DNA from: Mobula birostris
Taxonomy: Eukaryota
Length of the DNA: 64,000 nt
Direction of reading: 5' to 3'
Assembly: GCF_030028105.1 (NCBI RefSeq)
Contig: NC_092387.1
Coordinates: 37,953,590 to 38,017,589 of the forward strand
Part shown: positions 1-64,000 of the stretch, piece by piece
How positions within the stretch are numbered: position 1 is the first letter of the stretch
How the letters are laid out: each line of letters opens with the position of its first letter
The notes under the pieces: model-generated
Database searches by the model: none
Told to the model about the DNA's origin: nothing
Seen by the model: the letters and a program-made list of their open reading frames with translations, nothing else
Position numbers and translations under genes: made by a program

Positions 1-229
1 AGAATTGGACCTTGAATTTAGTTAGACATTTAATTAGCTAGTTTAAACAATTTAGCTCAACATCGAATTGCCTATTTGGTACTGTACTGTTCTATGCTTT
101 ATTGCCATCGAACTTGCTGATAATGCAAAGGCTGATGGCAAGGCAAGTTGCCATTAACCTTTGCGTACAATTTGGGTCTCAAAGTGTCTCTAAGGTTGGC
201 AGAGAAGGACAAATATTCAGCAGGAGATT

Positions 230-830
230 GATGGACTTTATAGGAAAAGTAGGTAATCAGCATCTGTCAAAGACTGAGATTCATCTATCAATGTTATTGG
301 AGGGAGATAGAGGAAGGAGAAATAGAGATGAAGCATCATGTGAGGAGAAATGAGTATCTATTTTGGGTGGAAGAATAGAAATAATAGAAAATATTGTATT
401 AAGAGAAAGGTTTTACAGAATGAGGCACCTGGGTGGTCTCAAGCAGATACAGGAAAGTGCTGGTCTTCATTGCTAAGCAGATGGCGTAGAAAACTATGAA
501 ACTCCTGTGAAAAATATAAAGGACATTACTGAGACCACATCTGAAATATTCTGTACAATTTTAGCCACCTTAATTAAACAAGGATAAATTTGAATTGGAA
601 GCGGTTCAGAAAAGTTTCAATGTGTTTATTCCTGGAACGAGGTGGCTGACCGATGAAGAAAAGCTGAACTTCAAGTTAATTCAGTTTGAAAGAATAGGAG
701 GAAATCTTATTTTAAGATACAAGATTCTGATGGGATCTATAACTAAGAGGCATTGTTTCAGCGTGGGGGATAGACTATGAGAAATTTTAACTTTCAGTAA
801 ATTTTCAGAATCTTCATCTGCAGAGAGCAA
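230..830 (+). mobile_element. Highly degraded CR1 LINE ORF2 3' fragment
   Basis: Remnants such as RPHLKYSVQF..PP and LEAVQKSF. Many stop codons. Confidence 0.55.
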
Positions 831-959
831 TGAAGACGTAATTACCCAATTGGCACTTCAAATAAATGGCTACAAGGTTAAATAAGTTGTGCCCTGAATA
901 CTTAAGGTTGCATAACATTTAGAAAGACCCTACAAGCTATGGTGGTTATTTAAGGAATC

Positions 960-3900
960 TTTTAAAATACACAGAACAGATTCATCCCAATGGGGAAGAA
1001 TAACTGCAAGGAGTGAACCCATCCGTGCTTAAAAAGTTAAACATGCATCATATTTAAAAGAGAAAACGTATAATTCTGCAAATACCATTGGTAGGTCAAA
1101 TGATTGGATAGAATATAAAAAAGGCAAAAAGCAGTAAGATAAATAGGGAAGGAAAATTGCAGTACAGCTATCCGGAAATATAAAAAAAGCTAATTAAAAA
1201 CTACTATAGAGTTTAATAAAAAGTGCTGGGTCTACACAAGATGAGAATGGCAAAATAATAATGGAAATCAATGGGACTTCAGATGATTTTTATAGGCACT
1301 CCACATCAGTATTGAAAATATATATGATCCATAAATCGTTACTATTTAGTAAATGAGATCGAAGAGCTCAGGAAAGTTGCAATCTAGGGATGTGCACTGC
1401 CAACATAAAAACCAAAGAGAGGGCATATAATAGAGCAAAATTTAGTGGGAAGTTAGAGGATTGGGAAGCTTTTAAAAGCCATCAGAATGCAACAAAATAG
1501 TCATTGAGAAGGAAAAGATGGAATATAAGGTAAGCTTGCCAATAATACTAAAGAGGATACCAAAAGTTTCTTCAGATACATAAAATGTAAAAGAGAGGCA
1601 GGGGTGGATATGTGACCACTGGAAAATGATGCTGAGAGATAGTAGTGGGGACAAGGAAATGGTAGTGAACTGAATAAGTATTTTCCATCATTCTTCACTA
1701 TGGAAGACACTAGCAGTATGCCAGAAGTTCGAGTGTGTCGGGATAGAAGTGCTTGAAGTTGCCATTACTAGGGAGAAGGTTCTTGGGAAACTGAAAGGTC
1801 TGAAAGTGGATAAGCTACCTTGACCAGATGATATACACTCCAGGGTTCTGAAGGAGGTGGCTGAAGAGATTGTGGAGGCATTAGTAATGATCTTTCAAGA
1901 ACCAGTGAACTCTGGCATGCTTCTGGAGAAATGGAAAATTGCAAATGTCACTCGACTGTTCAAGAAGGGAGAGAGGCAGAAGAAATGAAATTATAGGACA
2001 GTTAGTCTGACCTCCATGGTTGGGAAGGTATTGGAGTCAATTGTTAAGAATGTGGTTTCAGGGTACTTGGAGACACCTGATAAAATATGCAGTAGTCAAC
2101 ATAGTTTCCTTAAGGGACAATCTTGCCTGGGAAATCTGTTGGAATTCTTTGAAGAAATAGCAAGCTGCTTAATAAGTTAAGAGGACATGGTATTACAGGA
2201 AAGATACTAGCATGGATAAAGCAGTGGCTGATTGACAGGAGGCAAAGCATGGGAATAAAGAGAGCCTTTTCTGGTTGGCTGTCGGTGACTGGTGGTGTTC
2301 CACAGGGGTCTGTGTTGGGCTTCTTTTTATGTTATATGTCAATGATTTGGATGACAGAATTCATGGCTTTGTGGCAAAGTTTGTGGACAATATGAAGATA
2401 GGTAGAGGGGCAGGTAGTTTTGAGGAAGTAGAGAGGCTACAGAAGAACTTAGTCAGATTAGGAGAATGGGCAAAAAAATGGCAGATGGAATACAGTGTTG
2501 GGAATTGTACAGTCATGCACTTTGGTAGAAGAAATAACGGAGTAGACTATTTCCTAAATAGAGAGAAAATTTTAAAATCTGAGGTGCAAAGGGACTTGGG
2601 AGTCCTTGTGCAAGATTCCCTTAAGGTTAAATGCAGGTTGAGTCTGCGGTGAGGAAGGCAAATTAAATGTTAGCATTCATTTCAAGAGCACTAGAATATA
2701 AAAACGAGCATGTAATGTTGAGGCTTTATAAATCACTGGTGACGCCTCAATTGGAGTATTGTGAGCAGTTATGTGCCCCTTGTCTAAGAAAGGATGTGCT
2801 TACATTGGAGAGGGTTCAAAGGAGGTTATGAAAATAATTCTGGGATTGAAAGGCTTGTCATATGAAGTATTTGATGACTCTGTACTCATTAGAATTCAGA
2901 AGAATGAGGGGTGTCCTCACTGAAACCTATTGAATGTTGAATGGCCCAGATAGAATGGATGTGGAGAGGATGTTTCCTATAGTGGGGGAGTCTAAGACCA
3001 GAGGACACAGCCTCAGAATAGAAGGGTGTCCTTTTAAAACAGATATGAGGAGGGATTTCTTCAACCAAAGCGTTGTGAATCTGGAATTTGTTGCCACAGG
3101 CAGCTGTTGAGGCCAAGTCATCATGTATATTTAAGGCAGAGATTGATTAGTCAGGGCATATGAGGATGCAAGGAGAAGGCAGGAGACTGGGGCTGAGAGG
3201 GAAAATGGATGTGCCATGATGAAATGGCAGAGCAGACTTAATGGGACGAATAGCCTAATTCAGCTCCTGTATCTTATGGTCTTAAATAGCTGAAGCGGCT
3301 GGCCGACAACTATTCTAATGCTGAAGGACTTCATCCTAAAGACTTAACGGAAGTGACTTGAGCAGTAGTTGATGCACTGCTTTTAATTCTCTTTCAGGTT
3401 TCACACTTGGGGAAGGTTTCATAAATTTTCCCTTTATTTAAAAACAAGGACATAAAATAGAGAACTACATGGCAATTCAATTCACGTCTGTCATAGAGGC
3501 ATCATGAGAAACTTTTATCAAAGTGATTATACAAGGACACTTAAAAAAATCCTACAAAACCAGACAAAGTCAATAAGGCTTTGAGGAAGGGAAGCATATT
3601 TTTTAGAAGAAGGGACATGGACTATGGATTAATGGATGTTCTACACCTAGATGTCCAGAAGGCAATTGACAAAGTGCCACATCAAAGGCTATTGCGGAAA
3701 TTAAAAGTTCATGGAGTAGCTGTTAAGATTTTCACATGGAAGATTAATTAGCAAGAAATATTGAGCAACAAAATGATTTTTCTGGTTACTAAAATGCAAT
3801 TTGGTGCTGTGCCATAAGGATCAGTGCTAGAGCCTCAGTGTTTTACAAATTATATAATTGACTTGAGTATAGTTAAATTTGCTGAGGATATGAAGATCTG

Positions 3901-4400
3901 TATGTAAGGAACCAAGTTGTGAAGAGAAACCTATAAATGAATGAAGATAGGTTAAACGAGTGGATAAGTAATGGCAGAATATCATGTGGAAAAATTGAAA
4001 TTGTCTATTTTGGTATGCAAAATAATAAAATAATAAAATTAGTTTATTATTTAAATTTGAGAGATTACAGAGCTCTGAGATGCAGTGAGATCTGTGTATC
4101 CTAATGCATGATTCATAATAATGTTAGAATCCAAATAATGATAGAATCCAAAGCTAGGGGTCACTATCAAAAATAAATAAAATGAGCTTTTTTCCCCTGA
4201 GGGTTATGAGCCTTTGGAATGCTTCTTCACAAGTAATGATGGAAGCACAGTGAAAATTTTTAAGATGGGGTATATAGATAACCGAAAAGGGTTGAAATGT
4301 TACCACAGGGAGATGGGACTGAGAAGCTGAAATTACAGTCAGATCAGTCATGACCTTATTAATTGGAGAGCAAAGTTGAAGGTTGACTTGTCTACTGTAC
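960..4400 (+). mobile_element. Old CR1 LINE (about 960-1404 and 3284-4400) interrupted by a younger CR1
   Basis: Degraded CR1 ORF2 sequence on both sides of the 1405-3283 copy, e.g. GLHPKDLTEV and YLDVQKAIDKVPHQRL at about 3640-3690. Confidence 0.55.
1405..3283 (+). mobile_element. 5'-truncated CR1 LINE (RT region and 3' tail), frameshifted
   Basis: ORF 2275..2652 (YVNDLD...KFVDNMKIG...WQMEY...MHFG) plus CR1 3' UTR ending tcttatggtctt. Internal deletion near 2165. Confidence 0.9.
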
Positions 4401-4620
4401 TACTAATAATTTAAAGCCAAGATGGACCAGCGTTTGTGATAAGGACCATTATGGGGTATAGTCAGAAACATGGAGCTGAACTTATTAAGTGGTGGGTAGG
4501 CTGAAGGAGCCACATGGCCTTCTACAGCTCCTACTTTCCAAGTTCTTGGTCTCCAGAACGGTGAGGGCCTACTGTGCACTCCACAACACTGGCAGCAGTG
4601 GAAGTTGAATACACACACCA

Positions 4621-7600
4621 ATTTTTAAAAATCTATTAATTTAAGGGATGTGGGCATTGCCAGCTAAGCCAGCATTTATTGCCCTTCCCTGGTTGACCTT
4701 GAGAAGGTGGTGATGAGCTGTCTTCTTGAACCGCTGCAGTCCCTGAGGTGTAAGTACACCCATAGTGCTATTAGGGAGGGAATTCCATGATTCTGACCCA
4801 GTGACAATGAAGGAACAGCGATATGTTTCCAAGTCAGGATGGTGAGTGAACTGGAGGGGGATTTCCAAGTGATGGTGTTCCCAGGTATCTGCTGTTCTTG
4901 TCCTTCTAGATGGTAGTGGTCATAGGTCTGGAAGGTGCTGCCTTAGGAACTGTGGTGTGTTGTTGCAGTGCATCTTGTAGATAGTACACACTGCTGTAAC
5001 TGTTTGTCGATGGTGGAGGGAATGGATGCTTATAGAAGGGGTACCATTCAAGTGGGCTGCCTTGTACTGGATGGTGTCAAGCTTCTTGAGTGTTGATGGA
5101 GCTGCACTCATCCAAGTGAGTGGGGAGTATTTCATTACACACCTAACCTGAGCCTTGTAGATGGTGGACAGGTTTTGGGGAGTCAGGAGGTGAGTTACGC
5201 ACCGCAGGATTCCTGGCCTTTGACCTGCTCTGGTAGCCACGGTGTTTATATGGCTAGACCAGTTCAGTTTCCTGTCAATGGTAACCCCCAGGATGTTGAT
5301 TGTAGGAGATGGTGAGAACGTCTCTTGTTGGAGATGGTCATTGCCTGGCACCTGCGTGGCTCGAATGTTACTTGCCACTTGTCAGACCAACCCTCAATAT
5401 TGCCCAGGTCCTGCTGCATTTAGGTATGAACTGCTTTACTATCTGAGGAGTCAGGGATGGTGCAGAACATTGTGCAGTCATCTGTGAAAATCCCCACTTC
5501 TGATCTTATGACAGAAGGAAGGTCATTGATGAAGCAGCTGAAGATGGTTGGTCCTAAGACAAATCCCTGAGGAACCCCTGCAGTGATGTCCTGAGGATGA
5601 GATGACTGACCTCCAACCACCACAACCATCTTCCTTTGTGTCAGGTATGATCCCAACCACCCTAATTCCCATATTGACTCCATTTTAGCTAGGGCACCTT
5701 GATGCCATACTCGGTCAAATGCTGCCTTGATGTTGAAGGCTATCACTCTCACCTCATCTCTGGTATTTTGCTCTTTGGTCCATGTTTGGACCCAGGAGGT
5801 GATGAGGTCAGGAGCTGAGTGGCCTTGATGGAACTGGACATCCATAAGCAGGTTATTGCTGAGTAGGTGCTGCAGGATAGGACTGTTGATAACCCTTCCA
5901 TTACTTTGCTGATATTTGAGAGTAGGCTGATAGGGCGGTAATTGGCTGTGTTGGACTTGTCCAGTTTCTTGTGTACAGGACATACCTGGGCAATTTTCCA
6001 CATTGCCGGGTAAATGCCGATGTTATAACTGTACTGAAACAGTTTGGCTAGTGGCACAGCAAATTCTGGAGCACGTCTATTGCCAGGATTTTGTATGGGC
6101 TCATAGCCTCCGCAGTATTCAGTTCTTTCAGCCATTTCTTGATACCACATGGAGTGAATCGGATTGGCTGCATATTGACATCTGGGATGCTGGGGACTTC
6201 TAGAGAAGGCCGACCTGGATCATCTACTCAGCACTTCTGACTGAAGATTGTTGCAAATGGCTCAGCCTTACCTTTTGCACAGGTGTGCTGGGCTCCTCTA
6301 TCACTGAGGGTGGGGATATTTGTGGAGCCTCCTCCTCCGGTGAGTCATTTGATTGCTGGATGTGGCAGAAGTACAGAGCTAAGATCTGACCTGATGGTTG
6401 TGGGACCACTTCACTCTTTCTGTTACTTGCTGTTTATGGAGTTTGGCATGCAAGTAGTCCTGTATTGTGGCTTCACCAGGGTGACGCCTCATATTGAGGT
6501 ATTCCTGGTGTTGTTCTTGGCGTGCCGTCCTGTACTCTTCATTGAACCAGGGTTGATCCCCTGGCCTGGTGGTAATGTTAGAGTGGCGGATATGCCGGAC
6601 TATGAGGTTACATATAGTAGTTGAGTACAATTCTGCTGCTGCTGATGGCCCACAGCACCTCATAGATGCCGAGTCTTAGGCTGCTAGGTCTGATCGAAGT
6701 CTATCCCACTTAGTACAGTGGTAGTGCCACACAATGCGGTAGAGGGTTTCTTCAATGTGGAGACAGGATTTAGTCTCCACAAACACTTCTACCAATGTTG
6801 TCATGGACAGATGCTTCCGCGGCAGGCAGGTTGGTGAGAATGAGGTCAAGTGTGTTTTTCCCTCTTGTTGGTTCCCTCACCGCCTGCTGTAGTCCCAGTC
6901 TAGTAGCTATGTCCAGTAGGACCCAACCAGCTCGGTCTGTGGTGGTACTACCAAACCACTCTTGGTGATGGACATTGAAGTCCCCCACCCAGAGTGCATT
7001 CTGTATCCTTGCCACCCTCAACGCCTCCTCCAAGTGCTGCTCAACATGGAGAAGTACTGATTGATCAGCTGAGGGAGGGTGGTACGTGGTAATCAGCAGG
7101 AGGTTTCCTTGCCCATGTTTAACTTGGTGCCACGAGACTTCATGGGGTCCAGAGTCAATGTTGCAAGTTGCTAGGGCAACTCCCTCTCTACTGTATACCA
7201 GTGTGCCACCACCTCTGCTAGGCCTGTCCTGATGCTGAGACAGTACATGCCCAGGAATGGTGATGGTGGAGTCTGGAATGTTAATGGTAAGGTATGATTC
7301 TGTCACTACAACAATGTTAGGCTAGTCTGTGAGACAGCTCTCCCAACTTTGGCACAAGTCCCCAGATGTTAGTAAGGAGGCCTTTGACAGGGCTGGTTTG
7401 ATTTTGTCGTTTCCAGTGCCTCGGTCGACGCCAGGTTATCCGTCCAGGTTCATTCCTTATTGTTTTCTTTTTAGCGGTTGGATACAACTGAATGGCTTGC
7501 TAGGCCATTTCAGAGGGCATTGCAGTGGGTCTGGAGTCACATTTAGGCTAGACCAGGTAAGGATGGCAGGATTCCTCCCCTAAAGGACATTAGTGAACTA

Positions 7601-7740
7601 GATGGGTTTTTACAACAATCGATATGGTTTCATGGTCATCAGGTATTTTTATTGAATTCATGGTGGGATTCACACTCATGTCCCCAGCGTATAATTTGGT
7701 CTCTGGATTATTGATCCAGTGGTAAATACCACTATGCCAA
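4621..7740 (-). mobile_element. About 3.1-kb CR1/L2-superfamily LINE with APE endonuclease and RT (frameshifted), preceded by a tRNA-like head
   Basis: APE motifs TES(Y)L, GGG, VGDFNVHH and LDLILTN (ORF 6770..7306). RT motifs YRPISLL, AFDRVWH, GVPQG..LGP and FTDD (ORFs 5420..6150). 3' tail at about 4621-4700; box A/B-like motifs at 7665-7739. Confidence 0.9.
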
Positions 7741-8639
7741 ATCTTCCCTTGACTGTAATAAAAAGCTGATGGAAGAACATGCCAACAGTGGGAGAAAAGT
7801 GGATAAAGTTGCTGCCAGGTAACTTCTATCACTGATGTTCTGTTGCCTCCAGGAATTCATCCATGTGCCAAGTGGCAAACTTCTCCTCAACCCTCCCAAC
7901 ACACACACTAGCCTTGCATGCATTTGCCTGTCTAATGATGTGTCCTGGACCTGAAACACCAACCGTTTCTCTTTATACAGATGCTGTGACAAGCCACTTT
8001 TATACATCTAGACCATTGTTTCTATTTAGTGGCTTTGAGACAAAGAAATCCTTGACTCTGTACTAACCAACATTAGTTCTTTGTACGTCAGAAAAATGTT
8101 ATATAGGTGAAAGGTACTCTTATATAGATATTATACATAACAGCTGAAATCCAATTAGAAGTGTAAAGACTTATCCAACCCCCTCTTTCCTTTCCTCCTC
8201 CCTTCCTCCATCAGCATCCTGCATTAAAATCCCAGTCTTTGAGAGATGGCTTTGGACGTGCCCTTGATCCAGCTGCCTATCAACGAAGGACATTTAATTA
8301 TAAAACTCTGCGGAAAGTTGCCATACCTGCCCCACTATGAAGGATTCTTCCCAGTGTTTCCCAGAAGTTCCATCTGAATTGTATGGATCCAGGTAATTAT
8401 CTGTCTACTTTGGAATCAGCTGAGTCCTGACCATGGATCTTTAATGTACAAGGTTACAGTTGCTGAAGGTCAATTACCCGGAGGAATAAGATGTCATGTA
8501 CTGATCTTGCTAATTCACCATTTCCAGTTTTACATCAACTGACTAATTTGGCTTGGACAATAATATATACACACTTGGAATGTTCCCCAGCAATGATGGT
8601 TTGTTCTGACAAACTATGGTAAAATTGGATGAATTCCAA

Positions 8640-8880
8640 TTCCCAGTAGGTATTGTCAGTCAATCACATAATGAGAGGTTGGAGTAAAGTGTAGGCCAGT
8701 CAAGCTGCGCAGCTGGTTTCCTTTCCATGGGAAAGGGGCATGAATGGATCTCTTAGGGTTTTGTTTAACAACCTAGCACCTTTCATGATTGTGTTAGCTT
8801 GTGCTAACACAGATCACAGATGCAATACATTCAATTTTCCATCATGGCATCATGGGATTTGAACTCACAACCAAAGTGTG
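8640..8880 (-). mobile_element. Degraded tRNA-headed SINE related to the head of the 4621-7740 element
   Basis: Box B-like GAGTTCAAATCCC on the minus strand and weak collinearity with 7520-7740. Confidence 0.35.
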
Positions 8881-10339
8881 AATTATGAGTGAAGAAGCAC
8901 ATATGTGTTTGTGTGAATGGGGTGGAGGGTTGGGAGTATCAAGGAAGCTGCCATTTCCACCCCAAAGCGTAGTTTTATACATCCTTAATAAATGAGCTGC
9001 ATCCCTCGCCTTCATCTCATTAACCAAGAATGGATCATTTTCTGAGCCACAAGAATGGAATTAACACCCACAGAGGAATGGATTTCTTCAACCTCGGTCA
9101 CTTCATTCATCTGATTTCGCAGTGTCCCTTTTTCTTCCCGACCGAAGGATTTGAAATTTTCTCTGCACTTTCTTCAAAGTCTGGTCTTCTCTTCCTCTCA
9201 TACATCGGAGTTATGATTCTGCCACAGGCATGGCTAGTTATGGAATCATTAACTCACCTGATAAGGCTTTAGAACACAAGGAAAGCAGTCATCAACAATA
9301 CAGAACAGTGGATCCTTAAGTTTTAAATGGAGAGCCTAATTCTTTATCAAAGGGCTGCAGATTGAGACTGGTACATTGAGCAGTCTGCTGGAGACGTGGT
9401 TAATTCAAAACCAGCGTAATGACTAGACAGATTAAACAAATAATGATTAACTCAAGGACAAGGCTGAGCGCATTTCAGAAGGTCATTCACATGACTTCTC
9501 TCAAGCAGGTATCTTAATGGTTTGGATGGATATTGAGTGGGTAAAGGGCAGTACGATCTCCCTCTGTTACTGAGTGTAGCACTTGAACTACATCAAGCAA
9601 TGGGACTGACTTTGGCAGGATTGATCCTATCTTCTTAAAAACCTTCCCATTTGTTGAGGTAGATACCGTTGGCTGAATCAAGTGGGAGATGCAGAAAATA
9701 AGGGGAAATCAAGACATATTAGGGTACTTTTTCCAGTAGCTTTTCCACTGCTGACAAGGTGACAAGCAAAAGTTCTGCCCCTTTGCATTATCAAACCAAT
9801 TATAAATAAAATCTTATTGGAAAGAGGGCCTCTTCTGAATCAGGCAAGCTTCTGAGTGGAGAAAATTGGAAAAGTCAGGAAGGTGAGAATGAAAGCCAAA
9901 GTACCACCAATTCTGAACTGTTATTGCCCCAAACCTGTCAAGCAGAATGATTTTAAATCAGCTTCCTAAATTTTTTTTAGATAATATCTAAATGCTGGAC
10001 CATTGGCCATGTGAGATGATCTTTATTCACAACTTCCTGAGATCTGAATTTGTCTTCGGCTTTAACTCAGACAGTACTGTAGAGAGTGTACATATAGACA
10101 AAAAAAATCTGTTCGGCTTATTGTCAGTGAAAAATAATCCAATGAGTTCTGCTTTGATGCCTGATAACCTTGGTCAGTCTCCCACTTTAAAGGAATATTT
10201 AATTTGCTTTTTAAAGTTAATTATTAAATCTGCTTCCTTGATTCCTTGAGAGAAAAATTCAGAACAAAGCAACTCACAATATCATTTTAAAAATTGCCTT
10301 CATTCTCCTGGATGTATTGTTAATCATTCTGAGTTTGTG

Positions 10340-10608
10340 CTCTGACTGAAACTGAGCTTCATAGATTATCATTGTCCACAGAAAATCACGCACACTTAAG
10401 ACAGGCCTTGATTTAAAAATTCTCATCCTTGTTTTATAATCCTCTCCATAACCTCCACCAGGCTCATAATCTGACACTGTTGTACCCCTGGATTCTTGTT
10501 CATTGATCCACCACTGATGGCAATGTTTTCAGTTAACTCAAACCCAAGCCCTGTCTACAAATTTCTCTACCTCCCTACCAGTCTGCTCTAAGATGCTCCT
10601 TAAAAGCT
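10340..10608 (+). mobile_element. Degraded L2-like 3' fragment
   Basis: FKILIL..K.L-like remnant followed by aagatgctccttaaaa, typical of L2 ORF2 ends. Confidence 0.4.
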
Positions 10609-11190
10609 TCAGGAGGGCCAGATGCTTTTCATGGGCCCAGCCTTCAGGAGGGTGAACTCACAAAAAGCACCTGGCCCAGACAGGGTGTCTAGCCAAGTAC
10701 CAAAGACCTGTGCTGATCGACTGGCTGGAGAGTTCATTGAGATCTTTAACCTCTCGCTTTGGCAGTCTGAGCTACCCACCTGCTTCAGGGAGACTTCACT
10801 TATACTGGTTCCGAAGAAGAATGTGGTAAACCCTGTCTCAATATCGTCCAGTGACACTTACATCCACAGTGATGAAGTGTTTTGAGAGGTTGACGATGAA
10901 ACATATCAACTCCTGTCTGAGAAGCAACTTGGATCCACTCCAATTTGCCTTCTGGAGCAACAGGTCCATAGCAGATGCTAACTCGTTGGCTTTTCACTCA
11001 ATCTGAAACATCTTGAAAGCAAAGATGCATACATCAGGATGCTCTTTATCGACTACAGCTCAGCATTCACTACTATCATCCCCTCAAAACTAATCAAGAG
11101 CTTGGCCTCAATATATCCTTTAATTCTTGATTTCCTCACTTGCAGACCCTGGTCAGTTCAGATTGGCAACAACATCTCCTCCACAATCCG
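10609..11190 (+). mobile_element. Rex1/Babar LINE RT fragment
   Basis: AFRRVN..KAPGPD...TCADRLAG..IFNLSL and [10 protein letters not shown] motifs. Confidence 0.85.
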
Positions 11191-11364
11191 GTCTGTTGCA
11201 CCATCCACCCTTGGAATACAAGTAAAACAGTATTTCTGCTTTATTTGGATGTGATTGTTTAAATGCTTACCACCTTCTCCAAGATTTTATACAGCGATCC
11301 TCTTTTCTACAACCAAAGGCCCATATTACTTTATTAAGAAGGTTTGTTTGAAGTTTCTCTGTAA

Positions 11365-12400
11365 TCTTACAGAGAAAGTTTACAAGAATGTTGCTGGGTC
11401 TTGAGGACCTGAGTTCTATTGAAAGGTTAAGTAGGTTAGAACTTTATTCCCTGGAGTGTAGGAGAATGAGGGGAGATCAGAATCAGAATCAGGTTTAATA
11501 TCACCAGCATATGTCATGAAAATTGTTAACTTAGTGACAGCAGTACAATGCAAAACATCATAATATAGAAAGGTAAATTAAATTAATTACAGTAAGTATA
11601 TACTGTATATGTATATTAAATAGATTAAAAATAGTGTAAAAACAGAAATAATAAAAAAGTGAGGTAGTGTTCATGGGTTCAATGTCCATTGAGGAATCAG
11701 ATGGCAGAGGGGAAGAAGCTGTTCCTGAATCACTGAATGTGTGCCTTCAGGCTTCTGGACCTCCTACCTGATGGTAACAATGAGAAAAGGGCATGTCCTG
11801 CGTGATAGGGGTCGTTGATAATGGACTCCGCTTTTCTGAGCCACTGTTCCTTGAAGATATCTTAAATACTACTGAGGTTAGTACCCAAGATGGAGCTGAC
11901 TAATTTTACAACTTTCTGTAGCTTCTTTTGATCCTGTGCAGTGGCCCTTCCATACCAAACAGTGATGCAGCCTGTCAAAATACTTTCCATGGTACATCTG
12001 AAGAAGTTTTTGAGTGTTTCTCCTCAAACTCTTAATGAAATATAGCCGCTGTCTTGCCTTCTTTGATAGAGGTATACAAAATTATGAGGGGTGTAGACAG
12101 GGTAAATTAAAGCAGATTTTTTCCAGTAAGGTTAGGTGAGGCTAGAAGTCAAGGGTTGAATATTGAGGGGTAACTTCTTCGCTTAGGGTGGTGAGAGTGT
12201 GGAATGAGCTGCCAACAGAAGTAGTGGATGTAGGTTTAATTTCAGCATTTAAGACAAATTTGGATAAGTACATGGATAGGAGGGGTATGGAGGGCTATGG
12301 TCCAGGTGTGGGTCCACAGGACTACGCAGAATAATGGTTTGTCACAGTAGATGGGCTGAATGGCATGTTTCTGTGCTATAGTATTCTATGACTCTATAAC
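11365..12400 (+). mobile_element. CR1 3' fragment split by a minus-strand Rex1 3' end (about 11478-12063)
   Basis: CR1 sequence gaggggagat...ttgatagaggtatacaaa is interrupted by an (atcaga)n-tailed Rex1 fragment. Confidence 0.8.
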
Positions 12401-12814
12401 TTTAAGTTTATGACAGATAGAAAATGATGAATGGAAAAAGACCAATATCATATTCTTCATCTTCTATCATCCCTGTAGTCATGTTGACAAAAGTGACAGA
12501 GCTGTTGTTTAATTGTAGCAAACTGCCTCTACCAACTAATCTACAACAGATCTAAACAAAAACTGGGGGAATCTTGGGAAACTTCAAAGACTTGTAAATT
12601 CAAAGACATGTATTTTCCCAAAAATGTTTCAATTGACATGTTCCAAATCATACTACATCCCAAAATGTTACTTTCTGAAAGATTTAAATTAGATTTCTGC
12701 AATTCATAACATCAACAATCATCAGTAATTCCACAATCAACACCAAACCAATATGTGTAGGTGTGCACAGCTTCCTTTTGATTTTCTTTAAACCATACAG
12801 TCAAACAGCTTGGT

Positions 12815-12955
12815 AACAAACATGAGAAAATCTGCAGACGCTGCAAATCCAAGGCAAAACACACAGATGTCCTGATGAAGGGTGTCGGCCTGAAAGGTCG
12901 ACTGTTTATTCAGTTCCATAAATGCTGTCTGATCCAGTACCTCTGGCAGTTCATT
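12815..12955. mobile_element. Penelope-like terminal-repeat fragment in an inverted arrangement, with a hammerhead core
   Basis: aaatctgcagacgctg... joined to cctgatgaagggtgtcggcctgaaaggtcgactg. Confidence 0.7.
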
Positions 12956-13351
12956 CCGCATATTGAACAGCTGCTCGGTGGAAAAGTTGCTCACCAGGTT
13001 CCTATTAAATCTATCTCTTTCACTTTAAGTCTATGCCTTCTATTTGTTGACTCTCCGAATGTAGGATAAAAACTGTGTGCATAAAATGGGGAACGATCAT
13101 CCTGGCAGCTTTCCAATAAAATGTAAAAGTGCTATATAAATAGAGGTCTCTAAAAGTACCATCCTACTTTCACCGAAACAATCTTCATTAATCCTTGCTC
13201 AAGGACAGTATCTTAATGTGCTATATTTTTTATTTTCTACACCTGGCTGCTCCATCTCTTTGCTGAGACAGTAAACTTCAGGGAAGAATTATAGGTACTT
13301 CTGCATTGGGAAGCCATTAGGGATTATGAACCAGAGTGAGACAATGAGACT

Positions 13352-13735
13352 ATGATAGCATAAGAGAAAGGAGCAGAATTCAGCCATTCAGGCCTTCGAT
13401 ATACTCTGACATTTCATCATAGCTGATCCATTTTCCCTCTCAATCCCGTTCTCCTGCCTTCTCCCCATAACCTTTCACACCCTGACTAATCATAATCTAT
13501 CAAGCTCCGCTTTAATACACAGAAAGACCTGGCCTCCACAGCTGCCTGTTGCAACATGTTCCACAGATTCACCACCCTCTGGCTAAAGACTTCCTCCTTG
13601 CCTCCCTTTTAAATAGATGTCCCTCTATTCTGAGGCTGTGCCCTCTGGTCCTAGACTCCACCATTATAGGAAACATCCTCTTTACATCCACTCTATCCAA
13701 TATTCGATAGGTTTCAAATAGATTCCCCCTCACCC
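13352..13735 (-). mobile_element. CR1 3' end
   Basis: Reverse complement of 2920-3283. Confidence 0.85.
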
Positions 13736-13739
13736 ACCC

Positions 13740-16147
13740 TTCACGGACCCTGTACAGATTACAGAGGAGGAGGTGTTAGCTACCCTACGGCAAATCAGGG
13801 TGGATAAGTCCCCAGGGCCTGACAAGGAACCCTATGGGAGGCAAATGTAGAAATTGCCAGGGCCCTAGCAGAGATATTTAAAACATCCTTAATCACAGGA
13901 GAGGTACCAGAGGACAGGAGGATACCAATGTTGTTATGCTGTTTAAGAAAGGCTCTAAACATAAACTAGGAAATTATAGGCTGGTGAGCCTGACATCAAT
14001 TGTGGGAAATTTATTGTAAGGTATTCTAAAGGACTGAATATATAAGTATTTGGCTAGACATGGACTGATTAAAGATAGTCAGCATGGCTTCGTGTGTGGT
14101 GGGTCATGTCTAACCATTTATAGAGTTTTTCAAGTAAGTTACCAGGAAAATGGACGAACGTAAGGCAGTGGATGCTGTCTACATGGAATTTAGTAAGGCA
14201 TCTGACAAGGTTTCGCATGGGAGGCTGGTCAAGAAGATTCAGTCCCTTGGCATGCAGGATGAGGTAATAAATTGGATTAGGCAATTGGATTTGTAGGAAA
14301 AGCCAGGGAGAGGTAGTACAGGGTTGCCTTTCTAACTAGAGGTCTGTGACTAGTGGTGTGTCCCAGGGATCAGTGCTGAGTCCTTTGTTGTTTGTCATCT
14401 ATATCAATGAGCTGAATGATAATGTGGTTAACTGGATCAGCAAATTTGCGGATGACACCAAGATTGGTGGTGTATTGGACAGTGAGGAAGCTATCATGGC
14501 TTGCAGAGGGATCAGCATCAGCTGGAAAAATGGGCTAAAAAATGGCAAGTGGAATTTAATGCAGACAAGTGCGAGGTTTAGCACTTCAGTAGGATCAACT
14601 AGGGTAGGTCTTACACAGTAGAGTAGAGCTACTGGGACTTGATGTTTCAATCCCTATGGTAAGTCGACACTCTTGATGTTGCAGTAGGCTTGGAGTGGTG
14701 ACAAGGAGGGAGGGCAGGTACATCATCGGGGTCATCAGGTGGGCATCCTCCTTCTTTGACGTTTCGTTAATAAGCCCACAACGTCTCCAGAGGGCTCAAC
14801 GGTGCTACCTGGCGTCCCAGATACACACCCCCTCAGTTCCATACCCTCCTGTCTTCATCTTGCAGCCCAGTTGTTTTCTTTCCTTTTAATCCAAATCCAA
14901 TTGCTGCTTTCTGTTGCTGCATTTGACAAGGACTTGATTGCTTGTCGGAGGGAGTGACCCCTCACCCCCATCTTCTTCAATAGACTGGTCGTAGATGTAG
15001 CAACGAATCCCCTGCATCCCACTTCTACAGGGAAAATCTTGGTCTTCCAGCCATTCTGGGCAGCTTCAGTTGCCAGTTCAGAGTACTTGGTCTTTTTCCT
15101 CTCATAAGCTTCTTCGACACCATCTTCCCATGGTACTGTCAGTTCCGCAACATATGCCAGCTTGGCTGTTGTGGACCACAGGACCATATCTGGCAGGAGT
15201 GTTGTAGCCACAATGTCTGGGGGAAACACAAGCTTTTTTACCAAGTCCATGTCCATTTTCCAATCCCAAGCAACCTGCAGAATGCTTACATCTTTAGATG
15301 TTATATGGTGCTCTGGAGGTTAGCCTGCTGGTACAAATCGTGTGATGTGGACATTTCCTGCGATGTTTGTGGGAGAGCATTTGTGGTGATATACCTCTGT
15401 TCCAAGATTGATGCCAGCTGTCTGACACAGTAAGTGGGGCACTGAGGAATGTAGCAGAACAAAGGGTTCTGGGAATACAGGTCCACAATTCATTGAAAGT
15501 GGCATCACAGGTAGATAGGGTCGTAAAGAAAGCTGTTGGCACATTGGCCTTCGTAAATCAGTATATTGAATACAGTAGATGGGATGTTATGTGGAAGTTG
15601 TATAAGATGGTGAGACCAAATTTGGAGTATTAAGTGAAATTTTGGTCACCTACCTACAGGAAATATGTAAACAAGGTTGAAAGAGTACAGAGAAAATTTA
15701 CAAGGATGTTGCTGGGTCTGCAGGACCTGAGTTAGAAGGAAAGATTGAATAGGTTAGGACTGTATTCTTTAGAAGATTGAAAGGAGAGTTGATAGAGATG
15801 TACAAAATTCTGAGGGGTATAGATAGGGTAAACACAAGCAGGCTTTTTCCACTGAGGTTGGGTGGGACTACAACTAGAGATCATGGGTTATAGATGAAAA
15901 GTGAGAAGTTTAAGGGGAACATGAGGGAAAACTTTTTCACTCAAAGGGTTGTGAGTGTAGAATGCGCTGCCAGCACAACTGGTGCATGCAAGCTTGATCT
16001 TAATGTTTAAGAGAAGTTTGGATAGGTACATAGATGGTAGGGATATGGAGGGCTGTGGTCCCAGTGCGGGTCAACAGGACTACACAGTTTAAATGGTTTT
16101 GGTATGGAAAAGATGGGCTAGATTCTATGCTATACTTCTCTATGACA
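13740..16147 (+). mobile_element. CR1 LINE RT region and 3' end, interrupted by a HERO insertion
   Basis: SGVSQGSVLSPLLFVIYINEL...KFADDTKIG (ORF 14346..14621). The CR1 sequence resumes after 15432. Confidence 0.9.
14621..15424 (-). mobile_element. 5'-truncated HERO-clade non-LTR retrotransposon (restriction-like endonuclease domain and 3' UTR)
   Basis: ORF 14855..15256 has PD(M)VLWS...ELTVPWE...ERKKTKY...PVEVGCRGF...WIWIKR. Perfect 8-bp TSD acacagta at 14613-14620 and 15425-15432. Confidence 0.9.
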
Positions 16148-16284
16148 CTTAATTCCAGAGAGTACAGGCCCAGAGCCATCAAAAATGAAGCATATCAATC
16201 AGAATATCTACGTCATAGTTCTGAGTGTCATCTTATTGATTATAGACCTTAGAACCTAAATTTACAAATAAAAAATCTTTCATG

Positions 16285-16615
16285 TCTTTGTCCCCTCAGG
16301 GTTTGCTGGTCAATGGTACTGTATTTGATGTTGGAGATGTAACCCTGGGAGAAGATGTTAATATTGGGTTGCTTATCCTGCCAGTAATTTTGGTGGATTT
16401 ACCAAAGATACCATTGGCTCTTAGTTGTCCATGTCTCAGAGAGATGGGGATCCTTTCTAGATGGTTAACCATGAGTTTTGTGCTGGGTCTGAGGTCAGTC
16501 TTCCAATGCCATTTTCTTCAGTTGGTCAAACTCTGTGCTGGTGAAGAGAAAGCAGTAGTGAATGTAATCATCAATGTCTGCTTTCACAACAGAGAGGGAC
16601 ACTGATCCGAGGTTT
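16285..16615 (-). mobile_element. Old RTE-clade LINE fragment
   Basis: Minus-strand frames give KADIDD.IH, DLRPSTKLMV, SETWTT and WQDKQPN, with frameshifts and stops. Confidence 0.65.
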
Positions 16616-16799
16616 CCAGAGTCATCATATGAATCTTTATTCTGAGAGGAGCGCAGCGGGAGGCAGGTTGATAGAGACCTTCCGTATTGGGGATATTAAC
16701 TGTAAAGCCCATGGTCCTCACACTGTCTTAAAGCTTGGCCACAGTTAGCTTCGAGCTTTTCACATCATTCACGTGCCTGACATCAGACTCCCAAAAACA

Positions 16800-16915
16800 G
16801 ACATTCGAGTCCTGCCGGTGGGTTTTGACCCGAAATGTCGACGATACTCTTTTCCATGGATGCTGCTTGAGCTGCTGAGTTCCTGCAGCATTTTGTGTGT
16901 GTGTGTGTTGCTTTC
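16800..16915 (+). mobile_element. Penelope-like terminal-repeat fragment
   Basis: Same family as 12870, 34604, 42311 and 50781 (gacccgaaatgtcgac...gatgctgc...cagcattttgtgtgtgttgc). Confidence 0.7.
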
Positions 16916-18086
16916 TATTGTAAACTTTGCCATGACAGAAGATTACCAAGCAGACAGAACAGGACTGCACTGTGTATGTCCTTTGGCCCACAATGTTGTG
17001 CTAACTTTTTAACCTACTCAAGACCGGTCTAACCCTTCCCCTCACATAGCTCGCCATTGTTCCTTCATCCATATCCGTATCTAGCAGGAAACAATTCAAG
17101 GAAGTGTTCAAAGCTTCCTTAAAGCTACAACAGCCTCACTGAATCCTAGGTAGCTCAAAAAGAAGTATTTGGAATGGTGCTGAATACCTTGAGCCTATGA
17201 GTTGAGTGAACAGAAGCTCACTATAGGCAGCAGAGATGTCATCAGCTAAGTACCCACCCAGTCATCCACCTCCTACCCTATCTCCCTTGGCTACCACCCA
17301 GAAAGCAAAGTAAATCATCCTGAATCCCAAGGGACTGCCTGAGAAGAACATTTTAATTTATCTGCCGAATACTCTATTACATATTGTTTCAGATTAACAC
17401 ATTTAATAGTTATTAGTAGCCTTCAGTTTGTTGGTTTACATTTTAATCAAGAACACAGAAATGACGTAAACGACGTAAACATGACGAAATCTGCAGATGC
17501 TGGAATACAAAATAAATGATTATGTTATAATAAATCAGATGTCACATAAAAACAGAAAATACTGGAACATCTGAGACGTACAAAGTTCAAAGCTTTTGAT
17601 CAGAACTGGGAAAAGTTAAAAGTTACAGAGAAAGGAAGGAGAGGACAAAGGAAATATCAGGGTTAGGGTGGAGATGAGGAGAGCTAATGTTATAAACAGC
17701 TGAAAATGACAAGCAAATTCTAGTGAATAATGAAAAGTATTTCTGATTAAGGCTCATTGAGCTGACACATTAACATCATTTTCTCCCTGCATATATGTTA
17801 CCATACCCACTGGGTAACTTTTAGATTTCAACAATTAGTGATGCCAGTTTGTATCAAACCTGCCCAATTCTGATGGAAGGCCATCAACCTCCACTGTTAC
17901 CTCAGTTTTTTTCTATCTAAATTTTGCCTTACCATCTGGGCGATATCAATATTTTTTTAAGTTTAAAATTTCCAGCAACTGCTGTGTTTTATACATCACA
18001 GCTCTGATCAGTTCCTCTTTTCTCATTCATTTTCCATTTGTTTCATCCTCCATGTGAACTGCAGTTAACAAGCTCTCACAATAGGT

Positions 18087-18092
18087 TTTAAT
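18087..18092 (-). promoter_or_regulatory. Candidate ATTAAA polyadenylation signal of the mttp-like 3' UTR
   Basis: ATTAAA on the minus strand about 680 nt after the stop codon. No transcript evidence. Confidence 0.2.
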
Positions 18093-18774
18093 TTAAATAA
18101 ATTGAATTCAAAAGTACAATGGCAACTAAATTAACCAATTATTGAGAGGTGTGAGACTGTGGGTAATTGGATAAATCAATTTGCCTTTTCAACTGACACC
18201 TTATTTGCTTTGAAACACCCACTGCTATTTCAACAACCTCTTAATTGTTTCACATAAATATGTAGTTTAGTCAAACCTTGTTGCTCTGACCTTGCAATTA
18301 ATAAACACATGGGAGTGATAAGATGATTAAAATAAGAAGAAAAAATACTGGGTAAGAGGCAAAAAAAATTGAAACATAGGTCAGGGATTGGCAGAGATCA
18401 GGAGAAGAAATGATATGAAATGCTGTATACTTGCTTTGAAAGATTAACCAATGCATCAAATTGATGAATGACTTTTAACACTGCATACTTCGATCTGCAG
18501 GATATTTGTGATCAAAATCCCAGGGCATTTACTGATTTTCATATATGCATTTTCCTTTTAAATCAAATGCAAATGTTAATAATAATGATCATATCCGGAG
18601 GATTAGTTAACAACCTGCCAAAGAACAGTAAACACTGTTAACCTTAGAACCATGTCTCAGTGGGTTTATGGAATGGCAAAGAGGAGGGAACTATTCACAT
18701 GAAATATTCCACCCAGCTAATTTTACTCTTACATTGAGCACTAGTGCCAAACCAATTCAGCACCCAGATGAAGC

Positions 18775-18910
18775 CTACAACAGTTTTTTACACATTTCCG
18801 AATTGGCTTGGTGAAGAGGTAACTCTGCTTCCTGAGCAGTCCTTGTTCTCTTCTTTCTCTTGATAAACGCTACGTGCTCTTGCAATGATTTGTAGATTGT
18901 AACCTCCTCT
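18775..18910 (-). CDS. mttp-like: MTTP-family terminal coding exon 18: EEVTIYKSLQEHVAFIKRKKRTRTAQEAELPLHQANSEMCKKLL-stop
   Basis: ttttcAG acceptor, PLHQ.NSEMCK C-terminal hallmark, TAG at 18775-18777. Confidence 0.94.
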
Positions 18911-19119
18911 CTGAAAACAAGACAATTTAAGACTAACTTCAAAAGTTTATTTGAACTGCACTTGAATAATTTTCAAAATAATAGATATTTCAACATATTC
19001 ATTCCTATTGTGTCAGTCTTAGAAAGGGAAAAGTTTGATATGCTTAACATTAGCTTCTCAGAGTGTAATTATTTATAGCTGAGAGTTCACGCATTGAGTC
19101 AATTAATGCTCCATTTCAT

Positions 19120-19430
19120 CTTAAAACCCATAATCCAGACTGACATTTCAGTATTGTACCATGAGAAACCCAGTCACAGAACTACTGTCTTTCAACTCAT
19201 CTGCTTGCTCAGCTGATTGAAAAAGAAATGAATTCTCTGTATATTTTCACCAATGTTTATACATCAACCAACAATGACATTTAGAACTGGACCAGTAATT
19301 CATTTCAATAGTAGTTCATATTTGTGGGTTCTTAGTAAGAGTAAATTAGTTTTTGTGTTCCTCCAATTTATAACAGTGCTCTCCACTTCAAAAATAATTG
19401 TCTGCTACATGCCTTGAAAATTATGATAAT
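19120..19430 (+). mobile_element. Ancient DeuSINE-like remnant in the last mttp-like intron
   Basis: Collinear degraded matches to the recalled Deu-domain SINE: cataatccagactgac, ccaatgtttatacatcaaccaaca, tttgtggg, taacagtg..cacttcaaaa. Confidence 0.45.
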
Positions 19431-19885
19431 AGGGAAACTGGCAAATTATTTTTTTAAAAGGTCAAAACAATAGCTACCAATTATTAGCCAGAAAAATGAA
19501 ATTGTCTACATATCATTCTGTACAGAAACTATGCAGCATGTCCCTTCATAAAAAAAAGGTCAGTACCAAAAATTCATGCAGGTGTTTCTCAGTTCAACAC
19601 CAAATTCCCTGATTTATTCACAAAACATTATTCTCAAAATTCTGATGTACGCTGACACATTTGCAGGCTGGGTGCAGCAGAACAGTTATGAAAATGCTGA
19701 GGAAAGACTGGTAAACTTGGTGACCATGTACATAATCAGCCAAGTGTGCCCTGGCAAACAAGTGGGCAGAAATTCATTGTGAATCAGTATTTGAGAGGGA
19801 GGGGTAGCAATGGTGAGGGAGCATTTACTGGGTGATTAAGAGGCTGGGATCAGATCTGCAGGCTCATAGTGGGGAGATCAGGTTT

Positions 19886-20168
19886 TGACTGATTGATTGA
19901 TTGACAGTGCAGAGTAGGCCTTTCCTGCCCTTCGAGCTGCACCGCCCAGAAATTCTCCACTTTATTCCTAGCCTAGTCACAGGACAATTTACAATGACCG
20001 ATTAACCTACCAACTGCTATGTTTTTAGACTGTGCGAGGTAACAAGAGCACCCAGAGAAAACCCGCTGTCACGGGGACAACATACAAACCTTTTACAGGT
20101 AGTGGTGGGAATTGAACCTGGGTCACTGGTACTGTAAAGTGATGTGCTAAACGGTATGCTACCGTACC
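19886..20168 (-). mobile_element. tRNA-derived V-SINE (HE1-like)
   Basis: Box B GGTTCAATTCCC (20107-20118), V-domain-like gtttgtatgttgtccccgtgacagcgggttttctctgggtgctc, and a (TCAA)n tail. Confidence 0.8.
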
Positions 20169-20603
20169 ATGGGTGGCACGGTTAAAAGGGTGAGATGAGT
20201 ACTGGATTGGACTTCCCCACCCCCTAATGTGGAATCTGCTTGCCTGCCAGCAACACACACTGACCCTATTTAAGTAAAACCAAGATGGTCATTCCAAAAC
20301 GAATTTATGGTGCAATGTTCCAAACGGATTCACCTGATTATACCAAAATAACAAAGATCCGTGTCTGTAAATGCCCAATTAAATTTCCAGAGTGAGCTGA
20401 AGTGATCTCTTAATGATTTTAATCATGATTGAGTTGGGGAAAAATATTTCAAATTACATAATACCAAAGAAAAATTAACAGCTGGCAAACAGCTTGGTTA
20501 TAGAGCATTAGGACCCTCTTGTAGGTGATAGTTGAACAAGCTTTATAGCAGAAACTAAGGGGTAAAATGTATATATAGGAGAATGGATTGAAGGAAGATT
20601 TAC

Positions 20604-20774
20604 CTGTATTTGAATGGCCCATTCAACAGTTGAAGGCAAACAGGAATGGGGGAATCTATAAATTCAACAGAGCTGATGAAATCCAAAGAAGCTGTTGCCT
20701 CATAATTATTTTTCACTCCTATTTGAAGAGAGGTGGTGTCGACTCTGATTATAGAATTAATCACCAGTGCCCCT
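20604..20774 (-). CDS. mttp-like: MTTP-family exon 17 equivalent (171 bp): GALVINSIIRVDTTSLQIGVKNNYEATASLDFISSVEFIDSPIPVCLQLLNGPFKY(R)
   Basis: Lies within ORF 20600..20857. L.FIS.V.F...P..VC.Q motif; ctgcAG and GTAAAT boundaries. Confidence 0.92.
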
Positions 20775-22329
20775 CTGCAGATCAAATAGAAAAATATTAT
20801 ACAATACTTAAAGGTCTGATCAAGCAATAGATAGGCATTTACACTGCTTCCAGTCAATTGTTCACCCTTCCATTTTGGATCAGGGAAATTTTAAAGATCT
20901 TAAAACCAGTTCCCAGCATTTTACAGCTTAATTTCATTTGCATTGGAGACACCTATTGTACTATATATCAACAGACTGGTTAAACACAGACTATTCAGAG
21001 AGTGGATATGAAGAAATAATGCATGTGGAATAACACTTGTGGCATCCCTAACTTTGTTTATGATTCTATTGACACTTACCCGGGCTAACAATTTTTTTAT
21101 GTGGCTCGAGATCAAGTTTTGTCTGATCGAATTTCTGGGAAATACATTGGTAAATCATATATCTGATCCCAATCCACTTCCTAAAAATCTTCATTAGCTG
21201 GGGAAAAGAGCTTTGAATCCTCAGCAACAATTAAATATGCTATGGCTTGAGAAGTAAACTTAAAGAATCCCATTGGTGTGTTAGAGGGCAAAACCTACAT
21301 ACCTTTACTGAGAGACAACACCAGAAAGAATGTAACTTGAATTGTTGTCATATCAATTTACAAGAGTAAATGTAGACAAAAAAACAAGGTCCATTTGGTG
21401 ATACATTGACAACAGTCTGTGGACTGGAAGTGAAATGCAAACTCTCACAGAAAATAAAATCCCTTTTGCTTCAAAGGAGAAATTTTATGCTGAAATCAGA
21501 AAAAAAATGTTTACTAGTATTTCAAAGAATTAATTCAAGCTCTTTTTAAAATCTAATTTTATTACAAAGTGAATTCCTCCTTACACTTCTTTTTGGAGAA
21601 GCTGACTAAAGCTGAGGCACTCTATTGAAATGGTAACCATCTATGGTCTCCACCTAGTGGTTACTTATCATGCAGGAGCCTAGATCGTGATTCCTTAGAT
21701 GGTAGAATAAGCTTGAGAAAAACACAGGTAAGGCAATGAAAATAAGCGATTCCCATCACGGGAAGGCTTTTCTCTCCGCCATCCTACAGGGATAATGAAA
21801 GCAAAAATTTTGTTTCCTAATTGTTTGCCAATGATGCAGAAATAGGTATAGGGGCACGTAGCGAGAAAGATAATGTGAAGCTCAAGTGGGCTATAGAGTG
21901 AATGACTGGTCAAAGTTAATAAATATAGAGGAAAGTAGTGAGAGAGCAATAGGGGCAAAAAATTAAATGGGGAGAGGCGTTCAGAATATAAAATTAGAGT
22001 GGCCAAGCAAGGTGCAAAGACAGAAAAAGGTGGGTGATTGGGAAAACAGAGGGGAGCAGAAAAGAGAGGGCAACAAAATGAGAATGGTGGGAGATAATGA
22101 AAGAGAGCGCAAGAGAGAGACAGTGAATGGCAAAATATATTAGAGGGTCAGCACAGAATAAGGTGAAGTGAGATAGAGTGTGAAGTAGAGAGAGAGCGGT
22201 AGCTGTGGGGTGGCAAAAAGTGTGTTAATTTAATACTGTGGCTCTCTGAAATTGTTTTGCTGAAATGGCCCCTCCCCACTTGAAAAGTAATGAAACTCAT
22301 TGCATTAGATGTACCCATTGATTGATTGT

Positions 22330-23998
22330 ACATAGAAACAATACAGGTCCTTCAGCCCACAAAGTTGTGCCGAAAATGTCCTACCTTGGAAATTCCCATA
22401 GGTTACCCATAGCCCTCTATTTTTCTAAGCTCCACGTACCTATCCAAAAGTCTCTTAAAAGACCCTATTGTATCGGCCTCCACCACCGTTGCCGGCAGCC
22501 CATTCCACGCACTCACCACTCTCTGCGTAAAAAACTTACCCCTGACATCTTCTCTGTACCTACTCCCCAGCACCTTAAACCTGTGCCCTCTTGTGGCAAC
22601 CATTTCAGCCCTGGGAAATAACCTCTGACTATCCACACGAACAATGCCTCTCATCATCTTATACACCTCTATCAGGTCACCTCTCATCCTCCGTCGCTCC
22701 AAGGAAAACAGGCCGAGTTCACTCAACCTGTCTTGATAAGGCATGCTCCCCAATCCAGGCAACATCCTTGTAAATCTCCTCTGCACCTTTACTATGGTTT
22801 CCACATCCTTCCTGTAGTGAGGCGACCAGAACTGAGCCCAGTTCTCCAAGTGGGGTCTGACCAGGATCCTATATAGCTGCAACATTACCTCTCTGCTCCT
22901 AAATTCAATTCCACGATTGAAGATCAATACACCGTATGCCTTCTTAACCACAGAGTCAACCTGCGCAGCTGCTTTGAGCGTCCTATGGACTCGGACCCCA
23001 AGATCCCTCTGATCCTCCATACTGTGAAGAGTCTTACCATTAATACTATATTCTACCATCATATTTGACCTACCAAAATTAACCACTTCACACTTATCTG
23101 GGTTGAACTCCATCTGCCACTTCTCAGCTCAGTTTTGCATCCTATCAATGTCCCGCTCTAACCTCTGACAGCCCTCCACACTATCCACAACACCCCAAAC
23201 CTTTGTGTCATCAGAAACTTCACTTCTTCATCCAGGTCATTTATAAAAATCACGAGAACAGATCCCTGAGGCACACCACTGGTCACTGACCTCCATGCAG
23301 AATATGACCTGTCTACAACCACTCTTTGCCTTCTGTGGGCAAGCCAGTTCTAGATCCACAAAGCAATGTCCCCTTGGATCCCATGCCTCCTTACTTTCTC
23401 AATAAGCCTTGCATGGGGTACCCTATCAAGTGCCTTGCTGAAATCCATATACGTTACATCTACTGCTCTTCCTTCATCAATGTGTTTAGTCACATCCTCA
23501 AAAAATTCAATCAGGCTCTTAAGGCACGACCTGCCCTTGACAAAGCCATGCTGACTATTCCTAATCATATTATACCTCTCCAAATGTTCATAAATCCCAC
23601 CTCTCAGGATCTTCTCCATCAACTTACCAATCACTGAAGTAAGACTCACTGGTCTATAATTTCCTGGGCTATGTCTACTGCCTTTCTTGAATAATGAAAC
23701 AACATCCGCAACCCTCCAATCCTCCGGAACCTCTCCCGTCCCCATTGATAATGCAAAGATCATCGTCAGAGGCTCAGCAATCTCCTCCCTCACCTCCCAC
23801 TGTAGCCTGGGGTACATCTCATTTGATCCGGCAACTTATCCAACCTTCCAAAAACTCCAGCACATCCTCTTTCTTAATAGCTACATGCTCAAGCTTTTCA
23901 GTCCGCTGCAAGTCATCACTACAACCACCAAGATCTTTTTCCATAGTGAATACTGAAGTAAAGTATTCATTAAGTACCTCTGCTATTACATTTGCTCT
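22330..23998 (-). mobile_element. Relatively young 5'-truncated CR1 LINE
   Basis: ORFs 23350..23817 (NYRPVSLTSV...QHGFVKGRSC...YMDFSKA) and 22403..23113 (236 aa RT C-terminus). Confidence 0.95.
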
Positions 23999-24227
23999 CA
24001 GATGAAGGAAGTTCCAAGAATTCATGTAACTAATTAGAACTGAACAACTTGAAATTGTGCTGATTTCTAAGAAAATATAAGTACTGTAATTATGAAAGGA
24101 AACTAATAGAACAGGAAATCAAGAGAGGTACCACTGTCACATCAGAATTATTCAGTAAGCTATGTCGGTGCCTTATTACTAAAGAAAGAAACTCAATTAT
24201 CTGATTTCAATATGTTTTCTTCCATAC

Positions 24228-24352
24228 CTGCTTTTAATGTTGGTTTTACAATTTTGACTCCATAAGCTGAGCTCAATAGTGCCTGAAACATCAATTCCAA
24301 GCCCCCCTTCAAATTCAGCATTTGTTAGAAGGCCCGACTGCAACATGAATGC
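24228..24352 (-). CDS. mttp-like: MTTP-family exon 16 equivalent (125 bp): AFMLQSGLLTNAEFEGGLGIDVSGTIELSLWSQNCKTNIKS(R)
   Basis: Read manually (not in the ORF track). LQSGL, GGL.ID.SG and SLW motifs; tcctgcAG and GTATGG boundaries. Confidence 0.94.
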
Positions 24353-24619
24353 CTGCAGGAAAATTGGATGCTATGAGACTGTGAAAAAATAATTTGTTTT
24401 TGAACATCGCCAAGAGCAGTGGATATATGTGTTATGTTCATTATGTACATGCCATTTAAACATTTCAAATCTGTATTTAAAGGGTACATGGTGAATATTG
24501 TTATTCCTACTTTCAATGTGTTTAATTTCACACATCACTGCCATATTTTTAATATTTCACATTTTAATAAAGCCACAGCTACTGGTTTTTTAAAAAAAAA
24601 TTCTTGGGAAAACAAGCAT

Positions 24620-25320
24620 TTTTTCTGAATTGTCTTTGAACAGGTAGCAGTAAGCCAGCTTTCTAAATACCTGCAGTTTTTCGGTGCTGTTTGATAGAGC
24701 ATTCCAGATTTTAGACCTGGTAACAGTGAAAGAGTAGTTTTTTTAAAGGCAAGATTGTGTGCAGATTGGAGGAGAATCTGCAAGTGATGATGTTGCATGT
24801 GTCTACTGTCCTTGTCCTGTATGGTGATAGAGATCAAGGGCTTGGCATATGTAGTAGGAGTAGCCTGGATGAGTAAGTGCAATGCATTTTGTCGATGCTG
24901 CCTTGGTCCAACAGTAGTGGAAGGATTGACTGTTTAGGGTAGCAGATAGTATGCAAATCAATGAGATGCTTTGATCTTGATTGTGTTGAGTTTCTTAAAT
25001 ATTGGAGCTGCATTCATCAAAACAAGTAGAAAAAATTCCTTCACACTCCTGTCCTGTAGAAGATGGATAAGCTTTCAAACATCAGAAGATGAGTTACTGA
25101 ACACAGAACATGCAACCACTTGTAACCACATTATTAACAAGGTTGCTCGAGATGAACTTCTGATCAAAGGTCACCTTCAGAACATCGCGAGTGGGGAATT
25201 TCCCACTAAACATGAAATTTTGGTACTTAGACTCTCCTTTGCCTGAGATTGTAATTCCCTTTAATTTTTCAGGTATGAATGTGATTCATTATTTATCACC
25301 TCATGTCTGGTTATAACTGC
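24620..25320 (-). mobile_element. Old degraded copy of the LINE family at 4621-7740 (3' part)
   Basis: Weak collinearity with 4700-5450. Confidence 0.5.
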
Positions 25321-25930
25321 TGGAGTTTAGAAGAGTTCGAAGGGATTGAAAGATATAATGTTCTGAGGGCTATCCAGGTAGATTGGAGATGATATGTGCT
25401 CATCTAGAAGAAATTAAAACTAGGGGTTTACGATTTAAAATGCTATCAACTACTTAAGACGGAGACAGAGAGATTTCTCTTCTCTTGGAGAATCATGAGT
25501 GGTTGGAACGCTTTTTCTCAAAGAATGGTGGAAGCAGTCTTTGAGTATTTTTAAGGAAGGGATAAATAACCACTTGAAAAGTAAGAGAATAAAAGGTTAC
25601 CCTAGATAAACATGAATATGAAGTTCACATCAGCCATGTCTTTAATAAGTAGAAGGGAAAGCTTGTGATAGTGAATGTCCAACTCCTGTTCATAATTTGC
25701 CTAATGCAGGAGAAAACTGATTCATCTACTGAAGCTTCAAACAGAATCAACCACTATACACTCAGAGAACATTCAGTTCTGATCTTACGAGGGAAGAAGA
25801 ATCATGAATGAAGCTGCTTCAGCCAATTTAATTAACACATTGTTCGCCACCTTATAAATACCTCTCTCTCATTTTAATCTCACACTCTCATGTCACTTCA
25901 CCTTAATCGGTAACACTTTTAGCAATCTCC

Positions 25931-27135
25931 TAAACACGAGAAAGGCTGCAGATGCAGGAAATCCAAAGCAACACACACAAAACGCTGAAGGAACTCAGCA
26001 AGTCAAGCAGCATCTATGGGAATGAATAAACAGCTGATGTTTCAGGTCAAATTCTTCAGGACTGGAAAGGAAAGGGGAAAATGCCGGAATAAAAAAGGAA
26101 GGAGGCTAGCTAGGAGACGATAGGTGAAGCCAAGTGGGTGGGAAAGGTAAAGGGCCAAAGAAGAAGGAATCTGATTGGAGAGGAGAGTAGACCATAGGAG
26201 AAAGGGAAGGAGGAGGGGACCTAAGGGGAAATGACAGGCAGGTGAGAAGAGGTTAAAGGTCAGAGTGATGAATAGAAGAGGGCAAGGGAAAAATGTTTTA
26301 CTGGAAGGAGAAATGGATATTTGTGCCATCAGATTGGAGGCTAACCAGATGGAATATGAGGTGTTTCTCCTCCATCCTGTGAGTGGCCTCATTGTGGCAA
26401 AAGAGGAAGCCAAGGACTGACATGTCGGAAAGGGAATGGGGATAGGAATTAAAATGGTTGGCCACTGGGAAATTCTGCTTCTGGCAAATGGAGCAGTGTG
26501 TTCGACAAAGTGGTCCTCCAATTTACAGTGGGACTCATCAGTGTAGTGCAGGCCATATCAAGAGCACCAGATACAAAACATGACCCCAACACATTCACAG
26601 GTGAAGTGTTGCCTCACCTAGAGGGACTGTTTGGGGCCCTGAATAGAGGTGAGGGAGGAGGTGAATGGGCAGGTGTGGTACTTTGGCTGCTTGCAGGGAT
26701 AAGTGCTGGGAGAAAGATTAGAAAGGAGGGCCGAATGGACAAGGGAATCATGGAGGAAGCGATCGCTGTGGAGAGTGGGCAGATGCTAAAGATGTGTTTG
26801 GTGGTAGGAACCCGCTGAAGATGGTGGTAGTTTCAGAGAATGATATGCTGGATGCTGAGGCTCATGAAGTGGTAGGTGAAGACAAGAGGAACACTATCAC
26901 GGTCAAGGCAGCGGGAAGATGGGGTGACTGTGGAAGTCTGGGAAATGGAGGCGATGTAGGTGAGGGCAGCATCAATGGTGGGGGAAGGAAAACCCCATTC
27001 TTTGAAGAATCTCTGATGTCCTGGGAAGAAAAGCCTCATCCTAGGAACTGATGTGGCAGAGATGAAGGAACTGAGAAAAGGGAATAGCGTTTTTACAGGA
27101 GAAAGGATGTGAAGAGGTATAATCAAGATACCCAT
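25931..27135 (-). mobile_element. Penelope-like element: RT C-terminal part, GIY-YIG endonuclease remnant and terminal repeat
   Basis: FFKEWGFP...VPLVFTYH and VRQHFTCECVGVMFCIWCS*YGLHYTDES...FVEH (degenerate GVIY/YIGET). Confidence 0.85.
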
Positions 27136-27630
27136 GGGAGATTAATTAGAGGTGATTGGTTTAATTAGTTCAGCATAACTTTGTGGGATGGAGGGCCTGG
27201 CCTGTGCAGTACTGATCAATGTTCTTTGCCAAGAGGATGTACATGTTTTATGTGTTCAAGGTTTTCAGCTGATACTTGACAGATAACCTGTAACATTGCT
27301 CTGTTTATGATTTCTCTCTCCATATACATGTTCCCATCTCCTGATTCAAATTACATTAACATTCCAATCTATTGTTTTTGTTTTGAAATGTGTCCACCCT
27401 CAAAACAATAACTTATCAGAGTTCTTACGCTTACTGGTTAACCTATGATTTTCCAGCATTCTCTTGTTTCTCAATTAATTCACTTCAAACCCATAAAATT
27501 ATAATAGAAGTGGCAAAATGATAATCCTATTCGACTGTTGTGATTGACCATACCAGATTAATGAAAATATTGGTTACACAAGTTAATAATATCTATTTTG
27601 TAATATCAAGGATGTGTCTGAGTTCATTAC

Positions 27631-27864
27631 CTGTCGATGGTCAATCAGTAAAATGGATCCTTTTATTATACTTGTAGGCTCTTCAGTGACTGACCAGAGC
27701 TTATCCATTAGATCACTGTATCCTTGGAAAAATACAATGGGAGGGAACTGGACATCAAAGAGAATCACTGACATACCAGCCATGACTTCATCATCATCAT
27801 CATCATCAGCCTGAGCTGAGCTTTCCTTGAAGAATGAGTCCAGACCCTTTGCTTCAATTGATAC
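27631..27864 (-). CDS. mttp-like: MTTP-family exon 15 equivalent (234 bp): VSIEAKGLDSFFKESSAQADDDDDDEVMAGMSVILFDVQFPPIVFFQGYSDLMDKLWSVTEEPTSIIKGSILLIDHRQ
   Basis: AGMS.ILFDVQ..P..FF.GYSDLM.K and LLIDH.Q hallmarks. Canonical splice sites. Confidence 0.95.
27790..27807 (-). repeat. (GAT)6 coding microsatellite encoding a poly-Asp run
   Basis: atc x6 on the plus strand inside exon 15. Confidence 0.95.
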
Positions 27865-28194
27865 CTATTTCAAATGTGAAGATGTAGATGCAATAAATAA
27901 GCATGTCAATATGATAATGTTAATAGGCGTGTGAGGGCAAATCAAAATTGAAGCCTCCCAAAGCAGACTGCTAATCCCATATATTACTGAACTGAAATTA
28001 TGAGGGGGAGCTCCGTACGAATTTATTCTATCCCCTTCCAGAAGCACTGGGGTTAATTTTAGCATCACACATCCTGCCTGATAGTTCTTTAGCTCAAAAG
28101 TGGGTGACCTCAGTGGGGGAATAATAATGCTGTCTTCATGAGGAACGTCAGACAGTTATTTCTACTAGTGCTTTTTCTGCAAAGATAGACTGAG

Positions 28195-28500
28195 CACAAG
28201 AACGTAAGAAATAGGAGCAGAAGTAGGCCATCCAGCCCATCGAGCCTGCCCCACCATTCAATAAGACCATGGTTGATCTGTCTGTAAACTCAGCTCCATC
28301 TACCTGCCTTTTCCCCATAACCCTTAATTCCCTTACTACGTATAAACCTATCTAACTGTATCTTAAGTATATTTAGTGAAGAAGCCTCAACTGCTTCCCT
28401 GAGCAGAGAATTCCACTCTCTGGGAAAAGCAGTTTCTCCTCATCTCCATCCTAAATCTTCTCCCCTGAATCTTGAGGCAATGTCCCCTAGTTCTAGTTCT
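28195..28500 (-). mobile_element. CR1 3' end
   Basis: RTRGHCLKIQGRRFRMEMRRNCFSQRV followed by a CR1 tail. Confidence 0.85.
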
Positions 28501-29092
28501 AGACTGGTAATGCAGTAAATACATGCTAATTTTTGTTCGCTCACTAACTAACAGACCAGAAGTGTGGCAGGTACTTCCGATCGCTAGAAAATAAACTGGA
28601 TTACCTGCTTCTGTGTTTGAACCATCGGGAGGTAAGGGACAACTGCACAATCGTCCTGACAGAAATGTATCTCCAGGATCCAACACCCAGACTCAGCTAT
28701 CCATCAAGAAGGCTTAATCTCCTTCCAGGCAGACAGAAATGTGGTGATCTCCAGTAAGACCCATGGAGGAGGTCTGCATGTCTATGCCAATAAGAACTGT
28801 TGTGTGAGTGCCTTGCTAGTAACGGCCCACTGTTCACCGCAGATTGAGGATTTAACCTATCGATAGAGTTCACTGTCATTGTGACTGATGGTGTTTACAA
28901 CCACCCCGTGCACCAGTGTTGGGGAAGTGCTGCAGGAGTTCTACAACACAATCTGCAACCTCAAAGCCACTCACCCCAATGGTTTCTTCATTGTTGCTGG
29001 TGACTTCAATCATGCCAACTTAAAAACAGTCCTACCAAAGTTCTACTAGCATGTCAACTTCACAACCAGAGGAGAGAATATCTTAGACCATG

Positions 29093-29412
29093 CCTGTTGA
29101 AGTGGTCTGCCAGTGCTTTTCTGGACAGTCTCTTTGTAGAGCACTCAGTGCATTGGGCATCGCTGTTACAAGGAGGCAGAGAGCCATCAGTCACATTACT
29201 GAGACAGCAGAGAAAGCCTCAATGTGAAGAAAGAAAGTCCATGGGGATCTGCAGCATAAGTTACCTGAACTCAAGTTGTAGCTTGATCAACCACAACTGG
29301 GTCGCCTGGGTGAGGGGGTCTGATGTTGAAAGACTCGAAACACCTGATGACCCCAGGTTACATCACTGATGTTGTGTTCAGAGCATCGTGAGGGGTATTC
29401 TTCAAAAAAAAA
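29093..29412 (+). mobile_element. Second, different HERO-clade 3' fragment with poly(A), nested in Rex1
   Basis: Translates as PVEVVCQCFSGQSLCRALSALGI...RAISHITETAEKAS, a decayed PVEVGCRGF...AEKAS. Followed by a 3' UTR and A9. Confidence 0.75.
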
Positions 29413-30619
29413 GACTTGCTCAAAACCAATGTTTGTGGAGCCTGCAAGGCTGCCCCCTGCCCTTATCTCAGATACTCAAACCCGCAGACCACATATCCAC
29501 TTTGCTAATCCCTTCATACAGACCACTGGCTATAAAGTCAAATCAGTTTACAGGGAGATCAGGACCTGGCCAGAAAGTGCCACCTAGGCACAACAAGACA
29601 GTTTTGAAACTACTGGTGGCTATCTATGATCATCATGTCAACACTGATGAATGTGTGAGATCAGTGACTGGCTACATAGGAAAGTGCATTGAGGATGTTA
29701 CTGTGATTAAACACCACATGGCAAGGGCAAACCAGAAATGATGGCTGACTGCAGAGGTTCATGCAATGCTTGGGGATCATAACGCTGCCTTCAAACTGAG
29801 GGATAGGATGACTTTAAGGTCAGTGTGAGCCCTGCTCTCCCGTGCCATCAGGAAGGCAAAACAAGAGTACTCACAGAAAACTCACAGACACCTTTGTGAC
29901 AGCAGGGACATGTGGCGCATGTGGCAAGGTATACAAACTATAACAGATTACAAGTCCATCCTGCGCACCAACAACAATAATTCCTCCCCCCGATAGGCTG
30001 AATGCCTTCAATGCACAATTTGATGCAATGAAAGATCTGATGTAGAGGAAAGCCCCTTCTCCCCCTGGGGAACAGGCACCCTGTCTGGCCGCAGCTGAGG
30101 TGAGGAGGTCTTTAGCCAGGGTAAACCCATGCAAAGCGGCAGGGCCAGATAACATACATGGTCAGGTGCCGAAGGATTGTGCAGGCCAGCTAACGGAAGT
30201 CTTAATGCACATCTTTACTATCTCTTTGCAACAGTCCACTCTCTCTGCAGACTTCAAGGCAGCCACGTCATTCCGGTGCCAAGGGAGTGATGGTAGCTGG
30301 CCTAAATAATTCCCACCCAGTGGCACTGACTTCAATAATAATGAAGTGCTTTGAGCGGCTGGTAATGGATAATATAAAATCCTACCTTCCAACTACTTTG
30401 GATCCTTTATGATTTGCCTACCACTCAAACCAGTCCATTCATGATGCCATAGCCTTGGCCCTCCACTCCGTCCTGTCCCACCTAGAAAATGATGCCTCAT
30501 ATGCCAGGATGCTGTTCATCAACTTCAGCTTGGCATTTAACACCATCATCTCCCAGAGGCTGGTTGGCAAACTGTTCTCATTGGGATTCAACAGCCCCGT
30601 CTGTAACTGGATCTTGGGA

Positions 30620-30930
30620 TTTTTTAAAATTTATTCATTTACGGGATGTGGGCGTTGCCAGCTAAGCCAGTATTTATTGCCCATCCCTAGTTGCCCTTGA
30701 GAAGGTGACAATGAGCTACCTTCTTGAACCGCTGCCGTCCCTGAGGTGTAGATACACCCACAGTGCTGTTAGGGAGGGAATTCCATGATTTTGGCCCAGT
30801 GACAATGAAGGAATGGCAATATGTCTCCAAATCAGGACGGTGAGTGACTTGGAGGGGGATTTCCAAGTGGTGGTATTCCCAGGTATCTGCTGTTCTCATT
30901 CTTCTTGATGGCAGTGGTCGCGGGTCTAGA
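30620..30930 (-). mobile_element. 5'-truncated 3' tail of the 4621-7740 LINE family, nested in Rex1
   Basis: Near-identical to 4621-4930. Confidence 0.9.
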
Positions 30931-32179
30931 TGGGAAGACCCCAGTCAGTCTGAGTTGGCAGCAACATCTCACGTTCCATCACACTGAGCTCTAGTGCCCT
31001 TAAGGCTGTGTGCTCCTGCTACTGACTCACGACTGCACTGCCAGATCCAGCTCAAACCACATCATCAAGTTAACTGATAGTACAACAGTGGTTGGCCTTA
31101 TCAGCAACAATGATGAGTCTGCCTACAGAGAAAAGATAGAGAGGCTTGTCAAATGGTGTGAGAACAACACACTGAGTCTCAATGCAGACAAGACAAAAAG
31201 ATGATTGTGGACTTCAGGAAGATGCAGGTCAACTACTCTCCCTTGCATAGCAATTGCTCTGCTGCAGAGAGAGAGAGTGAAGATCACAAAGTTCCTCGGT
31301 GTGCATATAATACAGTCTAAGCTGGACCCACAACACCTCCTCATTTGTCAAGAAGACACAGCAGCATCTACGCATTCTGAGGAGACTGGGAGATGCAAGG
31401 CTTCCTGCTCCCATTCTAACAACTATCCCCCGTGTCCGGTCTGGCTGCAGCATTGTGTGGTGCGGAATCTGCAGGCATCGGATCGCAAGACCCTACAGAT
31501 GATAGTAAAAACCAATGAGAGTAACATTGGGGTCTTCCTCCCCACTATTTGTGACATTTACTGGGACCGTTGTAGATGAAGGGCCCAAAATAATGTTGAG
31601 GATCCCTACCTTTGACCCACTACCGTCAGGAGGGAGCTACAGGAGCATCAGGACTGGGTAACAGCTCCTTCCCTCAGGCTGTGAGAGTAAAAAATATTCT
31701 GCTACCACTGAGGTCTCGTCACCAGGACAGCGAGCTATTTACCGTTTACTGTACTGTTTACTGTTTACCTATGCTGCACACCATATGCATCTTGAATTAT
31801 ATTTTGTTGACTTCTTTATGGTAATATTCGTTTTATGTGCTGTGTGTAGTATATGTTTTGCGGGTGCACCGTGGTCCAAGGGAACATTGTTTCATTGGGT
31901 TGTATATATGTACCGTCAGGTGACAATAAACTTGAAATTGAGGACTCACTCAGCTTGGTCACAAATGGTGATACTGAGCCACACTGAAAATCCCAACAGA
32001 GTTCATTGTTCCACTTGTTACTTACAGTGCTTTTTCAAACTGTCCTTCAACATTCATTGGTGGGTGGTATTCTGGAGGTTTCCTTACACTTGTTTGACCT
32101 GAGGACTAAAAGACTTTGTGATATCTGGACTTAATGTGCTACCACCTCTGGTGTGTCTCTCTTGCTAGTGGGACAGGGC

Positions 32180-32530
32180 CTAACCAGGGACTAAGATGGA
32201 AGATTCTGGCTTTATAAAGCATTGGCGAGACCTCACTTGGAGTATTATGAGCATTTTTGAGCCTCTTATCTTAGAAAGAATGTGCTGAAAGCGGAGAGGG
32301 TTCGAAGGAGGTTCACAAAAATGATTCCAGGACTGAATGGTTCGTATATGAAGAGCATTTGATAGCTCTGGGGCTATATTCACTAGAATTCAGAAGAATG
32401 AGGGGTGATCTCGTTGAAACCTATCAAATGTTGACAGCCTTGATAGAGTGGATGTGGAGAGGAGGTTTCCTCTGGTGGGAGGGAGTAAGAGCAGAGGACA
32501 CAGCTTCAGAATAGAGTGGTGTCCTTTTAG
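32180..32530 (+). mobile_element. CR1 ORF2 3' fragment
   Basis: Matches 2720-3050. Confidence 0.85.
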
Positions 32531-32639
32531 AATGGAGGTGAGGAAGAATGAGTAGACCAGTGTTTCCATTTGGGGAATGCAAGGGCCCAACAGCACTACA
32601 GGCAGAGGCTGACACTACTTTGTAATAATAAAGAACCAA

Positions 32640-33495
32640 CTGGAAGAAGATGGCACCAGCGAACAACTCGACCAAGGGCAACATCCTCCAGACGGTTCGC
32701 GAAATTAATTACTTTACGCCTTCGTTTTCTTTCATATGTAGTTCTGCTACTGTTGGAGCCTATGATCTACATTTTGGTGGTGTGTTTTCAGGTTGATTGA
32801 GCAATCTAGCGCTTTGCTGTCTCTGAGAGGACTCGGAGAGGCTTCAAGAGAAGCGTGCAGCCTCGAGGTCAAGAAGCCTGTGAGCCCATGATTGACTCCA
32901 TTTCTCACCAATCTCGCCAATTAAAGCATCAAGGAAAACTGAAATCATTGAGGCGAGAACAGAAGGCGAGGTGTTCAGCACCATCGGCCAGCCTCTTCTG
33001 TTTGCTGCTGGAGAAAGATGTCTGCATGTGACAGTCTGTCTCTCCCTCTTGCCTGCTGATCCTGGAAGCACCTCCCTGCATTCAAATGGTCTCTCTCTCT
33101 CTCTCTCCCTCAAAGCTGTCGGAAGAGAGCACTGGAGTCCTAGATCTTGGGCAAAGATTAATCGAGGCAATTTGTGGATTGGACTCTGGAGCTCCAGTTA
33201 TGATGTGTTTCTGGTTCTGGCTGCTCTTTTTGTTGCTATTTTGAGTGATATTGATCGGGGCTGTTTGCAGATAACAAACTGAGCTGAACTGAATATGCCT
33301 GAACTCTTTTCGATGTTGTGATTTTTGCTCTTTTTTCCGTTGCCATTTGCACGGTGTTTTTTTTTTACGTGTGGGGGATTTGATGTTTTTCTTTAAATGG
33401 GTTCCATGGTTTTCTTTGTTATGTGGCTATCTATGGGAAAGACTAATCTCAGGGTTGTAACTGCATACAAACTTTGACAATAAATGTACTTCGAT
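32640..33495 (+). mobile_element. Non-coding element ending in a Rex1-type 3' tail (non-autonomous)
   Basis: Ends aatctcagggttgta...tttgacaataaatgtactt, like the reverse complement of the Rex1 tail at 45910-45980. No RT coding remnant. Confidence 0.5.
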
Positions 33496-33573
33496 GTCAA
33501 AATTTCTCTAGAGTCCAAGTCAACCTCTAAGAACAATGTGATGTAACTCTTCAGCAGATTATTGCCTCTCTTC

Positions 33574-33653
33574 CAGGGGTTCCTGAACTGGGATCCACAG
33601 ATCCCTTGCTTAATGCTATTGGTCCAGAGTTTTAAAAAGGTTGGGAACCTCTG
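33574..33653. mobile_element. 80-bp hAT-type MITE, second copy (inverted relative to 40669)
   Basis: caggggttcc...ggaacctctg TIRs. The internal sequence is the reverse complement of 40669-40748. Confidence 0.8.
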
Positions 33654-34263
33654 CTGTATTGAAAGACAGATGAGTTAGATATGGCCCTTGTGACTAAAGG
33701 GGATCAGAGGGTATGGAGAGAAGGCAGGTACAGGGTTCTGAGTTGGATGATCAGCCATGATCATACTGAATGGCGGTGCAGGCTCAAAGGGCCGAATGCC
33801 TACTCCTGCACCTATTTTCTATGTTTCTATGTTTCTATTCTTGAGCAAATTATTCTTTTTTTGGATTGGGGACATGCCATCAGAGAACAGTTTAGTCCAT
33901 CAGGAAGACCGCATTGCTACCTGTGGGCAGATAGCTGTTCACTAGAAACAGAGATAAACCTTTCATAATTGCATCTAGTCTCTTCACCAATGGTCCTCAA
34001 CAATGCAGAAATCAACCCCTGGGAGCAGAGTATTGTTCAAAAGAAATAAAATAACTTGGAGAAACCTAAAGAAAGGGGGGAGTAGGAAGCTGCGCTCTGA
34101 GATATGTCAACATATTGTGATGGATCTAGATGAGTCTTATTCCTGCACTGACCAATGGGAACACAAACACAAGAAAATCTGCAAATGCAACACACCCAAA
34201 ATGCTGGAGGAACTCAGCAGGCCAGGCTGAATCTGCTGATGTTTTGGGCCAAGTCCCTTCATC

Positions 34264-34575
34264 TCTGATGAGAGTCCTTGACAAGGATCGTTTGGACCCA
34301 GATGCTGGGGTATCTGAAGCAAGGTTCCAGAAACGGTATCGAACTGGATCTGAACACAAAACAAATGCTAGACAATATCACTAGTAGGCTTAAGGTTGAG
34401 CACCGAACCACAGTTCAGATGTTCCTTAAGCACGCGATTCTTGGTGCTCGAAACATGATTATCAATAAGTGGGAACGTTCTGAACACTTCAAGGGGCTGT
34501 GTCAGCTACCTGTACTCCAGTGAGTTTGAGCGTCTAAATCCTGGACGCTGGCGCGGTTGGAGCTGTCTTGTAACA
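34264..34575. mobile_element. Candidate solo LTR inserted in a Penelope terminal-repeat fragment (about 34160-34650)
   Basis: Ends ...TCTTGTAACA and starts TCTGATGAGA (possibly a decayed TGT). Flanked by a tcatc/ccatc 5-bp near-duplication that splits the PLE motif ttcatc|agga. Confidence 0.45.
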
Positions 34576-35431
34576 CCATCAGGAAACCTTTTCCCTTCCT
34601 TTCCAGTCCTGATGAATGGACTCGGCCCAAAACATCGACTGTTTACTCTGAATATTGTAAGTTGTTAATAGAGTTTCCTTCAGGCTCTGAAGCTGACTGC
34701 TGGATTAATTGCTGTTCTAAAGAAGTATGCGGCAGCACAGAAATCTGTCCACACCTGGGAGCTCGAATTTATATTGGGATGCTGAAAAATGGCTCCCTGG
34801 AAATGTTTGCAATTGCTAGCCACTAAAATTCTATCTTCAATGCATTGAGCAAGAAAGTCAGTAAGATTAGATCTAATTACTAGGCATATATTAGTAATAG
34901 ATTCCTAGACATACTTTACATTAAGCTGTCTATAGTGCTGAAGTAAATATACACATATATTCAATAGAATAAATGCTACAAGAAATCTTCTCTTCTTTTG
35001 TATCTCTTACCACACTGACAGAGACGTAGTTTATTGGATTAAGATTTAATTCCCTTTTCTTTAAGCAGGCAGAGCTACCATTATTTCCCTTTGCTTTAAA
35101 CAGATCAATCTGCCACTTATAGTTTGAAGCCTGCCTGCAGACTCTTTCTTCCCGAGTTGGAGGTGGAACGTTTAGGACAATTGTAACTGATGTCACATAT
35201 GTGCACATAGCTGCAATATTATTCAATATCTAGAGTTTATAAACTTGTTTAGATCTGAAATTGAATTTAATATTTGTTCCTGAAAAGAAAAGCATTTTCT
35301 TCTTGTTACGGGAGTGATTCAAATCTTTATAATTTTTATAAACTGAATGTTAGTTATTAGATTGCATATTTAATAAGTAGCTAGTCTCAGATGAATATGA
35401 AGCCAAGAGATGCACGATTATATTAACATAC

Positions 35432-35553
35432 CTGTGTTGCATGAAGCTGACTTCCCTGAGTAAATATGAAGAAATCTGTAAGACTATTTTGTAATATTCC
35501 AGTGTCTCCGAGGAGTAAGTCCATATTGTAAGAGGATATTGTATCTGTAGTAA
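35432..35553 (-). CDS. mttp-like: MTTP-family exon 14 equivalent (122 bp): VTTDTISSYNMDLLLGDTGILQNSLTDFFIFTQGSQLHATQ
   Basis: Read manually. Follows a short 124-bp intron after exon 13. AG and GTATG boundaries; GIL and LH..Q motifs. Confidence 0.9.
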
Positions 35554-35677
35554 CTGATAACGAAAGAAATTAAATTGGAACTTTTTCTAAAATTTAAATT
35601 AAAATGGTATAATATTCATATATATTTTAATGGTCTAAAATGCATAATGTAAGGTAATGTAATCCAGCTTCTTTTAC

Positions 35678-35775
35678 CTGCTAAATATCCTGAAGCGGAA
35701 GATGAACTCCCAGTTCTGGACAAACAATTGTAATTATTTATCATTGGATCTTTCAGGAATTCACGGATTACTTGT
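35678..35775 (-). CDS. mttp-like: MTTP-family exon 13 equivalent (98 bp): QVIREFLKDPMINNYNCLSRTGSSSASGYLA
   Basis: Read manually on the minus strand. NY..SR.GSSSA.GY motif, AG and GTAAAA boundaries, phases 2 to 1 fit both neighbours. Confidence 0.92.
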
Positions 35776-36665
35776 CTACAAAAATTAGGAACAAGGAATA
35801 TTTTGTAAGGAGAAAATTATGTTTTGCAGTTTGTCATCTGTATCAGAAATACAAACATAAATATATGCAAGCAACTGAGCACAAAATACCTATATTTTAT
35901 CTAAGGCATAAATAAAATCCCTCGGTGACTTAGAGTTCTACATTAGTGCCTTTCCAAGCAAAGTTCCCAGACACAATAATATAGAAAAATCTTTGGCATG
36001 AGGATTTCATTCTCACACCATGATGTTACACTATTAACAGGAATGAAAACCTAATGCGCCATGGAGAGAGACAACAACAAAAACAAGGAAAACATGCAGC
36101 AGAAGCTACAAACTCTGCTTTATCCACTTCAAGTCTTGAGAGTATCTCAGACTACAGTACAAAAATGCCAGAATATAGTCTCTGCTTTGAGTCATGTGTG
36201 CAGAAACTACGATTATTTTTACTTCCACCACACCACTGCACAAAATTACAATTCAGTGTCTGTATCCACGGTTAAAACAAACTAAGGGAGGGTGGGGGAA
36301 GGTCGCATGTGTGGTAGAGTAATTTGCAGGGATATCGGAAACATGCAGAGGAATGGGACTAATGGGTTGTTTAACTAGGAGCCAGCACAGACTTGACAGG
36401 CCGAACAGGCAGAGGAACTTATCAATATTGAAATAAATTTCTGTGAAGCAGGGTAATTATCCAAAACAAATGATATGTAAAAAAATAGTTTTATAAGTAG
36501 TATGAGAGTTGAAGGCATAGATGCATTTAAGGTAAAAGTTGATAAATTATGAAATAGTGCGAAATCCATGCTCATCGTAAAATCTAACATAAACCAGTTG
36601 AACTAAATGGGTTCCTACGGCTTTGCAAGATTTTTATGATGCTAGGTACTGCAGTTCATGGTCAC

Positions 36666-36880
36666 CTTGCTGGGTGGTGGTCTGAATGCATGATATTCTG
36701 CAGCTTTGCCACTGTAAACTTAGAGAGTTCCAATTCCATTTCTCCCAAAGACAGCACAATATTTTTCAATTCCATGGATGAAAGTTGGTTATTGAGGATC
36801 ACATCCAGTGCAGCCATTCGCACAGCAGCCCCATATTGTTCCCTGCTTTGGTGAAAAATTCTATTCATCTGCTTCTTCAC
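36666..36880 (-). CDS. mttp-like: MTTP-family exon 12 equivalent (215 bp): VKKQMNRIFHQSREQYGAAVRMAALDVILNN...DHHPA
   Basis: ORF 36662..36880 with AG and GT ends. Residues equivalent to R540 and E570 are retained. One codon longer than the recalled human exon. Confidence 0.94.
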
Positions 36881-38646
36881 CTAAATGTGAAAAAATATAT
36901 CAATTTTTAAATAGAGACAGGTAATCATAATGCATTGTTACCAACTTATATACTTCCCACTGCTCATTAAATCTCTCTCTCTCTCTCTCTCTTTCTTTGT
37001 GCCTCCTTAAAATGATGCATGAAATCAGAATGAGATGTTCTATCTCTTAGGGCTTGCTCCACTATTGATTTAAAATAAAGGCTTAAAAGGACTGTGTTAA
37101 GCACTGCTGATTCAACTGCTATGAGATTTGAAATTCGAATACCAATAATCAACTTGAGGTCCATATAATCAGGATCGATTTTAATTTCACGGGTATAATT
37201 TCATTCTTCAAAATGGGAATACTCATCAGAAATTTCATTGCACATGCAGTAAATATGTCAGCCTGTTGATATAAATAGTCATAAGGTTGTGCTCCTCAAG
37301 TGCAAGAAAAAATACTCCCTGCAGCAGGGCTCATCCCTATCGATCAGTGAAGATCTCCAAGCAGAGAAAATTATATTGATACTTCCCTTCAAAAGGTTAA
37401 TAGGGTCTGCATGGGCATAAGTTTGGGATACAGCCAAGGCCTAACCCAACCATGGCTGTTCTAGTTCTCACTTGGGTAGCAATATTTTTCCCACCCTGAT
37501 CGAACCACTATCTCTCTGTATGTCTGGTCCTTTATACTGTCCCTTCTCTTTATGTTTTTCAACCTATATTATGTGTGTTTATATCTTTATCTCACTCTCT
37601 GCCTCTTTCTTTCTCAATCTCTGCCTGTATGGCCCAGATAGACTCAACCTGAGCTATTTACAAGGACATACAGCTGACTCAAAACAGAGTCCTTTCAGCT
37701 TCGTGTCTGGTGGTCTCTACAATTATGCACCCTGTGAAGAGGGTTGCTTCATGTAAGGATCTGGGTGGAAAGAACTGCCTGAATAACCTACTTCATGAAC
37801 ATGAGCAAGGGACTTTTAGCTGGCAGCCTCTGTAGATGCCACTGCATATGGCTAAAAGTCCTCTTAAGTCAAGTTTTTCTGTGAGTAAGAGGTTTTTCAG
37901 GCAGAGAGATTTCTGGAATTACTGTGGTAGATGATGAGGTATTCAAAGGCATGATTGAAAATAGTAGTCCTTGGTGTGCAAGTTGGTACAGCCAAGTTTC
38001 TTTACAATACTTACATCAATTATCATGATTTATATACATTACAGTCTGTTTATAATGATACAAACGGTAATGTTATGATTTATATCTTTCGACCCTATAA
38101 TTTTAATTTGGTTGAAATTTGCTCCAAAAGTCCAAATGGAAAATTTCAGTGACTATCTGAATCTCCAGGTGTGACACACTGGGGTACGTGCTTTGATGCC
38201 ATTCACAGGCTGCTCTTTAAATGCATATCTTTTTAGATGTTATTAACTACCTAACACTGATGTAGCATAGATATTAACTTGTTAGACTTGCAACCAAGAG
38301 ACCTGGAGCAAAAATCTCGAGATGCAAGTTCAACTTCTACCACAGCAGTTTTGAATCTTAGTAAGACATAACTAGTGTTAAATACGATCACAATCTGTCA
38401 GATTCTGGTTCACTCTAATGAGGGAAATCTGCATTTTTACTCTGCTAAGGTAAAATAGACAAACCATCATTGGTGGCACTGAACTTTACAGATATAATTA
38501 TTGTACTCCATACTTTTTTAAAAAGTGCAGTCTTCAGGAAAACTTATTGGAAATACTGAGGATATACAGTATGCAATACAGATTTCAACCTGTTACCATG
38601 ACATTAAACTCCACTTTGACTTTGAAACTTTGTGCAAGACCTTTAC

Positions 38647-38859
38647 CTCTTGAGTGATATAGACACTTGGGAATCTCTGTAGTGCAGTCACAGCAATAGA
38701 TGTCACAGAATTTCTTTGATTCCGGGTGTACTGTAACAATACTGGTATAGTTTCTGGAAGAAGTGCGTTCTTAAGTGCAAGAAGGTACATCTTTATATCA
38801 GCCTCTTCTTTAGCTGAATTCAGCCCATCCAAAATCACTTTCTTTGCAATTTCAACTTC
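38647..38859 (-). CDS. mttp-like: MTTP-family exon 11 equivalent (213 bp): EVEIAKKVILDGLNSAKEEADIKMYLLALKNALLPETIPVLLQY...ALQRFPSVYITQE
   Basis: Contains the MYLLALKNALLPE hallmark. ttccAG acceptor and GTAAAG donor. Confidence 0.95.
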
Positions 38860-38961
38860 CTGGAACGATGATAAGTATAAAGAAGAATTAAAGTACGTTC
38901 TGGGATGAATGCAGCTTATTCCTAATCTCATAATCCTACTATTCTATTTCCTCCCTTGCCT

Positions 38962-39785
38962 TAGAACACAGAACAGGACAGCACAGGAATAGGCTCTTTG
39001 GTGCATAATGTTGTGCTGAACTATTACTCCAATAACACCTAATTAAACAAATCTCTTTTGCCTGTACATGGTCCATATCTATTCATTTTCTGCGTATCTA
39101 TATGCCTATTTTAAATGTCTTAATCGCATCTGCCAACTCCACCATCCCTGACAGCACATTCCAGGCACCAACTAATTTATGTGAGTAACTTGCCCTGCAC
39201 TTTTTCTTTGAACTCTCCCCCCTCACCTCACATACATGCATCCTAGTGAAAGATATTTTGACCTTGGAAAAAAGATAATGAACGGCTGTTTACTCTAACT
39301 ACGCCTCTCATCATTTTATACATTTCTATCAGGTTTCCTTCAGCCTGGGTCTGTCCGTTTACCTCTATCATTACGGCCTGACCAGCTGAATTCCTTCAGC
39401 ACTTTATGTGTGTCTGCAGTTTCTCTTGTGTCCCCTCACACTCTGCCACTCCAAAAAAAAACAACCTTAGTTTGACCAAGTACTTATAGCACTTATTCTT
39501 CGATTCAGGCAGAATCCTGGTAAACCACTTCTGCATCCTCTCCAGAGTTCCCACAATATTGCAGATGTAGAACAACCAGAGTTTTATAAAGTTACCACAT
39601 AATTTCCTGACTCTTACACTTAGCACCTTGACCTGTAAAGGCAAGCATGCCATATGCCACTTTGACTCCTCAAACTTTCAGGAAGCTATGGATTTGGACT
39701 CCAAATCCATCTGTACATCAGTGACATTAAGAGTCCTGCCATTAACTGTGTACTTCCTCTTTACGTTTGACCTCCAGAAGTAACT
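38962..39785 (-). mobile_element. Degraded CR1 3' fragment
   Basis: TLERMQKWFTRILP plus a CR1 tail. Confidence 0.75.
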
Positions 39786-40668
39786 TGGGTCTTTCTACAA
39801 TGTTGTTCAATGGTATTGTTTCAGCACCACAAAGGTGCCTAATGTCCTTTCTCATGAAAATTCTCTGAGATGGGGTAGCAGAGATTGTGCATCAGGCTGA
39901 GGTGTGATGACCTTCCTGCAATAGTCACCCCAAAGGCAGGAAATTTCCCTGTAATAATTTCTGGAGAAATAGAAAACCATAACTGTCAACTCATACCTTT
40001 GACCACCAGAAGCAGAAACTGCTTGCAAATATCAGCTTTTCCCTTGCTTTCCCTCCTTCTTTTACTCTGCTGTTGGCTAAGACTGAGTCATGGAGACCAT
40101 TCGAAGCCAATTTAAAAAATGACAGATTTCCTCTGTACTGTACAAGAGCTATGCTGGCAGGATATCATTGCTATTGCATACTGATGGTGCACCTGATATA
40201 TTAAGTGGCTATGTACCTTAGAATACAAGAGGATGTGACTCTTATGTGCAATTGTCCTCATGCATGGTGGACAATATGAAGTGAGCAGAGTTGTCTAATG
40301 TAGGATAGCTAAGCCGCTCAGCTGTCTGGCATTATCCACTGGAATTTTCTGGGAATGTGTAAACCTGCTAATCATATGCAAATCGGAGGTGTCGTCATTA
40401 AGGTGAAATGGACAAACAAAAACCTTGTGTCACTGAAAAGCTCCTGATATTCGCAAACACTCTTCCGCGCACCATGTGTTACTCTCTGACCAAGGAGAAG
40501 GCAATGATTTCACTTATTTTTGCGTACAGTGTCTTTATCTCCCCTTGGATGTCACTATAGTGGCATTCAGGAACACGAGATGATTAATAACCTGTAGGTT
40601 TATTGAGCTCGGCTGCCCATTTCAGTGTAGTTCAATAAAGCTACAGGCCATTAAGGATCCCTTTTAAA

Positions 40669-40748
40669 CAGGGGTTCCCAACTGTTTTTATGCCATGGAC
40701 CAATACCATTAAGCAAGAGGTCCGTGGACCCCAGACTGGGAACCCCTG
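40669..40748. mobile_element. 80-bp hAT (Charlie-like) MITE
   Basis: TIR CAGGGGTTCCCA/TGGGAACCCCTG. Perfect 8-bp TSD cttttaaa at 40661-40668 and 40749-40756. Confidence 0.92.
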
Positions 40749-41137
40749 CTTTTAAACAATACAGACGGGAATGGAACAGAACTGGGACTCAACCTGGAGT
40801 TAAATGTCAGGTTTTCTAGCAACTCTGTTTTTCAGATTGCTGTCAAATTAGTATTCCACAAAGATTGGTATAAGCAATTGCCTGTGTTGCTTATTTCCAG
40901 TGTTCATGTACTGTATATGCAGAGTCACCGTTTAATTTGCCAAGTATTGTGTGTTACACTAAAAACGTAGGACCATGATTCAGAAGTGAATCAACATCGA
41001 TTGAACTAAAAAAGGCGTTTAACAACCTTTTATTTGTCAAGAAAGGAATAATCATTTACTCACTCAATGTAACAAGCATAATTGTGAAGTATTGACCTGT
41101 ACATTAACGATAGGGCAAACATACCAAAGTTACTAAC

Positions 41138-41245
41138 CATGAGTTTGCACTGGTTCCTCAGACACATTTTGCCAATCACTGCTCCGATCACTGAAATGGT
41201 GGTTTCCTGGACTTCCCTGCTCGCAATCTCGCCCTTAAGCTTAGC
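41138..41245 (-). CDS. mttp-like: MTTP-family exon 10 equivalent (108 bp): AKLKGEIASREVQETTISVIGAVIGKMCLRNQCKLM
   Basis: Lies within ORF 41060..41260. AG and GTTAGT boundaries. Conserved C-x4-C pair. Confidence 0.92.
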
Positions 41246-42310
41246 CTTTAAATGAAACATATCAGTCAGGTAAGTGATTACAGCAATACTTACAGTATAT
41301 AAAGCAAGCTTGGACCAGGTCTATTTTTGGGCATGTCTTGGTTCACTAGTTTCAACTTAACAGAGAATAAACTTGAGATTTACAATAGAGACTGATCATA
41401 CACTCTTTACTGCTGCCTGCAATCACAATGAGTAAACTAATGTTGTGCCCTTGAATTCAAACACTTCAGTGTTCATTTAAACTTAAAACTACTGATCTGC
41501 AAATCTTCAATACAGTAGTGGTTCAAAACAGAAATATTGTAGGGAATGGAGATAAAGCAGTAATTGGACCACATTCATTAAACTCTCCGAGATTTTTGTA
41601 TTCCTCCAATTTTGGCATCTAACAAGCTTCTATTTTTCATGGCCTGCAATTAGTACCAGCTAAAAAGATGAGTTTTATCTGCCACATGTATAATCGAGAC
41701 ATCAAAACAGTAAAATGTGTCATTTGTGTCAATGACCACCAGCGTCCAAGAATGTGCTGGGGGTAGCCCGCAAATGTCACCATATGTCTAATATAGCTGC
41801 GTACAATCCATAACACAGCTCTCCAGTTATCTACAAGAGATTCTGCAGATCCTGGAAACCTCCAGTTATCTACACATTAACCTCTGGAATTCCCATTTGC
41901 TTCCTAATCTCTGGCTCAGCTTTACTTGGTTGAGTAAACAATGTATCAAAGTTCTTTTTTGCCCAAAATTATTATGACTTTACTAGATATTGGTAATACT
42001 GGTGATACACGTAATAAAGAAACACAAAGTCTAATCTTACTAAGGAAGCTAAAGAATTTAATTTCAGTTAGGACACAAAATTAAAAGTCAATATCAGGAT
42101 TACAAAACTGCGGGATTATGGCAAAAAACTATGTTTCACAAATATTCATCAGTAAAGGAAATTGAAGAATATTTCCTTTATCGTTCCATCTTTTATCTTT
42201 CCCTGTTTGTTTTTTTCTGCGACTAACAATAAAATGAATCACCATGATAAAAGTTACTCATTTATGGTCAGTTATGGAGTGCCTACAAAATTTGTTGAAT
42301 CAGACTTTAC

Positions 42311-42445
42311 CAGCCCTGATGAAGGGTCTCGGCCTGAAACATCAACTGATTATTCACTTCCGTAGATGCTGCCTGAGCTGCTGAGTTCCTCTAACACTCA
42401 GTGTGTGTTCCTCTGGATTTCTAGCATCTACAGAATCCCTTGTGC
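42311..42445 (+). mobile_element. Penelope-derived repeat with a minimal hammerhead ribozyme core
   Basis: cagcc-CTGATGA-agggtctcggcct-GAAA-c-ATC-aactg. Confidence 0.75.
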
Positions 42446-44139
42446 TCGTGAGTAGAATTAGACATTTAAGGAGATAATCCATAACCAGCAAAATAATGTA
42501 TATCCCAATGAGGAAAAGAGATCGTAAGGGGTTTGTGAGAAAAATTCAATCACGGCTAACCAAGAAAATAAGGAGCACCAAGTTGAAAGAGATAGCATGT
42601 TAAATGGCAAAAAGTTGCTGCTGGGCTCAAAGATTTGGATAAACTCTGAATGAGTCATATTTAACACAAAGGTGGTGGTTGTGATTATTTCAGCCTCAAC
42701 ATCTCACTACAGTTGCTTTTTAGGGAGCATGTTCTCAGCACAACCATCTGCAGTCTTTATCACTTTCATATCATTATCAGTTTGCTTGTAAATTCATAAT
42801 GTTCTATGTTTGTACTCTTCAGATAATAAAGCTGTGCACAAAAATCGTATATATAGTCTGATATGTAGCAAGTAATACCATACAAGATGATCGATGAGGA
42901 CAATGTAGGAAGAGCTCCCCCAGAAAGGACAGAAGATAACAAGGCAGATGGGTATCTAATTTGTGAGGTGTTGAACACCTTCTCTTGTTTGTTGACCATT
43001 ATTGGAGCAGGGTAGGGTTAAAGTGGGAGGCTTTGGCTCAACAAGCTTCGGCAAGAACAGGCAGAGGCTCTTAAGTAAGTTTCAAGTAAGCTTTTTTTTC
43101 TCTTTCTTTCTCTATTCGTACATAGCTAGTGTACTGAGAATGGATCCAGGGTTAGTGATATGTTCTTTGTGTGAGATGTGGGAACTCTGTGAAGCCTCCA
43201 GTCTCCTTGATAACTACATCTGCAGAAAGCGCATTAAGCAGCAACTCCTTCAGGACCATATTAAGGAACTGGAGCTGCAGCTGGATGATCTTTGACTCAT
43301 GAGAAAAATGAGGAGGTGATAGATAGGAGCTGCAGGGAGGTAGTCACCCCTAAGCTGCAGGAGGCAGTTAGCTCGGTGACTGTCAGGACAGGGCAAGGGA
43401 TTAGGCAGCCAGTGAAAAGCACCCTTGTACAGTAGCCATTCCCCTCAGTGATAAGTATACCACTGTTGGGGGGAGGTGGGGAGGACAACCTACCAGAGGG
43501 AAGCCACAGTGACTGGACCTCTGACACTGATTCTGCCTCTGTTGCTCAGAAGGAAAGGGGGTGGGGTGGGGAAGAGGAGCGCAGTGGTAACAGGGGATTC
43601 CATAATTAGAAGAGCAGACAGGAGGCTCTTTGGACTTGATAGCATTCTAACCGGGAAGAGTGAACAGCCAGAAGTCATGGTACCTATGGGTACCAATGAC
43701 ATAGTAGGAAAAGGGATGAAGTCCTGAAGGGAGAATATAGGGAATGAGGTAGAAAGCTGAAAAGCAGGATCTCAAAGGTAGTAATCTCTGGATTGCTGCC
43801 TGTGCCACGTGCTAGTGAGGGTAAAAATAGGATGATTTGGCAGATGAATGTGTGGCAGAGAAACTGGTGCAGAAGGCAGGGTTTCAGATTTCTGGATCAT
43901 TAAGATCTCTTATGGGGAAGGTAGGACTTGAATACAAAGAATGGTTACACCCGAACTCGAGGGGCACCAATATCCTTTTGGGCGAGTTTGCTAGAGCTGC
44001 TGGGGAGGGCACTTTAGACTGGGATGGAGAGTGGAATGACAGGGCTGAGGTTGGGGCAGTTGTTATACAAATAGATACAATGTGTAGTGAGACTGTGAGG
44101 TAGGACGCAGATGATTAGGCAAAATTGCAGACGGTGGGA

Positions 44140-44870
44140 TGAGTAGAAGTGTAACATTGGGGCAATATTGAATAGGGTGATGACTAAAGCTGCTATATTT
44201 GTATGCACACAGTATATGGAACAAGGTAGATAAACTTGTAGAGTAGGTGGAGATTGGCAGATGTGATGTTGCATCAATGCAACTTCATAAAACTCTGGTT
44301 AAAACACATCTACTTACAGTTCCGCTTGCCCCACTATAGGAAGGGTGCTAAGGCTTTGGAGAAGACGCTGAAGAGGTTCACCAGGCTGCTGCCTGGTTTA
44401 GAGGCTATGTGCTATTACGGGAGGCTGGATAAACTTGGATTACTTTCTCTGGAGCGCCGGAGGGTGAGGGGAAATCTGATAGAGGTTTACAAGATTATGA
44501 GAGGCATAGATAGAGTGGACAGAGAGTATCTGTTTCCCAGGGTTGAAATGTCCAATACTTGAGGGCATGCATTGAAAGTGAGAGGAGGAAGGTTCAAGGG
44601 GGATGTGAGGTGTAAGTGTTTTTTTTAACTCAGAGAGTTGTGGATGCCTGGAATACACTGGCTGGTATGGTAGCAGAGGTAAATAGATTACAGGCTTCTA
44701 AGAGACATTTGGATAGGCATATGGATATAAGGAGGATGATGGAGGGATGTGGACATGGTGCAGGTGGGGGGATTAATGTTTGGGTGTTTTTGATTTACTT
44801 TTTAGCTAGTTTGGCACAACATTGTGGTCCAAATGGCCTGTCCCTGTTCCTGCTATGTTCTATGTTCTAA
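44140..44870 (+). mobile_element. CR1 3' fragment of a different subfamily, nested in the full-length CR1
   Basis: ORFs 44254..44562 and 44616..44870; (ctatgtt)n tail. Confidence 0.8.
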
Positions 44871-45153
44871 TGAGTCATGTCTAAAAGAAGATCATAGTTC
44901 TGAGTTTAACATCTAAGGATACAAGTTGTATCAAAAGGACAAGCAGGTGGGCAGAGAGGGTGGTGTGGCTCTGTTGGTAAATAATTAAATCGAATCATTA
45001 GAAAGAGGTGACATAGGATTGAAAGATGTAGAATCCTTGTGGGTAGAGTTAAGGAACTGCAAGGGTAAAAAGAATGTGATGGGTATTACTGTATATCCAG
45101 GTCTCCAAACAGTAGCCAGGATGTGGGCTGCAAAATTACAACAGGTGGTAGAA

Positions 45154-45475
45154 GTAAAGTAAGTAAAGGCATCCGTTAGTCTTGCAAGACCATGGATCTG
45201 CACCTGGAAAGTCTTCACTCTCCAGGGCGCAGGCCTGGGCAAAGTTGTACGGAAGACCGGCAGTTGCCCATGCTGCAAGTTTCCCCTCTCCACGACACCA
45301 ATGTTGTCCAAGGGAAGGGCAAGGGCCGATACAGCTTGGCACCAGTGTCGTCGCAGAGCACTGTGTGGTTAAGTGCCTTGCTCAAGGACACAACACATTG
45401 CCTTGGCTGGGGCTCGAACTCACAACCTTCAGATTGCTAGTCAAATGCCTTAACCACTTGGTCACGTGCCCACAC
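45154..45475 (-). mobile_element. tRNA-headed SINE with an RTE-type body and tail
   Basis: Head GTGACCAAGTGGTTAAGG...GAGTTCGAGCCC, (TTAC)n tail, TSD gtggtagaa (45145-45153) and gtgatagaa (45476-45484). Confidence 0.85.
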
Positions 45476-45907
45476 GTGATAGAAAAGGTATGTCAAAAGG
45501 GCAATATTACGATAGTCACGGGAGATTTCAATATGCAGCAAGATTAGGAAAACCAGGTTGGTGCTGGATCCCAAGAGAGGGAATTTTTAGAGTGCTTACA
45601 AGATGGCTTTTTAGAGCAGCCTGTAATTGAGGCCGCTAGAGAAAGGCATCTCTGAACTGGGTGCTGTATAATGAATCAGATTTGATTAGGGAGCTTAAGG
45701 AAAATGAACCATTAGCAGAAAGTGATTGTAAAATGATTGAATTCATCCTAAAATTTGAGAAGGAGTAGCTAAAGTCAGATGTATCAATATTTCCATGGAG
45801 TAAAGGGAATTACAGAGGCATAAGAGAAGAGCTGGCTAAAGTTGAATGGAAGGGGACACTAGCAGGGATGATGGCAGAACAGCAATAGCTGTTGTTTCTG
45901 GGAGCAA

Positions 45908-48900
45908 AGTTCAAAGTTCAAAGCTGAAAGTTATGTTATTATCAAAGTACATATGTGTCACCATACATAACCCTGAGATTCATAATAAACCCATAATAGA
46001 ATAATAACCATAATATAATCAATGACAGGCCACACCAATTTAGACATTCAACCAGTGTACAAAAGAGAACAAACTGCAAATACAAAAAGAAAGAAAGAAT
46101 AATAATAAATAAATAGGCAATAAATATTGAGAACGTGAGATGAAGAGTCTTGAAAGTGAGACCAGAGGCTGTGGGAATATTTCAATGATGGGGCAAGTGA
46201 AGTTGAATGTAGTTAACCCTTTGGTTCAAGAGCCTGATGGTTGAGGGATAGTAATTGTTCCTGAACCTGGTAGTTTGAGTCCTGAAGCTCCTGTACCTTC
46301 TTCCCAATAACAGCAGTGAGAAGAGAGCATGCCCTGGGTGGCTGGGGTCCCTGATGATGGATGCTGCTTTCCTGAGACAACGCTTTGTGGAGATGTGCTC
46401 AATGGTGGGAGGGCTTTTATACATTGTGGGGGACTGGGCCATATACACTACTTCTTGTAGGATTTTCCATTCAAGGGCGATGGTGTTTCCATACCAGGCT
46501 TTGATGCAGAATGTCAACATACTCTCCACCACATACTGTATCTATAGAAGTTTGTCAAAGTTTTAGATGTCAAACCAAATCTTTGCAAACTCCTAAGGAA
46601 GTAGAGGCGCTGTCATGCTTTCTATGTAATTGCCCTACGTGCTGGGCCCAGGACAGGTCCTCCACAGTGATAACGCCAAGGAATTTCACGTTGCTGACCT
46701 TCACTACCTCTGATCCTCCAAGGAGAAGTGGCTCTTGAACCTCTGGTATCCTCCTCCTGAAAGCAATAATCAGCTCCTCAGTCTTGCTGACATTGAGTGA
46801 CAGATTGTTGTTACGGCACCACTCAGCCAGGTTTTCAATCTCCCTCCTATTCGCTGATTCATCACCACCTTTACTTCAGCCTACGATAGTAGTGTCCTCA
46901 GCAAACTTGAATATGGCTTTGGTGCGGTGCTTAGCTACACAGCCATAGGTGTAAAACGAGTAGAGCAAGGAGCTAAGCACACAGGCTTGTAGAGCACCTG
47001 TGCTGCTGGGGATTATGGAGGAGATGTTGTTGCCAGTCTGAACCTACTGGAGTCTGCAAGTGAGGAAATCAAGAATCCAATTGCACAAGGATATATTGAG
47101 GCCAAGGTCTTGAAGCTTATTGGTTAAGTTTAGGGGGTTGATGGTATTGAATGCTGAGCTGTAGATGAGAAAGAGCATCCTGATGTATGCATCTTTGCTG
47201 TCTTCATGTTCCAGTTGAGTAAGAAACCAATTAGATGGCATCTACTGTGGGCCTGTTGCTCCAGTGGGCAAACTGGAGTGGATCCAAGTCGCTTCTCAGG
47301 CAGAAGTTGACATATTTCATCACCAACCTCTCAAAAAACTTCATTGTTGTGGATGTTCCCTGTCTGGGCTAGATGCTTCCTTGATTTCACCCTCCTGAAT
47401 GCTGCTCACACTTCAGCCTCAGAAACTGAAGTCACAGGATCATTGGAAGTTTGTGACGGCCCCTCCGTGTTTTGACGGTCAAAGCAAACATAGAATGCAT
47501 TGAGGTCACCTAGACGCAAAGCCCTGTTGTCACCTATGTTGCTTGATTCCACTTTGTGAGAGGTGATAACATACAAGCCCTGGCACAGCTGTCAAGCATT
47601 CTACGTTGGTTCAGGTTTAGTCTGGAATTGCCACTTCATCTCTGAGATGGTTTTTCGGAGACTGCACTCGAACTTCTTGTACTTGTTTGGTCAGCAGGCT
47701 TGAATGACTCTGATCTGGCCCTCAGCAGATTGCAGATCTCATGGTTCATCCAGGGCTTCTGGTGGGGGAAGACTCTGAGTGATTTTGTGGGGACACACTT
47801 GTCTGCAACTGTTTTCATAAAGTCCGTGACAACCACGGTGTATTCATTCAGATCCACAGATGAGTCCTTGAACACAGCCCAGTCCACTGACTCAATGCAA
47901 TCCCATAGCCGCTTCTCTGCTTCCCATGGCCATTTCCTTGTTGTTCTAATCCCTAGGGCTTTGCTCTTTAGCCCCTACCTGTATTCAGGTAAGAGAAGGA
48001 GAAGCAAGAGATCAGATTTAATGAAGTGCAGTCTGGGCATGGAATGGAAGGCATTCCTTACCTTAGTGTAACAGTGGGCTAGTGTGTTGGGATCTCTACA
48101 GGTTATATGCTGATGGTAATTGGGCAGGATTTTCTTCAAACAGGCCTGGTTGAAGTCTCTATCCATGATTTAAAATGCATTGAGATGGACTGTTTCTTGT
48201 TCGGACATGGCATCATGCAGTATCTCAAGTGCTTGATTATAGTCGATCACTTGATTATAGTATGTAAACTCCAGTGGGGATCATGGATGAGAATTCTCAA
48301 AGTAAAATAGAATGGACGTAAACTCCAGTGGGAATCATGGATGAGAACTCTCTAAGTAAATAGAATGGATGGCATTTGATTGTTAAGTGTTCAAGAATGG
48401 GGAACACAAGTTCGATAAAACTGCCACATCGGAGCACCACTGAGAGTTTGTCGTGAAATATACACCTCCACCTTTTTGTATTTTCTGCATCAGCAGTTCA
48501 GTCCATCCTGTGAATCAAGAAGCCTTCAGATCCGATTGATGTATCTGCTGTGCTGGAAATAAGTCACATCTCAGTCAAACATAGAACACAACAACCTTTC
48601 ATTTCCCTCTGGACAGCTATTTTTTTCCCAAGGTCCTCAATTTTGTTCCCCAGCGACTGCATATTTGCTAAAATGATGCTGGATAGAGGTGGTCTCATTC
48701 ATCTGAGTTTCAGCCTGGCTTGGAGTCCAACCCCTCCTTCTGCCTCGTTTCCAGCCACGGCGATGAACCCTCATCTGCTTAAAGGTGCTATATCTGCTTT
48801 CTTGAGAGCCGAGTCGTGAAATCTGTAGATCATTGTCAATTTAAGGGGAAATCACATGCTGCAAGATTGCAGTGGGAGCAATTCAAAAGAGGTATATTTA

Positions 48901-48957
48901 GAAGCTTTGTACATAGCCCACAGGACTTCGCCACAGTTCACCAGCACCCTCCTGAAT
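45908..48957 (-). mobile_element. Near full-length decayed Rex1/Babar LINE nested in CR1
   Basis: Minus-strand ORF remnants ([35 protein letters not shown]), (gaacttt)n tail, TSD agcaa at 45903-45907 and 48958-48962. Confidence 0.88.
48264..48370. repeat. About 54-bp tandem duplication inside the Rex1 EN region
   Basis: gtaaactccagtggg.atcatggatgagaa.tctc.aagtaaa.tagaatgga occurs twice. Confidence 0.9.
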
Positions 48958-50780
48958 AGCAATTCAGAAGGTACAGGATAGATAAATCCCAAAGAATAAG
49001 GAGAATTCTAAAGGGGGAATGAGGGAGCCATGGCTGACAAGGGAAGTCAAAGATAGCATAAAAACAAAACAAAAGAGGGAACATATAATAGAGCAAAAAG
49101 TAATGGAAAATTAGAGGATTGGGAAACTTTTAAAAGTCAACAGAAGGCAACCAAAAAAAGCTGTGAGGAGAGAAAAGATGAAATATGAAAATAAGCTAGC
49201 CAATAATATAAAAAAAGATACCGAAATACTTTTCAGATATATAAAGAGTAAAAGAGGGGCAAGAACGGATATTGGAGCACTGGAAAATGGTGTTGCAGAA
49301 GTTGTAATGGGGGTAAAGAAACTGTGGAATAACTTTTGTGTCAGTCTTCACTATGGAAGACATTAGCAGTATGCCAGAAATTCAAGAGTGTCAGGGGGCA
49401 GAAGTGAAAGTTATTGCTGTTACTAAGGAGAAGGTACTTGGGAAGCTGAAGGGTCTGAAGGTGGTTAAGTCACCTGGACCAGGTAGACCACACTTGAGGG
49501 TTCTGAACGAGGTCGCTGAATAGATTATGGAGTCATTAGTAATGATTTTTCAAAAATCACTAGATTCTGGAATGGTTCTGGAGGACTGGAAATTGCAAAT
49601 ACCAATCCAATCTTTAAGAAAGGAGGGAGGCAAAAATAGAAATTATTGGCCAGTTGGCCTGACTTCAATCGTTGGGATACTTGGTGGCACTTGATAAACT
49701 AGCCCAAAGTCAGTATTATTTCCTTAAAGGGAAATCTTGCCTGATAAATCTGTTGGAATCCTTTGTGGAAATAACAGGTAGGATAGACAAAGGTTAGACA
49801 GTGCATGTTCTTTACTTGGATTTTCAGAAGGCCTTTGACAAGATACCACATATGAAGCTGCTTACCAGGATAAGGACTCATGGTATTGCAAGAAAGATAC
49901 TTGTATTATAGAAGATTGGCTTACTGGCAGGAGAAAGAGAGTGGGAATAAGGGGGGCCTTTTCTGTTTGGCTGCCAGTTACTAGTGGTGTTCTGCACAGG
50001 TCAGTATTGGGACCACTTCCTTTCATGTTATATGTTCATGATTTGGATGAAGAAATTGATGGTTTTATGGCCAAGTTTGTGGATGATACAAAGAAAGGTG
50101 GAGGGGTTGGTAGGATGAGGAAGAGGGAATCTGCATTAATGACACTGACAGATTAGGAGAATGTACACAGTAGTGGAAGATGGGATGTAGTGTAGAGATG
50201 TATATGGTTAGGCACTTCAGCAGAAGGAATAAATGCATAGACTATTTTGTAAATGGGGAGAAAATTCAAAAGTCAAAGGTACAAAAGGACTTGGGAGTCC
50301 TCAGCTGAGGCTTTACAAGGCATTGGCCAGACTGCATTGTATTATGAGCAGATCTGAGCCTTCTATCTAATAAAAGATGTCCTGGCTTTGGAGAGGGTAC
50401 AGAGGAGATTCACGAGGATGATTCAGGGAATAAAAGGTTTAATGTACGAGGAGCATTTAATGGCTCTGGGCTTGCACTCACTGGAGTTTAGAAGAACGGG
50501 GGTGAGGAGTGGGTTCTCACTGTAACCTATCGAATATTGAAAGGCCTAGACAGAGTGGATGTGGAGAGGATGTTTCCTATAGCAGGGGAGTCTAGGACCA
50601 GAGGGCACAGCCTCAGAATAGATGGATGTCCTTTTAGATGAGGAGAAATTTCTTTTAGCCAGAGGGTGGAGAATCTGTTGAATTCATTGCTACAGACGTT
50701 TGTGGAAGCCAAGTCATTGGGTGTGTTTAAAGCCGAGGTTGATAAATTTTAGATAGTCAAGGCATCAAAGGTTACAGGGA

Positions 50781-50920
50781 ACACACATCAAAGTCTAAGG
50801 GTCTCAGCCTGAAACATTGACTGTACCTCTTCCTAGAGATGCTGCCTGGCCTGCTGCGTTCACCAGTGAACGTTTCATGTGTGTTGCTTGAATTTCCAGC
50901 ATCTGCAGAATTCCTAGTGT
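50781..50920 (+). mobile_element. 140-bp Penelope-derived insert with a perfect 14-bp TSD
   Basis: aaaggttacaggga at 50767-50780 and 50921-50934 flanks PLE terminal-repeat sequence. Confidence 0.88.
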
Positions 50921-51059
50921 AAAGGTTACAGGGAGAAGGCAGAAGAATGGGGTTGAGTGGGGTAATACATCAGCCATGATGAAATGATGGAGCAGATTCA
51001 ATATGCCGAGTGACCCAAATCTGCTCCTATATCTTATGGTCTTATAGTGTGGCCTCGTG

Positions 51060-52312
51060 TTTTTCAAAACACACCACACTGCACCACACTGCACACAGTT
51101 CTCTCTCACTTGGACAACAAAGACACATGCCAGAATCCTGTACATTGATTTCAGTTCAGCGTTCAATACCATCATCCCACAGAGACTAGTGGAGGAACTG
51201 TCACTGCTTGGCCTTAGCACTGCCATGTGTCGCTGGATTCTGGATTTCTTGACAGAGAGACCACAGTCAGTCCGTGTTGGCAGGAACATCTCTGACTCCA
51301 TCACATTGAGCACTGGATCCCCACAAGGCTGTGTGCTTAGCCCATTGCTGTTTACACTGCTAACACATGACTGTGCAGCCAGATTCAAGGAGAACCTGAT
51401 CACTAAATTTGCAGACGATACCACAGTGGTGGGGCTCATCAGCAAAAATGATGAAACTATGTACAGGGAGGAGGTCAAACACCTAGAGAGCTGGTGCAGT
51501 GATAACAGCTTGATGCTTAATGTCACCAAAACCAAGGAGATGATCGTCGATTTCAGACGGTCTCAGCCTGAGCACACACCCCTCAGCATCAGCGGCTCCA
51601 CAGTGGAGAGAGTGGAAAACATCAAGTTCCTTGGGGTGGAGATCTCGGACAATCTCACCTGGTCCAGAAACACCACTGGGATTGTGAAACGGGCCCAGCA
51701 GAGATTGCACTTTCTGAGGAAGCTTAAACAAGCATCACTCCCCACTAACATCTTAACTACATTCTACAGAGGCGTGGTTGAGAGCGTGCTGACCTTTTGC
51801 ATCACAACCTGGTACTCCAGCTGCAGTGCTGTCGACAAAAAAGCCTTGCAGAGGGTGGTTAGGGGAGCAGAGAAGGTTATTGGGATCTCCCTACCTTCTG
51901 TCCAAGACCTCTTTCAGAGTCGATGCCTCCAGAAGACACGGTGCATCATTAAAGACCCCTCACACCCTCTCCATGAACTGTTCGTTCTTCTGCCATCAGG
52001 CAAATGTTACAGGAGTATCAAAACTAAAACCACAAGGCTACTAAACAGCTTCCTCCCACAGGCAGTCAGACTGCTAAATAGCTGCTCCACCTGACTCTGC
52101 TTTGGACACTTTTAACTTGCTCTGGACACTTATAACTGATTTAACTGACGTGTGGCCATCGTGTTTTACTATTTATTGTTATGTTTATTATTTAGTGTTG
52201 CGTTTGTTATGTTATGATTGCACTGCCCCTGAGGAACGCTGTCTCATTCTGCCCTGCAGAGCTGATGTATGGTTAGAATGACAATAAAGTTTTTGGAATC
52301 TTGAATCTTGAA
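51060..52312 (+). mobile_element. Young 5'-truncated Rex1/Babar LINE with a long open RT frame
   Basis: ORF 51057..52094 (345 aa): [34 protein letters not shown]; (gaatctt)n tail. Confidence 0.95.
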
Positions 52313-52429
52313 ATGCTTATCCTCTATTCTAAGCAGTGATTTCATGGAGTAAGGGAAAATTTATGTTGCGTTAAGGAGGATTTCAACACATGTTAAAGCT
52401 TCTTCTCCATTTGATTTGGAATCTTTTCC

Positions 52430-52900
52430 CTCAATGATTTGTGGTCGGTTTCTGATGTTAGTTCTGAGAATGGCAAGGCCAGTACAATGGAGCAGACTGA
52501 AGGTAATTAGAGCCGTATTGGGATGTTAGCCTGGGAGAGAACACTGATGTTTGTTTGGTTATCCTTTCAGTAGATTCAGAACATTTTGCCAAAACGGTCT
52601 TTATGGTATATTTCCAGTATTCTACTGCAGTTAGTCCACGTTTCAGAAGCGTACAGGAATGCAGTGATATGGCAGACCATGGTTTGTTTTACCATGGTTA
52701 TTAATCTTCAAACACCTTTCCTTAATCAATGGGGTGCATTGAAGGTGCTGCGTGCCTTTATAAGAGTCGGATCCTGAGATATGACAACAGGTCCACCTTT
52801 TGGCCATTATGTATTGTCCACTTCTCAGGAAAAATTACTGGTTCTCCACTCGCAAGGCAGCAAGCTTCTATTGGCTACTGGAACATAAGATTTTATTCCT
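52430..52900 (-). mobile_element. Old RTE-clade fragment
   Basis: Minus-strand remnants YASETWTN, KDNQTNISVLSQANIPI and LHCTG, similar to 16285-16615. Confidence 0.55.
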
Positions 52901-53021
52901 GCAGCTTAGTAGTAGAAAATTATTTAAGCATATTGATTTCTTATTACTGGGCTCACTCAAATCACGTACTGAGTAACATGAACCACTCAAGCATCTGATC
53001 CCGTAATACTCACATACGTAC

Positions 53022-53190
53022 CAGCAACATATTTAAAAGCTCCTTAGATGGGTGAGAAGACAAGGCAGCAGCGTGCAAAAATGTCTGCATTTGAGGAACT
53101 TGTTTCTCTGTGGTGAAGTCCAAATATTCCGAGAGTGCACTCAGGGATGATTCTGTCTGCGCTGCTGTCGCTGAGTCTATCAGAAAGGAG
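53022..53190 (-). CDS. mttp-like: MTTP-family exon 9 equivalent (169 bp): SFLIDSATAAQTESSLSALSEYLDFTTEKQVPQMQTFLHAAALSSHPSKELLNMLL
   Basis: Lies within ORF 53010..53204. Canonical AG/GT ends. D..T.AQT..SL...LDF and SHP..ELL motifs of the MTTP helical domain. Confidence 0.93.
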
Positions 53191-53502
53191 CTAGAATACA
53201 TCAAAAATGGTAAGAAGCCTTCATTTGTAGAAATGTAGTCACTGGGACTGAAATTCTATGGAAAACCTTCAGCTGTGTTTCATTCACAAGCAGGAAACTA
53301 TCTCAAGAGTCAAAATTTTATGAAGATTAAAGAGTCCAGCAGGCTTAAGTAGGGATGAAAGAGACTGCAGATGCAGGAACCTGAAACAACAAACGATCTG
53401 CTGGAGGAACTCAGTGGGTTGAGCAGTATCTGTGTGAGAAAAGGAAATGTCGACATTTTGGGTAAAAATTCTGCATCTGGGCTGAGAGTGGAGGTGAGAT
53501 GA

Positions 53503-53760
53503 GACCATAACACAATAAGACACAAGATCAGAATTTGGGCAGTTGGCCCATTGATTCTGCTCTACCATTTGATCATGACTGATTTATTTTCCCTCTCAAC
53601 ATCATTCTCCTGGCTTCTCCCCTTAACCTTTGACACCCTTTCTAATCAAGAACCTATCAACCTCCATTTTGCACATACCCAATGAATTGGCCTCCACAGC
53701 CACCCATGGCAATGAATTGCACAGATTCACAACCTTCTGCCTAAAGAAGTTCCTCCTCAT
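53503..53760 (-). mobile_element. CR1 3' end, preceded by a PLE fragment (53360-53500)
   Basis: Similar to 58523-58770. Confidence 0.8.
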
Positions 53761-55533
53761 GGCCAGAGATGGCCAGAATATTAATAAGAAAACGAGAGGC
53801 CATCATGTCTCTCCATCCTCAGACCTGATGCAGAGTTTACCTCCACCAGATTGTTTGTTACCAATGTCCTTTACGTGCTGCACCCCAGTTTTGGTAATTG
53901 TATATTTGAACATCTGGCGTTCGTATTTTCCAACAAATGGCTTTATCCAATGATAAATGACTCACAAGCTGGCAGGAAGCAAGGGGATCTGACCCAGAGT
54001 TTGTGCAGAGATACATGAAAACTCAGTGTCCCTTTTGGAGAAGTCATGAAGATTTTCAGAAAGAAAATGGCCTAAAAGTTCAACTATGTCGTACAATCAT
54101 TTTCTGTGCCAAGATGGATCCTTGAAAATACAATCACTAAATATCACCTGCACAGAACTGTACTGAGTGCAATAAGGGAGTCTTTAATTATGAAGCAGGA
54201 ATGAACCAGATGACTGTTTGGAGTTAGTTAATGGACCACAAATTACATGGGATCCTGCTGCTGAATACAACCATCAGCCTTTCTCCAGGTAGATCCTCCA
54301 TTAAGTTTTTGTCATTCCTCCTTGTTCTCTACCTTATCACTGATTTCTTGGTAATCTTCTTTTTGCTTCCTATGTTTCCTCAACAAGATCATCTGTCTGC
54401 CTGAGACCTTTGCCACCCCACAATCCCATTACATTGCCCACCAACAGCACCCCTTCACAATTTCTTGATAGTCTTTACTCTAAGCAAAAGGATGAGAACA
54501 TGAAGGTCTTTGTGTGAGGTTTTTGTTATTTAAAGTCCATTTTATCATGCACAACACGTTGAAGGAATATCGCCAGTTTCAGAGACCCACTCAAACGTTG
54601 CATGCATTCTCCTCTTTGCCCTTCCCTTGCTCTCTATTCCATCTCCTCATCATTAATCCTGCGCTTCCCTTCTACCTCCACCTGCTTCTTTCTCCCTCCC
54701 TTCTGCATGGCACAACTTCACAGCAGATTTGTTCTGTCATGATTTGTAGGTCAACGCCCACCATTCCACTCAAAAGCAGCAGAGATAAATTCTTGGTGAG
54801 CATTGAATATATGACTACGCACAACACTGAGGTTGGGAAAGCCTTCATCCTCTGACACTCTATGCAAAAATTATAAGTAAAAATAAAAGTCCAGCTTTCT
54901 CAATAATTGCTTTTTATTAAGAGGCTTACATGCCTTGTAGAAACAATAGTCACTAAACTATGATTACAGATTGAAACATAAGATTACACCATTCTACTTT
55001 GACTCCTCAGCTTTATGTGCAACAATTAACCAATGTGTTTTCTCCTAGCTATTATCAACTCACTATGCTGCCATATTTTGCAAACTATCCATTCTATTAC
55101 TAACTCATTGTTTTCACCATTTTTTCCTGCAGTCAAAAGACCTCTCTCTCTCTCTCTCTCCCCCTCTCTCTATCTAGCTCCCTTTCAATGTTGTTTTTCA
55201 TAATTTTGTTTAAATTTCATATTTCTACTTGTCTTCCTTTTCGTTTAATTGGCTGAAGGTTGACTAGATGTGAATGGTACGTTCTAGCAAGGTCTCCAAG
55301 ATTTATTTTTTTATATGAAACAATTTATCCCTTAGCATCACAGCTGAACTTTTCTTGCAACTCCAGAGAGAGGTCTTATGCACAAAATAGAGCCCTGACC
55401 TACAAAGAGGCTTATGAAAGAATAGGATTATTTCAGACCAGTAATAAGGTCTTTATCTGCCAAATAGTATTTTATAGAATCTTAAACAAATGTACATTTA
55501 GAATAGCAAAAGAAACACATGCCATGGACTCAC

Positions 55534-55691
55534 ATCTCATTTTCAGCTGCCTTCTTCAGAAAATTCAGGATCACCTTCGACTTTGCTTCTCTAAGCAGAT
55601 GAACAAAAGCCAGAAAAACTTTTGCTGCAGATACCTTGGAAAGATCTTGCACACTGTCTTTTTCATTGAGACTTTTCAAGTAGCCATTTGC
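55534..55691 (-). CDS. mttp-like: MTTP-family gene, exon equivalent to MTTP exon 8 (158 bp): ANGYLKSLNEKDSVQDLSKVSAAKVFLAFVHLLREAKSKVILNFLKKAAENE
   Basis: AG acceptor (plus ct 55692-55693) and GTGAGT donor (plus actcac 55528-55533). LSK..A...FLAF..LR.AK..IL pattern resembles MTTP. Phase 0 to 2 joins the next exon in frame. Confidence 0.9.
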
Positions 55692-56059
55692 CTAAAAGAA
55701 AAACAAAGTGATGTTACATTGTGGATTCCATCCTGTGCTTCACAGGAATTCAACTTAAGGAGTCTAGAGAACTTCTTCAAAGTCGAGTTCATTGTCATAT
55801 GCACAAGTACGTGTATGCACAAGTGCAATGAAAAATTTATTTCCAGATACAACACAAGCATTACACGAAAATCATAAACTAAACATAAATTAGATTAGAT
55901 TAAATAACATTTATTCATCATACATATTGAAACATACTATACATGCGTTAACAACTAACACAATCTGAGAATGTGCTGGGGGTAGCTTGCAACTGTTGCC
56001 ATACTTCCGGGGCCAACATAACATGCCCACAATGTTCAGGAGAACAACACACTGGCAAC

Positions 56060-57330
56060 ATACAGAATCAAAATCAGGTTTATTATCACTGACATACGTC
56101 AGAAAATTTGTTTTTTTTTTGCAGCAGTACAGAGAAATATATTTTTATAATACTGTGTTACGATAAGAAATATCTAAAAAATAAGCAATTAGATCAAAAA
56201 TTGATCATGGGTTTCACAGTCCATTCAGAAGTTTGATGGTGGAGAGGAAAAAGCTGTTCCTAAAACAATAAGTGTATGTTTTTAGGCTCCTGATGGTAGC
56301 AATGAGACATGGATATATCCTGGATGGTGAAGGTCCTTAATGATGGATGCTGTACCTTCTTGTGGCATCTCTTATTGAAAATATCCTTGATGATTCAGCT
56401 GGCTGTGTTTGTAAGCCTCTGCAGCTTCTTCTGATCCTGTGCACTGGCAGACAGTGTCGCAACCAGTCAGAATGACGTCCACAGTACATCTATAGAATTT
56501 TGCTGGAGGCTTTGATGAATTATGAAATCTGCTCAAAGCCCTAATGAAGTATAATCACTGGCGTGCCTTCTTTGTAATTGCATCAATATGTTGGGCCCGG
56601 GTTAGATTTTCAGAGATGTTGACGCCCAGGAACTTGAAGCTGCTTACCCTTTCCACTGCAGATGCTTCGATGAGGACTACTACGTGTTCTCCTGTCTGCC
56701 CGCTCCTGACATCTCCAATCATTTTCATGGTCTTAATGATGTTGAGTGCAAGGTTATTGCAACACCACTCAAATAGTCAACTAGCCCCATCTCTCTCTCT
56801 CTCTCCTGATGGCTCATTCCCATCTGAGGTTCTGTCAACAACAGTTGGTGTCTTCGGCAAATTTACAGATGGCATTTGAGTTGTGCCTAGCCACAGTCAT
56901 GAGTCTAGAGACAGAGCAGGGCAGTGGGCTAAGCACACATTCTTAAGGTGCGCCAGTGTTGATTGTCAGCGAGGAGGAGATATTATTTCCAATCTGGACT
57001 GATGGTGGTCTCCCGCTGAGGAAGTCAAGGATCCAGTTGAAGAGGGAGGTTTTGAAATGTTGATTAGTACTGAGGGTATGATGTTGTTTAACGTTGAACT
57101 GTGATCAATAAGCAACAGCCAGATGTAGGTAGACTGCTGTTTAGGTGATCCAAGGCCCAGTGGAGAGTCAGTCACATTACATCTGCTGTAGACCTATTGT
57201 GGCAGTAGAAAAATTGCAGTTCTGGCCATGACCAACCGCTCAAAGCACTTCATTATGGTAGACATGAGTGCTACTGGATGATCATCGTTGAAGCAGTAAA
57301 CCCTGCTCTTCCTGGTATGATTGATGCCCT
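56060..57330 (-). mobile_element. Degraded Rex1/Babar RT and 3' end
   Basis: [15 protein letters not shown] remnant and (atcaga) tail. Confidence 0.75.
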
Positions 57331-57419
57331 TTGAAGACAGACATAACAAAACTCCTTCCTACCCTCCACGCTCTCACAATGGTAATCACCGGCCCTTATC
57401 CTTGCGGCCCATCAATCAT

Positions 57420-57860
57420 GATCCTTGACCTTGGGGACTGCAGATCTCCATCCTCAGTGCCTGCCAACCTGACCTCCGTCTTCTGGGATAATGTAAGTCC
57501 AACAACCGGACCTGCCAACTGAACTCAGGCCTCCGGTCTTGCCCTGTATGGACCTCTGATCCTAGGTCTTACCAGAGTTGGGATCACTGGCCCTCGTCCT
57601 TGGGGCTCACTCACCTCAGTCATGGACCACAGGGTTGGCTGGTCTTCGTCCTCAGCACCAGCTGATCTGATTTCCTTTGGGGATCACTGGAGTCCAACAT
57701 CAGGACTTGTTGACCAAACTTGTGTCTCCGGCCCACATGCCCATAAGATCCCAGAACTTGCTGATCTCGGGCGTCAACAATACTCATACTCGGTGCCCAA
57801 AAAAATCGGTTCTTGACCTTGAGAATTGCCCATCTTCGTCAGTGCCAGCTGAGCCATTTC
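57420..57860. repeat. Degenerate tandem repeat with a period of about 195 bp
   Basis: The motif tct(c/t)c(a/g)tcctcag..cc.gc..a.ctga recurs at about 57445, 57643 and 57833; agtccaaca..gga and ctccgg recur in register. Confidence 0.55.
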
Positions 57861-57954
57861 CACCACCTCACCCACCCCATACCCCATCCTCTGGGATCAC
57901 TCTTATCTGACCATGGAATGCTCTGAACTGGACCCCAACCTCCAGCTCTTGCCA

Positions 57955-58352
57955 CTGCAGGAATTTCTAAACTCAGCCAACTCCATCACAGGTACTGGCC
58001 TTCCCAGCATCAAACACGTCTTCAAAAGGCGATGCCTCAGAAAGGCAGTATGCATCATCAAGGACCCCCAGCACACAGGGGACGTCCTCTTCACATTGCT
58101 ACCATTAAGGGGGAGGTACAGGAGCCTGAAGGCACACACTTAATGTTTCAAGGACAGCATCTTCAGATTTCTGAATGGACAATGACCTATAAACACTACC
58201 CTACTATTTTTTTCCCTTTTTGCTCTTTATGTACAACTTATTTAATTTAATTTTTATATTCATTTCTCATTGTAATTTATAGTTTTTTATTATTATGTAT
58301 TGCAATGTACCGCTACTGCAAAACAAATTACACAACGTAGGCCAATGAAATT
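57955..58352 (+). mobile_element. Rex1 3' end
   Basis: RCLRKAVCIIKDPQH...LFTLLP..RYRSLK and an (attctg) tail. Confidence 0.85.
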
Positions 58353-58522
58353 AAACCTAATTCTGATTCTCATTCTTTCGATTTTGTATATTTTGTATTC
58401 ACAGTTATTTTCCAGTTAAGCTATCAGTATTTTTAAGATGATCATTAGTTGTTTTTTCAGATTTGTGATCAAACATGTTTGCACAGTTAACTACTTCTGA
58501 TGACCAATACTGTAACTGTGTT

Positions 58523-59385
58523 AAGACCATAAGACATCGAGTAGAATTAGGCCATTCAACCCATCAAGTCTGCTCCATCTTTTAATCATGGCTGATTTAT
58601 TATCCATCTCAACCCCATTTTCTTGCCTACTCCCGGTAACATTTGACACCCCTACTAATCAAGAAACTATTGACTTTTGAATTAAATATATCCAATGACT
58701 TGGCCTCCACAGCTATCTGTGGCTTTGAGTTCCAGATTCAGAGCTCTCTGGCTAAAGAAATTTCTCCTCATCGCCATTCCAAAGAAACATCTGCAGATCT
58801 ACTCTGAGGCAGTGCCCTCTGGTCCTGGATTCCCCCAATATAGGAAACATCCTCTCAATGTTCACTATATCTAGGCCTTTCAATATTTTGATAGGTTTCA
58901 ATAAGATTTCTCCTTCTTCTAAACTCCAGTGACTACAGGCCTAGAGGCATCAAATGTTCCTTATACATTAACCCTTTCATTCCCTGGGATCATTATCGTG
59001 CACCTCCTCTGAATCCTTTCCCATGACAGCACAATCTTTCTTTCCTAGATAAGGGGCCCAAACTGCTCACAAAACTGCAGTCTGACCAATACCTTATAAA
59101 ATTTCAGCATTATATCCTTGCTTTTATATTCTAGTCCTCTTGAAATGAATGCTAACATTACATTGGCCTTCCTTATCACTAAGTCAACCTGCAGGTTAAC
59201 CTTTAGGGAATCCTGCACTAGGACTCCCAGGTCTATTTGCATCTCTGATTTCTGAATGTTCTCCCCATTTAAAAATAGTCTCTGCCTTCTACCAAAATAT
59301 ATGATCATACACTTTCCTACATTATATTCTGTCCACCACTTTGGCCATTTTCCTAATCTGTCTAAGTCCTTCTGCAGACTCCCCC
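58523..59385 (-). mobile_element. CR1 3' region
   Basis: ORF 59045..59308 (DLGVLVQDSLKV...ANVMLAFISRGLEYKS). Confidence 0.88.
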
Positions 59386-60399
59386 TTTTATATTACTGGC
59401 TGGCTTACCTTCTTATTTCATCTTTTTCTCTCCTTATTGCTTTTTAGTTACCTGTTAATTTTAAAAAAAGATTCCCAAACCTCTAACTTCCCACTAACCT
59501 TTGCTATATTATAAGTTTTCGTGCTGTCTTTGACTTCACTTGTCAGCTACAGTTGCCTCATCCTTCCTTTAGAATACTTCTTCTCGAGGATGTATCTATC
59601 CTGCACCTTCTGAATAGCTCCCAGAAGTTAATCAATCATAAATAATAAATCAATACATCCATATATATATTTTTTTTCTCTCTCTCTCCCTCCAACCCCC
59701 CCCCCCCACCAGATAGACATACTGTACAAATAGGTTTCCACAAAAAATTGTGCTGAGGAAAACACATAACACATATTGGCAATAAAAGGTGAGTATTTAG
59801 ACCTATAATCTCTTCTGACATTCGGTGAGATTGTAGCTGATGTATGACATCAACCTTTTCTCCATCGGTCTTAGTTTCTTTACCTCACAAAATTCAAATC
59901 AATTTCTGCTCTGTAGTAAACAATTACTGAAAACCATGAACTATTTGCATATAAAAATGAATCCTAACATAACTTCTACATTATCTACTACATCCCTTAG
60001 TCCTCAACAATAGAAATAGCTTCATTTTATGCACTTATTTTGGTTAATATTTCAAAAGTTTTGATCGCCACCAAGTAATCCTCTAATTTTTTGGAGAATA
60101 TAATCCTAATTGATATAATTTTTAAAATCATTTACTACTTGGAATCATGTCACTGGCAAGGCCTATGTCTATTGTCCATCCTTAAATTCCCTTGAAAATG
60201 GTAATAAGTTACATCACTCTACTAATGGACTCTCTCTAATGAAGGTACTCCCTCTGTGCTTTTCAGTGGGGAGTTCCCAGATAAAAACTGAAGATCGTTT
60301 CAGGAGAGGCAATATATCCCCAAATTAGAAGGATGTGTGACTTAAAGGGAACCTTTCAGGTGATGGGTTTTCTATGTTCTTACCGAGCTTATTTGTTTT

Positions 60400-60765
60400 C
60401 GGGCAGATGGGGCTCGTCAGCCGTGGTTGGCAGCTCACCTGAGAAAAGGAAAACTCTGACCTCAAATCGCCACCATCTTATTCACTCATGAGGAAGGCTT
60501 CGGGTGTAAACCCTGAGGAAAAATCCAGAACTGGAGTCCCTAAGACAGTCCTATATTGAGTTCAGTACTTACTGGCAATTCCTGTGATGCCCCTGGTTCC
60601 AAACTGTAAAGATCTCTGCCATTGCTTTGGATTCATCAGCTGCACAGAGAAGGGGAGCCCTGCATGGGCAACAGATTGTACACCATATCATACTGCTCTA
60701 GCTTGCCTATGAACACAGCCAGGACATAATATCCATGTTGACCCGACCAGTGGAGGGCTTCAAAC
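60400..60765 (+). mobile_element. Bipartite non-autonomous RTE-type element (5' UTR-like part fused to a 3' tail)
   Basis: RTE 5' UTR-like ggcagctcacctgagaaaaggaaaactctga. The 3' half is homologous to the body of the SINE at 45154-45475. Confidence 0.6.
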
Positions 60766-60782
60766 TAAATTTGTTCTTTTGA

Positions 60783-61515
60783 TTCATCACCATCATCAGG
60801 TGCCATGCCCAGTTTGAGCTTTGACTGCCATGGCCCACACACTCCTGTTTCGGGTCAAGTCGATCAATTCATTGGTATTCATTTCCAGTTCTCTGGCTGC
60901 TGTCTCCATCATCATTTGTCTTTGTCTTCCTCTTGCTTTCTTCCCTTCAATCTTTCCCATAATTACCGTGCATTCTAACTCCTCTTTCCTAATCACATGT
61001 CCAATGAAGTTACGTTTCCTTTTCATCTCATACATTATTTCTCTTTTTGTGTTTGCTCTGTTCATGACATCCTTATTAGATATTTGTTTTGTCCATGATA
61101 TTCTTTGCATCCTCCTCAAAAACCACATCTCTGCTGCTACAATTTGTTTCCTCATGTTACTAGATATTGCCCAACATTCTGAGCCATATAACATAACTGG
61201 ATAAACGTAACATTTCAGTATTCTGAGGTGGGTTGTCATGCCTAGTTTACTATTGGTCAGTATACTCTTCATTCTCATAAAGGTGTCTTTTGCCATCCCT
61301 ATTCTTCTTTTGATGTCCAAGTCGCACCTGCCATCTGATGTCACCCAGCTTCCTAAGTAGCAAAAGTTCTGTACTTGTTTTATGTCTTTCCCATTTATTC
61401 TCGGCCTGCAGATAGGATCCTCCTTCTTTTTGGGTATCACCATACATTCTGTCTTTTTTCAATTGATAGATAGACCCATTTTTGCACTTTCTTCAACAAT
61501 TATATCAACCAAGTT
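60783..61515 (-). mobile_element. 5'-truncated RTE-clade LINE with an open C-terminal ORF
   Basis: ORF 60796..61443 (FCYLGS..DIKRRIGMAK..LYGSECW..EMWFLRRM..GHVIR..GK..RGR) and a (TGA)n tail. Confidence 0.9.
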
Positions 61516-61589
61516 TATCATTATGTAGCTTATTCAAGTTGTTTTGATTAGAAGAGCCGATAGATGTTTACGAAGGCATATAGTGTGTA

Positions 61590-62130
61590 GGCCTTCATTA
61601 GTCAGGGTTTGATTTGAAGAGCTGCAAGGTAATGTGGTTAGACCACATTCAGAATATTGTGCCCAGTTCTGATCGCCTCATTATAAGAAGGATGTAAAAG
61701 CTTTAGCAGAGGAGATTTACCGGGATGCTACCTAAAGCAGAGAGATTACCTTTTAGGTTGCATGAACTTGGGTTTTTCTCTATGGAGTGAAGGAGTTGAT
61801 TTCATAGAGGTGTATATGATGATAGGCATAGACTGAGTGGATAGCTAGACCTTTTTTCCCCAGCCCAGAAATAACCAGGGGCATAATTTTAAGGTGATTG
61901 GAAGAGAGTAAGGGGGGGAGCCAGAGGTACATTTTTCTCACAGAGGGTGGTGGTGGTGGTACAGGCAAATACGTTAGGGACACTTAATAAGCTCTTAGAT
62001 TGGCACATGGATGACAGAAAAATGGACGGCTACATATGAGGGAAGGGTTTGATTGAATAGGTAAAACGTTTGGCGCAACATTGTGGGCTAAAGGATCTGT
62101 AGCATTCTATGTTATAAGTTCTATGTTCTA
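61590..62130 (+). mobile_element. Degraded CR1 3' fragment
   Basis: VRPHSEYCAQF and a (ctatgtt) tail. Confidence 0.75.
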
Positions 62131-63365
62131 AAAATCGCCTGTCAAACATTTAACTTTCAGGGAATACAGATACTTTTTTTGTTAAATCTCATCAGATGAG
62201 GAATTTTTAGTTATCCACAGGTAATGCAAGTATATCGCTAAAGAACCAGAATCCTGAAATTCTTTGAGGTTCACATGGCAACACGGCACTGTTTGAAATT
62301 CCCAGGCTCCCCCTTGTACACTGTCAGTTTCAGGGTGAGCTACTATATGGATCCTTAGAAAAAACATTTAGATTCGCAGCCACAGGAGCCAGTCTTTAAA
62401 GAGATCCACATAATGCAAACAAAACACAAGCAGCTTTGATTTCACATACGGCAGCTGCAATGATGGGAGAAGAGAAGTAAAGTTCTAACTGAATCACTGC
62501 TCTTTTTTGTAGCTGCCAAGGAGCTAATCTGGGATGCTTGCGCCAGCTGATTGCTAAGGGCTAACAAGGTCCAGTGTGCGAATGCATGCGCTTAAACACG
62601 TCCGCAGTGATACTAAGTCCTTGTGCTCAAGCCGCCTGTTTCTGTAGACTCAGAGAAAATTAGATGCTGTCATCTCTCCTTGAATTTAGAGTTTGGATGA
62701 CCTTCCTGATGCAGCAATGCACAGAAAGTTTGTAAGATGTGGCATAGATCAACGGCAGTGGTCTGGAATGATCTCAGACTTGGAAACTGAGACTGATAAT
62801 GACCTTGACTTCAAATGACAGCTGTTTGATTGAATACATAAAGCTGCATTTGAGTTCCAGGAGGTCCCAGATCTTCATTAGTGCTATCTTGGTGAAGTGC
62901 ACTCTTAGAGAACATTAACTATGAGTACAAGTCTGAGTAGATAAGGTCTTGTGTGTTGAGCACTTCTTAAAGCAACTTTCACTTGGTCCCTGCAGGTGCC
63001 TTAATGCCTCCAGCACCTATGATCTATTGCCATACGCTCCAGCAAAGGAAGTGCAACTAAACACAAAAAATGCAAGAAAATTTTACTTTTATTTCCAGAC
63101 CTCTTGCAGAATGATGTATGAAATTACTAAATGCATGGATAAGCAATTTTAGTTCGTGTGTGGTCTGTGATCCTGATTTGAGAGTCAGTCTGTCTGCTTT
63201 GTCACAACGTAATCTGCACTGAGTGCTCAGAAGAATCAAAGCTACAAGTTCAGTCTTGTAGAATTACCTTCAGATATATAAATATAAGTAGAACCCTGTA
63301 TGTGTTTAGAAATAACAAAAACTGCTGTATTCCTCCTTCATTTCATCAGACCATAAGACATAGGA

Positions 63366-63844
63366 CCCCTCAGGTCAGGTTACTAGTCTGAGTGCTACTG
63401 GTACCATGTAACCCAGTACTACCTGTCGCATGCTCAGGTGGTTGGCAACTAAACCAGTTCCCCCACCAGGCTTGCCTGGTGAGGAGGGTGGCTAGACACC
63501 CTGCAGGACAAGAAACAAGACCTGTCAAAGGGTGGATGAACCCTCTCGTAGGGTCAACAGCCATCTAGCAAACACATTCCGTGAAGCGCGGAAAGGGCAT
63601 CCCTTGCATCGAAGCTTGGTCTGGCCATTCACTGCAACAGAACTTCCCCCAGCTGTCTTGGACCCCACCATGCCGCTGGATCCGGGAGGGGATGTCGAGA
63701 GGGTGGGTCTGGACCTGTGCAACCCCCTACTCACCTAAAATCCATTCACGCACGCACTGTTCCTTTCTGAGGAGTGGGGTCAACCCCACTAACTGACTGA
63801 AAGGAACCATCAACATCCTATGGGATGGATAGCCAGAGAGAGAG
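63366..63844 (+). mobile_element. 479-bp non-coding retroposon with an (AG)n tail, inserted in a minus-strand CR1 tail
   Basis: TSD aagacatagga (63355-63365) and aagatatagga (63845-63855). The CR1 tail continues to the end of the window. Confidence 0.8.
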
Positions 63845-64000
63845 AAGATATAGGAGCAGAAGCAGGCCATTCGGCCCATTGAGTCTGCTCCACTATTCAA
63901 TCATGGGCTGATCCAATTCTTCCAGTCATTCCACTTCCCTGCCTTCTCCCCATACCCTTTGATACCCTGGCTAAGCAAAAACCTGTCTATCTCTGTCTTA

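What the first reader, a model, noticed from the sequence alone, without database searches (positions are those of the whole stretch)
18775..55691. Intact but strongly diverged MTTP-family gene, probably a second (MTTP-like) lipid-transfer paralogue
Seen: 11 exons with canonical splice sites and a continuous 582-codon frame. Nine of the eleven exon sizes and all phases match MTTP exons 8-18 as I recall them (exons 12, 15 and the terminal coding part differ). Knowledge: canonical vertebrate MTTP keeps YSLDILYSGSGILRRSN in exon 14. Here it reads YNMDLLLGDTGILQNSL, about 12 of 41 identities to human by eye. An MTTP-like paralogue is annotated in some non-mammalian vertebrates. Inference: this is that paralogue in a chondrichthyan, implying an old duplication. 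It could be specialised for unusual elasmobranch lipid cargo (liver oil, yolk or histotroph lipids).
Basis: partly seen in the sequence, partly recalled or inferred. Interest (0 to 1): 0.7.

Follow-up and report, generated by a model that had tools for sequence, protein, structure and literature searches.

The report
Ray's second lipoprotein-loading gene, MTTPL
This is an intact, spliced copy of MTTPL, an ancient twin of the fat-loading gene MTTP that is kept across non-mammalian jawed vertebrates and likely loads lipid onto lipoproteins as it does in hens; the stingray version carries a glutamate at a site where a substitution stops human MTP moving triglyceride, an effect that is untested here.

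Summary
Observation confirmed. The 11 minus-strand exons are exons 8-18 of an intact 18-exon gene; exons 1-7 lie beyond the window. Its product equals the NCBI 'MTTP-like' protein labelled Mobula birostris, and public contigs show the spliced transcript. A canonical MTTP lies on another contig (40% identical). The tree places the window gene with chicken MTTPL and Xenopus 'mttp gene 2' (100/100), and joining it to MTTP is rejected (AU p=5e-6). Both copies follow a SPATIAL-family gene, and three more families pair the two chromosomes, so they are likely whole-genome-duplication twins. The gene is pan-gnathostome, not shark-specific, although a chicken paper lists it as bird-specific. Fold, disulfides and the main PDI anchor are kept, and the lipid pocket is remodelled across the whole clade. 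It is likely an ER lipid-transfer subunit for lipoprotein export, as shown for chicken. One new point: Glu869 replaces the glycine whose Gly-to-Val change abolishes triglyceride but not phospholipid transfer in human and zebrafish MTP. Glu occurs in 3 of 249 vertebrate proteins, all stingrays or mantas; its effect is untested. A known kind of gene, of modest interest.

The parts
55534..55691 (-). MTTPL exon 8 (158 nt), start of the alpha-helical domain, residue 305 onward
53022..53190 (-). exon 9 (169 nt)
41138..41245 (-). exon 10 (108 nt), holds Cys441 and Cys446 (human Cys440/Cys445)
38647..38859 (-). exon 11 (213 nt)
36666..36880 (-). exon 12 (215 nt; 212 in the canonical copy), holds Arg541 (human Arg540)
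35678..35775 (-). exon 13 (98 nt), loop that binds the PDI b' domain in human MTP
   Evidence: PMC6717300
35730..35735 (-). Asn606-Tyr607 codons (human Asn604-Tyr605, the main PDI anchor)
27631..27864 (-). exon 15 (234 nt; 228 in the canonical copy), with an Asp-rich loop of low model confidence
24228..24352 (-). exon 16 (125 nt), holds Gly750 (human Gly746)
20604..20774 (-). exon 17 (171 nt), A-sheet, holds Cys831
18775..18910 (-). exon 18 coding part (136 nt with stop), holds Cys882; lacks the Trp-containing tail of canonical MTTP
18829..18831 (-). Glu869 codon, aligned without gaps to human Gly865
17336..18774 (-). 3' untranslated part of exon 18; contigs end at 17336-17430, near AATAAA/ATTAAA-type hexamers at 17447, 17407 and 17357
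   Evidence: contigs cannot fix the true end

Best explanation
The window holds exons 8-18 of an intact, spliced MTTPL gene, a paralogue of MTTP that groups with chicken MTTPL, likely arose in an early vertebrate whole-genome duplication, and likely works as a PDI-bound lipid-transfer subunit in the endoplasmic reticulum that loads lipid onto nascent apoB- or vitellogenin-type lipoproteins. Shown here: gene structure, splicing, orthology by tree, a second canonical copy, shared neighbours, and conserved disulfide and PDI-anchor residues. Predicted: the three-domain MTP fold. Inferred: signal peptide and ER location, binding to PDI, lipid transfer, and a role in hepatic export for yolk. That last step is borrowed from the chicken orthologue, whose knockdown impairs estrogen-induced VLDL export.
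For: Tree of 28 proteins (IQ-TREE, 880 columns): 13 MTTPL rows and 11 MTTP rows each form one clade at 100/100; the window is in MTTPL, the genome's C5 copy in MTTP. Forcing the window into MTTP costs 274 log-likelihood units, p-AU 5.3e-6. Pfam MTP_lip_bd matches only two loci, C5 and C22, and an exon-12 search finds the same two. A SPATIAL-family gene lies upstream on the same strand at both loci; lizard MTTPL models are fused to TBATA, and that part matches the C22 neighbour best. RTP801_C, DUF1977 and synuclein each occur on C5, C22 and C8. Spliced contigs span exons 12-18 with exactly the predicted spacing in 3 of 4 runs laid, and the exon 17-18 junction shows in 4 of 4 runs. Of 28 differences in the exon-18 coding part over those four contigs, 8 codon changes alter a residue. 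The model (pLDDT 85, pTM 0.83) matches human MTP 6I7S at TM 0.91. All four cysteine pairs and Asn604/Tyr605, Arg540, Asp169, Asp361 and Gly746 equivalents are kept. Chicken function: PMC12947693, abstract, introduction and discussion read.
Against: There is no activity, PDI-binding or tissue data for any fish MTTPL. The runs laid are only guessed to be RNA and carry no tissue label. Several positions that matter in human MTP differ: Met600 to Pro, Tyr528 to Phe, Ser590 to Arg, Asn649 to Asp, Asn780 to Ser, Arg702 to Pro, Gly865 to Glu, so cargo preference may differ. Ray and chicken MTTPL are only 39% identical, no closer than ray MTTPL is to bat MTTP, so the estrogen and yolk role need not be shared. 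The chicken sections read report lipid levels in cells and animals, not purified-protein transfer. The lamprey position is unresolved (75/67), so the duplication round is not fixed. PCBD was found on C22 and C8 only.
Confidence: 0.8

Rival explanations
1. In stingrays and mantas, MTTPL has become a phospholipid-selective transfer protein with weak or no triglyceride transfer. Glu869 would disturb the outer A-sheet strand at the PDI a' contact, as Gly865Val does in human MTP, leaving triglyceride loading to the canonical MTTP.
For: Human G865V and zebrafish G863V abolish triglyceride transfer but keep about 80% of phospholipid transfer (PMC7444587, passages). At this column 3 of 249 vertebrate proteins have Glu (two Mobula, one Hemitrygon); 218 have Gly, 17 Ala, 5 Ser, and 6 lack the context. 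Of 18 chondrichthyan MTTPL rows, 14 have Gly, including sawfish and electric ray. Contigs of four further coded organisms show no change at the codon. Myliobatiformes feed embryos on uterine milk (PMC10015161, passages).
Against: Glu is not Val: it is unbranched and could pair with PDI Arg461, which contacts this backbone in human MTP. It is one of 46 consensus departures shared by the three proteins, and the window protein has 55 such departures against 35-46 in nine other chondrichthyan MTTPLs, so drift is a fair reading. Chicken MTTPL has Ala here and promotes triglyceride export. Amphioxus appears to have Glu and an acorn worm Asp at this site (read by eye). The link to histotrophy rests on a single origin.
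Confidence: 0.2
2. The gene is a diverged canonical MTTP orthologue or a ray-specific recent duplicate.
For: Same 18-exon layout and phases as MTTP; some amphibian MTTPL proteins are labelled plain MTTP by their sources.
Against: A canonical copy lies on C5 next to a tRNA m1G-methyltransferase gene and groups with MTTP. The window protein is 40% identical to it but 60% to chimaera MTTPL. The AU test rejects the grouping.
Confidence: 0.01
3. The gene is a decaying or non-functional duplicate.
For: Path length from the duplication node is about 0.99 for the window protein against 0.67 for the C5 copy (summed).
Against: The frame is open over 18 exons, spliced contigs exist in several organisms, most exon-18 differences are silent, and orthologues are intact from chimaera to chicken.
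Confidence: 0.02

Closest known systems
Chicken MTTPL (NP_001309733.1, P0196; chromosome 6)
   Same: Same clade at 100/100. Shared clade marks: Ser/Thr at human Leu648, Phe at Ile650, Pro at Met600, Phe at Tyr528, and no Trp tail.
   Different: Only 39% identical. Chicken has Ala, the ray Glu, at the Gly865 position. Estrogen induction and VLDL export are shown for chicken only (PMC12947693).
Human MTTP large subunit (PDB 6I7S, 8EOJ)
   Same: Three-domain fold, TM 0.91; four disulfide pairs, the Asn-Tyr PDI anchor and a hydrophobic pocket; the exon phases of the genome's own canonical copy.
   Different: A paralogue, about 38-39% identical. Pocket residues are remodelled (Leu648Thr, Ile650Phe, Phe767Leu, Asn780Ser). 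Trp occurs in the last three residues of 83 of 84 MTTP-side but 1 of 165 MTTPL-side proteins.
NCBI XP_072138634.1 'microsomal triglyceride transfer protein-like [Mobula birostris]' (P0001)
   Same: The 18-exon product rebuilt from G000 is identical over 886 residues.
   Different: An automatic label; no function, orthology or age is attached to it.
Xenopus tropicalis 'microsomal triglyceride transfer protein, gene 2' (P0398 cluster)
   Same: Falls in the MTTPL clade (name).
   Different: Several amphibian members carry the plain MTTP name in NCBI.

Membership tests
MTP large-subunit family | Vitellogenin_N plus MTP_lip_bd domains in a protein of about 890 residues | tested here: met
   PF01347 E 5e-43 and PF19444 E 8e-89 on P0001
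MTP large-subunit family | beta-barrel, helical domain and two-sheet lipid sandwich | tested here: met
   Predicted model, best match 6i7s_G, TM 0.91, rmsd 2.9
MTP large-subunit family | Conserved disulfides and PDI-contact residues Asn604, Tyr605, Arg540, Gln530, Cys827-Cys878 | tested here: met
   residue list from PMC6717300. The secondary anchor Met600 is Pro.
MTP large-subunit family | Obligate heterodimer with PDI in the ER | not tested
MTP large-subunit family | Triglyceride and phospholipid transfer; support of apoB secretion | not testable with these tools
   Needs an assay; the Gly865 position is Glu
MTTPL orthologue group | One clade with chicken MTTPL, to the exclusion of MTTP | tested here: met
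   100/100; same grouping in the 70-row fast tree
MTTPL orthologue group | Lies next to TBATA | tested here: met
   SPATIAL gene about 46 kb upstream, same strand; best match to the TBATA part of lizard fused models
MTTPL orthologue group | Estrogen-induced liver expression (chicken) | not testable with these tools
   Runs carry no tissue label
Canonical MTTP orthologue group | Groups with mammalian MTTP | tested here: not met
   AU p 5.3e-6; the C5 copy meets it
Canonical MTTP orthologue group | Adjacent to TRMT10A (neighbour recalled from the human map) | tested here: not met
   tRNA_m1G_MT matches at C5:172.90 Mb, beside the other copy, and on C7; none on C22
Whole-genome-duplication ohnologue pair | Several unrelated gene families duplicated between the two chromosomes | tested here: met
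   4 of the 5 families chosen for this test (SPATIAL, RTP801_C, DUF1977, synuclein) are on both C5 and C22; PCBD is on C22 and C8 only. The families were picked from recalled human maps, not blind.
Whole-genome-duplication ohnologue pair | Assignment to the first or the second round | tested here: inconclusive
   Lamprey unresolved. C5 and C8 copies are closest in RTP801_C and synuclein but not in DUF1977, which leans to the first round.

The most novel reading that the evidence does not exclude
Stingrays and mantas evolved a naturally triglyceride-deficient, phospholipid-selective MTP. Their MTTPL fixed Glu at the gate glycine whose mutation decouples the two activities in human MTP, splitting labour between two ancient ohnologues, possibly in step with uterine-milk feeding.
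Probability: 0.2. Interest if true: 0.62.

Novelty: new member of a known kind. Interest (0 to 1): 0.32.

Why it matters
MTTPL is studied in poultry and listed there as bird-specific or without mammalian homologue (PMC6839265, one section read). The tree and synteny show that it is as old as jawed vertebrates and likely a genome-duplication twin of MTTP. Lipoprotein and yolk studies in sharks, rays, amphibians, reptiles and some fish therefore need to consider two MTP genes, and some records named MTTP are really MTTPL. The stingray Glu869 offers a natural variant at the one site known to separate triglyceride from phospholipid transfer, a property sought for safer MTP inhibitors, and it can be tested with existing assays.

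Tried and rejected
A PDB sequence search with exon 14 alone found nothing; the full protein did. Pfam on single exons matched MTP_lip_bd in 4 of 9 stretches. The genome-wide ADAMTS spacer search missed the C22 neighbour, which a direct look then found, so negative family searches in this genome are weak. The Vitellogenin_N genome search ran with a stricter filter and missed both MTP genes, so it was not used for copy counting. My first automatic splice of the C5 copy cut exon 4 short; it was corrected. No RNA holder is listed as such by the run index, and contig depth was not used as expression level. The Atlas search gave family-level clusters without useful taxa. The lamprey placement test was uninformative. 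No complex prediction was run, as no PDI sequence was in hand. Two residue labels did not match the bat reference and were dropped: Cys289 as printed in PMC6717300 (the alignment shows that pair as CxxC ending at Cys301) and a recalled Arg634. Literature: searches listed no paper on MTTPL phylogeny, synteny or fish MTTPL; I saw these as listings only, and the library lacks most subscription papers, including the chicken group's earlier characterisation. No supplements were read. Pfam named none of 7 repeat-like intronic or flanking frames. Two earlier scan notes on Naegleria lipid-transfer proteins do not bear on this gene.
Full report
Observation. The gene is on the minus strand. Eleven exons between 55691 and 18775 have AG acceptors and GT donors and splice to 1749 nt, 582 codons and a stop. 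Four of nine exon stretches tested match Pfam MTP_lip_bd on their own. A search with exon 15 returned P0001 at 100% identity, labelled by NCBI 'microsomal triglyceride transfer protein-like [Mobula birostris]'. The spliced window product equals its last 582 residues. Exons 1-7 lie beyond the right edge of the window, and the 18 exons rebuilt from G000 give P0001 exactly.

Transcription. The run index listed 24 holders of exon 15, none on record as RNA, 18 guessed to be. In 3 of 4 runs laid, one contig of 4.3-4.7 kb covers exon 18 with its 3' flank, exon 15 and exon 12; the offsets between the pieces equal exons 16+17 and 13+14, so the introns are absent. The fourth run gave short pieces only. 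In a second set of four runs (four coded organisms, four studies, one run shared), each contig leaves exon 18 into the end of exon 17. The 28 differences in the exon-18 coding part of those contigs give 8 residue changes; the contigs are related, so this is only a hint of purifying selection. Tissue and level are unknown.

Second copy and neighbourhood. MTP_lip_bd matches two loci in G000: this one on C22 and a better-scoring one on C5. An exon-12 query finds only the same two. The C5 gene has 18 exons, 897 residues and the canonical exon-14 motif; it is 40% identical to the window gene and 59% to bat MTTP. A SPATIAL-family gene lies upstream and on the same strand at both loci; at C5 a tRNA m1G-methyltransferase gene sits between the two. 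That these are TBATA, C4orf17 and TRMT10A is recalled from the human map. Support comes from lizard MTTPL models fused to TBATA, whose TBATA part matches the C22 neighbour best. RTP801_C, DUF1977 and synuclein each have copies on C5, C22 and C8; PCBD is on C22 and C8 only. These families were chosen from recall of the human 4q/5q/10q paralogy, so this is a directed test. Downstream on C22 lie a START-domain gene closest to StAR and then an ADAMTS gene on the opposite strand.

Phylogeny. A fast tree of 70 proteins and a careful tree of 28 (26 of those 70 plus two added) agree. There are two clades at full support, each containing chimaera, sharks, rays, ray-finned fish, coelacanth and tetrapods. 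The window protein groups with chicken MTTPL and Xenopus 'gene 2'; the C5 protein groups with MTTP. Holding the window protein with MTTP is rejected (p-AU 5.3e-6). The duplication thus predates the split of cartilaginous and bony fishes. With the chromosome-scale pairing, a whole-genome duplication is the likely cause; PMC7269912 (passages) places both rounds before that split. Lamprey is unresolved (75/67). Neighbour families lean weakly to the first round, with C5 and C8 closest in two of three families. No mammal name appears among the 120 listed of 214 hits to alligator MTTPL, and the five named mammal rows all score as MTTP. PMC6839265 (one section) lists chicken MTTPL as lacking a mammalian homologue and calls such genes bird-specific. 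Loss in mammals is therefore likely, but monotremes and marsupials were not searched.

How it likely works. The model from an 81-row alignment (pLDDT 85) matches human MTP at TM 0.91. Mapping residues named in the structure paper (PMC6717300, parts 1-4 of 8 read) through bat MTTP shows that all four cysteine pairs, Asn604/Tyr605, Arg540, Gln530, Asp169, Asp361, Gly746, Phe813 and Val664 are kept. Human MTP needs PDI to stay soluble and lacks its own retention signal; the ray protein has an N-terminal hydrophobic helix and no KDEL, so the same arrangement is inferred. The pocket stays hydrophobic but is remodelled throughout the clade. Among 165 MTTPL-side and 84 MTTP-side proteins, classed by BLAST score and including isoforms and partial models, position 648 is Ser/Thr in 157 against 1, position 650 is Phe in 146 against 2, and position 767 is Phe in 6 against 84. 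The structure paper notes that pocket residues are generally similar rather than conserved, so this does not by itself show new cargo. In hens, MTTPL overexpression raises lipid export, and knockdown impairs estrogen-induced export (PMC12947693; abstract, introduction and discussion). The most likely role in the ray is the same kind of lipoprotein loading (confidence 0.8); the yolk and estrogen part is less certain.

The stingray residue. Glu869 aligns without gaps to human Gly865. Gly865Val removes triglyceride transfer and keeps about 80% of phospholipid transfer, probably by altering the PDI a' contact (PMC7444587, passages). In the 249 proteins the column holds Gly 218, Ala 17, Ser 5, Glu 3 and no usable residue in 6; the three with Glu are two Mobula species and Hemitrygon. 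Sawfish, electric ray, sharks and chimaera keep Gly. The four contigs keep the Glu codon. Against reading much into it: it is one of 46 shared departures from consensus, though only it and one other occur in no other row; the window protein departs at 55 sites against 35-46 in nine other cartilaginous-fish MTTPLs; Glu may behave unlike Val; and amphioxus seems to have Glu there too. I give a functional effect about 0.2.

Verdict. The gene is already annotated, and its kind has a published function in chicken. What this check adds is its age and likely ohnologue origin, not found in the seven literature searches named above, and one testable lineage-specific residue. Novelty: new member of a known kind; interest 0.32.

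Noticed in passing
G000:C22:37,927,607-37,928,805 (-), L046; about 44 kb beyond the MTTPL stop: Exons of a START-domain gene whose best PDB match is StAR (E 0.006), so a second lipid-transfer gene sits directly downstream of MTTPL on the same strand; probably a StAR paralogue.
   Followed up: partly
G000:C22:37,878,000-37,901,000 (+), L049-L051: ADAMTS gene (spacer, cysteine-rich and TSP1 exons) converging on the START and MTTPL genes. It is likely ADAMTS14, which from recall abuts TBATA in human, marking where MTTPL would have been lost.
   Followed up: partly
P0110, P0120, P0230, P0065/P0408: Xenopus, Bombina and Amia proteins labelled plain 'microsomal triglyceride transfer protein' or 'MTP' fall on the MTTPL side; comparative studies using these labels may mix paralogues.
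   Followed up: yes
P0172, P0195, P0228: Lizard gene models fuse TBATA to MTTPL, probably read-through or annotation joins of adjacent genes.
   Followed up: partly
P0231 (Clarias): A catfish keeps a fast-evolving MTTPL (branch 1.1), so at least some teleosts retain the gene.
   Followed up: no
C-termini of all MTP proteins: Canonical MTTP ends in a Trp-containing tail (83 of 84) that MTTPL lacks (1 of 165). Lamprey and sea urchin MTP also end with Trp, so MTTPL likely lost an ancestral tail of unknown role.
   Followed up: partly
window 19856-20519, 21848-23839, 25832-27159, 31808-35127 and others: Intronic high-copy repeats (very high summed contig depth). Several frames resemble LINE reverse-transcriptase ends from recall, but Pfam named none of 7 tested.
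   Followed up: partly
window 14858-15319 (-): A 154-residue open frame resembling, from recall, the restriction-like endonuclease end of a non-LTR retrotransposon; no Pfam match.
   Followed up: partly
G000:C22:37,889,900-37,894,200 and 37,938,100-37,942,000: Two fragmented LTR-retrotransposon-like insertions (gag-, RT- and integrase-like frames by eye), the first inside the ADAMTS gene.
   Followed up: no
G000:C16:6.38-6.55 Mb and 13.09-13.14 Mb; C11:109.8 Mb; C3:202.9 Mb: Three vitellogenin-like loci on C16 and two weaker Vitellogenin_N loci, possibly apoB-type: candidate clients of MTTPL.
   Followed up: no
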